Of a stretch of DNA of 64,000 nucleotides, positions 1 through 64,000 are shown one piece after another. A program made the position numbers and the translations under genes. The stretch's first letter is position 1. Every line of letters begins with the position of its first letter. The notes under the pieces were generated by a model. The model was not told where the DNA came from. It searched no databases and was given only the letters and a program-made list of their open reading frames with translations. Location: assembly GCA_965222075.1 (NCBI GenBank), contig OZ244937.1, positions 1,568,001 to 1,632,000 of the forward strand. Direction: 5' to 3'. The stretch is from Candidatus Latescibacterota bacterium. Lineage in GTDB: Bacteria > Latescibacterota > UBA2968 > GCA-2709665.

Positions 1-3000
1 ATAGTATTCGGTACCCACCAGCACCTCATCCTTTCCGTCTCCATCCAGGTCCACGGCCAGACACCCTGTAATACAGTGGTAGTGGGTCTCCGTCTGCCAC
101 TTCAGCGTCCCGTCCGCCTCGAACACGTGGAACAGCCACCCCTCGGCCCCGGCCAGCACCTGCACCTTTCCGTCCCCATCCAGATCGGCCGACGACACCG
201 TCATCAGCCGCTGCGGGCGCATGCCGCTTCCCGGCGGAAACGCGTGCTCCCAGCGCGTCTCGCCCCCGGCATCCAGCACGTGCAGCCAGCAATCCCCGGT
301 GCCAACAATCGCCTCAGAAGCATCGTCTCCATCGATATCCGCCAGGTGTACGGCGCGGACTTCACCCTTTGCCCTGAAAGACCACACCTCACGCCCGTCC
401 GGCCCGAGCAGGTGCACACCCCCCTCTGACGTGCCCACGAGCGTCCGCCCCGCCCCATCCGATGCCACCGCCGTCACACCTGCCTGCGCAGCGTCCTGCT
501 CTGCCTGCCCGCGCGCAGCGCGCAGGCGGGCAGGCAGGCCCGCCCCGGCGTCGAACGTCCATTCCGGCTCCAGCCCCTCTCCGGGCGTCGGTTCCTGATC
601 TTTGGACACACGACCTTCACCGTACGGAGACGTCTTCTCCAATACCCGGTCAAAGACCCCTTCGGCCCCGGGTGAGACCTCCAGACCGTGCCGGCCGGCC
701 GGAAGCGTGAACCACAGCAGCTTTCCCTCGCCGCCACCTGAAATCCGTTCCCCGTTCAGACTGACCACCTCCGCACGGATGCCCACGCGGGTCTCGCTTC
801 GCGCCTCGATAACGCCCTCTCCCTTCGCCAGATCCATCTCGACCGAGACCGGCGCCCAGCTCCGGAACAGCGGCCCCTCCCACGACAGCACGGTGCCTTC
901 CACCAGGGCAAACCCGTTCCTGTCGATCCGGAACAGCTTCCCCTCCACCTCCAGCGCTCCCGACCTGAACGGCCCGACCCCGGCCATCACCCCCTGATCG
1001 GTCTGTTGATCTGCCTGTGCGTGTGAAACGCAGGCTTGCCTGCGCGCAGCGCGCAAGCAGGCAGACAGGTCCCGGACCAGCACCACAGACGGCCCGACCC
1101 GCTCCAGGGCAAAGGCCTGATCCATCCCCGCATTGGACGGGTACAGCAGGTTCACGTACGCCGTCCGATCACCGGCATCCAGCGCAACCCGCTTCTTCTG
1201 GTGCCACATTCGCACCACCCCGTCCGCATGCTCGTAATTCTCCCAATTGGACTTCCAGTCCGGCGCAAAATCCGCCTCCCGATCCGTCAACGTCTTCTCG
1301 GAGCCGTCCGCATTCACAATGTGGAACCGCTCCCCGTCCTGCTCAAGGTGCAGTTCATTCCCGTCCACCTCCACCTGTCCCAGCACCCGCCAGATGCAAT
1401 CCAGCAGGAAATCTCCTTTCTCCCGTCCTTCCACCGTATCAACCACCAGAAAATACCGCCCCTTGCGCCAGAAGATGCTTCGCGCCCAGTCCGTCCCGTT
1501 ATCCCCCGGCGACACCGTCTGGCTGTACCCCCACCCCTCGAAATCCGCGATCGCCCTCAGCGCCACCTGTGTCGGCTTGGTATAACACGTCCCGTCCTTC
1601 ACAATCACCACCGAATTGTGATACCTCGCCAGGCGGCGGATATAATCCAGGTCCGCCAACCAGATCCGGTCGTTCCAGCAGAGGCGGATCACCGAATTGC
1701 CGTCCTCCTGGGAATGCGAAAAACCGGTCGGCCCATCAATCAGCAAATATTCGCTGCCCCTATCGAAGCTACGCCGGAACGCCAGCTTGTCGAACGCCTC
1801 CGACAGCGGCACCTCCGCCTCCAGCACCGGGTCCCCGTGATACTGTTCCGTATTCCGTGCCCGTTCCCTGACCAGCTCGTATGCCGCCCGGTCCAGCATC
1901 GACGCCCGCACACCCAGCAGCTCCGTCGGCTCTACCGGCGCCACATCCTTAAAGAAAAACCCGTCATAGACCTCCCACCCTCCAATCCCCCAGTTCGTCG
2001 CCCGCTGGAACGAGTCCTTCCACTCCCCCCCCTTCTCCATCCACTCATAAAGCCACCGATAGCGCCCGTCGTTGTAGAACCACGCCCCGATGGCGGCTGA
2101 CTGCAACCCACTCGGACGGCTCGACCGGGATGCTCGATAGGCCCCCACGTCGCCGTATGAACAGTCGTCCCCCCGGCTATCGATCGTCAACACCGCACTG
2201 TCCAGCAGGCGCGCCAGATGACCGTTCTCCAAGTAAGAAAGATCTCCGGTCATCATCCCGTACTTGATCAGGTGCCCCGGCGTAATCCAGACGTATCCCG
2301 TACCCGCATTGTCATTCGGCTTGTAGGATCGGGCATGCAGTTCCAGCGTCCGGTGCGCTAACGGCAGCTTCTCGTCAAAATCCGTCAACCCGTAATACTT
2401 TTTGAAATACCTCGCCCCCGTGAACAGGCTCAACGCCGCAAAGCTCTGGTGGTTCTGGTTCTGCACCACGTCGTCCACGGTTTTGTACCGGAAATGGGGC
2501 AACTCCGACGTCCACCGGATAATATTGTAAATCGCGTTCGTCATCTTCAGCCGGTCCGCATCGCTCAGCACCTCCCCCTCCTCCATCACATCCCACGCCG
2601 TCAGCATCCGGTAAATCCAAAAATAGAGATGCGTTCCCTGAGACAGGCACCAGTCTCCCACCTCGTGCGCCAGGTCAATAAAAAACAGAAACTCCTCCCG
2701 CAACATCCACCCCCACACCTCCTGACCCGACAGATAGTAGAGCATCGCGTGGTCCACCATCCGCCGAAGCGGCCCCTGGCTCCCCGAAAGCGCCACCTGC
2801 TCGTTGACCGTATCGATGGTCTCCCGGGCCTCCGCCTCCGTGGGCGGCGACTCCGGGTTATGACGGGACACCGACCGGTTGATCCGGCCGATGCGCGTCC
2901 CCTCGGCCTCCAGAATCCCCAGGAAACCATCCACCGCCCGGTCTACACCCTCCGGTGTGCTCCCTCCCAGAAGGACCACGTTCCGCCCCTTCCCGAAGGG

Positions 3001-3375
3001 ATTGTGAACCGTGCGCACCTCATATCCCTCCCCCCCGGGATAATACTCGTCCGTCCACGCGTAAAAATTCATCCCCAGGTGCCGGACCACTGCGTTGTTG
3101 AACACATTCCCCGCCGCCACAATGTGCGCAGCCTCCCAATCGCTCTCGCCGATCTCCGATGCAGGGCGCACCTCTGCTCCACTGCCCAGAGCCTGTGCAA
3201 TCCCCTGGCCGATTTTCTCTCCGGCCTCACCCTCCGGCGGCACGATCAGCACCTCTTTCGACAGATCCGTCTCCAGGCAGAGATCCTTCAGCTTCGGAAT
3301 CTCCTTATTCCGGATCTCAATATCGTACGACTCCTGCCGCCGTCTCCGGGCGCTGCGGCCTTCTGCTCCAGCCAT
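1..3375 (-). CDS. Heparinase II/III-like + FG-GAP/PQQ beta-propeller protein, paralog 1 (3' end runs off window; absent from ORF track)
   Basis: Manual translation of several segments, all in one frame from ATG 3375: MAGAEG...LKDLCLET...GNVFNN...DEYYPGGEGYEVRTVHNPFGKGRNVVLLGGS...QNQNHQ...GFSHSQEDGNS...LAVDLDGDGKDEVLVG. Same motifs as 15091-18786 and 50036-53773. Confidence 0.85.
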   Translation of the reverse strand, partial: MAGAEGRSARRRRQESYDIEIRNKEIPKLKDLCLETDLSKEVLIVPPEGEAGEKIGQGIAQALGSGAEVRPASEIGESDWEAAHIVAAGNVFNNAVVRHLGMNFYAWTDEYYPGGEGYEVRTVHNPFGKGRNVVLLGGSTPEGVDRAVDGFLGILEAEGTRIGRINRSVSRHNPESPPTEAEARETIDTVNEQVALSGSQGPLRRMVDHAMLYYLSGQEVWGWMLREEFLFFIDLAHEVGDWCLSQGTHLYFWIYRMLTAWDVMEEGEVLSDADRLKMTNAIYNIIRWTSELPHFRYKTVDDVVQNQNHQSFAALSLFTGARYFKKYYGLTDFDEKLPLAHRTLELHARSYKPNDNAGTGYVWITPGHLIKYGMMTGDLSYLENGHLARLLDSAVLTIDSRGDDCSYGDVGAYRASRSSRPSGLQSAAIGAWFYNDGRYRWLYEWMEKGGEWKDSFQRATNWGIGGWEVYDGFFFKDVAPVEPTELLGVRASMLDRAAYELVRERARNTEQYHGDPVLEAEVPLSEAFDKLAFRRSFDRGSEYLLIDGPTGFSHSQEDGNSVIRLCWNDRIWLADLDYIRRLARYHNSVVIVKDGTCYTKPTQVALRAIADFEGWGYSQTVSPGDNGTDWARSIFWRKGRYFLVVDTVEGREKGDFLLDCIWRVLGQVEVDGNELHLEQDGERFHIVNADGSEKTLTDREADFAPDWKSNWENYEHADGVVRMWHQKKRVALDAGDRTAYVNLLYPSNAGMDQAFALERVGPSVVLVRDLSACLRAARRQACVSHAQADQQTDQGVMAGVGPFRSGALEVEGKLFRIDRNGFALVEGTVLSWEGPLFRSWAPVSVEMDLAKGEGVIEARSETRVGIRAEVVSLNGERISGGGEGKLLWFTLPAGRHGLEVSPGAEGVFDRVLEKTSPYGEGRVSKDQEPTPGEGLEPEWTFDAGAGLPARLRAARGQAEQDAAQAGVTAVASDGAGRTLVGTSEGGVHLLGPDGREVWSFRAKGEVRAVHLADIDGDDASEAIVGTGDCWLHVLDAGGETRWEHAFPPGSGMRPQRLMTVSSADLDGDGKVQVLAGAEGWLFHVFEADGTLKWQTETHYHCITGCLAVDLDGDGKDEVLVGTEYY
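479..538. mobile_element. Nested palindromic mini-insertion (33-nt outer + 27-nt inner at 504-530), in frame
   Basis: Outer cctgcctgcgcagcgtcctgctctgcaggcagg matches 31708-31740 at 31/33. Removal gives WTFDAGAGVTAV, matching paralog WTYDAGSGVRC. Confidence 0.8.
1010..1069. mobile_element. Nested palindromic mini-insertion (33-nt outer + 27-nt inner at 1035-1061), in frame
   Basis: Inner cttgcctgcgcgcagcgcgcaagcagg is the exact reverse complement of the outer unit at 29996-30049. Adds 20 codons; flanks read GA^TC. Confidence 0.8.
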
Positions 3376-3425
3376 TGTTCCCCCTCATGTCAAGGCATTA
3401 TGTGAACTGAAACAATTCGAATGGG

Positions 3426-5831
3426 TCACAGGGCTTCAATTACCGTCCCCGCCGCCACAAAGGTCTCTTTCACCTCTCCTCGAGTGTCAAACGTCGCCGC
3501 GCCAACCTCGCCGTCGGTCCTCAGCCCTGCACCGGACAGGACCCTGCCCGCCGTTGGCTGCAGGAGCACACCCACGCGGCCACCGGCCAGCGGAATCGTG
3601 ACCCCATACCCGCCGTCAATTTCTTCCAATTGTGCTTCGCCGTCCAGCGTTTCGCCGGACCGATGCGGCCTCAGGACCGTCACGAACGTCTGTTGCCGGA
3701 CAGACGACGAGGGTGTTGCCGTCAGATGATACTCGACGAGCTGGATTCGCGGCCGGGGCGGCGGATCGAACCGGTCGGTCTGGCTCAGTTCCAGACCGTC
3801 CGGCCACAAAAATGACACCCGGCAGCTTGCGCCGCCGTTGACCACCCGCACATCCCGCTGGTGCCGGACAGCCATCTCCACAGGTGCGTGCAGCCGCCAC
3901 TCGAATCTCGTGGGTTCGGGCGCGAGCAGCGTATCGAAGATGACAATCGCTTCGGGTTTGACAAACAGAATACGGCGGGTAAATCGGTCCAGTTTCCCCG
4001 CGTAGGCCGGTGCCGCCTCTCCGGCCACATAGTCGAAACCCGCCGACGTGTGGAAATCCAGTATTTCTCCCACCGCCTCCCGGGAGTTCGGTAGCTGCCC
4101 TTCACCATTGACCGTAATGGAGTTCACCGATTTCGTATGATGCATCCACTGTCTGTGATGTGCGCTCCCGTGGACATCGCGGCGCCCCGAGCGAATCAAC
4201 AACCGCTCTCCAAAGGCGTAAAGCAGGAACGAATTCTGGGCCTCGTACCCGTGGCTCTGGGACCCGAACGGACTGCTCTTGAAAATCACCTCCACATTGT
4301 TGTGGGCATCCTCCAGATCGGTATTGAACACGGCCTGGCCTGTACCCTGGAAACAGCGCGATGTGGGCAAATCGACCGGCCGCTTCGCCTCTACCCCGGG
4401 CAGAGCACCCCGAACAAAGCCGATATACCCCGGCTCGGAAGGCGGCGCACCGTGCGACGCTACATACCACTGCCAATAGGGATTCTGTGCGCGGGCGGCG
4501 AAAAGGGCCATCACGCCGCAGTTGTTCCTTGATTCGAGGCGGGCCGTCAGATCCCCGAAGCCGCCGCCCCGCGTGCCCGGGGGCTGGAGGTAGATCGGAT
4601 AGTAGCCAACTTTGGAGAAGTAAGGCTTATCGAAGGCATTGATGCCCATTGCCTGCTGCATCACATCCGACCACCAGGTAAATCGCTGGATGTAACTCCG
4701 CCAGTAGGACATGCCCTGGTGCCAGCCTCCGTCGTCATCGCTCCACACCGGATAGGTGTTGGCGAACACATTCGCGGCGAACCACACCCAGTCCGCGGCC
4801 TCCGGAATCTCGTCCAGAAATGCAACGCCCACCTCCCCCAGAAAATGCCATGACCGGGTATCGTGACTCCCGTACGGATGCCACAGGAACCGGGGGCAGA
4901 GATGCTCGTACATCTCCTTACCCCGAATTCTCATCACCCTGCGGCACTGCTCGCGCTCGGCCTCCGTCAGCAGATCGTTGACAAAGCTGTACGTCCGGGA
5001 GAAATAATACGCGTAGGGCATACCGGCCTCGTCATTGTACCGAAACCCCGTAGCCCCTTTCGGGTCCCACGCAGCACAGGCCATCAGCAGTTCCCGGGCG
5101 AGTTGGCCGTACTCCTCCCGCCCCCCCACAAGCCGGGTGAACGCCAGCGTCGCCGCACCGTTCAGGACAGCGATGGTATACTCCCGATTTGGCCACCAGA
5201 TCTCTCGCCACGCTTCGCTGAGCCGCACCGTACCTTCAGGATAAAGCGGCGGCTCCTCCGTAGGCGGCGGATCTCTGAGCAGCTTCTCCGATGCGGCCAC
5301 CAGATCCTCATACTGAACCGCCAGGTCTGTTTTCGCACGCCGCCGAAGTTCCGGCAGCTGTTCCGGCCGCACAAACAGCCGGGGATGACCCTGCGGAATA
5401 CGCGCCAGCAGGTCGCTGCGCGAAGGCAGCGGAAGCGCGTTTGCACCCTCCGCAACGGTAAACATCCGCCCCTTGCTCCATTCGGACGCTACACCCGCCT
5501 GATTGTAAAAGCGGAATCGCCAGAACCAGCGGCCTGGCGACAGCGTACGGGGTGGACAGTGAACGTTAAACGTCACACCCCTCGCCTCGTACTCCACCTC
5601 TCCAAAGCCGCTATCGCGTGTGCACTGCAGGTCGTAGCTCGCAGCGCCCTCCTGCGGCCGCCACGAAAACCCCGGAGGCGTCACCTGAGACACGCTCCCT
5701 TCCGCTGGACGAAAGCCCCACTCACCCGGCTGCACCGGCGTCTCATCAATTTCGGGCCGCTCCGCTGCCCCCGTCTGTGACGCCACCATCAGCAGCACCA
5801 GCGCTCCGATAACAACCCCAATCGCAGTCAT
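3426..5831 (-). CDS. Secreted DUF4962 + heparinase II/III-like (oligo)saccharide lyase
   Basis: Signal-like N-terminus after AAAGGAG RBS; PPGFSW, HPRLF, DDGGWHQGMSYW, GFGD, SHGYEAQNSF motifs. Confidence 0.8.
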   Translation of the reverse strand: MTAIGVVIGALVLLMVASQTGAAERPEIDETPVQPGEWGFRPAEGSVSQVTPPGFSWRPQEGAASYDLQCTRDSGFGEVEYEARGVTFNVHCPPRTLSPGRWFWRFRFYNQAGVASEWSKGRMFTVAEGANALPLPSRSDLLARIPQGHPRLFVRPEQLPELRRRAKTDLAVQYEDLVAASEKLLRDPPPTEEPPLYPEGTVRLSEAWREIWWPNREYTIAVLNGAATLAFTRLVGGREEYGQLARELLMACAAWDPKGATGFRYNDEAGMPYAYYFSRTYSFVNDLLTEAEREQCRRVMRIRGKEMYEHLCPRFLWHPYGSHDTRSWHFLGEVGVAFLDEIPEAADWVWFAANVFANTYPVWSDDDGGWHQGMSYWRSYIQRFTWWSDVMQQAMGINAFDKPYFSKVGYYPIYLQPPGTRGGGFGDLTARLESRNNCGVMALFAARAQNPYWQWYVASHGAPPSEPGYIGFVRGALPGVEAKRPVDLPTSRCFQGTGQAVFNTDLEDAHNNVEVIFKSSPFGSQSHGYEAQNSFLLYAFGERLLIRSGRRDVHGSAHHRQWMHHTKSVNSITVNGEGQLPNSREAVGEILDFHTSAGFDYVAGEAAPAYAGKLDRFTRRILFVKPEAIVIFDTLLAPEPTRFEWRLHAPVEMAVRHQRDVRVVNGGASCRVSFLWPDGLELSQTDRFDPPPRPRIQLVEYHLTATPSSSVRQQTFVTVLRPHRSGETLDGEAQLEEIDGGYGVTIPLAGGRVGVLLQPTAGRVLSGAGLRTDGEVGAATFDTRGEVKETFVAAGTVIEAL

Positions 5832-5875
5832 CTCGTTGCTCCTTTCGAACGCCCTCGCATCTGCGATCGGCAGTC

Positions 5876-6094
5876 CTACGAAGCCCACTTCATCTGTAAT
5901 TTACGTTTATGAACTGCACAATCCCGAAGGTACAGATTGATCAGGCTCTGGTAGGGAATGCCTGTTTCCTCCGCCATAGACTTGAAATAGGCGACCGTGT
6001 CACGGTCAAGCCGCATCGTGACTGGCTGCTTAAGGTATTTGGTGTAGGGATTCTTACGTCCCTTCATCTTCGAGAATTCATAATGGTCTCTCAT
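5876..6094 (-). CDS. BrnA-type (CopG/RHH) antitoxin
   Basis: MRDHYEFS...NPY...VTMRLD...YFK..AEETGIPYQSLINLYL, typical of BrnA-like antitoxins. Confidence 0.85.
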   Translation of the reverse strand: MRDHYEFSKMKGRKNPYTKYLKQPVTMRLDRDTVAYFKSMAEETGIPYQSLINLYLRDCAVHKRKLQMKWAS

Positions 6095-7182
6095 GATCTT
6101 CGCCTCCAGTAGTCACGTTCCTCAGTGCTGTAATATCTCGGGTTTGTCACCGTCAAAGAGGTATCCTCCAGCGGCAAAGTGACTTTCGCTCCCCCCTCCT
6201 GGTGAGAAATGTGGAAAGCCAGCGCAACTTCCAGCGCCTTGCGTCCGTCCTGTCCGGTGCAGGAAGGCGCTTTATCCTGCTCGATGCACTCAACCAGCTC
6301 CTCAATCGCCTTTACAACCCCACTTCTCGCTTCGATATTCTGAGGGACCTTTCGCCCGACCAGCGCACTCCCTTCATAGACCCCTTCCTCCACCGTCCAC
6401 AGCTCGTCCACATTGTATCCGACCCGGATCCTCCCCTTCGTACCGACCAGATCGAACTCGAACCCCACCGGACATCCCGTCACCGCATTGACAAAGGCGT
6501 GCATCCCGTTTTGAAACTGAAGGTAGCCGCTGCCTCCCGGGTCCTCATGGCTCTCCCGGCTGCCGTCCAGCTGGCCGAACACCCACGCCACCTCGTCGCC
6601 CGACCAGAACCGCATCAGATCGAACATGTGCGATGCCTCGTGCACCAGTTCGGGTCCCATATTGCCCGCAATGCTGATCAACTCCCCGATCGTGCCCCCT
6701 GCAACCAGCTCTTTCACCCGGACCATCAGGGGATCCCACCGGTTGTGGTAAAGCACCGACAGCGTGGTTCCCGCCTCTCGGCAGGCTTCGATCATGCGGT
6801 CTGCATCCGGCAGGCTGGTTGCCATCGCCTTCTCGCACAGAACCGCTTTCACGCCTGCTTCGGCGGCCGCCACCGTCATCTCGCTGTGCAGGTGCGCGTG
6901 CGTCGCCACACTCACGATATCCAGGTCCTCCACCTCCAGCATGTCGCGGTAATCGGCGTAGAGGCGGTCGACTCCCCAGCGCGCCGAAAAATCCTCCAGC
7001 CTGTCCCCGTTGATATCCGCAGCCGCCACCACCCCGGTCCTGCCCACCTGCCGGTAGGCGCCCGCCAGAACAACGGGCTGGGGCACCCGCCCCGCCTGGT
7101 TGCTCTTCTCCTCATCCATCGTACTCGCCATACGCCCGCAGCCGATGATTCCGACGCGATACATCTTTTTGTCCTCTGCCAA
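6091..7182 (-). CDS. Gfo/Idh/MocA family oxidoreductase
   Basis: VGIIGCG, DIVSVAT..H.H, VLCEKAMA motifs. Start is TTG 7182 or ATG 7164. Confidence 0.9.
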   Translation of the reverse strand: MAEDKKMYRVGIIGCGRMASTMDEEKSNQAGRVPQPVVLAGAYRQVGRTGVVAAADINGDRLEDFSARWGVDRLYADYRDMLEVEDLDIVSVATHAHLHSEMTVAAAEAGVKAVLCEKAMATSLPDADRMIEACREAGTTLSVLYHNRWDPLMVRVKELVAGGTIGELISIAGNMGPELVHEASHMFDLMRFWSGDEVAWVFGQLDGSRESHEDPGGSGYLQFQNGMHAFVNAVTGCPVGFEFDLVGTKGRIRVGYNVDELWTVEEGVYEGSALVGRKVPQNIEARSGVVKAIEELVECIEQDKAPSCTGQDGRKALEVALAFHISHQEGGAKVTLPLEDTSLTVTNPRYYSTEERDYWRRRS

Positions 7183-7196
7183 CTCCTTCTCCTTTC

Positions 7197-8168
7197 TTAG
7201 ATGACCCGGCACTCCAGGTCTGTCGCCATGGCCGCTGCCGGAGTATGGTGGTGATCCATCGGCGGGGTAATCAGATAGTGGGCATAAAGAATACAGGGCT
7301 GCCTCCCGAACGGAAAAATCGCCCGGAATCGCCCATCCGGTTCGACTTCGTAGCGAACGGCCCCTGTCTCAGACCAGGCCCCTGCGGCCGCCACATCCAC
7401 AGTCGACGTATTGTCTGTCACCACAGCCCAGCTTGTGGCCTCACCATCGGCCCGCTCCCGCGCCCCGAACGCAGTGGAAACAGGTGCTTCCGGAAGGTAG
7501 AAATCACTCTCTGCGATAACCGAGGCGATCTGCGATACGTCTCCCGACACGACCTCGTGTTCGGCGCGGAACCAGGACACCCCCGAGAAAAAGGTCATCC
7601 GGACGACAAACCCGTACCCGCCGGCGTAGGCCCCTTCCACGCGCAGCCGGGCCGAACGAGGGCCGCGCGTCTCAGCTTCGATCCGGACCTCCCCCTCCGT
7701 GACCAGCGTCCGACCGTCCTTCAGGACGAGCGCCATCCCGCGCGCTCCCGTCCGCAAAAACTGCCTGGCGTCAAAAATAACCTGGTCCACAAGGTTGAAC
7801 CCACGCCGCCGAATCCGGTAGATCACCGGCCCCTGCTGCACCTCAACCGGATCTTCCTCCGCCCGGACCTGGATGGGGTTGTGCTGCGCCACAGAGGGCG
7901 CTGCGCCCTCCCCGTACTCAAACTTAAAAACCCCTTCCCCATTCGCCTGCACGCGCGCCGGAAAACCAACGTCCGCCACCCGGATGCTGCCATCCTCCCA
8001 CACCTGCACAACGTCCACCTGAACCGGTCTTTCCTCACCTTCCGGATCGAACAGACGAGCCGGATCTTCCACGCGGAACGTCCCGGAGTCGAACGCGATG
8101 GTCACCGTTGTGGGGAAAGCCCCCCTGCGGTACCCATCTCCCTCCACAACCCGGATCTCTCGATGCAT
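7197..8168 (-). CDS. Hypothetical protein, possibly resembling the N-terminal region of PcRGLX/YetA-like exo-lyases
   Basis: 323-aa ORF in the operon; PVQVDVVQVWEDGSIR and ETRGPRSARLRVEG segments. Confidence 0.5.
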   Translation of the reverse strand: MHREIRVVEGDGYRRGAFPTTVTIAFDSGTFRVEDPARLFDPEGEERPVQVDVVQVWEDGSIRVADVGFPARVQANGEGVFKFEYGEGAAPSVAQHNPIQVRAEEDPVEVQQGPVIYRIRRRGFNLVDQVIFDARQFLRTGARGMALVLKDGRTLVTEGEVRIEAETRGPRSARLRVEGAYAGGYGFVVRMTFFSGVSWFRAEHEVVSGDVSQIASVIAESDFYLPEAPVSTAFGARERADGEATSWAVVTDNTSTVDVAAAGAWSETGAVRYEVEPDGRFRAIFPFGRQPCILYAHYLITPPMDHHHTPAAAMATDLECRVI

Positions 8169-8189
8169 CGACCTCTCCCTCCTTCATCT

Positions 8190-9194
8190 TCAGCCTGTCC
8201 CCTGCACCCCAATCCAATTTCCCCCGGCGCTGGACGCAACAACGGCGTCCAGGATCCGGAGCACGCGCAGGCCGTCCGAGACCGGTATAGGCGAAGGGGT
8301 GCCCGAGGTGGCCGCCTCTACAAATGCGACCATCTCCCGATAGCACATCTCTGCGAGACTGTCGCCGGGGATGCGCAGAACCGTGGGATGCGCATATTCG
8401 GGGATAACCCGGCTCTGCACGGTTACGACATCGCCGTACCAGTCTCCCCTCACGCGTCCCCTGGTTCCGAACACGTCCACGAAATCGTAGCCGACCCCTG
8501 AAGCCTGAGACACCGTGAACGTGGCCACAGCCCCCTGTTTCAGGCTCACCGTGTAGGCCGACGTCTCATCCGTCCCTCCGGCGTTCCACCGGACAGATGC
8601 GGAAACCGCTTCGGCATCGTCCCCCGTCATCCAGAGCACCTGGTCGGTCAGGTGAGACCCCAGAAAGAGGAGTTGGCCTCCCCCTTCCGCGTGGGGTCCC
8701 GCGAGCCATCCCCCCAGGGGGCCGCCCCCCTTACCGGCCACCACAAAGCTGATGTCTCCCACCGCCCCCCGGTCCAGCAGAGACTTGATAAACATCCGGC
8801 TGAGGGAGTAGCGCATACAGTAGCCGACCATCGCCACAACACCCTGCTGCCGGGCGGCCTCCACCACCTCGGCGCCCTCCGCCGCATTGAGGCCCATCGG
8901 CTTTTCGATAAACACGTGTTTGCCCGCGCCGATGGCGGACAGCGTCACCGGCTTGAGGTAGCGGTGTGGGACAGACACGATGATCGCGTCCACCCCCCCT
9001 CCGGCAAGAAGCTCTTCAGCGCCGCCGTAAACCTTCTCCACCTGAAACTCGTCGGCGACCTGTCGCGCCCTATCTGCATCAACATCCGCACAAGATACCA
9101 GACGCGCAGATGCGATGCGGGCAACGGCCGGGGCGAGATTTCTGCGAGTCTGTCCTCCGCACCCAACAAGCCCCACACTCAGAATCCTGGACAT
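8190..9194 (-). CDS. Gfo/Idh/MocA family oxidoreductase
   Basis: VGLVGCG, GKHVFIEKPM, GGQLLFLGSHLTD. Confidence 0.92.
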   Translation of the reverse strand: MSRILSVGLVGCGGQTRRNLAPAVARIASARLVSCADVDADRARQVADEFQVEKVYGGAEELLAGGGVDAIIVSVPHRYLKPVTLSAIGAGKHVFIEKPMGLNAAEGAEVVEAARQQGVVAMVGYCMRYSLSRMFIKSLLDRGAVGDISFVVAGKGGGPLGGWLAGPHAEGGGQLLFLGSHLTDQVLWMTGDDAEAVSASVRWNAGGTDETSAYTVSLKQGAVATFTVSQASGVGYDFVDVFGTRGRVRGDWYGDVVTVQSRVIPEYAHPTVLRIPGDSLAEMCYREMVAFVEAATSGTPSPIPVSDGLRVLRILDAVVASSAGGNWIGVQGTG

Positions 9195-9550
9195 AAGAAC
9201 CTCCTGAAATGATACGGGCGGACCACATACATCTTACGCATCAATCGTCCACTTTACCAGTCCCACATCCCGGGGGCCGTATTGTCCGGGTTCATAGCCC
9301 TCTCCCCCTCTTGTTGGCGATTATTAGCATCCGTCATGCCGTAGGTCGGTCAATATTGAGCCGTCCGGGAGCAGAAGAGACGAAGTCGTGTGGCTACCCG
9401 CCTGCCAGGTAAAACCCGCCCGATGAGAAGCTGTAAGAGTTTGCCGCCATTATCTTGAAAAATATCGTTAATCGACGCCATGGTATCAACTTCTGAATTT
9501 CTCTATCCGGGTGTTGCCGCATCATATTCACCTCAGGTAGGGGAGTAAGC

Positions 9551-9685
9551 ATGCAGAAAAAAAAGGCGTGTGTCCCAACTTATTTTACTGAACTGGGGGC
9601 TGCATATTGTGGAGATTCACGGGAGCTCCTGTCAGAGCTTCCTGATAACAGCGTAAATCTTGTTGTGACCAGTCCTCCTTTTGCG
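9551..9685 (+). pseudogene. 5' fragment of an N4/N6 DNA methyltransferase
   Basis: GAAYCGDSRELLSELPDNSVNLVVTSPPFA, after which similarity stops. Confidence 0.7.
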
Positions 9686-9979
9686 TGCACGGTAATACTC
9701 GGGATCGCTCCAGGTGGCGCTTCTCCGTCGTCGATTGAACAATACCATCGCATAGTGGATAAAAGGACTGCCCGCATAATCGCAACTCAGCAACATCAGC
9801 ACCCGATCCTTCTCCGGCATATACACGACATGGGGTATAGCCACGACCCGGTTCCAGCTTTCGGTCAATATTTGCAATTGCGCGGGCAATTCTATCCGGG
9901 CCGCGTCCTTATTGAGTCGAACCACCCTGTGTGCTTTCCATCTTGAGAGGATACTACCTTGTACTGATGGCATGTCCAT
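9686..9979 (-). pseudogene. 5' fragment of a BNR/sialidase-like protein
   Basis: Ends in a garbled Asp-box-like segment (..ATWSDP) at the junction with the MTase fragment. Confidence 0.45.
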
Positions 9980-10091
9980 GTCGCACCCTTTTTTCTGTCA
10001 AATTTTCAGTGTCGTTCTCCGGGTTGCCTTCTTCACACTTATCCCTTTTACAGAAATATACGGACTTAATCCTTTTTTGCCTAAGAAAGCC

Positions 10092-10132
10092 TTGACAAAA
10101 CACATTCCATCTGTTATACTAAAATATAACAG
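10092..10132 (+). promoter_or_regulatory. Sigma70 promoter with overlapping GntR/YtrA-like operator
   Basis: TTGACA(10092-97)-N17-TATACT(10115-20); inverted repeat CTGTTATA-N6-TATAACAG at 10111-10132. Confidence 0.75.
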
Positions 10133-10149
10133 TTAGCCCGGGAGGAATC

Positions 10150-11088
10150 ATGCGTTTTTCGGTTGATCCGGATTCCAGAACATCCATCTACCTTCAGATT
10201 AAAGACCAGATCCGGTATGCCATTTCTGTGGGGGAACTTCGCCCGGGGGATGCTCTGCCATCCATTCGCAAACTGGAAACCGAACTCGGTGTGAACCGGA
10301 ATACCATTCGCCGGGCCTACCTGGAGCTTCAAAACGAAGGGACGCTGACCATCCGGCAGGGAAAAAAGGCCGAGGTTGCCGCAAGTCCCCTTCGCCCCCG
10401 GGGGCGGGCATCCGGGTCACAGGCCGAGGTGTTAGCCCGCAGGATGGTGGAAGAAGCCGAGGCGGAGGGATTTGATGGCGTCTGGTTTATCTCGGTGTTT
10501 GAAAAGGCCGCCGTCGATCACGATAGGCGCTATGCCAAGTGTGCCTTCATCGAATGCAGTCAATACCAGGCGGACGATTTTGCAGGCGCAACCGGTGCGG
10601 TCTGGGGCCGCCACGTGGTTGGGATTGACTTACATCGGCTGCAGGAGAATATGGATTTGCTCCCATCTTCAACGCAATATGTGCTAACCACTCACTGGCA
10701 CCTCGCGGAAGTTCAGCGGCGCCTGAAGCAGCGGGTCAAAGCCATTCAGGACGTGAGCGTCCAACTTTCCCGGGCATTCTACGAAGGCGCCCGCCGGTTG
10801 AGCGGCTTAACCACGGGTCTGATCCTGCGGGACCCCGAGTCCGTACCGGGATACCGGAAGCTGGTCCGGGAACTTGTGGAAGTCAAGGGCGACGTACCAG
10901 TGGCTCTGATGGGCGAACAGGAGGCCCAGACACTCATGGACACCGTTGAAGGGGTAGTCTACACCACACCGTGCAGGGGCTTTGTAGCCGAGCATGCACC
11001 GTCACATCTTGTCACGCAAGAATTGCTGTACGAGCCTGTTTCCGGCGATCTCGTTCGCATCAGGGAAGACTTTTTTCCTGCTGCTTAA
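10150..11088 (+). CDS. GntR family transcriptional regulator (YtrA-like HTH with long C-terminal domain)
   Basis: IYLQIKDQI...GELRPGDALPSIRKL...VNRNTIRRAYLEL; GGAGG RBS. Confidence 0.9.
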   Translation: MRFSVDPDSRTSIYLQIKDQIRYAISVGELRPGDALPSIRKLETELGVNRNTIRRAYLELQNEGTLTIRQGKKAEVAASPLRPRGRASGSQAEVLARRMVEEAEAEGFDGVWFISVFEKAAVDHDRRYAKCAFIECSQYQADDFAGATGAVWGRHVVGIDLHRLQENMDLLPSSTQYVLTTHWHLAEVQRRLKQRVKAIQDVSVQLSRAFYEGARRLSGLTTGLILRDPESVPGYRKLVRELVEVKGDVPVALMGEQEAQTLMDTVEGVVYTTPCRGFVAEHAPSHLVTQELLYEPVSGDLVRIREDFFPAA

Positions 11089-11102
11089 CAAGGAGGGCTG
11101 AG

Positions 11103-12946
11103 ATGGATCTTCATCGCGCAGGATTCGTGTTTGTCATCATTGTTGTATTGGCTCTTTCAGTTCGGGTGGAAGCCCATCCTCATGCAGGTGCAAAGCTAAG
11201 TGTAAAGCAAGCAAAGCAAATGAACCAAAAGCTCGCAGAGCGCCTCAGGATGCTGGCGGTCGTTGATCGCCAGTACGAATTGGGGGAGGAAATCGAGCTT
11301 GTCTTTGCAAAGAACGAGGCAGCTCGACTAAGGTGTGTTGGTAATCCTTACGGTTTGCAAGAAATCCTCATAGGCTGGATTTCCGGTGATTTCTTCGGCA
11401 TGTCCGGCGACCTTGTCGACATGCGTTTTGTCTCTGATCAAGGAAAAATTGGGGGTGGGGGTTCTTTTTTCCCGAAGACCAAGGGCTGCCTTCGGCAATA
11501 CCGTTCCACGCCTTGCCTGGTGGTCGCCAGATATGACCTCGTGGACGGTAAACTTAACATGCGTTTCCGTGTGCAGACTGATCCGGCCGAGAACCGGCGC
11601 GCTTACGAAGAATATTTGAAAATCGACGGAATAGCCCTGCAACAAGGGGGAATTGGAAAGTGTTGACCGGTACGGATCGGATACCGGTGCCGAAACTTTC
11701 TGCCAACGAGCGAGTGGCAGCATTTGCCCGCCTCTGGAGTGAAGTAAAATACAACTTTGCGTTTTTTGACCAGGTTCCCAAGCTCGACTGGGACCGTGTA
11801 CTGGAAGAATATCTTCCGAAAGTGGTGGAAGAACAGTCACTTGATGAGTACTACCGATTGTTGCAGCGCTGTATCGCCCGGCTTCAAGATGGTCATACAG
11901 GTGTTTGGTGGGGCTTCCGAGAAACAGTGACGGGCGGTCCCCCCCTGCTCATACGATCAGTCGAAGGTAAAGCTATTGTTGCTGGTCTCGGCACATCCAG
12001 GGAGATCAAAGCGTCAGAATTGAAACCGGGAGACGAGATCACACATGTTGATGGCCTTTCGGTGCAGGAGATACTGGAGCAGGAAGTTTATCCCTATATC
12101 TTTGCATCGACACCGCAGGGGCGGGATCTTAAGGCCTATGGGAAACTCCTTGAGGGACCCAAAGACAGTCCGGTCAATATTCGCATTCGGAGTCTCAATG
12201 GTGCCACACGGGATTTGACCCTGACCCGACATTCCAAATGGAAAGAAAAGCCGTGGACCCAGCTTCCGAGCTTTGAATTCAAGGAATTGTCGCATGGGAC
12301 CGTCTATGTGGCAATTCGCACCTTTGATTCGGGGGATGTTGTTCAACAGTTCGATAAAATCTTTGAGAAGGTCCGTAAGGCCAGGGGACTCATCATCGAC
12401 GTAAGGGAGAATGGGGGCGGCAGTACAGACAATGCGCATGGCATCATCAGCTATCTGACCGATAGACCTCTAAAAGGATCTCACTGGAGAACACGGCAGT
12501 ATATGCCCTCCTTTCGAGCGTGGAATCAGGAAGAGAAATGGCACGAAGGAGCGCACGACCCTGTCCAGCCAAGAGGAGAGAATCCTTTTCTCGGTCCACT
12601 TGTGGTGTTGATCGGCCCGGGGACAGTTAGTGCGGCGGAAGACTTTTTGATCCCGTTGCATCACAGTGGCCGGACGACACTGGTTGGAGAGAGAACGGCA
12701 GGAACCACAGGTCAGCCCCTTCTCGTCTCCCTCCCGGCTGGGAAGGCCAGGATTTGTACTAAACGAGATACCTATCCTGACGGGAGAGAATTTGTCGGAA
12801 TCGGCGTCATCCCGGATGTGGAGGTGCATCCGACCCGGGAGGACATTGCCAGCGGCCGCGACGCGGTCCTGGAAAAGGGACTGGAATTACTCAGAACCAG
12901 CTCTGCTCCGTGGTCGGCGCCTGAAGAAAGCGATAATCGGTTCTGA
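11103..12946 (+). CDS. S41 family peptidase, probably one secreted gene split by a frameshift at the G5 tract 11646-11650 (ORFs 11103-11666 and 11660-12946)
   Basis: Upstream ORF has an RBS and signal peptide. Downstream ORF has a PDZ-like region, LIIDVRENGGG, TVSAAEDF, GERTAG and GVIPD. Confidence 0.75.
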
Positions 12947-12956
12947 TGTCAATTAA

Positions 12957-14801
12957 CTACCGATATCGATCGGCTTGTGTGTCAAACATCCTTTTGTATT
13001 GTCCTTCCGAAGTCATCAATTCATCATGGGTACCTTCTTCAATCAATTGACCATCTTGCAACACTAAAATATGCTGTGCCATCCGAACAGTAGAAAATCT
13101 ATGCGAGATAAATATGGTTGTTTTTTCTTTTGTTAAATCTGCAAATCGCTTGAAAATCTCATATTCAGCTAAGGCATCTAATGCAGCTGTGGGCTCATCC
13201 AGGATCAGAATCTGTGCTCGCTCTCGCATAAATGCTCTACTTAATGCCAACTTCTGCCATTCTCCACCAGATAAATCTACACCCTCATCAAATGTCCGTC
13301 CTAAAACTGTGTCGAACCCTTTAGAAAGCTTATCAATAACTGGCGTGGCTCCTCCTTTCTCTGCAGCTCGTGAAATACACTCCAGGTCATCAAGAGACTC
13401 AACCTGCCCAAAGCCGATATTTTCCCGCAGAGAAAGATCATAACGAACAAAGTCCTGGAAGATAACTCCCATTTGGCCGCGTAAGTCGTCTACCTCATAC
13501 TCTTTTAGATCCTTATCATCCAAAAGAATGGTTCCTTCTGTCGGGTCATAAAAACGAACCAGTAGTTTCACCAGAGTTGTTTTTCCTGCTCCATTTTCAC
13601 CCACAACGGCTACCGCCTCTCCTGGCCGTATAATGAAAGAGAGATTCTTGAGCACTAACCTTTCAGACCCAGGATAGCGAAACGATACATTTCGAAATTC
13701 TATGCCTTCTTTTGTTGGTCTTGGCACGATTAAAGGCTGACCACCCATCTGTTTTTTTCTCGATAAGGCTCCTTCTACGGAATCTGGCACGAGATCCAGG
13801 AAACCAAAAAAATTTCCAGCAAAAAGGCTGTGTTCATAGAATAACCCTATTGTCCGAAACAGTTGACTTAGCCTATTTCTGCTCTGTTCAGCTGCTTGGA
13901 ACGCTAAAGCTACATCTCCTATCGTGATTTGTGATATAACCGCCTGAATGACGGCATAACCCCAGATCGCTGCTGTGCCAGACATCGATATAAATCCAAG
14001 AAGCAGCCCCGATCGCTCTTGAGAAAACCGAAGCCCTTTGATCTCACTAAAATATTTTAGCCAAAAGTTATGAAATCGCTCCAGCAGCGGCTCATGCAAT
14101 CCGAATAACCGGATTTCTTTTACTGCATTACGCGATCCTAAAAGATCTGAGAGGTACATAGCCATTCGTCGAGCAGGCGTATGGGTTCCTACTAATTTAA
14201 ATCTGCGACCCGCATAATAACCTCCTACAAGAACCTGGGGTACTGTTGTAAGAAGGAGGACAACTACTGTAATAGGATGTATTCTAAAAAGTAGCCATAG
14301 CATCATCCCTAAAGACAGAAAACCTCCGAAGACATCCAGCCAGAGAACCGCAAGATTATGGATTCGGTAGCCCTCTCTTCGAGCGTTCTCCATCTGATCG
14401 TAAAATGCGGGTGTTTCGTAAAAAGCTATATCGAGCTGGGCCGCTTTTCTCAGTACCATATATTCACCACAAATTTGTACCTTCTGCCCCAACAGTTGTT
14501 TCATGCCTCCCGAAAAAGACTGACACGCTCCACCCAAGATCCATACCAGGAAGATCGCTCCTACAGGCATAAGAATTGTATACCAATTCAGGGTAACTCC
14601 TTGAGCAGATGCCTGAAGTGCCTCAGTGATTCGATCAATGATAACTTTCGATAGCCACACCTGGACGGGTGGCACTACTGAACTGATTATAGTCAATAGA
14701 ACTGTAAACAGCGTGTACCAGGGTGCGGCTTCCCAAACCAATTTAAGCACACGAGGATAGAGTCCGATTACCTGATAGATTGTCTGCCAAGTTTTTCTCA
14801 T
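12957..14801 (-). CDS. ABC exporter, fused permease/ATP-binding protein
   Basis: TM N-terminus; GENGAGKT, LSGGEWQ, ILDEPT, ISHR. Visibly AT-richer than the flanks. Confidence 0.93.
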   Translation of the reverse strand: MRKTWQTIYQVIGLYPRVLKLVWEAAPWYTLFTVLLTIISSVVPPVQVWLSKVIIDRITEALQASAQGVTLNWYTILMPVGAIFLVWILGGACQSFSGGMKQLLGQKVQICGEYMVLRKAAQLDIAFYETPAFYDQMENARREGYRIHNLAVLWLDVFGGFLSLGMMLWLLFRIHPITVVVLLLTTVPQVLVGGYYAGRRFKLVGTHTPARRMAMYLSDLLGSRNAVKEIRLFGLHEPLLERFHNFWLKYFSEIKGLRFSQERSGLLLGFISMSGTAAIWGYAVIQAVISQITIGDVALAFQAAEQSRNRLSQLFRTIGLFYEHSLFAGNFFGFLDLVPDSVEGALSRKKQMGGQPLIVPRPTKEGIEFRNVSFRYPGSERLVLKNLSFIIRPGEAVAVVGENGAGKTTLVKLLVRFYDPTEGTILLDDKDLKEYEVDDLRGQMGVIFQDFVRYDLSLRENIGFGQVESLDDLECISRAAEKGGATPVIDKLSKGFDTVLGRTFDEGVDLSGGEWQKLALSRAFMRERAQILILDEPTAALDALAEYEIFKRFADLTKEKTTIFISHRFSTVRMAQHILVLQDGQLIEEGTHDELMTSEGQYKRMFDTQADRYR

Positions 14802-14840
14802 TAAAAGTTTACCTTGAGAAGGTACAAATATAGCACACCT

Positions 14841-15058
14841 TCAATACCCCAGCCAGGGCTCGATCCACGGATGGATCCGGTGTCCGGCGCCGGGAAAGAA
14901 AACAACATCGATCACGAACGAAACAATCACCGCCGACGTGTGCCCTACAATCAATCCCAGGAAAAACGGCCTGGCTTTCCGATACAGCATCACGCCTCCA
15001 AGCCGCACAATCAGATACTTGCACAGCCAGGCAACAAAAATGGACAGCACGAAATTGA
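14841..15058 (-). pseudogene. 3' remnant of a DUF6785/DUF6784-like membrane protein
   Basis: SIFVAWLCKYLIVRLGG..LYRKARPFFLGLIVG...FFPGAGHRIHPWIE matches the C-terminus of 27748-29712. Confidence 0.8.
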
Positions 15059-15090
15059 CCAGAACAAATTATCGTGCTCTCCCTCCACAA

Positions 15091-18000
15091 TTAAAGGCTC
15101 AGTACCGACAACCTCCCATCCGAAGACCCAAGCAGCAGACGGCCTTCGCCGTCGGACGTCAGCGCATGGATTGTTCCCTCCATCCGGTGGACACCGAGCG
15201 TTTTCCCCTCTCCGTCCAGAATCCACACGCTTCCGTCTTCACATCCGGCAACGATCTCCGGCCCCCCATCTCGATTTACATCAACGGCCAGCGCACGGCG
15301 CACAGGCGCTTTCAGATTGCGCCGCCACCGCTCCGTGCCGTCCTCACCGAACAGATAGAGGTAGAAACAATCCGACCCGGCCGCGACTTCAGGCCTGCCG
15401 TCCCCATCCACGTCCGCTGCCACAACCGCGTGTACCTCTTCGCCCACCTCCCGACGCCACAGGGTCTCCAGGCGACTCCCGTCCAGCCTCAGGGCGTAGA
15501 CATTCGACTGGGTCGTACCGCACGCGATCAGGTGGCCTCCATTTTCGTGCGTATACACATCGCATCCCGGAATCATCGACGGCCATCCGTCCAACCCGTC
15601 GCTGGCAATCTCCCGGCCGTCCGCATCCAGCACATAACACGTCCCCCCACAAGAAATTCGGCCCGGCCCGCCGACCACCTCGGGGCGTCCATCGCCGTTC
15701 ACATCCACCAGGCAGAACGGATCGAAAATCCCGTAAATAAAAAAGGTCCAGCGTTCATTGCCATCCGCGTCAAAACAGTGGAGCTGCCGATCCGTAACCG
15801 CCGCCAGTATGTCCGGTTTTCCCACGCCGCGAAGGTCTGCGGCCTTCACCAGTTCTACGGAGGAATTCCGGGTGTACCAGGCCCATCCCCCCTGGAAAAT
15901 CTCAAACCTGTGGGACCATCGCACCTTCCCCCCCTCCTCCAGAAGGTAGAGCCGCCGGTCGTTCGCCCCCACCGCCACCGGGGGGGAATCGTCTCCGACC
16001 TGCCCGGCCACACACACCGACAGCACCGCATCCTCTGCCTGGAACGTCCAGTCAGGTTCTCCTCCCTGGCCCAATACAACCACGCGCCCGTCCTGCGTAC
16101 CCACAACCGCGCCATCCCCTCTGCATGTCACGCACCGCACGCCAGACCCAAACTCGCGCGACCATACCGGACGCAAAGTTGGCACGGATGCCTTCCGCAC
16201 GCCCACCCGGACAGCATCCTGCCAGTCCGGAAGGCCCCAAACACGATCCAGATCCAGCGCACCCTCGCCCACAGGCGCCCTGGGTAGATCGTGCTTCCCG
16301 GCCGAAAACGTCTGCTTCCCACCACACAGCGCCACCTCCACTGATTCCGGCGCCGTCACTGTGCCCGCCTCCGGATCAAACTCGATCGACACCGGCGCAT
16401 CGCTTTCGAAAATGGCCGCCTCCCCGCGCAACAGACTACCGCCGCACAGCGCAAACCACCCGTCTCCAATCGCATATACCTCGGCCTTCCCCAGGAGCGG
16501 TCCGACCGCAAATTCCCCCTCCGCTCCCCCTGTCCCGACCAGCATCCGCCCCTCCGACCCCTCGATCAGCACCGCAGACGCTCCCACACGCCGCATCCGG
16601 ACATCCACCGGCTTTGCCTTATTTGTCGCATAGAACAGATTGATAAACGTATGCCGATCCCCCACCGCCATCTCCCGGTTCGCAGACTGGCGCAGGATGT
16701 TGACGTAATCGTCCGAATAAGGATAGTCCTTCCACCAGTGCCCGAAACTCTCCCAATCGCGCTCCAGCGAAGTCCGATCTCCGCCAACGCCTTCCAGCAC
16801 GAACCGATCCTCCCGCCCGTCTTCCGGATCCCGCTGCACCGCCTCCAGCCGATTCGCCTCCAGCGTCGGGGTCCCCAGCGTACGCCAGCTGCACTGGAGT
16901 GCGAACGCGCCTGCCTGCGTGGCTTCGACCTCATCCACCACCACAAAATATCGACCCTTAAGCCACACCATATTCCGTACCCACCGCGCCCCCCATTCCC
17001 CCTCCATGGACGTCCGGCTCATCCCCACACGGTCCAGGTCTGCCAGCCCCTCCAGCCCGCACAGCGCCGGCACCTCCCACGGCGCTCCGTTCCGAACCGC
17101 CGTTACCCCGGTGTGGTGCTTCAGCGTCGGCCCCTCCGTATACGAGGCATCCACCAGAAAAACCCGGTCGTTCGCCGAGAACTCCACAATCGTGTTCCCG
17201 TCGTCGTGCCCGTGGTTGCCGTAGGAAATCCCGTGCAGCATCAGATACTGATCTTCCCGGTCGAATCCCTCCCGAAAACAGACCGTATCGAACGCCTCCT
17301 CCCGCGGCAGATTCAGCGGCTTCACCTCGCTCTTTCGCGCCTTCGGATCGCTGGCAAAATCGTAAAACCCCTGCGCCACCTCCAGCACCCGCACCCCGGC
17401 CATCTCCGAGGGCGCCTCGGGTTCCAGGCCGTCGCAGAAATATTTCTCGAATCCATGCACCAGCGAAACCCTGTCCGACCGCATGCGAATCAGAAACTCC
17501 GCTCGGCCGTCCCGCAGGACGTGGCCCGCCTTCACCAGGAAACTCGCCGGCGGCGGTACCTGCGATCCGCCCGAATCGCCGAATGCCGGCATGGCCCCGC
17601 GATTGTTGCAGTACAACACCGCCTGGTCCAGCGACCGACGGCAGTTCCCATTCTCAATATATGTCCGATCCCCACTCGCCAGCGTATACGTCAGCAGATG
17701 GTCCAGTGTCGTCCACTGGTAGGCATTCGCATCCTCGGTCGGCTTGAACGATTCCGCCTGCCCCTTGAACAGATCCGCAGACGCCGCCTGCCACTCCTCC
17801 GCCTCCGGCATCCCGTAATGCGTGGAAAAGTATCGCCCCGCAAACCACGACGACAGCCCCACCAGCGTCTGGTGGTTCTGACGCACCATCCGGTGCCCCA
17901 CTCCCTGACGGAAAAACCGGTTATACGCGCCTTCTTCCGAATCCATAATCCACAGCAAATACCGCGTGATCCGCAGCCGGTCCTCGTCCGAAAAAACCGG

Positions 18001-18786
18001 ACTCTCCTCGATCAGGTCCCAGATCACCGCCATCCACCACACATTGAAGTGCGCCATCACCCCGTACTCGCCCATCTTCAGGTGTGCGTCCACGGCCTCC
18101 CGAAGCGCCTTTGCATAGACCTCATACCCCGTCCGGTGATACATCAGCCCCAGTCTCCCCGCCTCGGTGACCATCCCGTGGCCCGCCCCCGCTTTGGAGG
18201 CGTGCGGCTGGCTGACCCGTCCGATAAAATCCTCCCGGCGCTCCTCCAGCCACCCCTCCGGCGGATGTTTGAGAGAATCGAAGGCCGGACCGGGCGCAAC
18301 CTCCATCAGCCACCCGAAACTCAGCCGCTCGCCCTCCCTGACCCGTTCCACAAAACGGGATGCCGCACGGTCCAGCCCACCCCCGTCGCTGGCCCCCAGC
18401 AGGATCGCATTCTTCCCGTTGCCCAGCAGATTGTGCAGCGTCCGCAACGTATACCCCCCCTCGCCGGGATAACAGAGATCCTCAACAGCCCACCACTGGT
18501 GATACAGCCACCGGATAAAGGGGTTGTCCGCCATATTCCCCAGAGCCACCACGTGCCGGTCAAGCAGCCCTTCGGCCGTTCCACCCCCGGCGCTGACCAC
18601 CGGCAGACGAACGCCCGTGGCCGCCTGAATACGTTCCGCGATCCGCTCTGCCAGCCGCTCGTGCGCCGGATTGTCCCCGATCACAAGCCTCCCTGCGGGT
18701 TGCCCGTCTGCCACGAGCGCCGTCTCCAGATGCATATCTTTCAATGCATCGATTTTCAGTCCGACTGACCCCTGTTCCGCGTCCAT
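15091..18786 (-). CDS. Heparinase II/III-like + FG-GAP/PQQ beta-propeller protein, paralog 2
   Basis: 1231 aa; YPGEGGYTLRTLHN, RQNHQ, AFGDS, GNHGHDDGN, C-terminal D.NGDG/DVDGDG repeats. Confidence 0.85.
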   Translation of the reverse strand: MDAEQGSVGLKIDALKDMHLETALVADGQPAGRLVIGDNPAHERLAERIAERIQAATGVRLPVVSAGGGTAEGLLDRHVVALGNMADNPFIRWLYHQWWAVEDLCYPGEGGYTLRTLHNLLGNGKNAILLGASDGGGLDRAASRFVERVREGERLSFGWLMEVAPGPAFDSLKHPPEGWLEERREDFIGRVSQPHASKAGAGHGMVTEAGRLGLMYHRTGYEVYAKALREAVDAHLKMGEYGVMAHFNVWWMAVIWDLIEESPVFSDEDRLRITRYLLWIMDSEEGAYNRFFRQGVGHRMVRQNHQTLVGLSSWFAGRYFSTHYGMPEAEEWQAASADLFKGQAESFKPTEDANAYQWTTLDHLLTYTLASGDRTYIENGNCRRSLDQAVLYCNNRGAMPAFGDSGGSQVPPPASFLVKAGHVLRDGRAEFLIRMRSDRVSLVHGFEKYFCDGLEPEAPSEMAGVRVLEVAQGFYDFASDPKARKSEVKPLNLPREEAFDTVCFREGFDREDQYLMLHGISYGNHGHDDGNTIVEFSANDRVFLVDASYTEGPTLKHHTGVTAVRNGAPWEVPALCGLEGLADLDRVGMSRTSMEGEWGARWVRNMVWLKGRYFVVVDEVEATQAGAFALQCSWRTLGTPTLEANRLEAVQRDPEDGREDRFVLEGVGGDRTSLERDWESFGHWWKDYPYSDDYVNILRQSANREMAVGDRHTFINLFYATNKAKPVDVRMRRVGASAVLIEGSEGRMLVGTGGAEGEFAVGPLLGKAEVYAIGDGWFALCGGSLLRGEAAIFESDAPVSIEFDPEAGTVTAPESVEVALCGGKQTFSAGKHDLPRAPVGEGALDLDRVWGLPDWQDAVRVGVRKASVPTLRPVWSREFGSGVRCVTCRGDGAVVGTQDGRVVVLGQGGEPDWTFQAEDAVLSVCVAGQVGDDSPPVAVGANDRRLYLLEEGGKVRWSHRFEIFQGGWAWYTRNSSVELVKAADLRGVGKPDILAAVTDRQLHCFDADGNERWTFFIYGIFDPFCLVDVNGDGRPEVVGGPGRISCGGTCYVLDADGREIASDGLDGWPSMIPGCDVYTHENGGHLIACGTTQSNVYALRLDGSRLETLWRREVGEEVHAVVAADVDGDGRPEVAAGSDCFYLYLFGEDGTERWRRNLKAPVRRALAVDVNRDGGPEIVAGCEDGSVWILDGEGKTLGVHRMEGTIHALTSDGEGRLLLGSSDGRLSVLSL

Positions 18787-18810
18787 ATTTCCTCCTGCCG
18801 AATGTCATGT

Positions 18811-21800
18811 TCACCAGCGGTCCCCCACCCTCCATCCCTTGACCTCCCCCTCATCCGTCGCCAGCACCACATCCCCATCCACACGAACAATACAGGTCGG
18901 CCTTCCCGCAATCCTGCCCGACCGGACCACCTCTCCACCGCCATCCAGAACAACCAGCGTACCGTCTTCGCAGCCTGCCACAACCCGGCAGGCGCCCGCC
19001 GCCTCAACCCATGCCATAACCGCCGGCGGACTCGGCAGCCGTCTCGCCCAGACCTTCTCACACCGGTGATTGAGCGCAAGTACCAGCCCACCCGAAATCG
19101 CCACGAGCAGCTCTTTCTTGCCGTCACCATCCAGGTCGGCGATATCGAAATCCCGCACGTTATCTGCCGGAATGCGCTGCCCCGGGCCCAGGTGAACATT
19201 GTACAGCGCCGTTCCATCGTCCGCCCACACCGTCACCCGGTTCCAGGTTCCGTTGATCTCGCTGACCACTTCCATCTTGCCGTCCCCGTCCAGGTCCTCG
19301 TAAAAAATGTGCTTCCGGCTCATGCACGCCCACCCCCCGATATTCGTGTGGCCGGCAGGCACATCCCGGAAGCTGCGCTGCTTCGGGTCCATCTCCCGGT
19401 TGTTCACCACGGCCATCGCGTGCGAGTCCGTAGGCTGGCGTGCAATCAGAAGATTGACACTCCCCCCGGGTCCGTCGATCAGGGCAAACCGCGAACCCGG
19501 CCCCCAGAACACCGGCAGCCGCTTCACGAGTTCCCCGTTTTCGTCCAGCATCTCCAGCGTGCAGGCGCTGCCCACGAAAGCCTGGCTCTTCCCATCCAGA
19601 AAAACGCCGGAATGGAGCCCATGAATGCCCGCGTGTCCCGGAGCCGACTTGAACCAGTAAGGTTTTGCAGCCCGGAACACCGCAGGGTCTTCCTCGGACA
19701 CGAACACCCATTTGCGGTCCCCGGTATCCACATCGAACGCGATCACCTTCTCGTCCACGCACCCCGCCAGAAGCAAACCGTGCTCCTCCCACCAGTGAAG
19801 CACGCGAACAGGACCATCCGTCTGAAGCGTCCGGAGCTCCTCCCCCTCCTGTGTCAACACGTGTACCGTCTGTGCTTCAGCCGCACAGATCCGCGTGCCC
19901 TCGCCCGAAGAAACGGTGATGAGGTTCACCACCTCACCCCCCACGTTCGACGCAAAAACCGACGTCAGAGACGGCACATCCGGCAGAACCGGTGAACCTG
20001 CGGCGGCAAGCTGCCGTCTTGCTTCCCGGCCCTGGTTCAGAAGGCCCTCAAGCCGCGCCGTCACCTTTTCAAGCGTGCCCGCATCCGGCACAACGCCGGA
20101 CACCCTATGCCGCCCGGCGGCGACCTGAAGTACCGAAAGACCGTCCGCAACCCCCAGACGAATCTCCGTCTCCCCGCCGGCAACCACCTCCAGAACACCG
20201 CTGTGAAAGTCCCAGTCAACCTGCACGGGCGCACTTGCGGAGAGGAGCGAAGCGCCAAGCGCAACCTCTGTCGCGTTCACCCCGTGCAGGTGGTCCCGCG
20301 CCAGCACCACCAGCTCAGCTTGAAGCCCCTCATACGCGCCCACAGCAGCTACGGCCGGCTCCGGCAGCGCCAGGACCGCTGCATTCTCCGCCAGCCGCGC
20401 ACACACCGTCCCCTCTGCTGCAATCAACGAGAAAAATCGTCTCTCGCTCCCCTGCTGCACGGTTCCGCGCCAGGCCATACGCGCCTGGCCATCTCCAACA
20501 GCGGTCTCGACCGGGTCGCACAGGCGGATCTCCCCGGCGCCCGCAACGCGAACCGCGCCCCCGTCCGGCAACGCCTCCCACGCGCCCTTCCCCTGCCACA
20601 GCACCCCAACCTCCATGTCCTCGCTGTCCGCACGAAACGCCAGATCGTCCACAGCCAGGACGTACCGGCCCACGCGCTGAACAAGCGTCCGCCGCCAGGT
20701 GCAAAACGCGGCCCCGGGCACCTCGCCCACGACCACGGCGCTCCCTCCCACCACATCCCGATACCGGAGGGCCGCATCCATCGCCACCTCCGGCTCCACC
20801 ATTCCATCCGCTCTGATCAGCACCTGGTTCAGATAGCCCTCGAGTACTGTCTGGCCATCCAGCCGCAATTCCAGAATGACAAAAGTATGGTAAGGATTGC
20901 GCGAGGCCCCGTTCATTCCTTTAATCAGGATAAAATCACCCGACGCATCGGGCGCACTTCGAAAGCTGCCGAACAGAAACGAGCCTTCCAGTGGCAATCC
21001 GCCGGAGCGACCTCGCCACATCGGCTCGGGAATGGGATGGATGCTCCACGTATCCACCAGATCCGTGGGCAGTTCCGGCTTGAGATCGTCTTCGGGCCAG
21101 AACGACTGCCCAAGCCGGAAGATGTCCAGGTCGATCCCGGTACGGCGCAGGTATTCGCGGTAGCGCCCGTCCTTCATCAGATAGGCGGCCTTGTTCAGAA
21201 ATCCGATCGACGCCGAATTCAGCGCCCAGTCCGGCTCGCGTCCCGAAGCCAGAATCTCCTGCCCGCGAAGCAGCGTGGCCAGCACCCCGTTTTCGATCAG
21301 CTTCCGATCACCCGTAAGCAGCATATAGCTCAAAACAGGGGCCATGCCGGTATTGTACCAGAAAAGATTGTCGTGCTCCCCGTCTACCCAGGCGTGGTGA
21401 TGCAGCGGGGCAAAATGCCATTTGGCCGCTTCCATCGACTGTTCCCAGAGCGGATGGGGATAGCCCTTCTGAAAATAGCGGCCCAAACAATAAAGCGAAA
21501 TCGCCGACCACTGTCCATGCCGGGACCCTATGCTGAGCGGCGGGTCTCCAAATCCCCGCCTTCCCATGCGCACATTCTCCACAACCTGCCGCCGCGCGCC
21601 CTGGTCCTGCGCGTGCGCGAACTGCCCGGCAAAAGCATTCGTCACGCGCAGCCGCTCTTCGTCCGTAAACACCGGGCTTTCTTCAATCAGATCCCAGTAC
21701 AGAATCATCATATGCGCGTTGTAGTGGTAGGGCCCACTCAGCGGCTCGTCCTTGTTCTCGATCTGCTCCCCGTCGATCTCGGTAATCTCCGCCATCGCGC

Positions 21801-22488
21801 GGTCATCCGGAAAAGCCAGGCGCAGGGCCTCCCGCGCATGAAACGGATCTCCGGTCATATAGTACATCGCCATCCGTTTGCTGATACTGTTCCACCCGAA
21901 ATACCCCACCGACCCGTATCCCGCAGAGGCCTCCCATGTCTCAAATTCCCGGATATCCTCCGGAACCTGAACGCCCTTGCCCAGCTGGATCTCCATCAGC
22001 CGACCCACGCAGAGCGTCCCATCGCCGCCCTCTGCCTCCCACACCTCCTCCACGAACACCCCGGCCGCCGAGGCCACGCCCGCCGCGTCGCTGCCCCCCA
22101 CGAAAATCACATTATGCCCGTCCCCGAAAGGCGTGTGCAAAGACCGCACCACAGACCCCCCCGCGCCGGGGTAGCGCAAATCCAGCAGCGTATAGTACCG
22201 GTTGTAAAGCGCCCCGATCGTCCGGTTGGTCGACCGGTTGCCCGGCAGGATCAGATTTCCTCCTATCGGCACCGAGCCTTCTGGAGCATCGTCCGTCGCA
22301 ATCGGCACCCGAACGCCCGAACGCGCTTCAATCGCCACCTGGATCCGGGAAGCCACTGCATCGTAGATGCCGCTGCCAGGGACGATAATCGTGGCATTCG
22401 GCTTCCCCTCTCTCACCAGCTCCGTGTTCAGATGCAGATCCTTGAGTTCCGTGTAGACCGGTAGGATCTGATCTTCATCTGCCGCCAT
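18811..22488 (-). CDS. Heparinase II/III-like + FG-GAP beta-propeller protein, paralog 3 (divergent)
   Basis: 1225 aa; LKDLHLNT, YPGAGG, WDLIEESPVF, DLDGDG repeats. NHQ is replaced by RHGQ. Confidence 0.8.
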   Translation of the reverse strand: MAADEDQILPVYTELKDLHLNTELVREGKPNATIIVPGSGIYDAVASRIQVAIEARSGVRVPIATDDAPEGSVPIGGNLILPGNRSTNRTIGALYNRYYTLLDLRYPGAGGSVVRSLHTPFGDGHNVIFVGGSDAAGVASAAGVFVEEVWEAEGGDGTLCVGRLMEIQLGKGVQVPEDIREFETWEASAGYGSVGYFGWNSISKRMAMYYMTGDPFHAREALRLAFPDDRAMAEITEIDGEQIENKDEPLSGPYHYNAHMMILYWDLIEESPVFTDEERLRVTNAFAGQFAHAQDQGARRQVVENVRMGRRGFGDPPLSIGSRHGQWSAISLYCLGRYFQKGYPHPLWEQSMEAAKWHFAPLHHHAWVDGEHDNLFWYNTGMAPVLSYMLLTGDRKLIENGVLATLLRGQEILASGREPDWALNSASIGFLNKAAYLMKDGRYREYLRRTGIDLDIFRLGQSFWPEDDLKPELPTDLVDTWSIHPIPEPMWRGRSGGLPLEGSFLFGSFRSAPDASGDFILIKGMNGASRNPYHTFVILELRLDGQTVLEGYLNQVLIRADGMVEPEVAMDAALRYRDVVGGSAVVVGEVPGAAFCTWRRTLVQRVGRYVLAVDDLAFRADSEDMEVGVLWQGKGAWEALPDGGAVRVAGAGEIRLCDPVETAVGDGQARMAWRGTVQQGSERRFFSLIAAEGTVCARLAENAAVLALPEPAVAAVGAYEGLQAELVVLARDHLHGVNATEVALGASLLSASAPVQVDWDFHSGVLEVVAGGETEIRLGVADGLSVLQVAAGRHRVSGVVPDAGTLEKVTARLEGLLNQGREARRQLAAAGSPVLPDVPSLTSVFASNVGGEVVNLITVSSGEGTRICAAEAQTVHVLTQEGEELRTLQTDGPVRVLHWWEEHGLLLAGCVDEKVIAFDVDTGDRKWVFVSEEDPAVFRAAKPYWFKSAPGHAGIHGLHSGVFLDGKSQAFVGSACTLEMLDENGELVKRLPVFWGPGSRFALIDGPGGSVNLLIARQPTDSHAMAVVNNREMDPKQRSFRDVPAGHTNIGGWACMSRKHIFYEDLDGDGKMEVVSEINGTWNRVTVWADDGTALYNVHLGPGQRIPADNVRDFDIADLDGDGKKELLVAISGGLVLALNHRCEKVWARRLPSPPAVMAWVEAAGACRVVAGCEDGTLVVLDGGGEVVRSGRIAGRPTCIVRVDGDVVLATDEGEVKGWRVGDRW

Positions 22489-22524
22489 CGCGTGCCTCCT
22501 CTCGCCTTTCCGGTTTGCAATTCC

Positions 22525-22923
22525 CTAATACGCGTGCACCGCGTGTCCCTGCCCCGGGAAAAAGATCACATCCAGGACATAGCCCAGGGGTACGGCCAGC
22601 GCATAGCCTACGATCAGCCCGATAAAAAACGGCACCGTCCGGCGGTAGAGCATCATACCTCCGGTCTTGATCACAATCAGCTTGCAGACCCAGGTCACGA
22701 AAATGCTGAACGCCGCATGTCTGGTCAGCGCCAGGTAGGGTACGAACACCCCCATCGGAAAATGTGTCCGGTTCAACCACGATCCCCGGATGATATACAG
22801 GGAGTGAAGGCTCCAGGCATTGTGTACAACAGCAATAACAAGCCCGACGGCCAACGCGCGCAAACTGACCCCCCCCGGTCCCGTCCCCACCGATTCCCCT
22901 CGAACCCGTTCCACAGAGCTCAC
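22525..22923 (-). pseudogene. DUF6785-like membrane protein with a large in-frame internal deletion
   Basis: First ~66 aa resemble the N-terminus and last ~66 aa the C-terminus of the ~650-aa protein at 27748-29712. Confidence 0.75.
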
Positions 22924-22990
22924 CGGACCGCCTCACAATCGGATATGAAAAATTGCAAATCGAAAAGCCCTTCGGTAAACCCGATGCCCC

Positions 22991-23024
22991 AATTTGCAAT
23001 GTGCAACGTGCAATGTGCAACAGC
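22991..23024. repeat. Degenerate 7-bp tandem repeat (aatgtgc-like)
   Basis: aatttgc aatgtgc aacgtgc aatgtgc aacagc; related tract at 59161-59196. Confidence 0.6.
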
Positions 23025-23027
23025 TTC

Positions 23028-26000
23028 TTACACCTCCGCCTTCCCCTCCTCCAACGCCAGCATCTCGCCGCCCTGTCGGGTATAGTCCTCCTTCGTCTCC
23101 GGCGGCATCGTCTTCCAGACCAGGAACAGCTTCCGAATATCGTTCAGGAACCCCCGGTTGACCCGTTGCCACGACGTGACATCCCCGCTCAGCCGGCGGA
23201 TCCGAACATCGATCCTGTAGATATCGTGCTCCCCCGTCGACACTGCGTGCATACGCACATCCTGGCTGATTCCCAGATCGTAGGGCGCCAGCCACACCCT
23301 CAGGGCAATTTGGTACTCGACACCCGTCGCCAGTGATTCCGACCGGAAGCGTACATCCTCCGACAGAAACCGCCCGATCGATCCCTCGCCGAACGACTCG
23401 AACGACTTCTCCAGAAACGTATACATCCCCAGCGCCTCCGTGCCGCCCATCGTGAATGGAAAGTCAAACGTCCAGTCGTCCCCATCCGGATCGGGAAACG
23501 CCCACTGCCGGGTCACATCGGGCACAGACAGGTCCTCTGCCTTCTTGGCGGGGTAGAGCGTGGACAGAAACACCGTCAGCATCACCATCATCGTAGAGGA
23601 AACCGCAGACAGCGAGGAATAATTGAGCGACAGTCCCCCAAGGGCTCCCTGTTCGTACAGGACCATCACCACCGTCTGGCCGATCAAATACCCAAACGTC
23701 GCCCCCAGGGTGGCGAAAACCGCCGCCTCCGCCAGGAAGAGCGCCGCAATATGGCTTGGCGCCAGTCCCACGGCCGAATAGATGCCGATCTCCCGGAACC
23801 GTTCATACACGGCGCCCATCATCGTGTTCAGCACAATCAATGCAGCGATGAGCAGCGGGATAAACAGGTTGAACAGTCCCGAAATCGAGGTAGACCCGAT
23901 GGAACTGTAGACCGTGACCTCCTCTCCGATGCCCACGAACATCGTCAGCGAAACCCGGGCCATAAAGTCCTCGATCCGCTGCCGGATGTCCGAAAGAGGA
24001 TTGCCCTGAGCATCTCGAAAACCGGTCACCGCGATCGACCGGAGCGTCCCCCCGGTCTCCATTACAAACGCGTAGGGCAGCAGCATCGTGTTGCTGGCAT
24101 CCAGGTGGACAAACGCCTCGATCGGCTCGGCCGCCACCACCCTGGGGTCCTGGCTCAAACGCCGCCAGTCGCTGGTCCCTGTGGTCTCCATCGTCGTATC
24201 GATCGGGGTCAGCCGTTCGTCGTCCATGTCCTTCATCCGGTCGAACGCCTTCGAATCCAGGATGCCGATCACCTCAATATCGACCCCCATCATGTGCACC
24301 CATGCCCGTCCGGCGTCCACGTCCGCAGCGGAGATCCCGACCAGGTCCGCCAGGTCGCCGGGCAAAATCACCACCTGCCGCTCGCCTTCCCGGAACCATC
24401 TGCCTGCCACCAGCAGCCGGTCGATGCCCATCACCCCCACCTCCTGGGGGGTCACCCCCAGCAGTCCATTGGCAAAACTCCGCTTCCCGTTTCCGATACA
24501 CTCGAAGTCGACATAGGCCCGCTCTCCCCGCTTCTCGGCGATGTAGAACGCCCGGGGCGCCACAAGCGCAAACCCGCTGAAATGGCTCCCCACGTAGTTC
24601 AACACAGAAGGCTGCATCCCCCGCCAGTTCCGGTCCCGGACCATTCCCCCCTGATACGGGGGCCGGTTGTGCCGGGGAAGCGTGTAAAAGCGCAAATACG
24701 TCTGAATCGACGTAAACGAGAGCACCGTAAACGTCAGAAGCGTAAGCGTGACCGCGGTCAGGCCCGTACGCAGCGGCCGCTTCCTCAGATTGGAAATTCC
24801 CAGCGTGAACGCCACGAACGTGGCGGAAAGCCGGCCCACGTCCTCCTGGTATACCCCGGTGGCCGCCCGCTTCATCCGCTTCACCTCATCCGTAAACCTG
24901 GACACCACAATCACGATCGACACCCCGCCCAGGACCAGAATCACAAACGCCAGGAAGATGATATAGGGGGTGTCGGAGAGCTTAAACGCCGGGTGCACCC
25001 AGCGCAGGGCTAAGAACATGGCGATGAAAATGGAGGCGAATCCGATAATCCGCTTCCGAATGTCCGGAAACCCCAAAAACAGCCGCTCGCAAAAGAACGA
25101 AAACGGCAGCAGCAGCATAAAGTAGAAGATAATGCCCCGCACCGTATCGTTGGCCGTCTCCTTCACCTCCGGATAGCCCCTCGCCTCCAGCCCCCACGCC
25201 TCCCTCGCAGCCGCAATAAACCGATCATAGATCCGATTCTCCAGGTGGCGTTTCGCCTCCAGCAGAGACGCCCGTGCCTTCTCGTGCAGACGGAAAAGCC
25301 GCTGATTTTCCACGCCGTAACGGGCCAGCTGCTTCATCCGCACGTCGTCCACGATCCACATATCCTGCGCCGCCCGGTACGAAGGCAGGGTAATCACATT
25401 CCCGTCTGCCACGTAGCCCTCTCCCAGAGATCGTTTCACCGTCTGCCCGTCCACCCGGCTTACCGGATCGGTCAGCAGGTCTCCCGGCGCGTTGATAAGC
25501 AGATACTTGATACCGAACAGTCCGCTGCTCATCAGGATCTTCACCCGTTCTCCGGGCGGGGCAAAGACCACCGCCGCCTGCGTGACCTTTCCCTCCTTCC
25601 GGCCCTGGTTGGCCACGTACCGGAACCCGTACTCCTGAGGCTCGCTGTTGTCTCGCCCCAGCACCTTCATATAGTCCAGCACCGACAGGTATCCCGAATC
25701 CACGATCTCAAACAGGCTCAGCGCCCGGCACCTGAACACCACCCCGATCATCCCGTTCTCCCACCACCCGTATCCCTGCACCAGAGGGAACTTCCCCTTC
25801 TTCCCATCCGGCCCCGCGCCCTCTCTGCCCATGTCCGGGGCCGAGACGACCCGCCCCTCATCGTCGATCTGGTAGGCCAGGATCTGGTTGGAGAACCGGT
25901 TCCTGACAATATCGAACGCAAAGCGCCCGGTCTGCTCAACAGCTTCTTTGGGACCGTAGAGTGGTCCCCTGGACGCGGCACCCTCGTAAATAGGCCCCTT

Positions 26001-27731
26001 TTCGGTCTGGGTCACCATCAGCGTCCGCACCCCGGCCAGGCTCCCCGGCCCCGGCTGTTTGTACGTTACCAGCGCGCCCGGCACCGGCACCCTCGGAATT
26101 GCAAAGTCCACGTCCCGGTCGAACCAGAGGATGCGCCCGGACAAACGGTGCCCGCGGTCCATCAGCCGCAGCTGGTTCTCCCGAAAAAAGGCCGGATCGT
26201 TCCCCGCCTTGATCATCATCGCAGCCACCGAACGCACCTGATCGGTCAGCTGGTCGAACGCCATCCCCTCCGGCAGGTCCAGCGGCGTATCCGCACGCAC
26301 CCTGCCGTCGTAAAGCGTGGCCAGGGTCATCGCCTCCTGGCCCACGAACACCGCCGCCTCGCTGTCGAACCCCAGCGGAACCGGCATAAACGACGTCCAG
26401 GGCCGCTTGGCCGGCGCCACCACATCCACGTAGCGCGCCTCGCCGGGGAACAGCGCCCCCGCGTATTCCCGGAGCCTGTGCGAATAGGGCGTCAACAGAT
26501 TTTTCAGGTACTCGTCCGTCGCCTTCCTGGCATTGTAAAACGTTCCCATCGCAAACCCGCCCACCTGCCGGCTCCGGCTCGACAGGTCCAGCCCCACAAA
26601 CAGGCTGGAATCGATCCGATCTCCGTCCGGAATCCGCTCCCGGAAATAGTCGCTCCGCCGGGAATGCCGGAACAGAAAGTCATTGATACCCGACAATCCC
26701 TCAAAGTGCGCCGACGTGGCCAGAAAGAGGAAGGAATGCTTATAACCGTGACGCTTTAAGGACCGGATCACCTCCAGCAGCGTAGCAATTCCCGAAGCGC
26801 TATCGGCGCCGGGGGCCAGCGCCGGCACCACCGACATCGCGTCGTAATAAGCCTCCACCACAATTACCCGGTCCTTCCACCTCCGGCCCGTCGATCCCGG
26901 AACCGGCGCGTCCGAACCGGGCAGATACCCGTAGACATTCGCCGCCTCCACCGTCTCCCAGTCCATCCGGGCGGTCAAATACACCTGCGTCTCCCCTGAC
27001 GCGACCCGCTTCAGAAGGCGCTCCGCATCCTCCCTGCCGACCCAGAAACGGGGCACGTTCGCCGGCACCTCAAGAAACTTATCCTCCGCCTCCCCACGCG
27101 TCACATTCCCATCGTCGAAGAACAGGATCGCCTTTGCGCCCAGGGCGCGTGCGTTCAGGTAGTTCTGCCCGCACCCAAAATCCATCAACACGACGCTTCC
27201 GTCCACAACCATCCCGTTAAAATCCGAAAACGTCCCTCTCCGCCCGTAGATCAGCGGCCCACCCAGTCCCTCGGCCGGAAGCGTGGACGTGCGCACATCG
27301 TTGGGCCAGAGGCAGTAGATCGGCATCTTTTCGCCTGTCGCCTCCACCTTCAGAACACCGCCCCGGTCGATCGGCACGGTCACATCGAACGTCTCGGTCG
27401 TAATCCACTCCAGCCCCAGCGCCTCGAACCGCGACCGGATGTAGTCCCGGGCTTCCCGGTCCCCGCCGTAGCCCACCACCCGGGACGGCATCCTGGTCAG
27501 CGCCGCCACGTGAGACCGGACCCGGTCCTGGGTAATCGCATCAACCACCCGCCGGACCGCTTTATCCTCGTCGGACAGCCCCCTCTCCGCTTCCTCCCGG
27601 GGCGCTACCTGCCGGATGTCAAGCGTATCCCGCATCACGTCCGACACTTTCTCGGGATCAAACACAACCACCAGCGCGAGAATGCCAAGCGTCAGCAGGA
27701 CCAGGAAAACCCTTTTGATACGATCGAACAT
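23028..27731 (-). CDS. Large membrane protein: M28 peptidase-like/PA domain fused to FtsX-like permease
   Basis: SRVVGY.G, EAYYD...APGAD.ASG in the N-terminal half; R.LRTGLT and NTMMGAVYERFREIGIYSAVGLAP FtsX signature. Confidence 0.85.
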   Translation of the reverse strand: MFDRIKRVFLVLLTLGILALVVVFDPEKVSDVMRDTLDIRQVAPREEAERGLSDEDKAVRRVVDAITQDRVRSHVAALTRMPSRVVGYGGDREARDYIRSRFEALGLEWITTETFDVTVPIDRGGVLKVEATGEKMPIYCLWPNDVRTSTLPAEGLGGPLIYGRRGTFSDFNGMVVDGSVVLMDFGCGQNYLNARALGAKAILFFDDGNVTRGEAEDKFLEVPANVPRFWVGREDAERLLKRVASGETQVYLTARMDWETVEAANVYGYLPGSDAPVPGSTGRRWKDRVIVVEAYYDAMSVVPALAPGADSASGIATLLEVIRSLKRHGYKHSFLFLATSAHFEGLSGINDFLFRHSRRSDYFRERIPDGDRIDSSLFVGLDLSSRSRQVGGFAMGTFYNARKATDEYLKNLLTPYSHRLREYAGALFPGEARYVDVVAPAKRPWTSFMPVPLGFDSEAAVFVGQEAMTLATLYDGRVRADTPLDLPEGMAFDQLTDQVRSVAAMMIKAGNDPAFFRENQLRLMDRGHRLSGRILWFDRDVDFAIPRVPVPGALVTYKQPGPGSLAGVRTLMVTQTEKGPIYEGAASRGPLYGPKEAVEQTGRFAFDIVRNRFSNQILAYQIDDEGRVVSAPDMGREGAGPDGKKGKFPLVQGYGWWENGMIGVVFRCRALSLFEIVDSGYLSVLDYMKVLGRDNSEPQEYGFRYVANQGRKEGKVTQAAVVFAPPGERVKILMSSGLFGIKYLLINAPGDLLTDPVSRVDGQTVKRSLGEGYVADGNVITLPSYRAAQDMWIVDDVRMKQLARYGVENQRLFRLHEKARASLLEAKRHLENRIYDRFIAAAREAWGLEARGYPEVKETANDTVRGIIFYFMLLLPFSFFCERLFLGFPDIRKRIIGFASIFIAMFLALRWVHPAFKLSDTPYIIFLAFVILVLGGVSIVIVVSRFTDEVKRMKRAATGVYQEDVGRLSATFVAFTLGISNLRKRPLRTGLTAVTLTLLTFTVLSFTSIQTYLRFYTLPRHNRPPYQGGMVRDRNWRGMQPSVLNYVGSHFSGFALVAPRAFYIAEKRGERAYVDFECIGNGKRSFANGLLGVTPQEVGVMGIDRLLVAGRWFREGERQVVILPGDLADLVGISAADVDAGRAWVHMMGVDIEVIGILDSKAFDRMKDMDDERLTPIDTTMETTGTSDWRRLSQDPRVVAAEPIEAFVHLDASNTMLLPYAFVMETGGTLRSIAVTGFRDAQGNPLSDIRQRIEDFMARVSLTMFVGIGEEVTVYSSIGSTSISGLFNLFIPLLIAALIVLNTMMGAVYERFREIGIYSAVGLAPSHIAALFLAEAAVFATLGATFGYLIGQTVVMVLYEQGALGGLSLNYSSLSAVSSTMMVMLTVFLSTLYPAKKAEDLSVPDVTRQWAFPDPDGDDWTFDFPFTMGGTEALGMYTFLEKSFESFGEGSIGRFLSEDVRFRSESLATGVEYQIALRVWLAPYDLGISQDVRMHAVSTGEHDIYRIDVRIRRLSGDVTSWQRVNRGFLNDIRKLFLVWKTMPPETKEDYTRQGGEMLALEEGKAEV

Positions 27732-27747
27732 CGTTCACCCTCACACC

Positions 27748-29712
27748 CTATTCAATCCACGGATGGATGCTGTGTCCGGCTCCCGGGAACAGGAACATAT
27801 CCACCAGGAACGCCCCGGTAATGCCCAGCACATGCCCAACCAGCAGCCCCAGGAAAAACGGCTGTGCCTTTCGGAACAGCGTAATGCCGCCCACCCGCAG
27901 GATGAGCGACTTGCACGACCAGGCCAAAAATAACGTCAGCGCGAAATTCCGCACCAGGTCCGTCCCCATAATCGTGAATCCCACAGGATGGATGGGCCAC
28001 CACGGGAACCGGTAGCGCAGAAACGTCAGAACCCCCATCACCCCAACCCCGATCCAGAAAAACATGATCCGGTTCCAGTCAACCTCAAACGGCTCCTTGA
28101 TCTTGCTCACCGTATCCGGAAAATTGTGCACGCCCCCGCAGATAAATCCGTGTCCAAAATTTTCGGCCCCCCGGGTGTAGCCCAGGTAGAGCGTCCCCAG
28201 CATCACCACAAACGTCGTCACCAGGAACGACAACCCCACCGCCCAGAACAGACGCCTGCCCCTGTCTCCGATCGGCTCCGACACCTTGGCTACATGCGCC
28301 ATCTGCGACGTCGAACTCGAGTGGATCGGATAGGAAAACAGAAGCGTGGTCAGACTTGAAGGCGACACCTCTTTGGCGCCCAGGAGGTACACCGAAAAAC
28401 TCTGTGCCGTCATCGGACCCTGCACATACAGCAGACCCGACTCCGCAATGATCCGGGCCACACCGATATACAATACAAACAGCATCCCCACCAGCGGAAC
28501 CGCCATCTTCAAATCCATCCCCGCTCGATTCAGCCACACAACCGCAAACACCACGCCCAGCACAATCCCCACAACCGCCGTCCGATACGACAGCATCTCG
28601 TGTGAATCGTCCACCGGATGCTCCGACCGCCACGCCTTCATCACCACATCTTTCAGGTGCCGCCTGGCCATCCACAGCCCGAAAAGCACGAACACGCAGA
28701 ACGCCCCCAACCCCTGCCAGCTCGACGCCGCATCGTAGGACCCGTACCGGTCGCCTCTGCCGCCGATGCTGTAGCCCAGCCGGTTGAAAACCCCGAACTC
28801 CAGCACGAATACCGCGAAGAAGAACCAGACGCTGAACAGCACGTCCAGGTTGGCGAAATAGGAAAACGCAAACGTAAACGGATCGATATAGCTGAACATC
28901 GGCGGCATATCCCGCCCGAAAAACGCGTAGACCCGTCCCCGAACCGGCATCTCGGGAAACGCGGGAGAAATCCAGGGCAGCGCATTCCAGAAAATAAACA
29001 CAAACCCGATGCAGGCCCCAATCCAGAACAGCTTTCCCCGTACGAACTGAGGCCACCATTTGCTCGAATCCGACCCCCTGGCCATCTCCACGATAGGCTC
29101 TATCACAGGATACCGCAGCCGCTCGTGCTCCACCCACTGCTTCCGCAGCACCACCGAAAGCGAAGCCGCTGCAAAAGCCAGCACACAGAACAGCAGCACC
29201 CACCAGAACATCGGCACCACCCACGCTCCCCATGGAATCTCTCCCTGCCCCCCGGCCAGCCCGTTGAACAGCAGCGTCACCGCGCCGTCCACGTCCAGCG
29301 GCGCAATCCAGGAGGGCAGGGAGGGGTGCAGCAACGTGCCCCACTGGTTCTCCGGCGTGGCCAAATAGTAAGGAATGGTAATAAAGGCGAACACATGGGC
29401 GATCGGCGCGCCCCCCACCAGCCCCATCGCAAAAATCGTCAGCATCTCCCGGAGGCTCAACCCGCCCGGGCGTCCGACCCGCTTGAGCACCGGATTCAGC
29501 AGGAACAGGATGATCAGCATTGCCACGAACAGCGCCGGCGAAAGAAAGCCGGCCGTCATCCCGGACGACCGGATCAACCGGCGCGAATAGATCCCCCAGC
29601 CCTGAATGAACAGGGCCACGGCAAGCCCGATGGCGATCGACCGCCCTGTCACCCCCCGTCTCTCCACGCCCACCGCCTCCTCCGGGAGTGAAACCTTCTG
29701 AGGGTGCTGCAT
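27748..29712 (-). CDS. DUF6785/DUF6784-like polytopic membrane protein (putative transporter)
   Basis: Many TM segments; LRKQWVEHERLRYP and WWPIHPVG motifs; ATG 29712 after AAAGGAG. Confidence 0.8.
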   Translation of the reverse strand: MQHPQKVSLPEEAVGVERRGVTGRSIAIGLAVALFIQGWGIYSRRLIRSSGMTAGFLSPALFVAMLIILFLLNPVLKRVGRPGGLSLREMLTIFAMGLVGGAPIAHVFAFITIPYYLATPENQWGTLLHPSLPSWIAPLDVDGAVTLLFNGLAGGQGEIPWGAWVVPMFWWVLLFCVLAFAAASLSVVLRKQWVEHERLRYPVIEPIVEMARGSDSSKWWPQFVRGKLFWIGACIGFVFIFWNALPWISPAFPEMPVRGRVYAFFGRDMPPMFSYIDPFTFAFSYFANLDVLFSVWFFFAVFVLEFGVFNRLGYSIGGRGDRYGSYDAASSWQGLGAFCVFVLFGLWMARRHLKDVVMKAWRSEHPVDDSHEMLSYRTAVVGIVLGVVFAVVWLNRAGMDLKMAVPLVGMLFVLYIGVARIIAESGLLYVQGPMTAQSFSVYLLGAKEVSPSSLTTLLFSYPIHSSSTSQMAHVAKVSEPIGDRGRRLFWAVGLSFLVTTFVVMLGTLYLGYTRGAENFGHGFICGGVHNFPDTVSKIKEPFEVDWNRIMFFWIGVGVMGVLTFLRYRFPWWPIHPVGFTIMGTDLVRNFALTLFLAWSCKSLILRVGGITLFRKAQPFFLGLLVGHVLGITGAFLVDMFLFPGAGHSIHPWIE

Positions 29713-29738
29713 CTTGCGTTCTCCTTTGCGTTCGTAAC

Positions 29739-29765
29739 CACGAAAGAACACGAAAGAACACGAAA
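29739..29765. repeat. 10-bp tandem repeat cacgaaagaa x2.7
   Basis: cacgaaagaa cacgaaagaa cacgaaa, intergenic. Confidence 0.75.
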
Positions 29766-29766
29766 C

Positions 29767-29892
29767 TCACGCTTTCAACGCCTGTGCCTCTCCCGTGCGG
29801 ACCGACTCAAACGCCTTCAGAATAATAATCGTCGCCCGCGTCCCATCCTCTGCCGGGGACGGGGACGGCTTTCCCTCCAGCAAACAGCGGTC
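29767..29892 (-). pseudogene. 3' remnant of a Gfo/Idh/MocA oxidoreductase
   Basis: RCLLEGKPSPSPAEDGTRATIIILKAFESVRTGEA resembles the C-termini of neighbouring Gfo proteins. Confidence 0.6.
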
Positions 29893-29903
29893 GGAGGATC
29901 TCC

Positions 29904-32900
29904 TCACAGCTTCAACGCTTTGGTTTCGCTTCCGGAGTTGGGAATCGAAATCCGGTCGCCCGGTTTGAAATCCAGAATCTCGAACCGCCTGCCTGCCTGC
30001 TTGCGCCTGTCTGCGTGCGACGCACAGGCAGGCGCTGCGCGCAGGCAAGCCTGCAGCCCCTCCACCGATTCCAGCCGGATCTTCTTAAACGCCAGCAAAT
30101 CGACGATGCGGGACTGAAACGACCCGTCCTCCGTGCGCAGCACCTTCCCCTGGTATTCGCCCTTGTCTCCGCTGTTGTTGAAGCCCCATGCAAACGCAAG
30201 CGGCACGTCGCAGACCAGGACATCCGGGGCCTCAACCGCTTTGACCGTCCCCCTCACCAGCCGGGGATCGCCGTGCTGCAGGACGAGCCGGGCGTTCTGC
30301 CCACCCACGGCGGAGACAACCCGGTAGCCCGAACCGTGAGAATAGGGCGCGTCCGCTTCGGCCGCGTCCACCCGGCACAGCCGCCCGTCCAGGCGCATCC
30401 CGTCGGGCAGATCCCGGTCAATCGCCACGGATTCCGCATCGGCATCCACACCCGCGATCCGGGCCTCAAAACGCGCCTCCGGGAGCGTCGTTTCCGCATC
30501 GCCAAACCGCAAGCGCGTCCCTTCTACCAGGCACAGCTCCACCCGGCCGTTCGCCTCCCGAACGACCCCGAACCGCCCCTCAAGCGCAATCGGAACGCCC
30601 GCTTCGTCCCGGACCTGGACCGATCCGTCACGCGAGAAAAGGACCGTATCGCGTCGGCCGTCGGCCAGGTGTACCCGCACGGCCACGCTCCCGCTGTCCA
30701 CGTCGCGCGCAAGCACGCTTGCCCCCACCACGTTGCGCGCGCCGGAAAACGCCTCCAGCACGCTAACGAACAGGCTCTTCAGATCCTCCCCCTCCCGGCG
30801 GAGTATCACGCGATGAATCTGCTGCGCGCCTCTCAGGTCGGGTCCTTTTGCCGCGATCAGGGTCGCCGCCGGGTCGGCCGGAAACCACACGCCGAAACGG
30901 GTATCCCGCGCATCCCCAAACGTCCAGAGCGCGTATGCGTCCCGATCCAGGCAGGCGGTTTTCACATCGTGGATAAACGCGTACCCGTTCCCGGGCGGTG
31001 AGAGCCATCCGTAGGGCAGCGGACTTCCATCCGGCGCGGCCACGCCCTGGATGCGATCGTTCGGACCGATCCGTTCCCCCCAACTCTTCCCGGGCGCATT
31101 CGCCTCTTCCGAGCCGTCCACCGTCCCCAGCGCAGCCAGCGTCCACACCCCGGGACGGGCGGCAGGAGACACGCCCTCCAGGGAAAACGCCCCCGAATCC
31201 CCCTCCACGAATTTGGGTCCGTTCATCGCATAGTCGTGCATACGCCCGCCGGCCACCGGGAAAATATCCACCGTATAGGACGTCTCCTCGTCCACATCGC
31301 AAAAAATCAGCGCCCGGCGGTACTCGGTCGCCCCCTGGTGGCTCCTGGACAGCGGCGCGGAATACTCCGCGATCTTCACACCCCCCAGATCCTCGAAAGC
31401 AACCAGGTTCGCGCTGGGCACGAACTCGTAGCCCTGAGACGTCGGGATATCCTCGTTTACCGTCACCATCGCGTGGGAGATCGCCCGCATGCCCCACCCC
31501 CGATGCACGTGCGAACCGGCCAGCGCGTAGCCCACGTCTTCGATCACGGTCCGGCCCTTATCGTAGAGAAACAGCGCCAGCTGATCGTCCTGTGCCAGCA
31601 GGTTCGCGCCCCCCCGCACAATCAACGCCCGCGCCCGGTCTCCCGTCCCGCTTCGTAGCACCACCACCCCCTTGTGCCCGGCGAACGAAGAAGTGGATGG
31701 AAACCCGCCTGCCTGCGCAGCGTACTGCGCTGCAGGCAGGCCCCCGGCTTCCCCGGTCGGCCCCGGAACGGTATTGAACAGCGCCCAGGTGCCACGCCGG
31801 ACGTTCTCCGCCTTGCCATCCGACAGATCCAGCATCAGCTGCTCCGCCCGCTGCCGGGTCTTTGCGTCCCCACTTCGGAAATAGAGCCGTTCCAACAGAG
31901 ACCAGTGGCTGGACATCACCTCCCGTTCGGACGGCGGCCAGTAGCCCGGCCGCGCGTTCGTATTTCCGTAAGACGGAATGCGCCCGCACGCCCGGATCAA
32001 CTCGGTATACTCCAGGCACAGACGGACCAGACGGGGGTGGTCAAAGGCGTTTTGCATGCCCATCAACGCTTCCGCCTGAGGATAATCCCCGGCGGAAGCG
32101 TACTTGCCGGGATCGTAGTGGTAGAACAACTCCGCAACATCCTGCATCAGCGTGCCGGAGAAATACGCGTACATCTCCGAGTTCTCATAATATCCCCCAT
32201 CCCTGCCGATCACATTCTCCAGAAACGCCCGGAAAGCGCGGCCTGTCCAGGTGATGAACTCGGGTCTATCCGTCGCCAGCCCGATCGACAGCAGCGCCCG
32301 GTACCCGTCCAGCTCGTGGTTCTGAAAGTGTGTGAGATTCCCCTCCCACAGATTGTAACCCCCCCCTTCGGTCATCACGTAATCCTCTAACATGCCCTGG
32401 GCAATATTCTCCCGAATGCGAATGCGCCCGTTCCCCCGTGTCGGGGACACCTCGTCCATCCCGGAGAGGCCGGCCAGCAGGTCGTAGGCCTGCATGTCCA
32501 CAAAACGCTGCCGGTTGACGTGGCAGGTCTCGGCCTGCATCCGCCCCATCTCCCGCTCTTCGCCTTCCGGAATATCCAGCGGCCCGATCGTGGTGGGAGA
32601 CAATGTGGCCAGCGCGTCGTAGATCAGCAGCGCCTTCTCTCCAAACCGCGTCTCTCCGGTAATCGCATAGGCCAGGGCCAGGTTCAGCAGGGCATTGTCC
32701 GTCGGCCCGCCGGACCCGTAGGAGTAGGTCCCCAGCATACTCACGATAAAACTGTTCCACACCGGCACCGGCGCAAACCACTTTCCATCGTCATAAAAAC
32801 CGTGCCCCTCGTCCCGGAACGGAGACCCTTTCCGATCCTCCGGATATTCCCGCCCGCATGCCCCGCAGAACGCACGCCCGGGCTGAGACAGATCGCATTG

Positions 32901-33152
32901 CCAGGCCGCCTTGCAGCAGGGCGTGCCGTTCCGCCCGCTGCAAAAAATCGACCCCCGCCCGGGCACCAGACTCAGAATCTCCCCGTCGGGCACCCGCACC
33001 CACCTCTCCGCAACCTCGCTTATCCGTGCCCATTCCCGTGCGGCCCACGCCTGTGTTTGAATATTGCTACGTGCCTGGCGAATCGCGTCCGGCGTGTACC
33101 AGATGGACCTTCCCGGCTGTGGAATCGGCGCATCCAAATCGACAGGTCGCAT
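29904..33152 (-). CDS. Heparinase II/III-like lyase (1082 aa) carrying two palindromic insertion loci
   Basis: LALAYAITG, FQNHE, DGGYYENSEMY, GVVVLRSG, DDQLAL, SHAMVTVNE. Confidence 0.8.
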   Translation of the reverse strand: MRPVDLDAPIPQPGRSIWYTPDAIRQARSNIQTQAWAAREWARISEVAERWVRVPDGEILSLVPGRGSIFCSGRNGTPCCKAAWQCDLSQPGRAFCGACGREYPEDRKGSPFRDEGHGFYDDGKWFAPVPVWNSFIVSMLGTYSYGSGGPTDNALLNLALAYAITGETRFGEKALLIYDALATLSPTTIGPLDIPEGEEREMGRMQAETCHVNRQRFVDMQAYDLLAGLSGMDEVSPTRGNGRIRIRENIAQGMLEDYVMTEGGGYNLWEGNLTHFQNHELDGYRALLSIGLATDRPEFITWTGRAFRAFLENVIGRDGGYYENSEMYAYFSGTLMQDVAELFYHYDPGKYASAGDYPQAEALMGMQNAFDHPRLVRLCLEYTELIRACGRIPSYGNTNARPGYWPPSEREVMSSHWSLLERLYFRSGDAKTRQRAEQLMLDLSDGKAENVRRGTWALFNTVPGPTGEAGGLPAAQYAAQAGGFPSTSSFAGHKGVVVLRSGTGDRARALIVRGGANLLAQDDQLALFLYDKGRTVIEDVGYALAGSHVHRGWGMRAISHAMVTVNEDIPTSQGYEFVPSANLVAFEDLGGVKIAEYSAPLSRSHQGATEYRRALIFCDVDEETSYTVDIFPVAGGRMHDYAMNGPKFVEGDSGAFSLEGVSPAARPGVWTLAALGTVDGSEEANAPGKSWGERIGPNDRIQGVAAPDGSPLPYGWLSPPGNGYAFIHDVKTACLDRDAYALWTFGDARDTRFGVWFPADPAATLIAAKGPDLRGAQQIHRVILRREGEDLKSLFVSVLEAFSGARNVVGASVLARDVDSGSVAVRVHLADGRRDTVLFSRDGSVQVRDEAGVPIALEGRFGVVREANGRVELCLVEGTRLRFGDAETTLPEARFEARIAGVDADAESVAIDRDLPDGMRLDGRLCRVDAAEADAPYSHGSGYRVVSAVGGQNARLVLQHGDPRLVRGTVKAVEAPDVLVCDVPLAFAWGFNNSGDKGEYQGKVLRTEDGSFQSRIVDLLAFKKIRLESVEGLQACLRAAPACASHADRRKQAGRRFEILDFKPGDRISIPNSGSETKALKL
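29996..30049. mobile_element. Nested palindromic mini-insertion (27-nt outer + 27-nt inner at 30006-30032), in frame
   Basis: Inner unit is identical to 36392-36418; outer is the reverse complement of 1035-1061. Removal gives EGLQAGRRFEI. Confidence 0.82.
31708..31740. mobile_element. 33-nt palindromic mini-insertion, in frame (LPAAQYAAQAG)
   Basis: cctgcctgcgcagcgtactgcgctgcaggcagg. Confidence 0.78.
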
Positions 33153-33187
33153 AAGTCTCCCCTTTCAGTGAAGTCTTTGCACGCACG

Positions 33188-34150
33188 CTAAATTGGCACC
33201 GCGTTCCCCGTATTCGCCGCCTCTCTGGCCGCAAGCGCAATCCGGATGGCGAGCTTGCCATCCTCCCCGGTCGTCAGAGGCGTTTTCTCCTCTCTAACGC
33301 ACCGGATAAAATGCTCGGCTTCGGCCAGCAGCGTCCCCTGAATCCCCCGTTCGCCCATCGGCCACGTAATTGAATCGGCCACCTGGTAGCCCGCATCCGT
33401 AAACACCTTCAGAGGCTGAGACATAAAATCCACGTGCAGAACCCCCGCGTCTCCCAGAATCTCGATGTTCCGGTCCACGCCGTGGGGATAGGTTGCCGGA
33501 TACGCAAACGTCTCGTAAAGCGCCGCGATGGACCCGTTGGGAAACTTGAAAGTCATCACCGCACAATCGGTGAAATTCTGATCCTTCAAAACAAGTTGCC
33601 CCATCTCTCCATACACCCGTTCCGGAGCGCCTCCCATCAACCAGCAGACCAGATCGATATTGTGCGGCCCGGCATAGTTCAAAACCCCTCCGGTTTCATC
33701 GTCGTTCACCCACGCTCTACCCCTCAGCACGGAAAGCGGATGGCATCGCCTGGCAAACATCATCCTGGGCGTGCCGATCTCCCCGGCGTCGATCCGCCTT
33801 TTGGCTTCCGCACAGGGATGGCTGTACCGCTCCGTGAACCCGACCATCAAAATCACACCGTTCTCCTGCGCTTCCCGGATCATCCGGTCCGCCTCTTCCA
33901 AAGAACGGCACATCGGCTTCTCACACAAAACGTGTTTCTTGTGTGCTCTTCCGGCGTGGCCACGATAATCGCCTGAATATCCGGATCGCTCAACATCGTG
34001 TGAAAATCCCGAAACCCCACAAAATTCGGCCGCCTCCTTAGCCGCTCGCATCCGTACTTCAGCGTTGGCGCAGGACCGGATGGCCAGGGCGAAATTCCGC
34101 CCCGCCTTCCCTCCGCCGATGATTCCGATCCCCACGTTTTTTTCGGACAT
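33188..34150 (-). pseudogene. Gfo/Idh/MocA oxidoreductase with internal deletions and compensating frameshifts
   Basis: GIIGGG and HVLCEKPM are in frame, but the conserved LSDPDIQAIIVATPEEH lies in another frame and adjacent helices are missing. Confidence 0.7.
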
Positions 34151-34177
34151 GGCAAATCCCCTGTTGCTCATCCCCTG

Positions 34178-35647
34178 TCAATACAGGTCTTCCGGTGTGG
34201 TGACGGGACACCACCGTGCGGTGACCAGAGCGTCCGTCAGGGCGTTCCGCGCTTCGGGCGTGCCAACACGCCTGAGCGCCAGAGCAGCATAAAACCGGTT
34301 GTACCTGTCATCGTCTTTCAACGCCTTTACCAGGCCCGGCACAGCCGGGGCTGCAGACGGGCCGATTTTCGCCAGCGTCATCGCGGCGTTGCGGCGTACC
34401 CGGTAGTCCCGGTCCGCCAACACATCGGTCAACACGCGAACCGTGGCCGGGGAGAACGCCTCGACCGCGCCCAGGGCCTCAACAGCGTTGCGGCGCACCC
34501 ACCAGTGGTCGTCGCTCAAGCGATCCACAAGGGCCGGTACCGCTGAGCCGGCGCCGGGGCCGATTTTGGCGATCACATCAACCGCCATAGCCCGCACCCA
34601 CCAGTGATCGTCACCGAAAACATCGACCAGGGCCGGGACTGCGGGTGGCCCGATGACAGACAGGGCCACTGCCGCACAGCCTGCGGTGGGATTGGTGCCG
34701 TGCGCATTGTCCGGCGTTTTGGCAGTTGTCTCTTCGATGGACGCCAGGGTTTCCCGGCGCATGGCATCGATCAGAACGGGGACGGCAGGTTCTCCGATGG
34801 CGCCCAGGGCGAAGGCTCCGTTCAGACGGACGGTTTCCGATTCGTCGCGCAGGGCTTCAAGCAGGCGGGGGACGGCTTTCTCTGCAGCTTCCGAACGAAG
34901 GGCGTCGGGTGCGTACCGGCCGCAGAGCCACGACCAGACGTCCAGCGATACGGCCCTGTCCGGAGCAGGGGCATCCCACTCATTGCTGCTGTGATTCCAG
35001 GATGGGAACTGAGGCTCTTGGGTGCGGACGAACTGGAATTTGAGCATATACCGTTTGTTGGCGCTCACATTCGGGGTTGCCCGGTGCCAGGCGTCGAAGT
35101 GGATGAGTGCAACGGTTCCGGCCTTGCCGCAGATCGACACGGCCGGTTCGCGGGTGTACTCAGGATCGGGGTCTGAGACCGTCCTGTAGGTGTGCAGACC
35201 GGACAGAAGGCCGGACGGACCCATGTCTTCGGTCGTATCCTGGGGGTAATAAAAGGCCAGCACCCAGTGAAAGCGTGGGTGACGGATGTTGTGGTCGAAG
35301 ACGTAGCAGTCCTTGTGCCAGCTCTGGCCCTTCCCGCCGGGTGGATTGAGGTGGCAGTGGCGGTGGGGATTCAGGATATAACCCGGCCCCAGGAGGCTGG
35401 TAAGCGCGCCGCACACGGCCGGATGGTCGAAAACCTCCTGAATCCGGGGAACTCTGGGCAGAATATTGTTTCCGACATTGCCCTCTTTTTCGAATACGGT
35501 TTCAATCTGCCGGAAGATGCTTTCGTGGAAAGAAGCGGGATAATCGGCCTGGACGGTCGTATAACCATCCACGATGAACTGCTGGACCGCAGCGTCGTCC
35601 AGAAGATACGCCTGGTCTGCCACATTCCACCTCACTTTCATGTCCAA
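34178..35647 (-). CDS. Phytanoyl-CoA dioxygenase (PhyH)-like domain + HEAT repeats
   Basis: QSWHKD, MGPS, HFDAWHRA, R.MLKFQF, followed by repeated AVPALV..L.D..WVR units. Confidence 0.88.
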   Translation of the reverse strand: MDMKVRWNVADQAYLLDDAAVQQFIVDGYTTVQADYPASFHESIFRQIETVFEKEGNVGNNILPRVPRIQEVFDHPAVCGALTSLLGPGYILNPHRHCHLNPPGGKGQSWHKDCYVFDHNIRHPRFHWVLAFYYPQDTTEDMGPSGLLSGLHTYRTVSDPDPEYTREPAVSICGKAGTVALIHFDAWHRATPNVSANKRYMLKFQFVRTQEPQFPSWNHSSNEWDAPAPDRAVSLDVWSWLCGRYAPDALRSEAAEKAVPRLLEALRDESETVRLNGAFALGAIGEPAVPVLIDAMRRETLASIEETTAKTPDNAHGTNPTAGCAAVALSVIGPPAVPALVDVFGDDHWWVRAMAVDVIAKIGPGAGSAVPALVDRLSDDHWWVRRNAVEALGAVEAFSPATVRVLTDVLADRDYRVRRNAAMTLAKIGPSAAPAVPGLVKALKDDDRYNRFYAALALRRVGTPEARNALTDALVTARWCPVTTPEDLY

Positions 35648-35779
35648 CGTCCCCGGGGGCCTCCCTCAAAGCGGGTGACCGGGACCGCCGGGATGAGGGT
35701 CTATGTCAGGTATCGTGCGCTTTTTCGTATCAGCAAGATAATACCTCTCGCCACGATACACAATGATTTATGACGCTAT

Positions 35780-35807
35780 GTAGGGGCGGTTCGCGAACCG
35801 CCCCTAC
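35780..35807. repeat. GTAG-type REP palindrome
   Basis: Perfect palindrome GTAGGGGCGGTTCGCGAACCGCCCCTAC. Confidence 0.8.
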
Positions 35808-35936
35808 AAAACCACCGTCATCGAAACCGACATCGAGGAGGCGAACGGCGACCGGAGCCCCCGAACCACACCTGGCGGACATTTCGGCAGCAATGCGGCC
35901 CGGGTCGGCCGGTGTCACCGGGTGCTCACAAAAAGG

Positions 35937-35965
35937 AAAGCGGCCCTTGCGGACCGCTTTTTCCC
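35937..35965 (-). terminator. Intrinsic terminator-like hairpin (identical copy at 37948-37976)
   Basis: aaagcggcccttgcggaccgctttttccc, ~35 nt after a minus-strand stop. Confidence 0.65.
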
Positions 35966-36217
35966 CACGACTTGTTGCTGAAGGTGTGGAATGCGTACTT
36001 ATTCAAAAACCTCAAATTGACCGTTCCTGACGATCAGAACAGTCGCTTCGTATACCGCGTCCCCATCGTTGTTAAAAGAGAACTGGCCTAAAATCGTGTC
36101 CAGATTTCTGATACCCGCCATCGCATCTCGAATCGCGCTCGCCTCTGTCGACTAGATGATCCGAAGAATAAAAAATTAGACGGTCTCTGCCTTCGATTCT
36201 ATTTTCCTTATCGTTTA

Positions 36218-36242
36218 CCTGTCTGCCATCTGCACAGGCAGG
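36218..36242. mobile_element. 25-nt palindromic mini-insertion immediately before the transposase stop codon
   Basis: cctgtctgccatctgcacaggcagg; minus-strand flanks GGA^TAA. Confidence 0.85.
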
Positions 36243-36391
36243 TCCGAGGATTCGGTCCAGTTGCACCAAGCCTACAACGGCTCCTGCAATCATCGGGAAC
36301 AGCCCCGCTCCCAGGCGATAATCTTCGCGAAGGATGCGCCATCCTTTGATGCGACGGATGCTGTGTTCCACATAAATACGCTGTTGGGCTA

Positions 36392-36418
36392 CCTGTCTGC
36401 GTGCGACGCACAGGCAGG
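36392..36418. mobile_element. 27-nt palindromic mini-insertion in the transposase (in frame)
   Basis: cctgtctgcgtgcgacgcacaggcagg; removal restores ENRQIAQQRIYVEH. Confidence 0.85.
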
Positions 36419-36531
36419 TCTGCCTGTTCTCCAGACGTTGTTCTGAGGTGAGTTCACCCCCCTTTGGCTTTTTATGGGGTGAGATGATCTGGGGATGGGC
36501 TTGACTCTGATAGCCTTTATCTCCCAGTTTA

Positions 36532-36556
36532 CCTGTCTGCCATCTGCACAGGCAGG
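36532..36556. mobile_element. 25-nt palindromic mini-insertion that frameshifts the transposase
   Basis: Identical to 36218-36242; removal restores NADKLGDKGY. Confidence 0.88.
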
Positions 36557-37574
36557 TCGGCATTGGGAAATTGGGAGTCCACGCCACTTTCTTCGTAAAC
36601 TCGAATATCAGCTTTGGGTCCACGATGGCCTGCATCCACGCTGAGGATCTCTCCCTTTTTATCTGTGGCCACTTGGGTCTTGATCGTGTGGCGCTTGCGC
36701 TTACCCGAGTAGACCTGCCTTTGTCTGTGGTCCACAGAAGGCCTGCAAATGGGCGTTTCAAAGCTGTCAATTAGAACCCGATCCACCTCATCGGGATGCC
36801 AGGAAGGGTCGCTTTTCTTCCACTTCTTCTCCCCATCAAAGCGCTGAGTGGGGCAGACCGCTTGCAGAATCGGCACCACTTCGTGAAAGGTGTTTTCGGA
36901 GGTGTCCGCACTCACACCAAACAGTTGCCCCACCAACGCGTGGGATACGTTGTGACGCAAATAGAGCAAACTCATCAACACCTCTTGATAGGGCCTTAAC
37001 CGTCGCTTGCGTCCTCCCCCTACCCTACGCTTGCGATCAGGACGTGATGCTTGGGCTTGCTGGCGACGTTCTATCATCACCGGCAACACAGCCTCCAGCA
37101 GTTGGGACAAAGCCACTGGCGTAAGACCAAACAGAGCACGGATCTTTCCCGGATGGGTCGTATCAAGGGTGTGCAGATTCATCATCGCTGGCTCCTTGCG
37201 TAAATAGTCAAACAACCTACTCCTGAAGTAGCAGTGAGACAGTATTACGCAAATGGCTTGCCAAAGTCCAGCACTATTTCTCGGATCATCTACTGGGCAT
37301 TCAAGATCGCCCGCGCAAGAATAGGGAATATCGGTGGGAATCTCAAGCTTGCGAGCTTGAGTAAATTTCTGTCTTGCGGACAATGCGAAATTTGCAGATA
37401 TTTGTAGGCCTGGGTAGCCTTATACGGGAGTAGCTGAAACATCGCCCCTGCCCCGGTGCTACCCCCCAAAACAAACGCGAGAAGCATAACCAACATAAGC
37501 CATTAGGCCATCCTTTCGTTCCACAACAAATGGAATAACTGGTTCCAACACACACAACGAAATGAGACCCACTC

Positions 37575-37781
37575 ATGCAACAAGCCCCACCATCACCCGA
37601 TTTTGCCGCCAGGATTTCCCGCCTCGAGGGCGTAGTTGAACAGATGAACCAGCGCCTCACGGCCATCGAAGCACGCCTTGCGAACCTCGAAGCTCGCCTT
37701 GACAGCGCCTTCCGCTGGATTATCGGAATTCAATTCACGTCGCTTGTCGCCCTCGGAACGCTCATCCTGGTTAAGCTCTAA
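37575..37781 (+). CDS. Small coiled-coil protein with C-terminal TM helix (DUF1640/CCDC90-like)
   Basis: Heptads RLTAIEARLANLEARLD, then FRWIIGIQFTSLVALGTLILVKL. Confidence 0.65.
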   Translation: MQQAPPSPDFAARISRLEGVVEQMNQRLTAIEARLANLEARLDSAFRWIIGIQFTSLVALGTLILVKL

Positions 37782-37947
37782 CCCCACGCCGGGCGCCGGT
37801 CCACATCCGCGATTGACCGACGCTTGCGTCCGACATCGAGGACCGTTACGGCGTTGTTGCCGAAGATTCAGCAGGTGAGCGTTGCCCGGTAAGCTCGAAG
37901 CTTATGGGGCGACCTCCACCTTGCAGGATTCCGGCATTCCCAATGAA

Positions 37948-37976
37948 AAAGCGGCCCTTGCGGACCGCTTTTTCCC
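37948..37976 (-). terminator. Intrinsic terminator of the substrate-binding protein gene
   Basis: GC hairpin flanked by A and T runs, ~45 nt downstream of the stop at 38019. Confidence 0.7.
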
Positions 37977-38018
37977 TACCACATTGATCTATTCAATTTT
38001 GAGAAGACAGACGCGGGG

Positions 38019-39452
38019 CTACTCTTCCGGCCAACCATCGGGTATTTCGTTGGCGACGAGGGCAGCCTGAATGGCGATAGCGGCATCGCTGGTAACCCAG
38101 TCGCTCCAAAGATCGGCTTTGGAGCGCAGCCACCAGAGAGCTGCGTCATTTGTGCTGGCCTCCGGATTATCGTGCCGCCAAGCGGCAACTTCTTTGTAGA
38201 GGTCGAGGTCGAGGCCCCAGGCCCGCAGCATCTCGACGACGTCCGCGGCCCTATCCGGCAAACTGGAATGCACCGCAATCAGGATCGTTGGGTCTTCGTA
38301 GGCGCATGCCTTGTTTGTATCCCAGCACTCGTCGCTGAATGCGGGCTCCTCAAGCCGTACCAGGTCCAGGAGCAAGGCCGGGTCACTGGTGCCCCACTGG
38401 TAGCCGAGCCAGGGTTCGCGTTTCTCGTAGGCACTGTACAGGTCGGCGTCCAGAGCGGCGGCATCCTCCGGAGTGACGAGATGTACGTGGTCAGACAGGC
38501 CATAGCCTTCGACCTGGGCGACATTGATGGCCGCGCAGCCCCAGCCGCTAATGCAGGACATCAGGCGCGCTTTGCCTCCAGTCTCCTCGGTCACGAACAG
38601 GTTTTTGAAACGGTCTTCTTTGAGATCTTCTACGCTGTCCAGGTCGGGGTACTGCTCCTGGAGATACGCCGGAATGACAAACGCCGACTGCCAGGTGTTG
38701 CCCAGGCTTGGGCCCACGTTAATCACTTCGCCGGCGGCTTGAGATTCTGCCCAGCCTTCTTCCTGGTTGGGCAGCCAGACCTCCATGAAAACATGGGTCT
38801 CGCCTCTGCGCAGGCTATCAAACAGAGGCAGCGTGGAGCCGGAGATCAAATCGGTAGGATAGCCGTAGCCCTTCTCCACGATATACTGAGCGATGCGGTT
38901 TTGTATCTGGGCACTGGTCCAATCCAGGTCGCTGAAAACGATGGTCTCTTCAGGCTCTTCCGGCTCCGGTGGCAGAACGGATGAACCCAAAACGCGTGCC
39001 TTCCCGCCAACGGGCAAATCAACCATCAACTCATACCCACCGTTAATCGGAATACTCGACCACGAACCCAGCATGCTCCCATCCTGCATGGCGCGCGCCT
39101 GATAATAACCACTCACATCATCCCCCTCAATCTCCACCCTCGCCTCACCACTCTCATCGGTTGTGCCCGACCACGCATAATCTGCTGCCCGTCCTGAAAC
39201 AGAACGCGAGAACTCTACGGTCGCACCACTCACAGGCACCCCATCCTGATGCACCCTGGCCACCACCACAGCCTGCGTCACATCCCTGCTGACAGCCGGT
39301 TTACTCAGCGGCTGTCCAACCTGTTCGCCTGTCTGCCCGACAGGCAGACCTGCATCCGTTATCGGTGATGTTGTCACACGTTCACCGCTGCAACTCCACA
39401 TCACCGCACCGGCAAGCACCAGTACGATCACACTGCAAATACGTCTCAACAT
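38019..39452 (-). CDS. Glycine betaine/proline (OpuAC/ProX-like) ABC substrate-binding lipoprotein with an extra N-terminal beta domain
   Basis: Lipobox-like VMWSC; DLDWTSA, MEVWLPN, SCISGWGC, YQWG motifs. Confidence 0.8.
   Translation of the reverse strand: MLRRICSVIVLVLAGAVMWSCSGERVTTSPITDAGLPVGQTGEQVGQPLSKPAVSRDVTQAVVVARVHQDGVPVSGATVEFSRSVSGRAADYAWSGTTDESGEARVEIEGDDVSGYYQARAMQDGSMLGSWSSIPINGGYELMVDLPVGGKARVLGSSVLPPEPEEPEETIVFSDLDWTSAQIQNRIAQYIVEKGYGYPTDLISGSTLPLFDSLRRGETHVFMEVWLPNQEEGWAESQAAGEVINVGPSLGNTWQSAFVIPAYLQEQYPDLDSVEDLKEDRFKNLFVTEETGGKARLMSCISGWGCAAINVAQVEGYGLSDHVHLVTPEDAAALDADLYSAYEKREPWLGYQWGTSDPALLLDLVRLEEPAFSDECWDTNKACAYEDPTILIAVHSSLPDRAADVVEMLRAWGLDLDLYKEVAAWRHDNPEASTNDAALWWLRSKADLWSDWVTSDAAIAIQAALVANEIPDGWPEE
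39328..39348. mobile_element. 21-nt palindromic mini-insertion, in frame (LPVGQTG)
   Basis: cctgtctgcccgacaggcaga in the linker after the lipoprotein signal; last base deviates from consensus. Confidence 0.6.
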
Positions 39453-39539
39453 AGCGCCCCCCTTTGGTTTTGCCTTCTTCACTACGAACTGCCGACCTTC
39501 GAGTCTGCCGAGTACCTGAGAAATTCGCTTCCCCATTGT

Positions 39540-39568
39540 AACATAAGGGATTTCTCCGTTTACGTCAA
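39540..39568 (-). promoter_or_regulatory. Possible sigma70 promoter of the SBP gene
   Basis: TTGACG-N17-TATGTT on the minus strand. Confidence 0.4.
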
Positions 39569-39605
39569 GTGACACATTCACTTTTTCCACCCGGGCCGTA
39601 CACGA

Positions 39606-40304
39606 TCACCGCCCCTCTGTTCTTCGCCCGATGCGAAATGGTATGAATAGCAGATAAAATAATATAAGCGCCATGCCATCCAGGATCGGGATGTACAACG
39701 GCCACGGCGCGAAAAAGAAAGGCGATTTCGTAGCGGGCGGCTGGCTGAGAAACATATAATTGCTCCCCAGCGCCAGGTTGACCCCGATCAGGACCACGGC
39801 CAGGAGATTGAGAAGCACGAAAACGCGGAGAACCGACCTGCCCGTCGGCCGCAGGCCCAGGCCCCACGTTGCGAACAGCGCACCGGCGACGATGCCGCCG
39901 TGAGTGATAAAATATTGAAAGAAGCGATACGCCGGATAGCCCACCTCGAGTTGAGGCGTCACAACCGCGTTGGTCGCGCCGACAAGTCCCCAGAAGTAGG
40001 CGATTTCGTAAGCCATCCGGCTGCGGAACACAAGCGTGGCCGCAACCGCGAAGACCGAGATGCCGCAAACGTGCAGCGGAAGGTGCGCCCGCACGAACGC
40101 GTGGACGCCAATGGCCTCCAGTCTGTAGCTCCAGTTCAGCGTTTCGTTGAGCAGGAGCACGCCCGCGAACGTGCCGCAGACGACCCGGGTCGCCGCCGAA
40201 TCGAGCCGCTTGACGATCATGGTCAAAATGAACGGCAAGCCGATCATCAGGCCCATCACCACAATGTGGGGAAAGCCCAGAAACTCAAACTGGTTTGAAG
40301 GCAT
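39606..40304 (-). CDS. YwaF/TIGR02206-like integral membrane protein
   Basis: LPLHVCG, YFWG, YFITHG, NYMFL..PP, PWPLYI. Confidence 0.85.
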   Translation of the reverse strand: MPSNQFEFLGFPHIVVMGLMIGLPFILTMIVKRLDSAATRVVCGTFAGVLLLNETLNWSYRLEAIGVHAFVRAHLPLHVCGISVFAVAATLVFRSRMAYEIAYFWGLVGATNAVVTPQLEVGYPAYRFFQYFITHGGIVAGALFATWGLGLRPTGRSVLRVFVLLNLLAVVLIGVNLALGSNYMFLSQPPATKSPFFFAPWPLYIPILDGMALILFYLLFIPFRIGRRTEGR

Positions 40305-40398
40305 GGCTTCTCACGGGCGAAAAACCGCCGCGACAGCCGGGAGGGGCTACGCCCGGTGCCGACACGGAAATAGGGCCGGCCGTCATGTCACGGGCCGG

Positions 40399-42402
40399 TC
40401 AATCCCCCACCACCTTTATCCGAAGGCTCTGTAAGCCTTCGAGAAACAGATCGATATCTTCCTGCGTGGAAACAGTCGCCGCGGGACCCTGGTCCCGAGG
40501 GAAAAACCCGTCTCCCCGACCCGGTTCGAGCGGCATGACATACCTCAACCGGGCCTTCAGCAGGACATTCTCGTCCGCTCGATTCACCCGTGCAAAAACC
40601 TCATCAATCGTCTCCTCGTCCCCGAAACCACCAGGGGGTCCAAAAAAGCGTCCGGGTCCACCCGCTCCGCCGGAGTCATCCCCCAATGCCGCAACGGAAC
40701 CTGCTTCGAGCTGGTAGACACCCGCGGGAAACGTATCCGGCACGCTGAGTGCCAGCTCGATTTTCCGGTCACTCCGCCGGCCAACGCGCAGCGAGGCAGT
40801 AACGGCCAGCGTGTCCCCGGGACTGATGACGGTATCCGCAGCAACGTCCACCACCCTGGCAAAACGAGGCTCGGGGATCACTTCAACATGAACCTCGGCC
40901 TCCCGTACCTGCAAGGCGTAATCGTTTCTCGTCATAAGTTGGGCGAGTACCCGGGACAAGTCGCCAACGGCCTCCCGAACCAGAGAGGCGAGCCGTCCTT
41001 CGGGCGAGGCGTATAGCCGGGAACGAGCGAGCGTCGAATCGGTGCCGACAAAGGAAATATCCGTGGTAACGTGGATACCGTGGTCCGGCTCCTCTTCGAC
41101 CCGGTTGGACAAAGGGACAAAAAAAGCACTGGGGACGAGATCGAGCGAGGTATATGGGCCGATACCGATGGTGGGCATCCTGTGCACAAGCTCGACGACG
41201 CCCCCCGATGGAAACGTATACACGCTCCTGATCGGTACCAATTCCGGTCCGTCATCGAGCACGCCGCGAACCGCGGGCAAGCGGTCTTCGGTCAGCGTGC
41301 CCCGCACCGTCGGGTTCAGCGTCGCGAACTTGTACGGCGCCCTCAAATTGGAGATTTCTCCGAGCACCCGCGCTTCGATTATGGGAAGCTCCACCGGACC
41401 CGCTTCCGACATGGAATGCCCAAAACCATATATTCGATCGCCGTCAACGTAGGATATGGTTCCCAGGGCGCCAATGGTAAGCTCACCCAGCAGCAAACCA
41501 ACCGCCAGCGGCCTGCCGGGCGCAAAGCTGTGCTGGCGCTGCCGGGTCAAACCAGCGGCGACCGCCTCGCTCAGGAGGGACGAACCCCCTTCAGGCGGCG
41601 GCATACGATTGAATCCCGTGCTCAGCAAGGGGATATCCAGGGGGACGATACGGCTCCCCTGCAAAGTGGCCGCGCGTTTGGCCAACGGCACCGTTCCCTT
41701 AGAACCGATGACCCATTCGATGGGCGTGGCAAAGAAGTAGTACGGCGGGCTGTCCTGGGAGTCAGGTCCATAAGCGATGGCGCCCCAGGTGCCCTGCTCC
41801 GTGAAAACGGGGGAACCGCTCATACCCTTGGCAATCCCCCCGAGCTGTATCAAAACCGGATCGGAGGCTTCCACCATGTAGACCGGCATGGGCGGCAAGA
41901 AATCATCGATCACCTGGATGAACCTCATTTCAAGATCGGTGAGCTCGCCATTGACAAATTCGGTCCGCATGAACACCGGCGTGCCCGTGGGCATGGACCG
42001 AACCGAGTCGATCGGCACGATGGTGGATAGATCCCAGGGTTGCAATTCCCCGGTCGGGCGTACGACGACAGGGGTAGGCACCTCCTTGCCGAAGCTCTGC
42101 GCAAAGACCACAAAGTCCGAAAACCCGATCTCACCATTGCCACTCAGATCATACTTCGCTTCGTACTTCTCATCACCCCGACGCGACCCGAACACGCCCG
42201 CAAAGAGCACAAAGTCGGAAAAACCAACCGTCCCGTCGCCGTCAAAGTCGGACAAGGCCGAGGCGTTATCGCCGTTGGCATTCACTGTGATCGCATGCGT
42301 TGTTGTGCGATCATCGTCTGCATCGGAACCCATCGCGGCGTGACACACAAATGCCAGCAACCCGATGGCCGCAATACACATCATTCCTTTTTGGGAAGTC
42401 AT
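40399..42402 (-). CDS. Secreted SpoIVB-like (S55) peptidase with dockerin/EF-hand-like N-terminal domain
   Basis: Signal peptide; DFDGDGTVGFSDF...YDLSGNGEIGFSDF; GIAKGMSGSPV; YGFGH. Confidence 0.8.
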   Translation of the reverse strand: MTSQKGMMCIAAIGLLAFVCHAAMGSDADDDRTTTHAITVNANGDNASALSDFDGDGTVGFSDFVLFAGVFGSRRGDEKYEAKYDLSGNGEIGFSDFVVFAQSFGKEVPTPVVVRPTGELQPWDLSTIVPIDSVRSMPTGTPVFMRTEFVNGELTDLEMRFIQVIDDFLPPMPVYMVEASDPVLIQLGGIAKGMSGSPVFTEQGTWGAIAYGPDSQDSPPYYFFATPIEWVIGSKGTVPLAKRAATLQGSRIVPLDIPLLSTGFNRMPPPEGGSSLLSEAVAAGLTRQRQHSFAPGRPLAVGLLLGELTIGALGTISYVDGDRIYGFGHSMSEAGPVELPIIEARVLGEISNLRAPYKFATLNPTVRGTLTEDRLPAVRGVLDDGPELVPIRSVYTFPSGGVVELVHRMPTIGIGPYTSLDLVPSAFFVPLSNRVEEEPDHGIHVTTDISFVGTDSTLARSRLYASPEGRLASLVREAVGDLSRVLAQLMTRNDYALQVREAEVHVEVIPEPRFARVVDVAADTVISPGDTLAVTASLRVGRRSDRKIELALSVPDTFPAGVYQLEAGSVAALGDDSGGAGGPGRFFGPPGGFGDEETIDEVFARVNRADENVLLKARLRYVMPLEPGRGDGFFPRDQGPAATVSTQEDIDLFLEGLQSLRIKVVGD

Positions 42403-42614
42403 TTTCCGAATCCTCCTATTCGTGATGGAGTTACCCCGGTTTCGTGAACGGTTTGGGGTTTGAGATGGCTTTGTTGCATAAAGATTATGAGGACGGCTGT
42501 CCCCTATTGGTCATCGCGTGTTTATGCCCCGAGTGTACTGGTTCAATGTCATTCAACGTCTTGTCCATACCCGAACACTCCAATGGGTATGAAGCTGCTA
42601 TAAGTCGGCCCTCC

Positions 42615-42685
42615 CTAATGGGACGCTACGAACTCGTAAAGCATGCGGCGGAACTCCTGTGGCTCCTCAATGTGTGGGTAGTGGG
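42615..42685 (-). pseudogene. Possible 3' tail of an alpha/beta hydrolase
   Basis: HYPHIEEPQEFRRMLYEFVASH* resembles the catalytic-His tail H.PH.E.P..F. Confidence 0.4.
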
Positions 42686-42709
42686 GGAGTACCAACCTGA
42701 GAGGAGAAT

Positions 42710-43981
42710 TCAGGGCTTCCTGATTAAAACGATCCTGTTGGTATTGGTTCCCTTCTTGAGGTTGTCCACGCCCCAGCAGTTTGACGTTTTGGTGAAGACC
42801 TGGTCATTCACCAAAACGAGGAGCGGATCCAGACCCGCTTCGGCAGCAGCCGGAACAACAAGTGATTCCAGGAGGATTTTCCCACTGCGAACTTCCCCGA
42901 CCTCAAAAGCAACATAACCCTTTGGCTTGAGAACTCTCTTTAGCTCGGCGAATACCCGCGTCATTGCCGCTTGCCACGCCTCTGGCTTTTTGAGATGCCA
43001 AACATCAACCATTTGTGCATCTATGCCGTTGAACCAACACCGTAACCAGTTGTCCGTCTGGTAGTCCACCACGTCCAAAAACGGGGGCGACGTTACAACA
43101 AGGCTGATAGAATCGCATTCGATATCGGGCGTATTGTCAGAAGATCCGGTTATGAGTAATGCCTTTGCAGAAGATTCGCGCAGCCTCTCGGCGTCACTCG
43201 CGTCCATTTTACCAAGGAGCGATCCGGATTTCCTCAGAATCAATTCTCTGACATCCCTCCCGGGAGGTATCTGCTCTCGGCTCTGGTTAATGCTCCTCTG
43301 TCGCTCAACCGTGACAGCTTGATTTGGGGGCAATGTGTAGACCGAAAAGAAACCGGATGAATGACCCGTCAGTCGGTTTGTTGCCACCATCCTTATCCAC
43401 CTATCGACCGCATCGAGACTGCCCTCTTCCTGTTTTCCAAGAAGGTAATTCCGCAAGTTGGTTATCTGGAGCAGTGTATCCGGATGATAGAAGACGAGCA
43501 ACTCCTCCCACGTGTTGCATTCGCTTTCCAGAGGTAGTGCACTCAGGCGTTCTGAAATAGCTGTTGGTGAGGGAGGGTTGAGTCGCGGAGCCACCAGTAT
43601 TTTGCTTAGCGGATTGATGTCCGTTCCAATGGGTGAGCGCCCCAGCAATGCAGCCTCGATGACAGTCGTGCCACGCCCCAGAAAGGGATCGTAGACGGCG
43701 TCGCCAGGACAAGTAAGCCGCTGAATGAAGAACTTTGGCAACTGGGGCTTAAAGCACGCACGATACGATACTTCGTGAAGTGAGTGGGCCGCTCTTTGTT
43801 GTGATGTCCAGAACTCATTTACATAGACAGGAATATCGAAGTTCGGATCAGGGAATTCCAGAATTGCTGTTTTCTTGTGGAAATCGCTGAACCTCTCGAT
43901 ATCATAGAGGAAATCTTCGAACGAAAGTGGTGCTACCGAAGTGTCAGGCTGGTCAAAGAGCTGTAATTGATTTGCTGCCAC
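42710..43981 (-). CDS. N4/N6 DNA methyltransferase
   Basis: YDPFLGRGTT (SAM-binding) and VVTSPPF (catalytic) motifs. Confidence 0.9.
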   Translation of the reverse strand: MAANQLQLFDQPDTSVAPLSFEDFLYDIERFSDFHKKTAILEFPDPNFDIPVYVNEFWTSQQRAAHSLHEVSYRACFKPQLPKFFIQRLTCPGDAVYDPFLGRGTTVIEAALLGRSPIGTDINPLSKILVAPRLNPPSPTAISERLSALPLESECNTWEELLVFYHPDTLLQITNLRNYLLGKQEEGSLDAVDRWIRMVATNRLTGHSSGFFSVYTLPPNQAVTVERQRSINQSREQIPPGRDVRELILRKSGSLLGKMDASDAERLRESSAKALLITGSSDNTPDIECDSISLVVTSPPFLDVVDYQTDNWLRCWFNGIDAQMVDVWHLKKPEAWQAAMTRVFAELKRVLKPKGYVAFEVGEVRSGKILLESLVVPAAAEAGLDPLLVLVNDQVFTKTSNCWGVDNLKKGTNTNRIVLIRKP

Positions 43982-44257
43982 TCACATCCTCCGGAGTAGT
44001 TCAAGAGCCTTATCTCTTGAAATCCTGGTTGTTTTGCCCAATTCTTCCTGTTGCCACCACTCCCACACTATCTCAACAGGAATGATCCAATAAGGAACAG
44101 CAGGAAATCGCTGAATATCTGAGACAACATAACCCGCAATTTCATCCATCTTTGCCAGGAAGCCAGGCTCATCGAACTTTCTTCCTGAACCAACCAGGTA
44201 GCTTGGGCAGAAGTAGATCCCGCCGCGCGAGACACGCGACAAACAGCGGATGCTCAA
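43982..44257 (-). pseudogene. 3' fragment of a probable cognate restriction endonuclease
   Basis: Stop abuts the MTase start; IYFCPSYLVGSGRKFDE; 5' end fused to an unrelated relic. Function inferred mainly from position. Confidence 0.45.
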
Positions 44258-44696
44258 TGGCCAGGGGGTCGGGGTCTGTTCCGATGTACCCCCTGTGCGC
44301 CGCCGGCAAGAAACGCTCTGGCCATTTCCACCGAACCCCCATCACATGTGGTGTTTACGATCACCGATCCCGGCAGTTTCACGTGCTTCGCAATGCTGCT
44401 TGCGGGCATATCCTCCCCAATCAAACTGGATGTATCTATCGTGTCCATATACTCGCCGAACAAAATTCCCGTGGTCTCCACCGTGGCCGGAAATCACAAA
44501 GATACGGCGGGGCCGTTTCGTCCTGCGCAATCACCTTGAGGAAATCAGCGGGACACCCAATGGCGTAGTAGTGCGTGACGGTCCAGAAACCCTCAATGAC
44601 GTGGCGCAATATCTGCGCGTTTGCGGAATCGTGGACGCATGCGATTCCTACCGGAATTTTGGGACGGAAAAATTCCGTATCTATGGGATTCCACAC
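44258..44696 (-). pseudogene. Frameshifted hypothetical protein (ISGHG motif)
   Basis: Protein-like text switches frames: ...PPYL / VISGHG / ILFGEY...AFLAGGA. Confidence 0.5.
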
Positions 44697-44746
44697 GTGT
44701 CTACCCTCCCCTCAGGAGTCCCCAGGGGTATTCAATACCCCGGTAC

Positions 44747-44772
44747 AGGGCGATCACAAGGATCGCCCCTAC
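44747..44772 (-). repeat. GTAG-type REP palindrome
   Basis: Minus strand GTAGGGGCGATCCTTGTGATCGCCCT. Confidence 0.7.
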
Positions 44773-44785
44773 GAGAAAAACACAC

Positions 44786-45819
44786 CTACTCTCCTTCGGA
44801 AACTTGTCGGCGTCGCCGCCGGGCCAGTTCCCGCATATCCGTAACCGTATCGGACTCATCCACAATCTCTCTGCCCAGAATCTCTTCCAGCACATCTTCA
44901 AGCGTGATAATACCCGCCAGCCCGCCATACTCGTCAATAACGGCAAAGAGGTGCTGCCGGCGTTCCAGGAACATCGAGAGAACGCGGTCCAGCGAGACCG
45001 TCTCGGCAACGAAGTGCACCGGATGCATCAGGTCCGAAATCCGGATATGCCCCCGCCCTCCGGTCAGGGCATTGAATGCATCTCGCCGCATCACAACGCC
45101 TATCACGTCCTCAAAATCTTTCTCGTAGACCGGAGCCCGACTGTAAGGCCAGACCCCCGCCTCCTTCTGAGCCTGCTCAACACGTCAAGGTCGGCGCTCA
45201 GTGCGAAAACAACCGTTCGAGGTGTCATCACATCTTTGACCGTCTTGCGTTTGAGCGAAAGGATATTCTGCATAACACGCGCTTCATCCGGCTGGATGGC
45301 GCCTGTTCGCCGTCCCATACGCGCCATAACCGCGATCTCTTCTTCAGACACCTCCTGAATCGCGTCACTTGAGAACGTTCTGGTTACCAGTCGGCACATC
45401 TCAACAAGAGGGTATAAAACCCAGACCAGGAGTTGTAATGGAAAAGCAATCATACCGGCCAAGGAGCGATTGTAGACCACACCTACCGTCTTGGGAATGA
45501 CCTCGGACAACATGAGAACCGCCAGTGTGATACCTACGGTAAAATAAAGTTCCCATTGACTCCCGAAGACCTGGATGAAAGCCGCACCTGCGAAAAACGC
45601 GCCGCCGGTATTGGCAATGGTATTCAGGGAAAGGATGGCCGAGATGGGACGGTCGACATTGCGCATACGCAGGTCTTTGAGGATGCGGCCCGACGCACGA
45701 CCCTTCTGAGCGAGGTTCTCGATATAACTGACGGGAACCGCGTAGAGAACGGCTTCAAAAAGAGAGCACATTCCGGAGACAACGATAACAGCGCACACCG
45801 CGAAAACGAGTTCGAACAA
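44786..45819 (-). pseudogene. CNNM/DUF21-CBS (hemolysin/CorC-like) protein, frameshifted near 45180-45190
   Basis: SLFEAVL, ILSLNTIANT, SEVIPKT, VMTPRT; continues in another frame as YSRAPVY...DEYGG..GIITLEDVLEEILG.EI.DE.D. Confidence 0.85.
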
Positions 45820-45839
45820 GCCAGTTCACCTCCCGTATT

Positions 45840-46300
45840 CAGAGAAAGATCCGTAAGGACGTGAAAAACGCGGATTGCCGCCTGTCGGGTCTGCCACAGC
45901 CCTCGCGGGATCGACATCTGTTGCGTCCAATATCGTCCGACCGCGCGGTCCACACTCAAACACCGGGTGCGGCGCGTCCAAGTGGTTCACCGTTTCCTTC
46001 TTCAGCGTATAGCCCGGATCGATCACCAGCTCCTTCCCGCCTCCGTAAAGCACAAAGCTGTTCTGCGCGGGATGGTTGTGCCCCACACCGCCGATCCAGG
46101 GATACGCCTCGATCAAATGAGCCAGCGTGTGCCCGCCCAGGGGCCGAGCAGAGAACGCTCAGCCGGTAGACCCCAGGCGTCAGATCCAGGTCGAGCGTGA
46201 GGGCGAAATCCGTCTTCAGCGTGCGAACCACCGTTCCCACCTCGCGCTCGACCAGATCGAACCCCCCTGAAGCAACCTGTTTGAGCGCTTCACCGGCTGC
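45840..46300 (-). pseudogene. Mosaic relic of a heparinase II/III-like gene
   Basis: GHNHPAQNSFVLYGGGKELVIDPGY...H motif island among short discontinuous fragments. Confidence 0.6.
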
Positions 46301-46307
46301 CGCACGA

Positions 46308-49300
46308 TCACAACGTGGAGAACGCGACAATCAAGCCATCCTCACACCCCAGCACCAGCCATCCCTCCGCAAAAGCCGAGGCGGTCGCACCGGCGGGCAG
46401 CACCCCCATCAACGCCGTCTCCCCGTCTCCATTCACCCGCAGAACGCGGCCGTCCACGCACACCACAGCGGCTGTACTCCCCATACGGACGACCCGTGCC
46501 GCTCCGGGGGCCACGTCCACCGTCCACAGCGGCGCACCCCCCGGGCCAAAGCCGATCGCCGTTGACCCTTCCGTAGCTGCAAAAAGAACCTTTTCTTCGG
46601 GACCGTCCAGAAGCGCCAGCCCCGCCGGCACCTCGCCCAGGCAGTGGCCCCAGCGCCTCGCCTTCTCTACAAAGCTGTGCACCCTCAGGTTCTCCTGCCG
46701 GTTGACCGCGCAGGCCACCTCTACCTCGCCGTCGCCGTCTAAGTCTGCAATCAGCACATCCTTCACCTGTGACGTCCATCCCGCATTGGAAAAGGTATGC
46801 TTCTGCTGCCCGTCCACACCGATCACGCGGCAGACACTGCCCGACGACAGGATGTCGCATCCTCCGACAATCTCCTTTTCCCCATCCCCGTCCAGATCGT
46901 ACGTCTCAAAGGTCAGAAACGTACCGTGGTCCGTGCGGTACTCCCACCGCTCATTCCCCTCCGCGTCGACCATGTGCAGCCGCATATTTCCGGGCGTCAC
47001 CACCACCTCGCCGCTCCCGTCGCCGTCCAGGTCTTCCACCCACACGCGTTTGATACTCGATTTGTACCAGGACCAATAGGCCCAGTACTGGTTGCCGTAT
47101 TCGGGGTGATACCGCCAGACCTCCTCACGGGTGGCCGCATCCAGCGCGCGCACGAACGCGTCTTCGCACCCCAGCACGATCCGGGCGGGCTCCCCTGCGC
47201 ACAGCACCCCGCTGTGGACCGTATTGACCGGACTTCCCGTCTCATAAGTCCACGCAGCCTCCCCGTCCAACCCAAAGGCCACCAACGCGTCTCCCTCACA
47301 CGCGGCCAGCACCACACCCCCTTCCGCAATATGCAGGGCATTGACTCGCCCTGCCCCCTGCGCCGTCCACGCAGACGGTGGCGCCGCTGCCTTTAAACCG
47401 GACCGCGCCGGGGCAACCGCCTCCTGTCCGCCGGCCTTGCCGAACAGATCCTCCGGATCGGGCATTGCAACGGCCCCCACGTTCAGCTCGTGAACGGCTT
47501 CGCCGCCCAGTTCGCGCTCCCCGCACGCCCCGGCTTCCACCCGCCACAGCACCGCCAGATCTTCGGCGGCGTCCACGGCAAGCCTGCCCGATGCATCGAT
47601 CTCCACACCGCACGGCCTGGAAAACTGAACCGAAAGCCCCCCAACGCTCAACGCCGAACAGTTCCCCGCAAAAATCCCCTCCCGCCAGACCGCCAGCACA
47701 TCACACACCGCGCGCAGTCCACCGGCCCGTACCTCACCCGTGCAAATCGCAAAAGTCCCTTCCGGCGCTTTCACCAGCATCCACCCTGACGCGTTGCGCT
47801 GCGCCTCAAGCCGGTCCCCAACCCGATCCCCGGACCGCGCGTAAAGCAGGTTCACAAAACGTAGCGCCTCCCCCGCCTCCAGCACGGTGCTCCGGCTCTG
47901 ATCCAGCTCCGTCAGCAGCGTCCGGTCCGTCCTCAACTTCCTGCCAAGCTCCGGATCGTAGCCCGACTTCCACGACCCTGTGGGGCCGTAGAACGCCTCC
48001 TGGGTGCGGCAGGCCTGTCCCGACAGGTTCTGAACCACAAAATCCGTCCGGCTCCCCTCCCACTCGCACTGGTGGAAAATACACGCCTCATCCGACAGCT
48101 CCGGCCGTCCCGGACTGAACCACCGGCATATACCGCTGTAGGTTGCCCTCTCCCGCGCCACCAGCCGGTCCACCACCAGGAAAAAGTCCCCCTTCTTCCA
48201 CAGCAGCATCCGCGTCCAGTCCATACCCACATAGTCCGGCAGCGTCGTCGCCGAAAATCCGAACGTCCGCAGATCCGCCTTCCCGTCCAGCCGGCAGTAG
48301 CTTGGAAGTTCCTCCCCCAGCCCGTTCCGCGTCACCGTCACCATATTGTGATACTTGGGCGCAGTAAAATAAAGCTGGTCCGCCGACAGCAGCAGAAACC
48401 GGTCGTCCTGCGTGAGTGTGAGAATCGCGTTGGCGTCCTCGTAGGAATGCGATCCTCCGCCCGTGCCGTCCAAAATCAGATACTGTGCCGTCTTCTCCCA
48501 TCCGCTCCGCATCGTCAGAATATCGAACGTCTGCCCATACGGCACGCCCGGAGGCTTCAGCGCAACCCCACCGGGAGAATGCCTGGGAATATCGTAATAC
48601 AGCCGGTCCAGCGGAAACACGCGTGTTCCGACCTGATCGCCGGGCGGCGCCACCTCCATCCCCGCACCGTAGGGCTGCCGCCACGGCATCAGGCCTCCGG
48701 ACGGCGCAATTTCCGGCGCCATGTTGTCCAGGGCAAAGCGCAGCCCGGCATCCCGCAGATAGAAAGACACCTGGGCCAGGAACCAGTTGGGATACGCGCT
48801 CACGTCCCCGTCTCCTATGGTAGCGGCAAACCCGTTGCTCGTACAGTTCCCCACCGCGCGCTCCGCCGCCAGGCGCGCCATCCCACTGTCGAAAAACACC
48901 GTATTCCCCGTCAGCAGAGCATAGGTCGCAAAATCCCCGATGCTCTGGTTCCACCCGTGCGCGTTATTATCACAGATCTGCTTGGAACAATAGGCCCCGA
49001 TGCGGAACAGCTCGTCCACAAGCGCCCGCCATTCCCGAGCTTCGGGAAGACGATAGTGCCGCTCAAAATAAATCGCCCCGAACAGCACCCCCAGCGCGCA
49101 CAGCGTCTGGTGGTTCTGGCGCGGCAGCTCCGACCCGGCCGAATGGCTCAGCCCTCTATTCCCGGCCCCTTCGGGCGACATCAGCACATCGTAAAAAAAC
49201 CGGACGATCTTCAGCCGGTCCGCCTCGGAAAACACCTGACACGTCTCCACAATCGGCCACATCATCATCACCGGCCAAAATCCCAGGTGGAGCTGGCTTT

Positions 49301-49985
49301 CGGGCGTATGCAGCACCGGTGTCTCCATCAATGCCATCAGCCCCTGTTTCAGTCCCTCGGCGATTCCGGGGTCTCCGCTCCGCACATACGCCCATGCCGC
49401 CGACGGAACGTGCGACAGTCCCCCGTACCCCGTAAAATCGTAGACCCACCCTTCGGGCGTGGGGCCCACCCTCGCCCAGCGCTCCACATCCGCCACCTCC
49501 TCTGGCCGGGACGACCCGTAGACCACTTCGTAAAGCCCGGGAATGCCCTCTGCTGCGCCGGCGATAACGGCCGACAGGCGCGCAACAGCCGCATTCAGGC
49601 CCACCTCGTCCGCAGCCCCCACCACAAGCGCATTCCGGCCTGCCCCCCACGGGTCCCAAAGCGTGGTCAGCACATACCCCCCCGCACCCGGATAGCTCCT
49701 GTCCACAAACGTCAACCACCGATAGTAGAGGTATTCGATCCCCCGGTTGTCCCCCAGGCTGCCCACGAGAATCGCGTGGCGCTCCGGCCGGATGCCCCAG
49801 GCTGCGTACCCCGCATCGTCCGCCACCGGCACCTCCGACCCGCACACCCTCTCCAACGCCCCGGCGATCCGTCGGGCCGCTGCCTGCTGGGCCTCTCCCC
49901 CACCGGCCACAACCTCGACCGCCCCGGCGTCAAACGGAATCTCCAGCGACATCTGCTTCACTTCACCAATCCTGTGCTCGCTCAT
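46308..49985 (-). CDS. Heparinase II/III-like + FG-GAP/PQQ beta-propeller protein, paralog 4
   Basis: ATG 49985 after GAGGTG; YPGAGGYVLTTLWDPWG, RQNHQ, GSHSYEDAN, DLDGDG repeats. Confidence 0.85.
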   Translation of the reverse strand: MSEHRIGEVKQMSLEIPFDAGAVEVVAGGGEAQQAAARRIAGALERVCGSEVPVADDAGYAAWGIRPERHAILVGSLGDNRGIEYLYYRWLTFVDRSYPGAGGYVLTTLWDPWGAGRNALVVGAADEVGLNAAVARLSAVIAGAAEGIPGLYEVVYGSSRPEEVADVERWARVGPTPEGWVYDFTGYGGLSHVPSAAWAYVRSGDPGIAEGLKQGLMALMETPVLHTPESQLHLGFWPVMMMWPIVETCQVFSEADRLKIVRFFYDVLMSPEGAGNRGLSHSAGSELPRQNHQTLCALGVLFGAIYFERHYRLPEAREWRALVDELFRIGAYCSKQICDNNAHGWNQSIGDFATYALLTGNTVFFDSGMARLAAERAVGNCTSNGFAATIGDGDVSAYPNWFLAQVSFYLRDAGLRFALDNMAPEIAPSGGLMPWRQPYGAGMEVAPPGDQVGTRVFPLDRLYYDIPRHSPGGVALKPPGVPYGQTFDILTMRSGWEKTAQYLILDGTGGGSHSYEDANAILTLTQDDRFLLLSADQLYFTAPKYHNMVTVTRNGLGEELPSYCRLDGKADLRTFGFSATTLPDYVGMDWTRMLLWKKGDFFLVVDRLVARERATYSGICRWFSPGRPELSDEACIFHQCEWEGSRTDFVVQNLSGQACRTQEAFYGPTGSWKSGYDPELGRKLRTDRTLLTELDQSRSTVLEAGEALRFVNLLYARSGDRVGDRLEAQRNASGWMLVKAPEGTFAICTGEVRAGGLRAVCDVLAVWREGIFAGNCSALSVGGLSVQFSRPCGVEIDASGRLAVDAAEDLAVLWRVEAGACGERELGGEAVHELNVGAVAMPDPEDLFGKAGGQEAVAPARSGLKAAAPPSAWTAQGAGRVNALHIAEGGVVLAACEGDALVAFGLDGEAAWTYETGSPVNTVHSGVLCAGEPARIVLGCEDAFVRALDAATREEVWRYHPEYGNQYWAYWSWYKSSIKRVWVEDLDGDGSGEVVVTPGNMRLHMVDAEGNERWEYRTDHGTFLTFETYDLDGDGEKEIVGGCDILSSGSVCRVIGVDGQQKHTFSNAGWTSQVKDVLIADLDGDGEVEVACAVNRQENLRVHSFVEKARRWGHCLGEVPAGLALLDGPEEKVLFAATEGSTAIGFGPGGAPLWTVDVAPGAARVVRMGSTAAVVCVDGRVLRVNGDGETALMGVLPAGATASAFAEGWLVLGCEDGLIVAFSTL

Positions 49986-50035
49986 CTTCACACCTCTTCG
50001 TGAGCGGATTTGTTCGACTGTCCCTCCCAAAAACC

Positions 50036-53000
50036 TCACACGCCCAACACCGAAAGCGTCCCATCCGCCCCCCCCAGCATCAGATGCCCCCGGCCGTCGG
50101 CAGCCAGGGCGTGAACCGCGCCCTGTGCCCGGTGGCTGGCGACCAGCGCGCCCTCCCCGTCCAGAACCCACACGGTCCCACCCTCACACCCCGCGGCGAT
50201 CTTCGCATCCCCGTTCAAGTCACCGACCACCACCTGTTCCACGGGCGCCCTCAGGTTGCGCCGCCACCGCTCCGTACCGTTCTCATCCAGCAAATAGAGA
50301 TAGAAACAGTCCGACCCGACCACAACCTCCGGCCTGCTATCCCCATCCACGTCCACCACACAGACCGCGTTTACCTCCTCTCCCACCCGCTGCTTCCAGA
50401 GCGTCTCCAATCGATCGCCTTCCACCTTCAGCGCAAAGATATTCGACCGATTCGTGCCGCATACAATCAGGTGATCCGCCTCCTGTACCCACACGTCGCA
50501 CGCAGGCATCATCGACGCCCACCCATCCAGCCCGTTGCTTGCAGCCTGGCTGCCGTCGGCGTCCAGCACATAACAGGTCCCCCCGCAGGTGATCCGGCCC
50601 GGACCGCCGATCACCTCCTGCTTCCCATCCCCGTTGATATCCGCCACACGAAGCGGCGCAAAAATCCCGTAAATCATAAAAGACCACCGCTCGTTTCCAC
50701 CCTCGTCAAAACAGTGGAGCTTCCGGTCCGAGACCGCCGCTAAAATATCCATCCGGCCGTCTCCACGCAGGTCCGCCGCCGTTACGAACTCCACCGCGGA
50801 ATTCCGGGCGTATCGGTCCCACGTCCCTCTGTAAATCTCAAAAGCGCGTGACCACCGCACCGCGCCGCCTTCCTCCAGCAGATAGAGGCGCCGGTCGTCC
50901 GCGCCCACAATCACCGAGGGCCGGCCGTCCAGGTCCACCGCGCACACCGAAAGCACGCTCCCTTCCGCCTGGAAGGACCAGGCCGGCTTTCCGTTTTCGT
51001 CCAGAGCCACCACCCGTCCGTCCTCCGTACCCAGGACCACCCCATCCTCTCCGGCGGCAGCGCAGCGCACGCCCGAACCGGCATCGTAAGTCCAAACCCT
51101 GCGCAGCCTGGGAACAGACGCCGCCGACGCACGCTTCCGGGGGCCCGCCTCCCACGCCGGCAGGCCTGCAACCCCGTCCAGCGACAACACGCCCGCCCCG
51201 GCCTCCCGCGTCCGAACCTCCTGCCTTCCGGCCGCAACGCGCAACCGCTCCCCGCACAGCGTGATCTCACCAGGTTGCGATGCCACCACCACGCCCTCAC
51301 CCATCTCCGGATCAAACGCAATCGAAACAGGCTGCTCGCTTTCAAAAATCGCGCCTGCTGCGGACAGCGACGTCCCATTACACAGCGCAAACCACCCATC
51401 GCCGACCGCATAGACCTCGGCGCGGCCGGAAAGAGGTCCAACCTCAAACGCCGTGTTACCACCCCCGGTCCCCACCACCATCCGGCCTTCCGACCCCTCG
51501 ACCACCACGGCCGAATCACCCACTCGACGCATCCGGTCGTCCACGGGCTTCCGCTCGCTCGACGCATAGAACAGGTTGATAAACGTGTGCCGGTCTCCAA
51601 CCGCCATCTCCCGGTTCGCCGACTCGTGCAGAATATTCACATAATCATCCGCATAGGGATATGCGTCCCACCAGTGGCCGAAATTCTCCCAGTCCCGCTC
51701 CAGCGACAGCCGGCCTCCGCCCACACTCTGTAAAACAAACCGATCTTCCCGCCCGCTCTCCGGGTCTTGCTGCACGGCCTCCAGCGTCCCGTCCCTCAAG
51801 GTGGGAGTCCCCAATATGCGCCAGTGACACTGGAGGGCGAACGCGCCCGCCTTTGTCGCTTCCACCTCATCCACCACCACAAAACATCGCCCCTTACACC
51901 ACACCACATTCCGAACCCACAACGCACCCCAATCCCCTGCCACGGACGTCCGGCTTATGCCCACACGACCCAGATCCGCCACACCCTCCAACCGGCACAG
52001 CGCAGGTACTCTCCACGCCTCCCCATCCCGCACCGCCGTCACCCCATTGTGGTGCTTCAGCGTCGGCCCCTCCGTATACGACGCATCCACCAGGAAAATC
52101 CGGTCGTTCGCCGAAAACTCCGGGATCGTATTCCCGTCCTCGTGGCTGTGGTTGCCGTAGAAAATCCCGTGCAGCATCAGGTACTGGTCCTCCCGGTCGA
52201 ACCCCTCCCGGAAACAGACCGTATCGAACGCCTCTTCCCTTTGCAGGTTCAGCGGCTTCACCTCGCTCTTTCGCGCCTTCGGGTCTTCTGCGAAATCGTA
52301 GAACCCGCCAGCGACCTCCAGCGCCTGCACGCCGGTCATCTCCCTGGGCGTCTCGGGCGCCAGTCCGTCGTAGAAATACTTCTCAAAACTCCTCACCAAC
52401 AACGGATCGCTCACGGTCTCGTACCGCTCTCCCGACGGCTGGGGCCGAAAATAGTCCGAGGGTCTGTCGAACCGTTTGCGAAGCAGGAACTCCGCGCGCC
52501 CGTCCTGCAGCACATGCCCCGCCTTGACCAGGAAATGCGTCGGGTATCCATCCGTCGGAACGCCCGTATCTCCAAACGCCGGCAGTTCGCCCCGGTTGTT
52601 GCAGTAAAACACCGCCTGGTCCAAAGACCGTTTGCAGTTCCCGTTGTCGATATACGTCGTATCTCCGCTCGCCAGCGTGTAGGTCAACATGTGGTCCAGC
52701 GTCATCCACTGGTAAGCGTTGGCATCCTCGATCGGCTTGAACGACACCGCCTGCCCTTTGAACACATCCGCAGACGCAGCCATCCACTCCTTCCCTTCCT
52801 CAAAACCGTAGTGCGTTGAAAAATACCGCCCCCCGAACCACGCCGCCAGCGCCACCAGCGTCTGGTGGTTCTGCCGGATCATCCGGTGCCCCACACCCTG
52901 ACGGAAAAAACCGGTATACGCCCCCTCCTCGGAATCCATAATCCACAGCAGGTATTCCGTGATCTTCAGCCGATCCTCGTCCGAGAACACCGGGCTCTCC

Positions 53001-53773
53001 TCGATCAGGTCCCAGACCACCGCCAGCCACCAGACGTGAAAGTGCGCCATCACCCCGTACTCACCCATCCTCAGATGCGCCTCCGCGATTTCCCGAACGG
53101 CCGCTGCATACGCCTCGTGTCCGGTCCGGTGATACATCAACCCGTACGCGCCCGCCTCCGAAATCAGCTGATAGCCTGCGCCCGATTCGGAAGCGTGCGG
53201 CTCGGTCGCCCGCGCAATAAAGTCCTCCCGCCGCTCCTGCAACCATCCCTCCGGCGGGCAGCCGAAAGCGTCGAACTCGGAACCGGGCCGGATCTCCATC
53301 AACCACCCGAAGCTGAGCGTCTTTCTATCGGGCACAAGCGCCACAAAACGCGACACCACCCGCTCCAGCCCGGCTTCGTCGCTGGCCCCAAGCAGAACCA
53401 CGTTCTTCCCGTTCCCCAAAGGATTGTGCAACGTCCGCAGCGCGTACCCGCCCCTGCCGGGATAACAGCGGTCTTCCACCGCCCACCACTGGTAATACAG
53501 CCACCGCACAAAGGCGTTGTCAGCCATGTTCCCCAGCGCCACCACGTGCCCCTCCAGCAGCGTTCCGGCCGCCGTCTCCCCGGCCCGGACCACCTCCAGC
53601 CGCACCCCCGTCGCCGCCTCGACCCGCTCGACGATCCACCCTGCCAGCCGCTCGTGCGCCCCATCCCCGCCGATGACGATCTTGCCTTGAGGCTCACCGT
53701 TGACCACCAGTGCCGTCTCCAAACACATGTCTTTCAACACATCCACGTTCAGACCCACCGATCCGTTCACCAC
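50036..53773 (-). CDS. Heparinase II/III-like + FG-GAP/PQQ beta-propeller protein, paralog 5 (close to paralog 2)
   Basis: GTG after GAGGAGG; long stretches identical to 15091-18786, e.g. EEAFDTVCFREGFDREDQYLMLHGI. Confidence 0.85.
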   Translation of the reverse strand: MVNGSVGLNVDVLKDMCLETALVVNGEPQGKIVIGGDGAHERLAGWIVERVEAATGVRLEVVRAGETAAGTLLEGHVVALGNMADNAFVRWLYYQWWAVEDRCYPGRGGYALRTLHNPLGNGKNVVLLGASDEAGLERVVSRFVALVPDRKTLSFGWLMEIRPGSEFDAFGCPPEGWLQERREDFIARATEPHASESGAGYQLISEAGAYGLMYHRTGHEAYAAAVREIAEAHLRMGEYGVMAHFHVWWLAVVWDLIEESPVFSDEDRLKITEYLLWIMDSEEGAYTGFFRQGVGHRMIRQNHQTLVALAAWFGGRYFSTHYGFEEGKEWMAASADVFKGQAVSFKPIEDANAYQWMTLDHMLTYTLASGDTTYIDNGNCKRSLDQAVFYCNNRGELPAFGDTGVPTDGYPTHFLVKAGHVLQDGRAEFLLRKRFDRPSDYFRPQPSGERYETVSDPLLVRSFEKYFYDGLAPETPREMTGVQALEVAGGFYDFAEDPKARKSEVKPLNLQREEAFDTVCFREGFDREDQYLMLHGIFYGNHSHEDGNTIPEFSANDRIFLVDASYTEGPTLKHHNGVTAVRDGEAWRVPALCRLEGVADLGRVGISRTSVAGDWGALWVRNVVWCKGRCFVVVDEVEATKAGAFALQCHWRILGTPTLRDGTLEAVQQDPESGREDRFVLQSVGGGRLSLERDWENFGHWWDAYPYADDYVNILHESANREMAVGDRHTFINLFYASSERKPVDDRMRRVGDSAVVVEGSEGRMVVGTGGGNTAFEVGPLSGRAEVYAVGDGWFALCNGTSLSAAGAIFESEQPVSIAFDPEMGEGVVVASQPGEITLCGERLRVAAGRQEVRTREAGAGVLSLDGVAGLPAWEAGPRKRASAASVPRLRRVWTYDAGSGVRCAAAGEDGVVLGTEDGRVVALDENGKPAWSFQAEGSVLSVCAVDLDGRPSVIVGADDRRLYLLEEGGAVRWSRAFEIYRGTWDRYARNSAVEFVTAADLRGDGRMDILAAVSDRKLHCFDEGGNERWSFMIYGIFAPLRVADINGDGKQEVIGGPGRITCGGTCYVLDADGSQAASNGLDGWASMMPACDVWVQEADHLIVCGTNRSNIFALKVEGDRLETLWKQRVGEEVNAVCVVDVDGDSRPEVVVGSDCFYLYLLDENGTERWRRNLRAPVEQVVVGDLNGDAKIAAGCEGGTVWVLDGEGALVASHRAQGAVHALAADGRGHLMLGGADGTLSVLGV

Positions 53774-53798
53774 GGCCACCTCCTCTTTAAGACAGCCT

Positions 53799-55172
53799 CT
53801 AAAGATCGCTCCGCCAATACGGATTATACACCTCTCCGGGATACGTCGAATGCACCAGCTCGTAGATCCCCCCTCCCCAGCGGTCCCGAAAGATAAACGT
53901 ATACTCTCCCTTCTTCTGGTAGAGCCAGACTTCATACGGTTTCTGACCGGCGGCAGACGTATGGTAATCGATATCGTCCGGCGGTCCATATTTGATATAG
54001 ACCCGTCCCTTATCCGTATCGGACCCCTGCTGGCGACGCCTCGCTACGAAACGGTTCTCCGCATGGCTCATCCGGAGCATGTGTTCCAGGAGGCGCTCGT
54101 TGGTCGGCGTGCCCGGTGTAGGATCGATGTTTTTCCAGAAGTGCCTCAAAAACTTCACCTTCGACGGCCAGTCCTGCAGGTCTTTGTAGGCCTTGAACAC
54201 CTTCTCCTCGGCAATATACCTGATATCCGTGTAGTATCGCAGCAGGTCTCTTTGAACCTGTGAGAACGGCTCTGTCTGTTCCCGGAAAGCCAGGAACAGG
54301 GACCGCCGCGTACGGACGTACTCCCGGCTGCCGCCGTCGAAGGCCTCAATCTGGAAGTGGTAACGCCCCTCCGGCAGTCCTTCGGTCTCTAAGATATCCG
54401 TCTTGACGCAGCTCTCGCCGGGTTTCAGAACACGCTTGGCAATAAACGTCTTCGCCTTCCGGCCGGTTGAATCCACCAGGCTGTACCCCAGGATAAAGCT
54501 GTCTTCGGAACGTTCGGGTTCTACGGTGAAATTGTAGAGTTCAAAATAGATCGACAGCGGTTTCCCGGAAAGAAAGTGTCGGGTGATATTGGGCGTCACC
54601 TTCCAACCCTGCTTGACAAACCGGTCCACCTCTCCACTGCGCGCCACCCTCGAGGCAAACTGGATATCGCTGAATATCAGTCCCTTTTTTTCAAAATCGC
54701 GCGCCTCTATCACCGTCTCGCACGTTCCTGTTTTGCCGCTGCCGGTATCCTTGATCGTAACGGTCGTCCGATAGCTGCCCGGCAGCAGATCGAATCCGAC
54801 CACATCCCTGTACGGGGCGCTGACCCGCGTCAGAATATCCAGACTGTCGACCGAAACGCGGCGGGTCAGCGTCCAATCTTCAACGGGCGATCCACCCATA
54901 TCGGTCAGATTGACCGTCAGTTCCATCTTCCCCACAGGCGCTTTGTCCCTGGAAGCAAACCAGAGCTGCTGCGCGTCGGTCAGAATGTAGATCTCATACC
55001 GGGTGCGCCCTTCGGGTCCGCGGAACCCGGCGGAATCGATGAAAAATTGCAGCTCACCCTTGCTCGCGATGGGCATGTCGTCGGCCTCCTGGCCAAACCC
55101 CGGCTGCGCCCACACAGACCCCCAGGCAGCCGCCAGGATGATCCAGAAGAGAGACCTTGAGGACGTTATCAT
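53799..55172 (-). CDS. GWxTD domain-containing secreted protein (motif reads GSDTD)
   Basis: Signal peptide; FWKNIDPTPGTPTNE, TDKGRVYIKYGPPD, PYEVWLY. Confidence 0.85.
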   Translation of the reverse strand: MITSSRSLFWIILAAAWGSVWAQPGFGQEADDMPIASKGELQFFIDSAGFRGPEGRTRYEIYILTDAQQLWFASRDKAPVGKMELTVNLTDMGGSPVEDWTLTRRVSVDSLDILTRVSAPYRDVVGFDLLPGSYRTTVTIKDTGSGKTGTCETVIEARDFEKKGLIFSDIQFASRVARSGEVDRFVKQGWKVTPNITRHFLSGKPLSIYFELYNFTVEPERSEDSFILGYSLVDSTGRKAKTFIAKRVLKPGESCVKTDILETEGLPEGRYHFQIEAFDGGSREYVRTRRSLFLAFREQTEPFSQVQRDLLRYYTDIRYIAEEKVFKAYKDLQDWPSKVKFLRHFWKNIDPTPGTPTNERLLEHMLRMSHAENRFVARRRQQGSDTDKGRVYIKYGPPDDIDYHTSAAGQKPYEVWLYQKKGEYTFIFRDRWGGGIYELVHSTYPGEVYNPYWRSDL

Positions 55173-55244
55173 ATCTCACCACCTCCTGTCGCTATAGCTG
55201 GCGTCGGCATTGCCCCGGAAGTACACGAGTTGCTCGTCTTCAAA

Positions 55245-55366
55245 GCTATGCTCAATCGCCCCCAGTGAATTGTGGGAACGCATAATCTGAGAGGCGTCCG
55301 AGAGCGCTATGCTCAATCGCCCCCAGTGAATTGTGGGAACGCATAATCTGAGAGGCGTCCGAGAGC
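55245..55366. repeat. Perfect tandem duplication, 2 x 61 bp
   Basis: gctatgctcaatcgcc...gtccgagagc repeated at 55245-55305 and 55306-55366. Confidence 0.9.
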
Positions 55367-56411
55367 GTGACGCAGTTGTGCGACCTGGTGTGCCAGACCC
55401 AGTGGACGTGGTGATCGGAGCCGTAGCCGACGTAATAACCGCTTGGCATCGCCATAACCTTACCGCCCGCATGGAGGATAAAATCGTTGTTATTTGCGTG
55501 GGAATGGCTGACTGCGCCCAGCGGGGAAGAGCGGAAAATCAGGGCAATATCGCGTGCGGGATCGCCCAGGTGGGTCCGCACGGCGGCCCACCCCGCAGCC
55601 GGAAAAACGCGCAAGATCGGATCTTTCCCATTCGGCCCGGAGCTTTTCTTTGCAGGCAGAGCAAGGTAGAGCTGAGATGAAGCGCCCGGCATTTTTCGCT
55701 GCGCCGGCGTTTCCAACCGGGCGGCTTCCTCACGGAGCGCGTCTACATAGTGCGCAAATTCACCCGTCTCCGACTCCCGCCCGATCAGGTCCACAAGATC
55801 TGCGTTGGACCGCCAGGTGCTGGCCCACCGCTCGGTGTGATCGCCAAACCCCATCCACTCGGCATAGGGCGGCAGGCAGTACTGTCGCCACTGGGCGTGG
55901 TTTTTCCAGAACGCCCGCCTGTACAGGTCCACGCCCGCGCCCTGATTCAACGCGGTGGCGAACATCGTCATAATTCCCACATAAGCCAGCCCGTAAGACG
56001 GCCCCTCCGCCCAGGCGCCGTCGTCCCCCGCCCAGATCGGCCATATCCCGCACAGAACCGGACGCAACCACTCCAGCCACGTTCCCGCTTCGGGAATCTC
56101 CTCGTGAAATACGAAGGCGATATGCGCCAGAAACACGATCTCCCGACCGGCGTGCGAATCGAACCGCGTCACCCCGTAAGATCCGCGGTTGTGCATATAG
56201 TCGTACGTGATCTGCCCCCGCCGCCTGAACTGTTCCACCACCACCTTGCGTTCTTCGTCCGTGAACCGGTCCCACACCCAGTCACACGCGTTCGACCCGT
56301 TCCAGATCACCGACATGTGCGCCTCGTCGTTGTGGGCCAGGTGGCTCGACCCTTCCGGGTCCCAGCGTGAAATGGAGGCCATGCGCCGGCACGCAGCCCG
56401 CGCATACGCCG

Positions 56412-56603
56412 TCTCAGGCAGGTAGAGAGAATCTTCAAGCCCGTCCACATTCAAGCAGACATCGGCAAATGCCGACTCGCTTGCCCGCGGCATCCCGCGC
56501 AACTCGGCCGATCCCGCGGACCACTTCCAGAAGTACCGCTCTCAGGCAGGTAGAGAGAATCTTCAAGCCCGTCCACATTCAAGCAGACATCGGCAAATGC
56601 CGA
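56412..56603. repeat. 64-bp direct repeat (56412-56475 and 56540-56603)
   Basis: tctcaggcaggtagagag...caaatgccga occurs twice, with a scrambled spacer. Confidence 0.88.
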
Positions 56604-56882
56604 ATCCCGCGCAACCTGAAGGCGAAAACCCGCTTCGCTGTCCACCGGTTTCCACGCAAAAACGGGTGGATTCGTCCCCGGCCTGGACGCGTGTCGCGGC
56701 TGCCGGGGGTCCACATGCGGATGAGGGTGTCTGTGTTCTTTCATAGGGTTCCCCTTCGTATAGGGCGACGGATGGTGTGCTCTCCCTCTTTTTTTGACCC
56801 CCAGGGGTCTGTGTACAAAATCGGCCGGTGAAAATTCACCGACCGACTTGCTGTGTATCCCCCCCGCACGAACGCCTGAGTC

Positions 56883-57360
56883 TCACTCGCCGTAGCGAAA
56901 ACGGATCTCGCCGGTCGCGGTCTGGCCGCTGACCTGGTCCTCAACCGTGACCTTCAGGAGTTGCACCCCGCGTTTGGCCGTGCTCAGATCGAGCTCGAAA
57001 TATTCCTGATAGTAGGCGTAGACCTTCTGCTGCTCCGTATAGGTCCGGCTGGGCATCGGCACAATCCAGGCATCGCCCTTTTTGAACCTGTCGCCGTACC
57101 CCATATCCTGTATGGACGAAGCAAGCTCAATATCGCTGAGCTGGAGCGCATCGGGTCCGAAGTCCCTGACCTCCAGGGCCTGCTTGTAAAGCCCGGTGTG
57201 CCCCGACAGCTCGTCGTTGAGCTGGATCTGGAGTTCATACTTGCCCGGAGGCAGCTCTTGATCAGCTCGGGCAGAAATGCGCCCTTGACCCTGTTGAAGT
57301 TATCAATATCCTGGTAGATAAACTCCTTGTTGTCCCGGTAGATCGTCGTGTGGTCTTCAT
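56883..57360 (-). pseudogene. Internally deleted GWxTD-family-like gene (start plus C-terminal domain only)
   Basis: RBS and ATG MKTT, then out of frame PGKYELQIQLND...LQLSDIELASSI...PMPSRTY, similar to 53799-55172. Confidence 0.65.
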
Positions 57361-57382
57361 CGAGACCTCCTCACGTTTGAAA

Positions 57383-57416
57383 CCTGCCTGCGCCGCTGCC
57401 GTTCCCGGCAGGCAGG
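57383..57416. mobile_element. 34-nt palindromic mini-insertion, intergenic
   Basis: cctgcctgcgccgctgccgttcccggcaggcagg; flanks AA^TC. Confidence 0.7.
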
Positions 57417-57451
57417 TCGGGTGTCTGCATCGGGCGAACACGGATACGCCC

Positions 57452-59212
57452 CTACTCCTGAGCCTTAAACGGCACGCTGTCCACGATCCCCTCCCCTTCC
57501 CGCACGGTCACCGTCTGGCCGGCCGCAACGCCTTTGAACCGCTCGACGCGGCCGCCGGGCCAGACCACCTCCACCTCGTCCGCCGCCGCCCGTTCGCCCA
57601 GCCCGAAGGTCGCCACCAGCTCGTTTTGCGAGCAGTAGCTCGACCCCGCCTTCAGAAACCGCGTCTGCAGGATCGAACCCGCCCGCAGCTTCACCTCCGT
57701 TCCGATCCCGCTCCGGTTGCTCTGCGTGCCCACAACCCGCACCCGGAGCGCGCGGTTGCGGTTTCCCCCCTCGTTGCGAAACAGCGCCGGACGACCGTTG
57801 TTGGTGGATACGAGAACATCCAGGTCTCCGTCTCCGTCATAGTCCGCATAGGCCGCGCCCCGCCCCACCAGGGGACGCCTCAGATCGCCGGCGGACTGCC
57901 CCACCTCTACGAAGCGGCCGTCTCCACGGTTGTGGAACAGCAGGGGACGCTGCGCATAGGTCATATGGGGCTTGACCCGCTGGATCTCGCTCTCCACGTG
58001 CCCGGTTGCCGCAAAAAGATCCAGGCGGCCGTCCAGGTCGTAGTCGAAAAAACAGACCCCGAACGTCACAAAAGGGGAACTCGGCCGCCCGACCCCGGAC
58101 GGCACGGTCCGGTCCGTAAAGGCGCCCTCTGCCTCGTTCCGAAACAGCGAGATCATCTCATAGGCGAAATTTCCAACCGCCAGGTCGGGCCGCCCGGTAT
58201 TGCGCGCATCCGCTGCATCCACGCCCATCCCGGACTTGGCCGTACCATCGGCGCCAAACGCCACCCCGGCCAGGATGCCCTCCTCCGTAAACGTCCCGTC
58301 TCCCTGGTTCCGGTACAGAAAGTCCGGCATGGTATCGTTGGACATCAGAATATCCGGCCACCCGTCCCTGTCGTAATCCAGGGCCACCGCCGACATCCCC
58401 TTGCCCGGCTTCCCATAAACCCCGGCCGCCTCCGAGACATCCGTAAACCGCGCGCCGTCGTTTCGGTAGAGGCGGGGATATTCGGCCTCATACAGCTGCG
58501 GCGCGTAGGGCCGGTGCCCCGTCTCCGCATCCAGCCAGGCGTCCCGCTCCGCCGTCCACTTCAGGTAATTGCCAACAAACAGGTCCAGGTCCCCGTCCCG
58601 GTCGTAATCCAGCCAGACCGCGCACACGCTCCAGGCGGCGTCTCCCACGCCCATCTCCCCGGTCACATCTGCAAACGTCCCATCCCCGCCGTTCCGGAAG
58701 AGGTGGTTGGGCCCCAGGCAGGCCAGGTAAACATCCTCATCGCCGTCGTTGTCAAAATCCCCCACAGCGCACCCCATCCCGTACATCTCCACCTGCAGCC
58801 CGGCCTGCCGGGTCACATCCGCAAACGTCCCGTCCCCACCGTTTCGGTAGAGGGCCATCGTGACCCGGCGGCCGGCCTTCTGCTCGGGCCACGCCATATT
58901 GTTGACCAGGAGGATATCCGGGTCTCCATCGCCATCGTAATCCAAAAAGCCGCAGCCCGATCCCATTGTCTCGGGCATGTATCCCCTGCCGAATCCCCCG
59001 TTGCTGTGCCGAAATTCGATCCCGGCCTGCCGGGTCACATCCGTAAACCTTACCCGGTCGCCGGATATTCGATCTTCCTGAGCGATGCCCTCCCCCAGAG
59101 CAACCAGGGCAGCGACGATCGTACACCCATAAATATACCAAATTCTGTTTTGAAGGGGAACGCAACTTTTCAATTTGCAATGGATCATTTGCAATTCCCC
59201 AACCTTCCACAC
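57452..59212 (-). CDS. CRTAC1 / ASPIC-UnbV family protein (FG-GAP repeats)
   Basis: FTDVT..AG, DYDGDGD, LFRN.GDGTF repeats; C-terminal SNRSGIG...SYCSQ...FGLG. Start uncertain. Confidence 0.9.
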   Translation of the reverse strand: MWKVGELQMIHCKLKSCVPLQNRIWYIYGCTIVAALVALGEGIAQEDRISGDRVRFTDVTRQAGIEFRHSNGGFGRGYMPETMGSGCGFLDYDGDGDPDILLVNNMAWPEQKAGRRVTMALYRNGGDGTFADVTRQAGLQVEMYGMGCAVGDFDNDGDEDVYLACLGPNHLFRNGGDGTFADVTGEMGVGDAAWSVCAVWLDYDRDGDLDLFVGNYLKWTAERDAWLDAETGHRPYAPQLYEAEYPRLYRNDGARFTDVSEAAGVYGKPGKGMSAVALDYDRDGWPDILMSNDTMPDFLYRNQGDGTFTEEGILAGVAFGADGTAKSGMGVDAADARNTGRPDLAVGNFAYEMISLFRNEAEGAFTDRTVPSGVGRPSSPFVTFGVCFFDYDLDGRLDLFAATGHVESEIQRVKPHMTYAQRPLLFHNRGDGRFVEVGQSAGDLRRPLVGRGAAYADYDGDGDLDVLVSTNNGRPALFRNEGGNRNRALRVRVVGTQSNRSGIGTEVKLRAGSILQTRFLKAGSSYCSQNELVATFGLGERAAADEVEVVWPGGRVERFKGVAAGQTVTVREGEGIVDSVPFKAQE

Positions 59213-59214
59213 CC

Positions 59215-60390
59215 CTACCGATTCGCCCCCTGCCCCACCAACCGGTCCAGCCGGGCCCTGGCTTCAGGAATCCAGCCCTTTTGAGCCGGATCACCCTCGG
59301 CCAGCTTCAGATACGCCTGCCAGTGGACAACCGCCCGGTTTGTATCTCCGATCCGTTCGTAGAGAATGGCCAGGTTGTAATGCGCATCCGCAAAGTCGGG
59401 CGCGATGCCCAGCACCTGCTCGTACTCGGCCCTCGCCGCTGCATAATCCCTCAGATTGAAGTAAGCGTTTGCCAACCCCGAGCGCCGCGTGGCGCGCTGA
59501 TGCCTGGCAACCCTTTGGGTGTATGCGCCCTGATGGGCATCCACCCCTGCCACAACAGAATCGGGAGGCGCGTCGTCCGGCTTCAGCCGAATCGCCTCCC
59601 GGTATGCAGGCGCGGCTTCCGCATATCTGCCCTGCCGGACGTAGACATTGCCCAGATTGTAGTGGGCCTCGGCAAGATCCGGCTTCAGCCGAATCGCCTC
59701 CTGCTGCTCCGCGACCGCCCTGGCGTAATTTCCGATGAGCATGTACACCAGCCCCAGGTTGGCGTGCGCCTCGGCAAAATCGGGCATCAACCGCACGGCC
59801 GAGCGGTACGCGGAAAGCGCTTCTTTCACCTTTTTCCGTTCCAGATACTGCGTGCCCCGCGCCACGTGCCTGGCAGCCGTCTGACAGTCTGAAACCACCC
59901 GTAGAAAAAGCGCCTTAAGCGACCCCGCTTCTGCGAAGGCGGGGCCGTGCCGGGCGGCCGCACGGTAGTTCGCCAGCGCCGCCGAATACCTCCGCCTGCG
60001 CGCGTCCATCAGGCCCATCAAATAGCGCGCAGCGGCAAAATCCGGCGCCTCGTCCAGTGCCTCCTGCAGGCGAGCCACAATCCGGCCAAGCGCCTCCTGG
60101 GTCAAAACAGCCCCCCCGGCCCCCTCTCCCCGGTTCTTCGCCAGCGCCGCCGCTGCCTCGGCATAGGGCCGGTAAGCCACAAAAGGGGGCGCCACGCCCA
60201 GCAGGTCCACCCCGCCCCCCAGGTCAACCCCCAGCGCTTCAGACAACCGCCGGGCCACGCTATCCTCCAGCGCAACCCCCTCCAACCGGCCCACTGCCAA
60301 AAGGTCCGGAGGGGCAATCCCGCCTATCAGCAGTACCCAGAACCACAGAACACCCCGCGCCAAAGCGGGAAAAAGGCGAAATTGCTCCAT
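59215..60390 (-). CDS. Tetratricopeptide repeat protein (possibly with internal deletions)
   Basis: Repeated PDFAEAHANLG / PDLAEAHYNLG units. Confidence 0.8.
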   Translation of the reverse strand: MEQFRLFPALARGVLWFWVLLIGGIAPPDLLAVGRLEGVALEDSVARRLSEALGVDLGGGVDLLGVAPPFVAYRPYAEAAAALAKNRGEGAGGAVLTQEALGRIVARLQEALDEAPDFAAARYLMGLMDARRRRYSAALANYRAAARHGPAFAEAGSLKALFLRVVSDCQTAARHVARGTQYLERKKVKEALSAYRSAVRLMPDFAEAHANLGLVYMLIGNYARAVAEQQEAIRLKPDLAEAHYNLGNVYVRQGRYAEAAPAYREAIRLKPDDAPPDSVVAGVDAHQGAYTQRVARHQRATRRSGLANAYFNLRDYAAARAEYEQVLGIAPDFADAHYNLAILYERIGDTNRAVVHWQAYLKLAEGDPAQKGWIPEARARLDRLVGQGANR

Positions 60391-60401
60391 GCTGTATTTT
60401 T

Positions 60402-60947
60402 TTATCGCGCATTCCTGGCGCAGCGGATCCCCCAACCGTCCGTGGCGCCCCTGGGGTCCGTCCAGTTGCGGTAGGTGATGCTCAGCCTGTTCGGGGTCTG
60501 GTGCGCCGCAGTGCGCCAGGAGCCCCCGCGTATCACCCGAAACTTACCTTCCTCAGGGCCGGTGGGGTTGACGGTGCCGCCCACCTTGTAGTAGCCCTCA
60601 TCGTAATAGTCCGCGCACCACTCCCACACGTTGCCCACCAGGTCCATCGCCCCGTAAAAGCTCACCCCTTCAGGGTAGTTTCCCACCGGCGCCAGGGTAT
60701 TGTCATATCCGTCATTTCCGTCCCGGTAATTGGCCCGCGCACCGTTGATCCCCTTGTTCCAGGGATACGGCTCCCACGCCTCGTCGCCCCGGGCGGCCTT
60801 CTCCCATTCCGCCTCCGTGGGCAGCCGGGTCCCCCGCCACTTGCAGTAAGCCTCCGCGTCGGACCAGTTCACCCCCACAACCGGAAAATTCGGCTTCGTC
60901 TGCGCCCGCTGTGGCCAGTCCCCGATGCCGTCTTTAGACCCGCGCAT
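60402..60947 (-). CDS. Formylglycine-generating enzyme (SUMF1-like) domain protein, 5' part apparently missing
   Basis: [39 protein letters not shown]. The usual N-terminal F.MG/EVT motifs are absent. Confidence 0.8.
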
Positions 60948-61074
60948 CTTACTCCGGCTGCGGTGGCTGGTCGGCGTATGCCGTTTCTGGCCTCCGCCGA
61001 GGATTCATTTGCCATTCTGGGCATTTGCTTGACATAATCGGGCTGTATTCCCAGGCAGAAAGGGTCGTTGAAGA

Positions 61075-61107
61075 CCTGTCTGCAGTGCGGGGCACCGCAC
61101 AGGCAGG
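61075..61107. mobile_element. 33-nt palindromic mini-insertion, intergenic
   Basis: cctgtctgcagtgcggggcaccgcacaggcagg; flanks GA^TC. Confidence 0.78.
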
Positions 61108-61266
61108 TCTGATAAAGGGGGGTATAGACCGCTTCGGGCCAGATAGCTTCAATAGGCGCTGGAGTTACCCCTTCTGCTATACCCCTAACTTTAATGATTG
61201 TTTTTCCTGAAACTCACTTGCAACGCTCACCCAGTTGCGCAGAAAATGACTGCTTCCTCCAGCGCA

Positions 61267-61749
61267 TTAGAGACGAAAAACACGGCGCCGAGCCAGGAAA
61301 CCGTCCAGTGAGAACGGGACGCGGCGAACCAGAACGAGAACGGTGGCGCCGGCCATCAGGAAGAGGTCCCGGACCAGGGCCGCGTGGAGCGAGCCGCCGG
61401 TCCCGTCCAGGGCAAAGCACCCGCAGGACAGGTCGGCGCCCCGGATGATGTTGACCCCCAGCGCCACGCCAAAAGCAAGGAAAAGCAGCAGCGACGTGAG
61501 GGCGCTGCTGCGGGTCCAAAACCCCAGGACAAGACAAAGCCCCGCTGCGACTTCGACCCAGGGGACAACAATCGCAAAGGGATTGACCAGCGGGACGGGA
61601 AGGACTTCATAGGCCCGCACGGTCTGGGCGAACAGTGCGGATTCGGGGATCTTTGCCAACCCGGCCCAGAGAAGCGTAGCGCCCAGAACCAGACGGAGCA
61701 GCGCAAAGATCTCAGACGGTATGGGCCTGTCTGCGGAAGTGAGATTCAC
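61267..61749 (-). CDS. MauE/DoxX family membrane protein
   Basis: LRLVLG..LLWAG.AK, PWVE, SCGCF, RD; GTG start overlapping the upstream stop. Confidence 0.88.
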   Translation of the reverse strand: MNLTSADRPIPSEIFALLRLVLGATLLWAGLAKIPESALFAQTVRAYEVLPVPLVNPFAIVVPWVEVAAGLCLVLGFWTRSSALTSLLLFLAFGVALGVNIIRGADLSCGCFALDGTGGSLHAALVRDLFLMAGATVLVLVRRVPFSLDGFLARRRVFRL

Positions 61750-62273
61750 GGGGCAACTCCCTTTGTGATGGGGTAGTTCGCCCAGAACCAGGCGTGCCAG
61801 CCCCCGTAAAACGCCTTCGTCCGGGTATACCCGAACCCGTCGAGCGCCCTGGCCAGAGCAAGGCTGCTCTGGCAGCTTATGCCCCCGCAGTAAGCGATAA
61901 TCCGTGTCGTCCTGGGCAGATCCCCCAGCACCCTCTGCACACTCGCTTTGTCTGCGGACAGCGGAATATTCAAAGCCCCGGGAATATGCCCGGCAGCATA
62001 GGTTCTGGGATGACGGGCGTCCACAAACACCGCGTCTTTGCGGTCGAATGCCCGTTTTGCCTCGTCCAGGGTAACGCGCAGGCCCTCCACGTGCAGGTTC
62101 CAGTCGACCTTGTCCGACGGCGGGATGTTCAGAGGCGTTCGAAGCGGAATGCCGGCATCCGAAAAGACATTGTAGGCAAACCCTGCTCCGGAGCCGATCA
62201 GGAGGACGGCGACGGCCTTTAAAATCAGGCGGCCCACGCCTGTATCCACTCTTTCCGGTCTGTCTGTCTCCAT
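61746..62273 (-). CDS. Membrane-anchored rhodanese-like domain protein
   Basis: FVDAR...YAAGHIPGALNIP, YCGGISC, YGGW..W. Confidence 0.9.
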   Translation of the reverse strand: METDRPERVDTGVGRLILKAVAVLLIGSGAGFAYNVFSDAGIPLRTPLNIPPSDKVDWNLHVEGLRVTLDEAKRAFDRKDAVFVDARHPRTYAAGHIPGALNIPLSADKASVQRVLGDLPRTTRIIAYCGGISCQSSLALARALDGFGYTRTKAFYGGWHAWFWANYPITKGVAP

Positions 62274-62323
62274 CTCTCTTCATCACCTCCCTAACAGAAA
62301 AAGGCTTTTTATGGTATCAAGTA

Positions 62324-62352
62324 AGTATAATATGAATCATCAGGTCTGTCAA
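62324..62352 (-). promoter_or_regulatory. Sigma70 promoter of the rhodanese-MauE operon
   Basis: TTGACA-N17-TATACT on the minus strand. Confidence 0.7.
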
Positions 62353-62459
62353 GAACCAGGGACATCCGGCGCGTGGAGCAGGAGATCGTGAGTGGCCTCT
62401 CCGGAGAATGCTTTTAGGGCTTCAACCACTTCTTGAGAAACTCCTATTGTGTGTTAGGA

Positions 62460-64000
62460 CTACCGGGGTTTTGGCCACCTGAGGTGCCGGTGGAGGAAAT
62501 CAAACGTACCGACGCCGTGGATGGTGTGGGGGCCGTCGAAGAATTCGATCTCGGTCCGGTCCCCGATGCCCAGGAGAACGTAGCGCCTGCGCGTTCGGGC
62601 ATACTCGTAAGAGACCCACTCATCGGAACCGACACCGTCGTGGTGGCCCCGTTCCACCATGAATGGACGGGGAAGAATAAGCCAGCTCATCTCCGCGTGG
62701 TTGAAGGTATTGCCCAGGTTAAATTCGGGCATCTCGTATTCGCCCGTAATCAGGTAGGTATAACGGTGTTTTGCGGAGACAGTTTTCCAGATCCACTCGT
62801 TGTAATCTGCCGAGCAGATGGAAAGGCAGTAGCGCTCCAGGAGGGCCGGAACGCGCATCGCGGTCTTGCCCCCGTAGCTGAGACCGTAAAAGGCCATGCG
62901 GTCGGGGTCCACAAAGGGAAGCGTTGCGAGCCATTCAAGCGTCTGCTCGTGCTGGCGGACAATAAAGGAAAAGAGGGCCTGTTTGAGGGGATTGGCCTTG
63001 CGCTGAAGCACACGAAAGGCATCGCCCCCGATGTAGGGATTCTGCGGGGCGTAGGTCACAAAACCCCGCTCGGCCAGCCTCGAGGCGAACCGATGATAAT
63101 AGGGACTATCCACTTCCGGATCCGCCACCTCTTGGGGACGCCCCTCCAGCCCGTGCTGGCAGACAACCACAGGACGGCGCTCCCCCTCCTCGATTCCCTC
63201 CGGAACAAGGAGGATGCCATACGCAAAGACATCGGGATAGACGTCCAGCACGACCTCGTAACCCTTAAAACCGGGCGTTTCGTAAACAAGCCGGGTGCGA
63301 GGGTTGGCCGGTAAAGAGGGAGGTGGCAGAGGACCGATGATCTCGTTCCAGAACCGCTCCTGATACGAACGGCTGGTTTGCACCCACGCCTCCAGACTCG
63401 AATCATCGGCCTCCGACCAGTACTCGGCACGACGAAATTCCGCCTCCCGCATGCAATACTGAGTATGTCCCAGAAGCTGGTCAAATTGCCGCTTGAGACG
63501 CACCACCGGATCCACCCCCGCTCGAACCCGTCTTGGCAAACCTCCCGAAGAACGCAGATCCCCCTTCCCAACAAGCGCCTGCAAAAAGGCGGCAAGGGCC
63601 GCATTGCTCCCGGGTGCTCCCCCACCCTCCCCGCTTTTGACCAGCGTAAACGGAACCGACGGCTGAAGCTCGCCGGTGAGCTTCAACGCGCGCTCCCATT
63701 CGGCTTCAACCGCTCCTGGCGACGGGGTACTCAACCGGCCGGGGGCGCCACCCGCTCTCTCCTCCGACGGAGGCCGCGGGCCTGTGACCTCGGGATGCCG
63801 GGAAGCCTCCACAACCAGGGCACGGGGCGCAACCAGACCGGCAAGTTCAGCATCCCCAAACTCCCGCAGCAGCCCGAAAAGATTCCGGTAAATCGGCTCC
63901 CGCCAGAGACCCTCCCTCGGCTGAAAATATCCCGACACACCGGCCGCCTGAATCCGCGTATCCACAGCAGCCGCATAAAAGGCGATCAGTCCCCCCTCTC
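62460..64000 (-). CDS. Double alpha/beta-hydrolase (dienelactone hydrolase-like) protein, 5' end beyond window
   Basis: VVCQHG, GLSYGG, ERGHHD, GPH motifs; frame open to the window edge. Confidence 0.85.
   Translation of the reverse strand, partial: EGGLIAFYAAAVDTRIQAAGVSGYFQPREGLWREPIYRNLFGLLREFGDAELAGLVAPRALVVEASRHPEVTGPRPPSEERAGGAPGRLSTPSPGAVEAEWERALKLTGELQPSVPFTLVKSGEGGGAPGSNAALAAFLQALVGKGDLRSSGGLPRRVRAGVDPVVRLKRQFDQLLGHTQYCMREAEFRRAEYWSEADDSSLEAWVQTSRSYQERFWNEIIGPLPPPSLPANPRTRLVYETPGFKGYEVVLDVYPDVFAYGILLVPEGIEEGERRPVVVCQHGLEGRPQEVADPEVDSPYYHRFASRLAERGFVTYAPQNPYIGGDAFRVLQRKANPLKQALFSFIVRQHEQTLEWLATLPFVDPDRMAFYGLSYGGKTAMRVPALLERYCLSICSADYNEWIWKTVSAKHRYTYLITGEYEMPEFNLGNTFNHAEMSWLILPRPFMVERGHHDGVGSDEWVSYEYARTRRRYVLLGIGDRTEIEFFDGPHTIHGVGTFDFLHRHLRWPKPR

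Follow-up and report, generated by a model that had tools for sequence, protein, structure and literature searches.

Short palindromic units recur throughout the window (the whole 64-kb stretch of DNA analysed), which raises the question of whether hairpins of this size are true insertions and what moves them. The movement of single REP-like hairpins has been disputed for decades, and direct evidence for one unit is scant. The units described here are true insertions, and they belong to a 19-36-nt hairpin-forming element with ~240 copies in the source genome (G000; 5.36 Mb). The family is probably a REP-like, non-autonomous group of hairpins moved in trans, for which an HUH-type mechanism is proposed.

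All 13 units of the original prediction, at 10 loci, were found in the window, and five of these loci lie in protein-coding genes. Two are 60-nt composites (479..538 and 1010..1069), each a 33-nt unit with a nested 27-nt unit, and both stand in frame in the FG-GAP protein gene at 1-3375 (- strand). Each gives the protein 20 additional amino acids (at 479..538 in the GLPARLRAARGQAEQDAAQAG region) and is missing in 16 of 16 orthologs; the empty site of the former reads GG^TGTG on the coding strand, and the first + strand base of the latter is degenerate. The gene at 29904-33152 (- strand) holds two more in-frame loci. Near its 3' end, a 54-nt composite (29996..30049) consists of an outer 27-nt CCTGCTTG...CAGGCAAG unit, matched in reverse complement by the one at 1035 as predicted, and a nested 27-nt T-form unit (30006-30032). 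The other is a 33-nt symmetric unit (31708..31740), the DNA hairpin of which folds at -14.4 kcal/mol (z -3.2). They add 18 and 11 amino acids (the latter LPAAQYAAQAG), and each is missing in 14 of 14 orthologs. No strand is assigned to composites and symmetric units. The fifth locus is a 21-nt T-form unit on the + strand (39328..39348; last base degenerate), which follows, in frame, the signal-peptide region in the gene for the OpuAC-domain protein at 38019-39590 (- strand) and adds seven amino acids (GLPVGQT). This unit occurs in the G000 paralog at 921758; one other G000 paralog lacks it, as do loci L217, L220 and L221, while its position in G003 (L218) is taken by another unit, one of the 27-nt type. 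Empty counterparts in orthologs or paralogs therefore exist for five of five in-gene loci, all of which add peptides to their proteins as had been claimed, and the insertion sizes of 21, 33, 54, 60 and 60 nt were reproduced in the same comparisons.

Three T-form units on the + strand share one broken DDE_Tnp_4 insertion sequence: a 25-nt unit at 36218..36242, a 27-nt unit at 36392..36418, which is an exact copy of 30006-30032, and a 25-nt unit at 36532..36556, which is an exact copy of the first. The transposase gene of this host element (36072..37383, - strand; DDE_Tnp_4/HTH_Tnp_4 in Pfam) is split into two overlapping open frames. A second copy of the insertion sequence (genome positions 4161425-4162568) is 99.9% identical and gapless, and therefore contains the same three units. 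Copies in the related genome G004 are empty at all three sites, reading TTTA^TCCG at the 36218 site, GCGA^TCTG at the 36392 site and TTTA^TCGG at the 36532 site. These correspond to exact insertions of 25, 27 and 25 nt, all at A^T junctions and without target duplication. The two remaining loci are intergenic: a 34-nt symmetric unit (57383..57416; flanks A^TCGG) directly downstream of the FG-GAP/ASPIC gene at 57452-59212 (- strand), and a 33-nt T-form unit on the + strand (61075..61107; flanks A^TCTG), an identical copy of which lies inside an open frame at genome position 1015824.

Filled and empty states were also found within repeats and between strains. A longer repeat with 39 copies has one common insertion point that is empty in 25 copies and filled in 14, and in a repeat with 14 copies the same place holds different units. 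Reads had been suggested as a source of presence/absence polymorphism, and contigs of near-identical strains cleanly lack the 33-nt unit at 31708. Those from runs X6 and X7, together with one short X2 contig, connect 31706 with 31740 and leave out exactly 33 nt; those of X6 and X7 that lack 31708-31740 have no other flank differences, a pattern that points to recent movement. Insertion without target duplication was thus confirmed at base level in the three G004 sites, one strain difference and two other repeat families. Units go in as a single exact block, with a purine to one side and a pyrimidine to the other; no target sequence is duplicated or lost, and on both sides the cut coincides exactly with the stem foot. 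Units are also nested in one another, forming composites of 54-60 nt, or inserted in other repeats, and identical units are found in unrelated genes.

The motif CCTGYCTGC-N3-20-CAGGCAGG is above shuffle level, as anticipated, with nine matches in the 64-kb window and none in 100 dinucleotide shuffles. Across the genome it has 164 forward and 165 reverse matches, and a reversed-pattern control gave no match in 41 of 41 genomes searched. Broadening the motif yielded 239 sites with 139 distinct sequences, a lower bound because units with one degenerate end base, such as those at 479, 1010 and 39328, escaped the strict regular expression. Site lengths peak at 33 nt (80 sites) and 27 nt (43 sites), and 195 of the 239 sites are at most 36 nt long; 30 of the 238 gaps between neighbouring units are under 150 nt, without preferred spacing. 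In each unit, (CCTG)(YCTG) and (CAGR)(CAGG) form the two ends and enclose a variable inner stem-loop, the pairing of which is preserved via compensating changes. In DNA folding, the 33-mers reach -14.4 kcal/mol (z -3.2 to -3.8) and the hairpins of the short T-forms are weak (z -0.7 to -1.5). The 9-mer end alone occurs 226 and 239 times against ~45 expected per strand by our own arithmetic, and is close to chance frequency after whole units are subtracted. Distribution is patchy: the number of matches per strand in 41 related genomes, which belong to two families, runs from 0 to ~168.

Genome-wide data confirm the purine^pyrimidine junction first noted in the window: of 81 T-form units that remain after dereplication, 52 have A and 22 have G at position -1, and 49 have T and 27 have C at position +1. 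Furthermore, there is a tetranucleotide preference on one side only, 3' of the unit when it is read in the CCTGTCTG...CAGGCAGG orientation: YNNG, in most cases TCGG. YNNG follows 58 of the 81 T-forms compared with 14% in the genome, and the mirror signature is on the opposite side of 21, so this preference is a degenerate and not a strict one. Among 93 symmetric units, 66 bear the signature on one side or both, where ~24 are expected. Raw counts from other genomes give no YNNG excess (6/81 in G009 and 12/104 in G019), and the copies there are carried within larger repeats.

The mover of these units is most likely an HUH/Y1-type transposase, because precise, duplication-free insertion beside a one-sided tetranucleotide marks that chemistry. 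Such a trans-acting enzyme would act on the single-stranded hairpin. Entry as a single exact block between R and Y, the one-sided preference for YNNG (mostly TCGG) and the nesting that produces composites are themselves shown by the sites above. The original prediction of a non-autonomous element moved in trans fits these data, given that none of the units is long enough to encode anything and the genome has no long multi-copy element with these ends, and we infer it on that basis. IS200/IS605 elements and their miniature derivatives similarly insert without target duplication beside a specific one-sided tetra- or pentanucleotide; their imperfect hairpins distinguish the two strands, and they have two separate end hairpins with offset cleavage sites. 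In the present family, by contrast, one hairpin is the whole element and is cut at its foot. IS608-type elements have a strong replication-strand orientation bias, whereas the dereplicated T-forms have no clear bias (48:33, p = 0.12; 23:21 for intergenic T-forms). This lack of bias and the weak folding of the short T-forms count against an HUH-type mechanism.

A search for an HUH or other nuclease gene flanked by the motif had been proposed, and no cognate mobiliser was found in the source genome, which has two PF01797 hits, one of them intact, and one RAYT-like gene. The intact gene encodes an IS200-like TnpA with end hairpins CCCCNNCC-TTT-GGNNGGGG, unlike the family units. The RAYT-like open frame (3242104-3242868) is flanked by its own ~95-nt GTAG-type repeats, and no CCTG unit lies within 1 kb of it. 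In relatives, a unit occurs within ~200 nt of two of seven RAYT-like loci, the genes of which lie between other repeats. Co-occurrence across genomes, proposed in the same check, did not appear either, since PF01797 hits do not track copy number across the 41 genomes: G019 has ~80 units and no hits, G004 has 0-2 units and 32 hits, and G038 has one unit and 75 hits. The search found neither OrfB/TnpB nor IS110, and the sole IS91 trace is a decayed piece. An origin as a MITE of a DDE transposon was rejected, given that there is neither a target-site duplication nor a parent insertion sequence with the same ends.

These results bear on an alternative that appears unlikely, namely that the units are mobile by some other, unrecognised route that inserts a blunt-footed hairpin between R and Y. 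Candidates include a nuclease/ligase, a recombinase, or a host step in replication or repair by which a free hairpin oligonucleotide is ligated into a nick. Family hairpins are absent from both Y1 genes of the genome, Y1 hits do not follow copy number across genomes, there is no clear replication-strand bias and the cut lies at the stem foot on both sides rather than offset as in IS608, all of which would suit such a route. However, no candidate gene or intermediate for it emerged, genes with units on both sides showed nothing telling, and the one-sided tetranucleotide implies a sequence-reading, oriented enzyme of the kind that known HUH enzymes provide.

Several known systems resemble the family in part. 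REP/REPIN elements with RAYT transposases are reported from E. coli, Pseudomonas, Stenotrophomonas and others (PMC3733652, PMC3116915). In the former, REPs have a conserved GTAG or CGTC tetranucleotide at one end, CGTC-tagged REPs seem to have no dedicated transposase, and Rickettsia palindromic elements are mentioned. REP/REPIN elements share with the family 20-40-nt imperfect palindromes in high copy number, mostly intergenic with some in genes, a copy number that varies widely between relatives, and presumed movement in trans as single-stranded hairpins. The family differs from the REPs so described in its CCTG...CAGG ends, the R at -1 and the YNNG after the unit, without a GTAG/CGTC tag. 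Unlike REPtron or REPIN-RAYT systems, it has no RAYT gene flanked by its units; unlike REPINs, its units are mostly single and form no fixed inverted doublets; and, unlike REP/REPIN elements, one third or more of them lie in open frames. CGTC-tagged REPs are likewise palindromic repeats without a cognate transposase gene and nested in other palindromes, but they have another end motif; for the present family, empty sites are established to the base and one unit varies between strains.

Rickettsia palindromic elements are ~100-150 nt long, not known outside Rickettsia and inserted in frame in protein genes. Both groups are in-frame palindromes that add peptide segments to proteins, although family units of 19-36 nt are far from that length. 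The small dispersed repeats (SDR) of cyanobacteria, reportedly described by Elhai et al. in 2008, are said to be hairpin-forming units of 21-27 nt that nest in one another and in longer repeats, are not large enough to encode anything and have no known mobiliser. They resemble the family as short, nested, non-coding hairpins and differ in phylum-level host and in motif.

It is very improbable that most copies are passengers of larger repeats or duplicated segments and that few are true insertions. Part of the copy number is hitch-hiking: 11 of the 19 copies of the commonest 33-mer in the source genome share one point of the 39-copy longer repeat, the insertion sequence with three units is present twice, and a segmental duplication connects 498-502 kb and 2827-2830 kb. 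In addition, a G|C junction is present in 36 of 41 flanks retrieved from G019 and G009, and most of the flanks belong to a few shared contexts. However, once similarly flanked copies are set aside, unrelated flanks remain around 81 T-form and 93 symmetric sites, and these 174 sites largely refute passenger spread as the sole cause. The identical units in unrelated genes, the different units at one site in copies of one repeat and the unit that differs among near-identical strains also argue against it.

Selected functional signals, such as inverted-pair uptake sequences, protein-binding sites, or terminator or stabiliser RNA stem-loops, are a highly improbable explanation: intergenic enrichment, the compensating changes in the inner stem and the view of REPs as RNA elements in PMC3733652 are in keeping with it, but the 9-mer end is near chance outside whole units, no T-run was found after the units, one third to nearly one half of them lie in open frames, orthologs do without them and copy number ranges from 0 to ~168 among close relatives. 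Units may have gained a use after insertion.

The preferred reading, a REP-like family moved in trans, leaves the position of units relative to genes to be considered. With gene calls from our own crude caller, 128 of the 239 sites are intergenic, in ~15% of the genome. By our arithmetic this amounts to ~163 per Mb compared with 17-24 per Mb in genes, and sites are 7-9 times rarer per base inside genes. Nevertheless, 215 of the 239 sites are stop-free in all six frames against 39% of shuffles, as are 118 of the 128 intergenic sites, and lengths of 27 and 33 nt dominate outside genes too. A copy in a gene therefore adds 7-20 residues and leaves the gene unbroken. The multiple-of-three lengths had been ascribed to filtering by selection. 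Multiples of three make up 84 of 128 sites outside genes and 65 of 79 in genes (Fisher p = 0.011), so selection sharpened the pattern only slightly and did not create it; in-frame insertion is for the most part a trait that the family itself brings.

A bolder reading is tentative and more doubtful than the preferred one. The whole transposon might be a single 19-36-nt hairpin moved by neither RAYT nor an IS200-type TnpA, with an enzyme or host process that would cut at the stem foot and paste it blunt between purine and pyrimidine. The family might then be shaped for readability in all frames (27 or 33 nt, stop-free in six frames), persist in genes for that reason and continually supply surface and secreted proteins with short peptide insertions. 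The family can be regarded as selfish DNA built for harmlessness in coding sequence, with a bearing on how proteins acquire loops and linkers and on the annotation of genes in these genomes. It also offers clean material, with base-exact empty and filled sites, a strain-variable unit, nesting and a readable target rule; the exact sites, together with relatives of such different copy number, make the search for the mobiliser tractable by comparison and biochemistry. The residues that units add to proteins often read xLPA...AQAG.

The 13 units at 10 loci that the original prediction had named in the window were each found as described, as were their exact copies (36218 equals 36532, 30006 equals 36392, and the unit at 1035 is the reverse complement of the outer unit at 29996). 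The pattern proposed for them, CCTGYCTGC-N3-20-CAGGCAGG, matched nine times in the window compared with none in 100 dinucleotide-preserving shuffles, and gave 164 forward and 165 reverse matches in the source genome, G000 (a single contig of 5.36 Mb, 59.3% G+C, on which the window spans C1:1568001-1632000). A broader pattern, CCTGYCTG-N0-40-CAGRCAGG, was used to define a set of non-overlapping sites and yielded 239 sites with 139 distinct sequences, most commonly of 33 nt (80 sites), 27 nt (43), 25 nt (16), 30 nt (13) and 36 nt (13). Two main forms can be distinguished by their ends: 131 sites are symmetric, CCTGCCTG...CAGGCAGG, and 104 belong to an asymmetric T-form, CCTGTCTG...CAGGCAGG. A further end variant, CCTGCTTG...CAGGCAAG, is mostly nested within these two. 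The inner parts of the units are small stem-loops, the arms of which co-vary between variants. Folding of the single DNA strand is stable for the 33-mers (-14.4 kcal/mol, z -3.2 to -3.8) and only weak for the T-forms of 25-27 nt (z -0.7 to -1.5), which often adopt a hairpin with a 4-nt tail. An Rfam scan of the window returned no match.

Alignment of host genes to orthologs and paralogs revealed that the in-gene segments are missing from relatives. In the gene at 29904-33152 (minus strand), the 11-residue segment encoded by unit 31708 and the 18-residue segment at 29996 were missing in 14 of 14 sister-genus orthologs, which share 80-84% amino-acid identity. Both 20-residue segments of the gene at 1-3375 (minus strand) were likewise missing in 16/16 orthologs, including one of the same genus; the corresponding 60-nt blocks at 479 and 1010 each consist of a 27-nt unit nested within a 33-nt unit. 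At 39328, the 21-nt unit falls within an N-terminal module with many paralogs. It is present in one G000 paralog and missing in another, as well as in three loci of relatives, and in the related genome G003 the equivalent position of a paralog is occupied by another unit, one of the 27-nt type.

Base-level evidence comes from a broken DDE_Tnp_4 insertion sequence at 36072-37383, which has relatives in genome G004 (at least 10 copies, 76% identity). Base-by-base alignment to one of these copies identified three empty sites, TTTA^TCCG, GCGA^TCTG and TTTA^TCGG, and the G000 units are therefore exact blocks of 25, 27 and 25 nt, with no target base duplicated or lost. The absence of a clear target duplication, as originally proposed, is thus borne out to the base. 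A second copy of the broken insertion sequence (genome 4161425-4162568; 99.9% identity) contains the same three units, which indicates that the element was copied after its interruption, through either a duplication or transposition in trans.

Presence or absence of a unit also differs among near-identical strains. In contigs from public assemblies of runs X6 and X7, 31706 is joined to 31740, skipping exactly the 33 nt of unit 31708, and the flanks of 240 and 161 bases are otherwise identical; a single short X2 contig skips the same 33 nt, and contigs of X3 run into the unit. This comparison used assembled contigs rather than raw reads, from runs possibly linked to the genome's own source, and speaks to presence or absence of the unit, not to its frequency. 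Run contigs break at the composite at 29996.

Repeats within G000 provide further filled and empty sites. A 39-copy repeat has one insertion point, GAGCGG^CGCC, which is empty in 25 copies and filled in 14 (11 with the same 33-mer, three with nested composites). In a 14-copy repeat, different units occupy one point in different copies, and empty copies also exist. The 39-copy repeat, either a hot spot for small units or their carrier, is at least about 150 nt long and ends in ...GCGGCGTCTGAGCGG^CGCCCTTCTTTTTCGGCCTTTTTCTTGGGCGAACAAGAAAAAGGCC (e.g., genome 432918, 962000 and 4022383); the 14-copy repeat reads CCCCGGACGATTGGCTAACG-CCTGTCTCCGGCTCACCGGATCGTCTCC (e.g., genome 2554036 and 4359882). 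A decayed insertion sequence with an IS4-like transposase remnant (genome 4022520-4023960), itself inserted in the 39-copy repeat, holds six small units in 1.4 kb. Dead mobile DNA seems to collect small units.

Flank logos were built after removal of copies with similar flanks, leaving 81 T-forms and 93 symmetric units. The purine^pyrimidine junction noted at the 13 window units extends genome-wide: in the 81 T-forms, position -1 is A (52) or G (22) and position +1 is T (49) or C (27), with G at position +4 in 63. The tetranucleotide YNNG follows 58/81 T-forms on the 3' side compared with 14% of genome positions, most often as TCGG (18), TCTG (8) or TGGG (6), and its mirror image on the opposite flank is far less common (21/81). 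Of the 93 symmetric units, 66 carry the signature on one or both sides (about 24 expected), and in their CCTGCCTGCAG... subfamily it is one-sided (18/28 vs 6/28). The empty insertion-sequence sites place this tetranucleotide in the target rather than in the element; insertion thus has a direction, with sequence recognition on one side. YNNG counts from five other genomes are not comparable with those of G000 because the copies there sit within larger repeats. GC skew puts the origin at about 4.21 Mb and the terminus at about 1.34 Mb, and T-form orientation relative to replication had no clear bias (raw 64:40; dereplicated 48:33, p = 0.12; between genes 23:21).

With genes called by our own crude caller (4027 genes, 85% coding sequence), 128 of the 239 sites lie between genes, 79 in called genes and 32 in an open-frame 5' extension. 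Intergenic density is, by our arithmetic, about 163 units per Mb, vs 17-24 per Mb within genes. The original prediction had held that in-frame lengths in genes reflect filtering by selection, and this was only partly sustained. Lengths divisible by three account for 65/79 in-gene sites, but also for 84/128 sites between genes (Fisher p = 0.011), and the 14 in-gene sites of other lengths fall in insertion-sequence fragments or in weak or short open frames, or form part of nested composites. Furthermore, 215/239 sites are free of stop codons in all six frames, compared with 39% of composition-matched shuffles, and the same holds for 118/128 sites between genes. In-gene units are read as xLPA...AQAG (44 of 79), PAC...AGR (20) or in the third frame (15). 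Since multiples of three and stop-free frames are common between genes as well, the in-frame habit is mainly built into the family and only slightly sharpened by selection, which eliminates the majority of in-gene copies.

These hairpin units of 19-36 nt thus insert as exact blocks at purine^pyrimidine junctions with no target duplication, prefer a tetranucleotide on one side, nest in one another, vary in presence among close strains and are tolerated where they fall within genes. With the in-frame habit corrected as described, the original interpretation as a whole is supported, and the family is probably a REP-like, non-autonomous mobile hairpin, which an enzyme acting in trans on a folded single strand would move. 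Cyanobacterial small dispersed repeats resemble the units in size and nesting. The units behave like REP elements and, as in the CGTC class of REPs, apparently have no dedicated transposase. They differ from the RAYT-linked class in two defining features, having no GTAG/CGTC tag and no RAYT flanked by units; they are not arranged as REPIN doublets and are far shorter than Rickettsia palindromic elements. REPs in genes have already been reported (PMC3733652).

The absence of target duplication and the one-sided tetranucleotide make HUH/Y1 the nearest known chemistry, yet that such an enzyme moves the units is doubtful even if the REP-like reading is granted, given that no Y1 gene matches, there is no clear strand bias, cutting falls exactly at the stem foot and the short forms fold weakly. 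No mobiliser was found in G000 or in a Y1 comparison of 41 same-order genomes, where Y1 match numbers did not track unit counts. PF01797 has two matches in G000: an intact IS200-like tnpA with end hairpins of its own (CCCCNNCC-TTT-GGNNGGGG), and a decayed copy with a unit merely nearby. A RAYT-like open frame (genome 3242104-3242868) was missed by PF01797 and recovered by tblastn with relatives' proteins; thus, family searches can miss distant Y1 genes. It lies between two direct copies of a ~95-nt repeat of its own that has GTAG-type hairpins and is found nowhere else in the genome. In relatives, RAYT-like genes lie between other repeats, translated as RGQDALDP. G000 contains no OrfB_IS605 or IS110, IS91 only as a decayed piece, and no long multi-copy parent element with these ends. 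A search for genes enclosed between units yielded no mobiliser, and the dense unit clusters proved to be decayed insertion-sequence copies and duplicated segments.

The RAYT-like gene itself (254 aa; region 3241545-3242980) has a low G+C content for G000 and contains a piece related to the ~95-nt repeat. At two loci of relatives (L061, G002:C2:162000-172500; L067, G003:C1:3068000-3074500), one or two complete RAYT-like domains are inserted within the reading frame of a large methylase-like protein (1200-1441 aa), with repeat-encoded RASRPH and GQDALDP segments at the borders of the domains. The N-terminus of this protein is presumably like that of DUF1156 proteins. Here, read-through of the transposase gene and its repeats seems to make them part of the host protein.

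A DDE-type MITE is ruled out because there is neither target duplication nor a parent element, and uptake-sequence and terminator readings were rejected. In the main texts of open-access papers, a literature search on the motif and small mobile repeats returned no description of the present family, and the motif combined with palindromic or in-frame insertion returned no bacterial description, only papers on (CCTG)2 'minidumbbell' DNA. The family is of interest chiefly because it offers clean material for tracing whatever mobilises single REP-like hairpins.

Among the 41 same-order genomes, 29 have matches; counts per strand run between 0 and about 168, with wide variation inside one genus, and a reversed-pattern control gave 0 in each. 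Identical units occur in different genera. In the related genomes G019 and G009, the most frequent units are embedded in a larger repeat, and their numbers therefore largely reflect hitch-hiking, which also occurs in G000 (11 copies in the 39-copy repeat; the duplicated insertion sequence). Among the matches listed in a motif scan of genome contigs, scattered single ones, mostly of 20 nt, came from many phyla; they carry no information on distribution. Viral contigs gave 107 copies in 103 contigs, near chance level by our rough arithmetic, and phage spread is therefore a lead only. Only two sequences from the viral contigs (L276-L355 and further loci) also occur in G000, one a 33-mer in five contigs.

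The window also forms part of a paralogous gene cluster (window 1-3375, 15091-22488 and 46308-53989; also genome 1520682-1530059), encoding proteins of 1100-1300 aa with 32-37% mutual identity; relatives have 8-10 such genes each, and the one member tested has C-terminal FG-GAP repeats. Finally, the stretch at 12001-16000 has a G+C content of ~51% vs ~60% in its surroundings and includes a 614-aa open frame (12957-14801, minus strand) that the codon-usage caller did not accept; this stretch may be foreign DNA.

Follow-up and report, generated by a model that had tools for sequence, protein, structure and literature searches.

The window analysed here, a 64,000-nt stretch of genomic DNA, contains an IS whose transposase gene is interrupted at three places by short, similar sequences. 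The question it raises is whether these stretches were inserted and, if so, how DNA of this size moves. The movement of REP- and SDR-like micro-repeats has long been debated; filled and empty sites of one locus are rarely available, and the responsible enzyme is usually only inferred. In the present case, the intact frame of the IS provides an internal ruler for insertions. The host is a sponge-associated bacterium, and its relatives are labelled Candidatus Latescibacterota.

The host IS and its three inserts

The limits of the IS core agreed exactly with those given by a model that had read the letters only (the sequence-only reading). The core is 1138 bp long, or 1061 bp without the three inserts (Table 1). 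The TIRs, described in that reading as still recognisable, showed a perfect match over their first 11 bases and 15 of 17 matching positions overall, and the ACT TSD reported with them was found on both sides. The TSDs are 3 bp long and of the form A-N-T: ACT and ATT flank the two copies in this genome (G000), and ATT was found at two of the three aligned copies of a related IS in genome G004. Pfam searches with two ORF fragments detected PF13613 (1.5e-13) and PF13359 (7e-13 and 5e-09), all above the cut-offs; these domains, HTH_Tnp_4 and DDE_Tnp_4, correspond to a DDE transposase of the IS4/IS5 type with an N-terminal HTH. This domain content, together with a length of ~1.06 kb, a single 297-aa ORF, short TIRs and a 3-bp TSD, resembles the IS5 family and PIF-Harbinger, so that the IS5 label of the sequence-only reading is upheld at the level of domains and ends. 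At the level of the curated NCBIfam IS5 model (NF033581), however, it is not: the intact 297-aa homologue from G004 scored 70.6 bits against an equivalog cut-off of 140, and the ORF fragments of the window scored 31.1 and 15.8 bits.

The three mini-elements are hairpins of the type CCTGCCTG...CAGACAGG, with lengths of 25, 27 and 25 nt; all lie on the minus strand and together they span 339 bp. Their minus-strand flanks (CCGA^TAAAC, CAGA^TAGCC and CGGA^TAAAC, the caret marking the insertion point) place all three at GA^TA. The motif search and the flanks thus confirm what had been proposed, namely three insertions in the same orientation within 340 bp at minus-strand GA^TA. A search of the window for CCTGCCTGTGC..GCAGACAGG gave four matches in total, versus none in 100 shuffled sequences. 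Element 1 shifts the frame and truncates the transposase within the DDE domain, while element 2 is in frame and element 3 lies in the stop codon. The 25-nt variant shared by elements 1 and 3 has only six copies in the genome, four of them in the two IS copies. The stability of the hairpins was unremarkable when compared with shuffled sequences (-4.1 and -6.9 kcal/mol; z -0.7 and -1.6), and an Rfam scan of positions 35500-38000 returned only two sub-threshold chance matches.

Table 1. Features of the IS and of its surroundings, with members of the hairpin family found elsewhere in the window
Feature	Position	Strand	Evidence
IS core, IS5-like / PIF-Harbinger-like DDE element	36154..37291	-	Self-BLAST copy boundaries, copy comparison, G004 IS alignment, Pfam
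TSD ACT (+ strand), low-coordinate copy	36151..36153	.	Copy comparison; X2/X13 contigs
TSD ACT (+ strand), high-coordinate copy	37292..37294	.	Copy comparison; X2/X13 contigs
TIR, transposase-proximal end (AGATGATCCGA...)	37275..37291	-	Comparison of the two ends
TIR, distal end	36154..36170	+	Comparison of the two ends
5' ORF fragment, 218 aa, HTH_Tnp_4 and first half of DDE_Tnp_4; enters element 1 and ends at a TAA right behind it	36529..37185	-	ORF list, Pfam
ORF piece between elements 1 and 2 (KLGDKGY...ENRQ), frame differs from that of the 5' fragment	36420..36530	-	Protein alignment
ORF piece behind element 2 (AQQRIYVEH...RILG)	36243..36389	-	Protein alignment
Mini-element 1, 25 nt, at GCCGA^TAAAC, frame-shifting	36532..36556	-	Motif search, G004 alignment; absent from X13, X18, P0002, P0004
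Mini-element 2, 27 nt, at GGCAGA^TAGCC, in frame, adds TCLCVARRQ	36392..36418	-	Motif search, G004 alignment; absent from X13, X18; present in P0004
Mini-element 3, 25 nt, identical to element 1, at CTCGGA^TAA within the native stop	36218..36242	-	Motif search, G004 alignment; absent from X18
27-nt variant as element 2, within a 1082-aa ORF	30006..30032	-	Family search
33-nt family member, arms CCTGCCTG/CAGGCAGG, in frame in the same 1082-aa ORF as 30006..30032	31708..31740	.	Family search
30-34-nt family member	57383..57416	.	Family search
33-nt family member	61075..61107	-	Family search

Removing the three elements in silico produced the 1061-bp IS with a 297-aa ORF, and this restored ORF gave a gap-free alignment, at 85% identity over 297 aa, with the ORF of equal length in the related IS of G004; the expectation that precise removal would give an intact ORF was therefore correct. 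The junction peptides ADKLGDKGY and ENRQIAQQR, as well as the C-terminal end (..RILG-stop), were uninterrupted in homologues.

Empty and filled alleles of the IS

Aligning other copies of the IS, which the sequence-only reading had put forward as a check, did reveal empty sites. In the related IS of G004 all three sites were empty (three of its 20 copies were aligned). In a public metagenome contig of run X18, an allele with ~98% identity, exactly 25, 27 and 25 nt are missing at positions 36218, 36392 and 36532, while a contig of run X13, also ~98% identical, lacks elements 1 and 2. Protein P0002 represents an open form of 317 aa with sites 1-3 empty. The G004 copies, the public contigs, the restored ORF and the protein alleles all bear out the claim of a duplication-free insertion into an otherwise intact IS. 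The presence of these stretches in active homologous transposases would have spoken against it; the six aligned homologues were uninterrupted at the three sites save for P0004, in which element 1 is absent and element 2 is present and translated in frame.

Further public alleles of the IS contained elements at additional GA^T codons (20 or 10 aa inserted N-terminally, inserts after VATD and after SVD, and an insert at site 1), so that, when public alleles are counted together, an element occupies at least six different GA^T positions of the IS, three or more of them beyond those of the window. Alleles differ in which of the N-terminal insert and element 2 they carry: P0002 has the former only, P0004 has both, and the window has the latter only. 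One X13 contig with an open frame and an in-frame element had a depth ~5x that of its flank. A scan of metagenome contigs covered 80 relatives with no more than 80% identity, the near-identical alleles not being among them; one of the 80, an IS of 67% identity found in a different metagenome (L076), carried two in-frame family members. The micro-elements are thus polymorphic in natural populations. Taken together, the IS of the window is very probably a non-autonomous copy of a DDE IS that received three separate insertions of a hairpin micro-element family. Element 2 would be the older insert, since it is shared with the open-frame allele P0004; the two identical 25-nt elements may have arrived later, one of them perhaps generated from the other over a short distance.

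A second copy of the IS was found in the genome, with a 1138-bp core 100% identical to the first and the same three inserts, but with flanks and a TSD (ATT) of its own. No intact copy is present; both of the two copies are filled. At the window locus, contigs of X2 and X13 lack the IS, with position 36150 joined to 37292 and 1141 nt (1138 + 3) skipped, and the insertion at this locus must therefore be recent. The second copy, with its own flanks and TSD, and the IS-free locus in X2 and X13 indicate that the filled IS was still copied. The inserts were earlier proposed to disable the IS; this holds for the coding frame, which is broken, but not for the mobility of the element. The X2 contigs contained filled forms only, and the depth of the IS (117-138) was ~5x that of the flanks (25), which suggests several filled copies in that population, although these values are sums over metagenome contigs and count as weak evidence. 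The filled IS would have kept its TIRs and would then have been copied once more in trans, or else its two copies were homogenised by recombination; the chances of copying in trans are judged to be about even.

Three other explanations of these observations were weighed. The three stretches might be native parts of the transposase, for example hairpins with a recoding or regulatory role that would be skipped or taken out; programmed frameshifting is frequently used by IS5-family members, and element 2 does preserve the frame and forms part of the predicted protein P0004. This is extremely improbable, however: a TAA lies directly behind element 1, the 25 nt of which cause a +1 shift and not the usual -1, RNA-library contigs retain the stretches, and most homologues (among the 120 matches listed) are 294-297 aa long. 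It is already contradicted by the exact empty sites in the related IS copies and in the ~98% identical contigs, and by the presence of the same sequences at about 225 unrelated loci dispersed over the genome. Another explanation concerns the identity of the two filled copies, which could derive from gene conversion, or from homogenisation by the assembler or polisher, and not from transposition of the filled IS. Mobilisation in trans needs an intact copy, filled copies cannot make full transposase, and perfect identity over 1138 bp is typical of conversion, or of the polishing of repeats in metagenome-assembled genomes; against this stand the X2 depth, for what it is worth, and the recent insertion at a locus that is IS-free in X2 and X13, and this explanation is considered rather unlikely. 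Slightly less credit still is given to the idea that the elements also excise seamlessly, in which case the filled IS would be reversibly locked and its two copies would have arisen after a transient restoration of the frame, and not by mobilisation in trans. As insertion causes no duplication, precise loss would restore the 297-aa ORF; the genome has no intact copy left to act in trans; and the combinations seen in P0002, P0004 and the window need recurrent insertion, precise loss or recombination. Excision products of REPINs have been reported in Pseudomonas (PMC3116915). Recombination between IS copies would nevertheless explain the combinations equally well, and three simultaneous excisions would be required. 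Further, no contig with an empty element site was found in X2, and in the RNA library X6 the contigs span elements 1 and 2 unchanged and none lacks an element, although contigs drop rare variants in both cases.

Target rule, genomic distribution and local density

The mini-elements of the IS belong to a family of imperfect hairpins of 19-39 nt with the foot CCTG(C/T)CTG...CAG(A/G)CAGG. A census of the genome (5.36 Mb) identified 242-245 loci before merging and 225 after, and CCTGCCTGCGC and CCTGCCTGTGC are the two commonest 11-mers of the genome. For 39 elements, paralogous uninterrupted sites were found, with zero duplicated bases. The target consensus is C-N-S-R^Y, which in the IS takes the form C-N-G-A^T-A: A is absent from position -2, position -1 is a purine in 58 of 61 cases and position +1 a pyrimidine in 60 of 61, and C occupies position -4 in 49 of 61 short and 20 of 23 long asymmetric members. 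GA^TA is thus a real target, as the sequence-only reading had it, but a subset of a wider rule.

Of 242 loci, 144 were intergenic, five lay at ORF edges and 93 (38%) were inside ORFs predicted with a home-made gene finder (not an annotation), as compared with 82% expected at random. The host genes of the latter include atpC, sigma-54 regulators and a UvrD-like helicase; in the atpC product, which contains a 33-nt element, the ATP-synt_DE_N match takes up 91 residues for a profile of 80 positions. The length of the element was divisible by three at 82 of the 93 loci inside ORFs, which fits selection against frameshifts. A sense-strand bias inside ORFs (22 versus 10) is suggestive only. The density of the family per Mb was 17.7 in unique ORF DNA, 137.8 in unique non-ORF DNA, 49 in repeated ORF DNA and 366.5 in repeated non-ORF DNA; non-ORF DNA is thus 8-fold enriched, although the family is not confined to it. 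Broken transposase genes with several elements included UPF0236 copies (with two and four) and DUF772, DDE_Tnp_1 and rve fragments. The elements therefore accumulate where frameshifts cost nothing, that is, in non-ORF DNA and in decaying transposase genes, whereas in ordinary genes almost only members with a length that is a multiple of three survive. Among relatives within one genus, the number of elements per strand varied patchily from 0 to about 230, which fits bursts of a mobile family.

The sequence-only reading had noted that the local density in the IS far exceeds that in the rest of the window. This is indeed so: the 1138-bp IS contains three loci and the remaining ~62.9 kb about seven, and the density of 2636 per Mb in the IS is to be compared with the 137.8 and 17.7 of unique non-ORF and ORF DNA. 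At the non-ORF density, ~0.16 hits would be expected in a 1.1-kb IS (our own arithmetic) versus the three observed, so neutral accumulation alone is insufficient and some extra preference, or hopping, would be required. A nearest-neighbour test gave weak support for local hopping, with four of 53 non-duplicated pairs identical versus 2.0% of random pairs. The IS is also rich in targets, with six CNGATA sites in 1067 bp (11 + 7 sites for CNGAT) against 8859 CNGATA sites in 5.36 Mb.

It had further been proposed that the elements preferentially target and disable mobile DNA. In its strong form, this would mean that they are directed against incoming IS, plasmid or phage DNA (e.g. while single-stranded on entry) as a defence-like silencer of transposases, a reading that appears improbable. 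It draws on the filling of three of the six CNGATA sites of the IS out of the 8859 in the genome, on the additional filled GA^T sites in public alleles and the two in-frame members in the L076 IS, and on the finding that seven of the 18 clusters of three or more elements overlap transposase-like ORFs (this IS twice, UPF0236 twice, DUF772, DDE_Tnp_1 and rve), with one more element in an IS200-like remnant. The repeated filling of decayed transposase genes, and of other alleles of this IS elsewhere, is thus a fact, and the proposal is supported in part. A general targeting of mobile DNA does not follow, however, as 168 of the 180 repeated segments longer than 600 bp, including multi-copy and presumably active IS families, contain no element, and 93 of the 242 loci lie in ordinary ORFs. 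Further, open-frame alleles with in-frame elements exist (that of X13 at high depth), the filled IS was still duplicated, and G004, with its 20 intact IS copies, simply lacks the element family (two loci), which points to opportunity and not to defence. The high density in the IS would rather result from neutrality combined with a 3-4-fold excess of the AT-containing target and local hopping, and probably involves no dedicated anti-IS function.

Possible mechanism, relation to known systems and significance

The genome and 40 relatives were searched for Y1_Tnp, NF047646 and a 255-aa RAYT-like protein, and the flanks of the candidates were inspected. In this set, no RAYT or IS200 candidate was flanked by family hairpins or co-occurred with the element counts. 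The sole intact IS200-type TnpA of the genome (G000:2071937-2072377) has unrelated flanking hairpins and no CCTGCCTG hairpin in its locus. The 255-aa RAYT-like gene (G000:3242104-3242871), the product of which scored 55.6 bits on NF047646 against a cut-off of 80, likewise has no CCTGCCTG hairpin in its locus and no CCTGYCTG within 1.5 kb; it is flanked by a different hairpin pair with only two occurrences in the genome. In G009, G021 and G002, it is CGAGGGCA..TGCCCTCG repeats that lie on either side of the RAYT genes. G009, G012, G017 and G019 contain orthologues of the 255-aa gene; the element-rich G021, G002, G003 and G024 do not, and RAYTs scoring above the cut-off were also found in the element-poor G004, G005 and G007. 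G019 has 76-90 elements per strand and zero Y1_Tnp matches, while G004 has 32 such matches and two elements.

Insertion would most likely follow the single-strand HUH (Y1) ‘peel and paste’ chemistry of IS200/IS605 and REP/RAYT, since it is seamless and occurs 3' of a tetranucleotide resembling the element's own 3' end (CAGG). This mechanism is put forward tentatively, at somewhat less than even confidence. The orientation of the elements with respect to replication was 58 versus 41, which is not significant and is weaker than lagging-strand ssDNA insertion predicts; ori and ter were placed from GC skew, and the copies are not all independent.

The family shares features with several known systems. 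With IS200/IS605 and PATEs it has in common the absence of target duplication, insertion 3' of a specific short oligonucleotide, mismatch hairpins that define the strand and a target resembling the element's 3' end; it differs in having one hairpin in place of distinct left and right ends, in being several-fold smaller and in showing no significant lagging-strand bias. REP elements have a fixed GTAG-like end and are extragenic, whereas here a conserved 5' tetranucleotide (C-N-S-R) lies in the target and 38% of the loci are in ORFs; the family was counted as single hairpins of 19-39 nt, as opposed to REPIN doublets. Each RAYT-like gene examined has another cognate repeat and, unlike in REP/RAYT systems, none is flanked by the present hairpins. 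REP/REPIN-RAYT systems resemble the family in their short imperfect palindromes, hundreds of copies, non-autonomy and compensatory stem changes, in being clustered, nested and patchy among relatives, and in the presence of RAYT-like genes in the genome and its relatives. For REP/REPIN, a seamless HUH mechanism acting on ssDNA has been proposed (PMC3116915).

A similarity to the SDRs holds at the level of description. SDRs of Nostocaceae are reportedly hairpin repeats of 21-27 nt, said to occur within one another as well as in genes and other repeats, and no transposase is known for them. The present family comes from another phylum (relatives of its host are labelled Candidatus Latescibacterota) and differs in sequence; set beside SDRs, it offers empty and filled alleles at the population level as well as the C-N-S-R^Y rule. 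According to PMC5861425, the SDR insertion site has a GA^TC step, and the same step was found in nine of 99 cases of the hairpin family. RPEs are palindromic selfish DNAs of about 150 bp (100-150) that reside in frame in protein genes, including housekeeping ones, and encode a conserved peptide (PMC10969869). The 82 of 93 loci and the atpC element mentioned above are comparable in-frame residents, although the family differs from RPEs in its length of 19-39 nt, its mostly non-coding location and its defined cut site. A full-text literature search found no description of the hairpin family, which does not prove that none exists; the motif matches listed were all unrelated, coming from CRISPR or primer sequences.

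The hairpin family represents a novel form of micro-mobile DNA of the REP/SDR kind, and its members rank with the smallest mobile DNAs caught in the act. A more far-reaching combination of the above, in which ultra-small mobile DNAs of a class not described before, residing in uncultured bacteria associated with sponges, would both integrate and excise seamlessly at C-N-S-R^Y by means of an enzyme other than a cognate flanking RAYT, use ISs as vehicles between genomes, act as reversible locks on transposases and insert peptides in frame into housekeeping proteins, is speculative and judged unlikely as a whole. The material is unusually clean, with exact empty sites in a related genome, near-identical alleles, 39 paralogous sites, a cut-site rule and varied allele combinations; the mechanism can therefore be put to a direct test with oligonucleotides and the small set of HUH candidates that the genome encodes. 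Core genes, atpC among them, can harbour selfish in-frame inserts of 27-33 nt. IS copies in decay, in turn, are sinks, and possibly vehicles, for smaller parasites, so that the mobile DNA of this little-studied phylum forms a nested hierarchy.

A DDE insertion sequence interrupted by three hairpins

The insertion sequence (IS) on the minus strand of the window has a single other copy in the genome (G000; 5,360,005 bases, one contig, 59.3% G+C), detected by self-BLAST at 4161425-4162568. Comparison of the two copies set the core ends at AGATGATCCGA...TCGGATCATCT (1138 bp). The cores are 100% identical, the sole mismatch of the BLAST match falling in the target-site duplication (TSD), which is ACT/ACT in the window and ATT/ATT at the second locus. 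The termini agree over their first 11 bases and in 15 of 17 bases overall. The coordinates, terminal inverted repeats and ACT duplication proposed by the sequence-only reading were all correct by this comparison and by end matching.

Features of the insertion sequence and of a nearby ORF (window positions; ^ marks the insertion point)
Feature	Position	Strand	Basis or remark
IS	36154-37291	minus	ORF fragments with transposase domains; two-copy comparison
First ORF fragment (218 aa): HTH_Tnp_4 and first half of DDE_Tnp_4	37185 to 36529	minus	domain matches
Second frame: second half of DDE_Tnp_4	36545 to 36072	minus	domain match
Element 1 (25 nt), CCGA^TAAAC	36532-36556	minus	pattern CCTGCCTGTGC..GCAGACAGG
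Element 2 (27 nt), CAGA^TAGCC	36392-36418	minus	pattern CCTGCCTGTGC..GCAGACAGG
Element 3 (25 nt), CGGA^TAAAC	36218-36242	minus	pattern CCTGCCTGTGC..GCAGACAGG
27-nt member in 1082-aa ORF	30006-30032		in frame; same variant as element 2
33-nt member in 1082-aa ORF	31708-31740		in frame

Element 1 truncates the transposase. The pattern common to the three elements has one more copy in the window and none in 100 shuffles. Scripted deletion of all three produced a 297-aa ORF, 85% identical and gapless to a 297-aa ORF of G004 (same family as G000, different genus), confirming that precise removal restores an intact frame. Transposase homologues are mostly 294-297 aa long (best 120 of 1107 at E <= 1e-20).

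The DNA adjoining the IS (35981-36151) resembles three paralogues elsewhere (79-84% identity), the likeness ending at the IS boundary. One contig each from the public sequencing runs X2 and X13 runs directly from 36150 to 37292, leaving out 1141 nt (1138 + 3), so the locus exists without the IS; since the same flanks, including the 35981-36151 side, are joined there, the truncation of the gene fragment at 35981-36151 is older than the IS.

Empty sites and natural alleles

The alignment of other IS copies, proposed earlier as a check, revealed empty sites both in G004 and in public contigs. For the G004 IS (75% DNA identity), 20 matches are full-length and have a 329-aa open frame, and two more are shorter or broken; three of the copies were aligned, and in them all three sites are uninterrupted, with gaps of exactly 25, 27 and 25 columns. 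The IS stretch is present in public runs from nine studies, sponge metatranscriptome libraries among them. The contigs of four runs were compared; these being assembled, rare variants may be missing. An X18 contig (1157 bases) has gaps of 25 nt at 36218, 27 nt at 36392 and 25 nt at 36532, and differs at 21 other letters. An X13 contig (861 bases) lacks the elements at 36392 and 36532 and has a depth of 46.5 versus 9 in the flanks. Only filled forms were found among the assembled X2 contigs, from which rare variants may drop out, and contigs of X6, an RNA library, traverse elements 1 and 2 unchanged. The X6 sponge metatranscriptome contigs cover the IS interior (36362-37288) and not its flanks, which may reflect transcription of the IS or multi-copy DNA carried over into the library.

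Public predicted proteins add further alleles. P0002 (317 aa, 22 member sequences) matches the window ORF fragments almost exactly and is uninterrupted at PNADKLGDKGY, ENRQIAQQR and ..RILG. Its 20 additional residues after MMNLHTL have their counterpart in the X18 contig, where 58 letters are added at 37163/37164; the loose ends at that point look like a plus-strand family member. P0004 (326 aa) has this N-terminal insert and element 2 in frame, while P0121 has four inserts. P0122 and P0123 end in VATD plus the eight residues and stop produced by element 1 in the window, indicating that a 25-nt member sits at a different C-N-G-A^T-A site. At least six distinct GA^T steps of the IS are occupied across the alleles. 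Among 80 scanned metagenome loci, family members were absent from 79; the sole carrier, L076, from another metagenome, is a 67%-identical IS with two in frame (927-950, 24 nt; 1001-1020, 20 nt). None was found in 30 scanned G004 loci.

The filled IS lies at two G000 loci with different TSDs despite its truncated transposase, and the window locus is empty in other samples. One of three routes would account for this. The filled IS may have been moved in trans by an intact relative, none of which is left in G000; recombination or polishing may have homogenised the two copies; or the transposase may have been repaired transiently when the elements were precisely lost. The N-terminal insert (N) and element 2 occur in the combinations N+/2-, N+/2+ and N-/2+, so recurrent insertion, precise loss or recombination, or more than one of these, has happened.

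The hairpin family and its target

CCTGCCTGCGC and CCTGCCTGTGC are the two most frequent 11-mers of G000. Hairpins of the form CCTG[CT]CTG...CAG[AG]CAGG occupy 242-245 loci (225 once overlapping calls are merged), with length peaks at 33, 27, 30, 36 and 25 nt. Their abundance among 40 relatives ranges from 0 to ~230 matches per strand, varying even inside one genus. Uninterrupted paralogous sites were found for 39 elements, with zero duplicated bases; one of these is nested within another element. Another clean internal comparison of filled with empty sites comes from a UPF0236-type IS (G000:C1:3463599-3465325 and 2831293-2832991): one copy has three additional mini-elements (27, 25 and 25 nt; GA^TT, CA^TC, GA^TG), counted among the 39, where its 99-100% identical paralogue is empty. 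In a ~200-bp repeat family of at least 24 copies (junction AAAAGAAGGGCG|CCGCTCAG; e.g. 4835717-4835949, 881399-881595, 4097544-4097743), several members have an identical 33-nt element at one shared position and the majority are empty, implying either repeated insertion there or the spread of a copy that was already filled.

In strand-asymmetric members, position -4 of the 5' flank is C (49/61 short and 20/23 long), -2 is never A, -1 is a purine (58/61) and +1 a pyrimidine (60/61); GA^T is the most frequent form (19/61). The 3' end of the element itself, CAGG, conforms to the C-N-S-R target pattern.

A simple home-made gene finder called 3669 ORFs (83% coverage). Of 242 family loci, 93 lie inside ORFs, 144 between them and 5 at edges, against 82% of random positions falling in ORFs; in 82 of the 93 the length is divisible by three. 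The ATP synthase epsilon (atpC) ORF, whose ATP-synt_DE_N match spans 91 residues versus an 80-position profile, 11 longer, has an in-frame 33-nt member (G000:C1:390299-390331; locus L037:1842-2276). The long, high-scoring minus-strand 1082-aa ORF (window 29904-33152) has two in-frame members.

Insertion density and candidate enzymes

Element density is 17.7 and 137.8 per Mb in unique ORF and non-ORF DNA, 49 and 366.5 per Mb in repeated ORF and non-ORF DNA, and 2636 per Mb in the IS, in keeping with the excess first noticed there. In the simplest account, elements would insert at any accessible copy of a short target, working genes would lose frameshifting members by purging, and dead or dying IS copies would retain whatever inserts. 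The AT-containing target is 3-4 times denser in the IS than the genome average (CNGATA: 6 sites in 1067 bp, three filled; 8859 in 5.36 Mb). Elements 1 and 3 are identical, and G000 has only six copies of their variant, of which the two IS copies hold four, so one may have hopped from the other; identity of nearest neighbours (4/53 pairs versus 2.0% of random pairs) lends weak support to hopping. Purging, target richness and hopping may still be insufficient for three hits in 1.1 kb. Of 18 clusters of at least three elements, seven overlap transposase-like ORFs (the IS twice, UPF0236 twice, DUF772, DDE_Tnp_1 and an rve fragment); sites of the remainder include sigma-54 regulators, a UvrD-like helicase, a DNA methylase and non-coding stretches. 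The sequence-only reading had offered a high insertion rate or the targeting and disabling of mobile DNA; some preference for IS DNA is possible, while a general anti-mobile-DNA function is at odds with the 168 of 180 repeated segments (>600 bp) that contain no element.

Seamless insertion 3' of a tetranucleotide, the strand-defining stem mismatch and nesting point to single-strand transposition of the HUH (Y1) type, as in IS200/IS605 and REP/RAYT systems, as the way in which the elements would insert. The hairpins fold weakly, and their strand bias relative to replication, 58 versus 41, is not significant. Candidate enzymes in G000 are one intact IS200-type TnpA, one broken, and a 255-aa RAYT-like ORF; no family hairpin lies near any of the three, and no co-occurrence of candidate enzymes with element counts was found across relatives. 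The intact RAYT-like ORF (G000:C1:3242104-3242871; L062:1477-2244; NF047646 55.6 bits, under the cut-off) is enclosed by two hairpins in direct repeat, a pair unique to that locus, and resembles a lone IS200-like unit that has ends of its own. In the relatives G009, G021 and G002 (L054, L055, L057), RAYT genes that exceed the NCBIfam cut-off are flanked by palindrome arrays, CGAGGGCA..TGCCCTCG, in both orientations; this is the textbook REP-RAYT arrangement, with a palindrome distinct from the hairpin family and found only three times in G000. A 33-nt family member adjoins or lies within a remnant that resembles the N-terminal part of an IS200-type TnpA (G000:C1:611308-611461; L052:1458-1611; Y1_Tnp E = 0.11).

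Other G000 repeats include a ~37-nt unit of overlapping 11-mers (each ~87-107 occurrences), which suggests a large CRISPR-like array, and further abundant 11-mers such as CAAGAAAAAGGCC and CCTCCAGCGCCTCC (~100 each), which hint at additional repeat families.

Full-text literature searching found no description of the hairpin sequence family. Cyanobacterial small dispersed repeats and miniature IS200/IS605 derivatives are among the nearest known kinds. So are REP/REPIN elements, as outlined in PMC3116915; for the in-frame habit, the nearest are the Rickettsia palindromic elements, as described in PMC10969869. The IS with its three insertions offers a clean natural experiment and is not in itself a new system.
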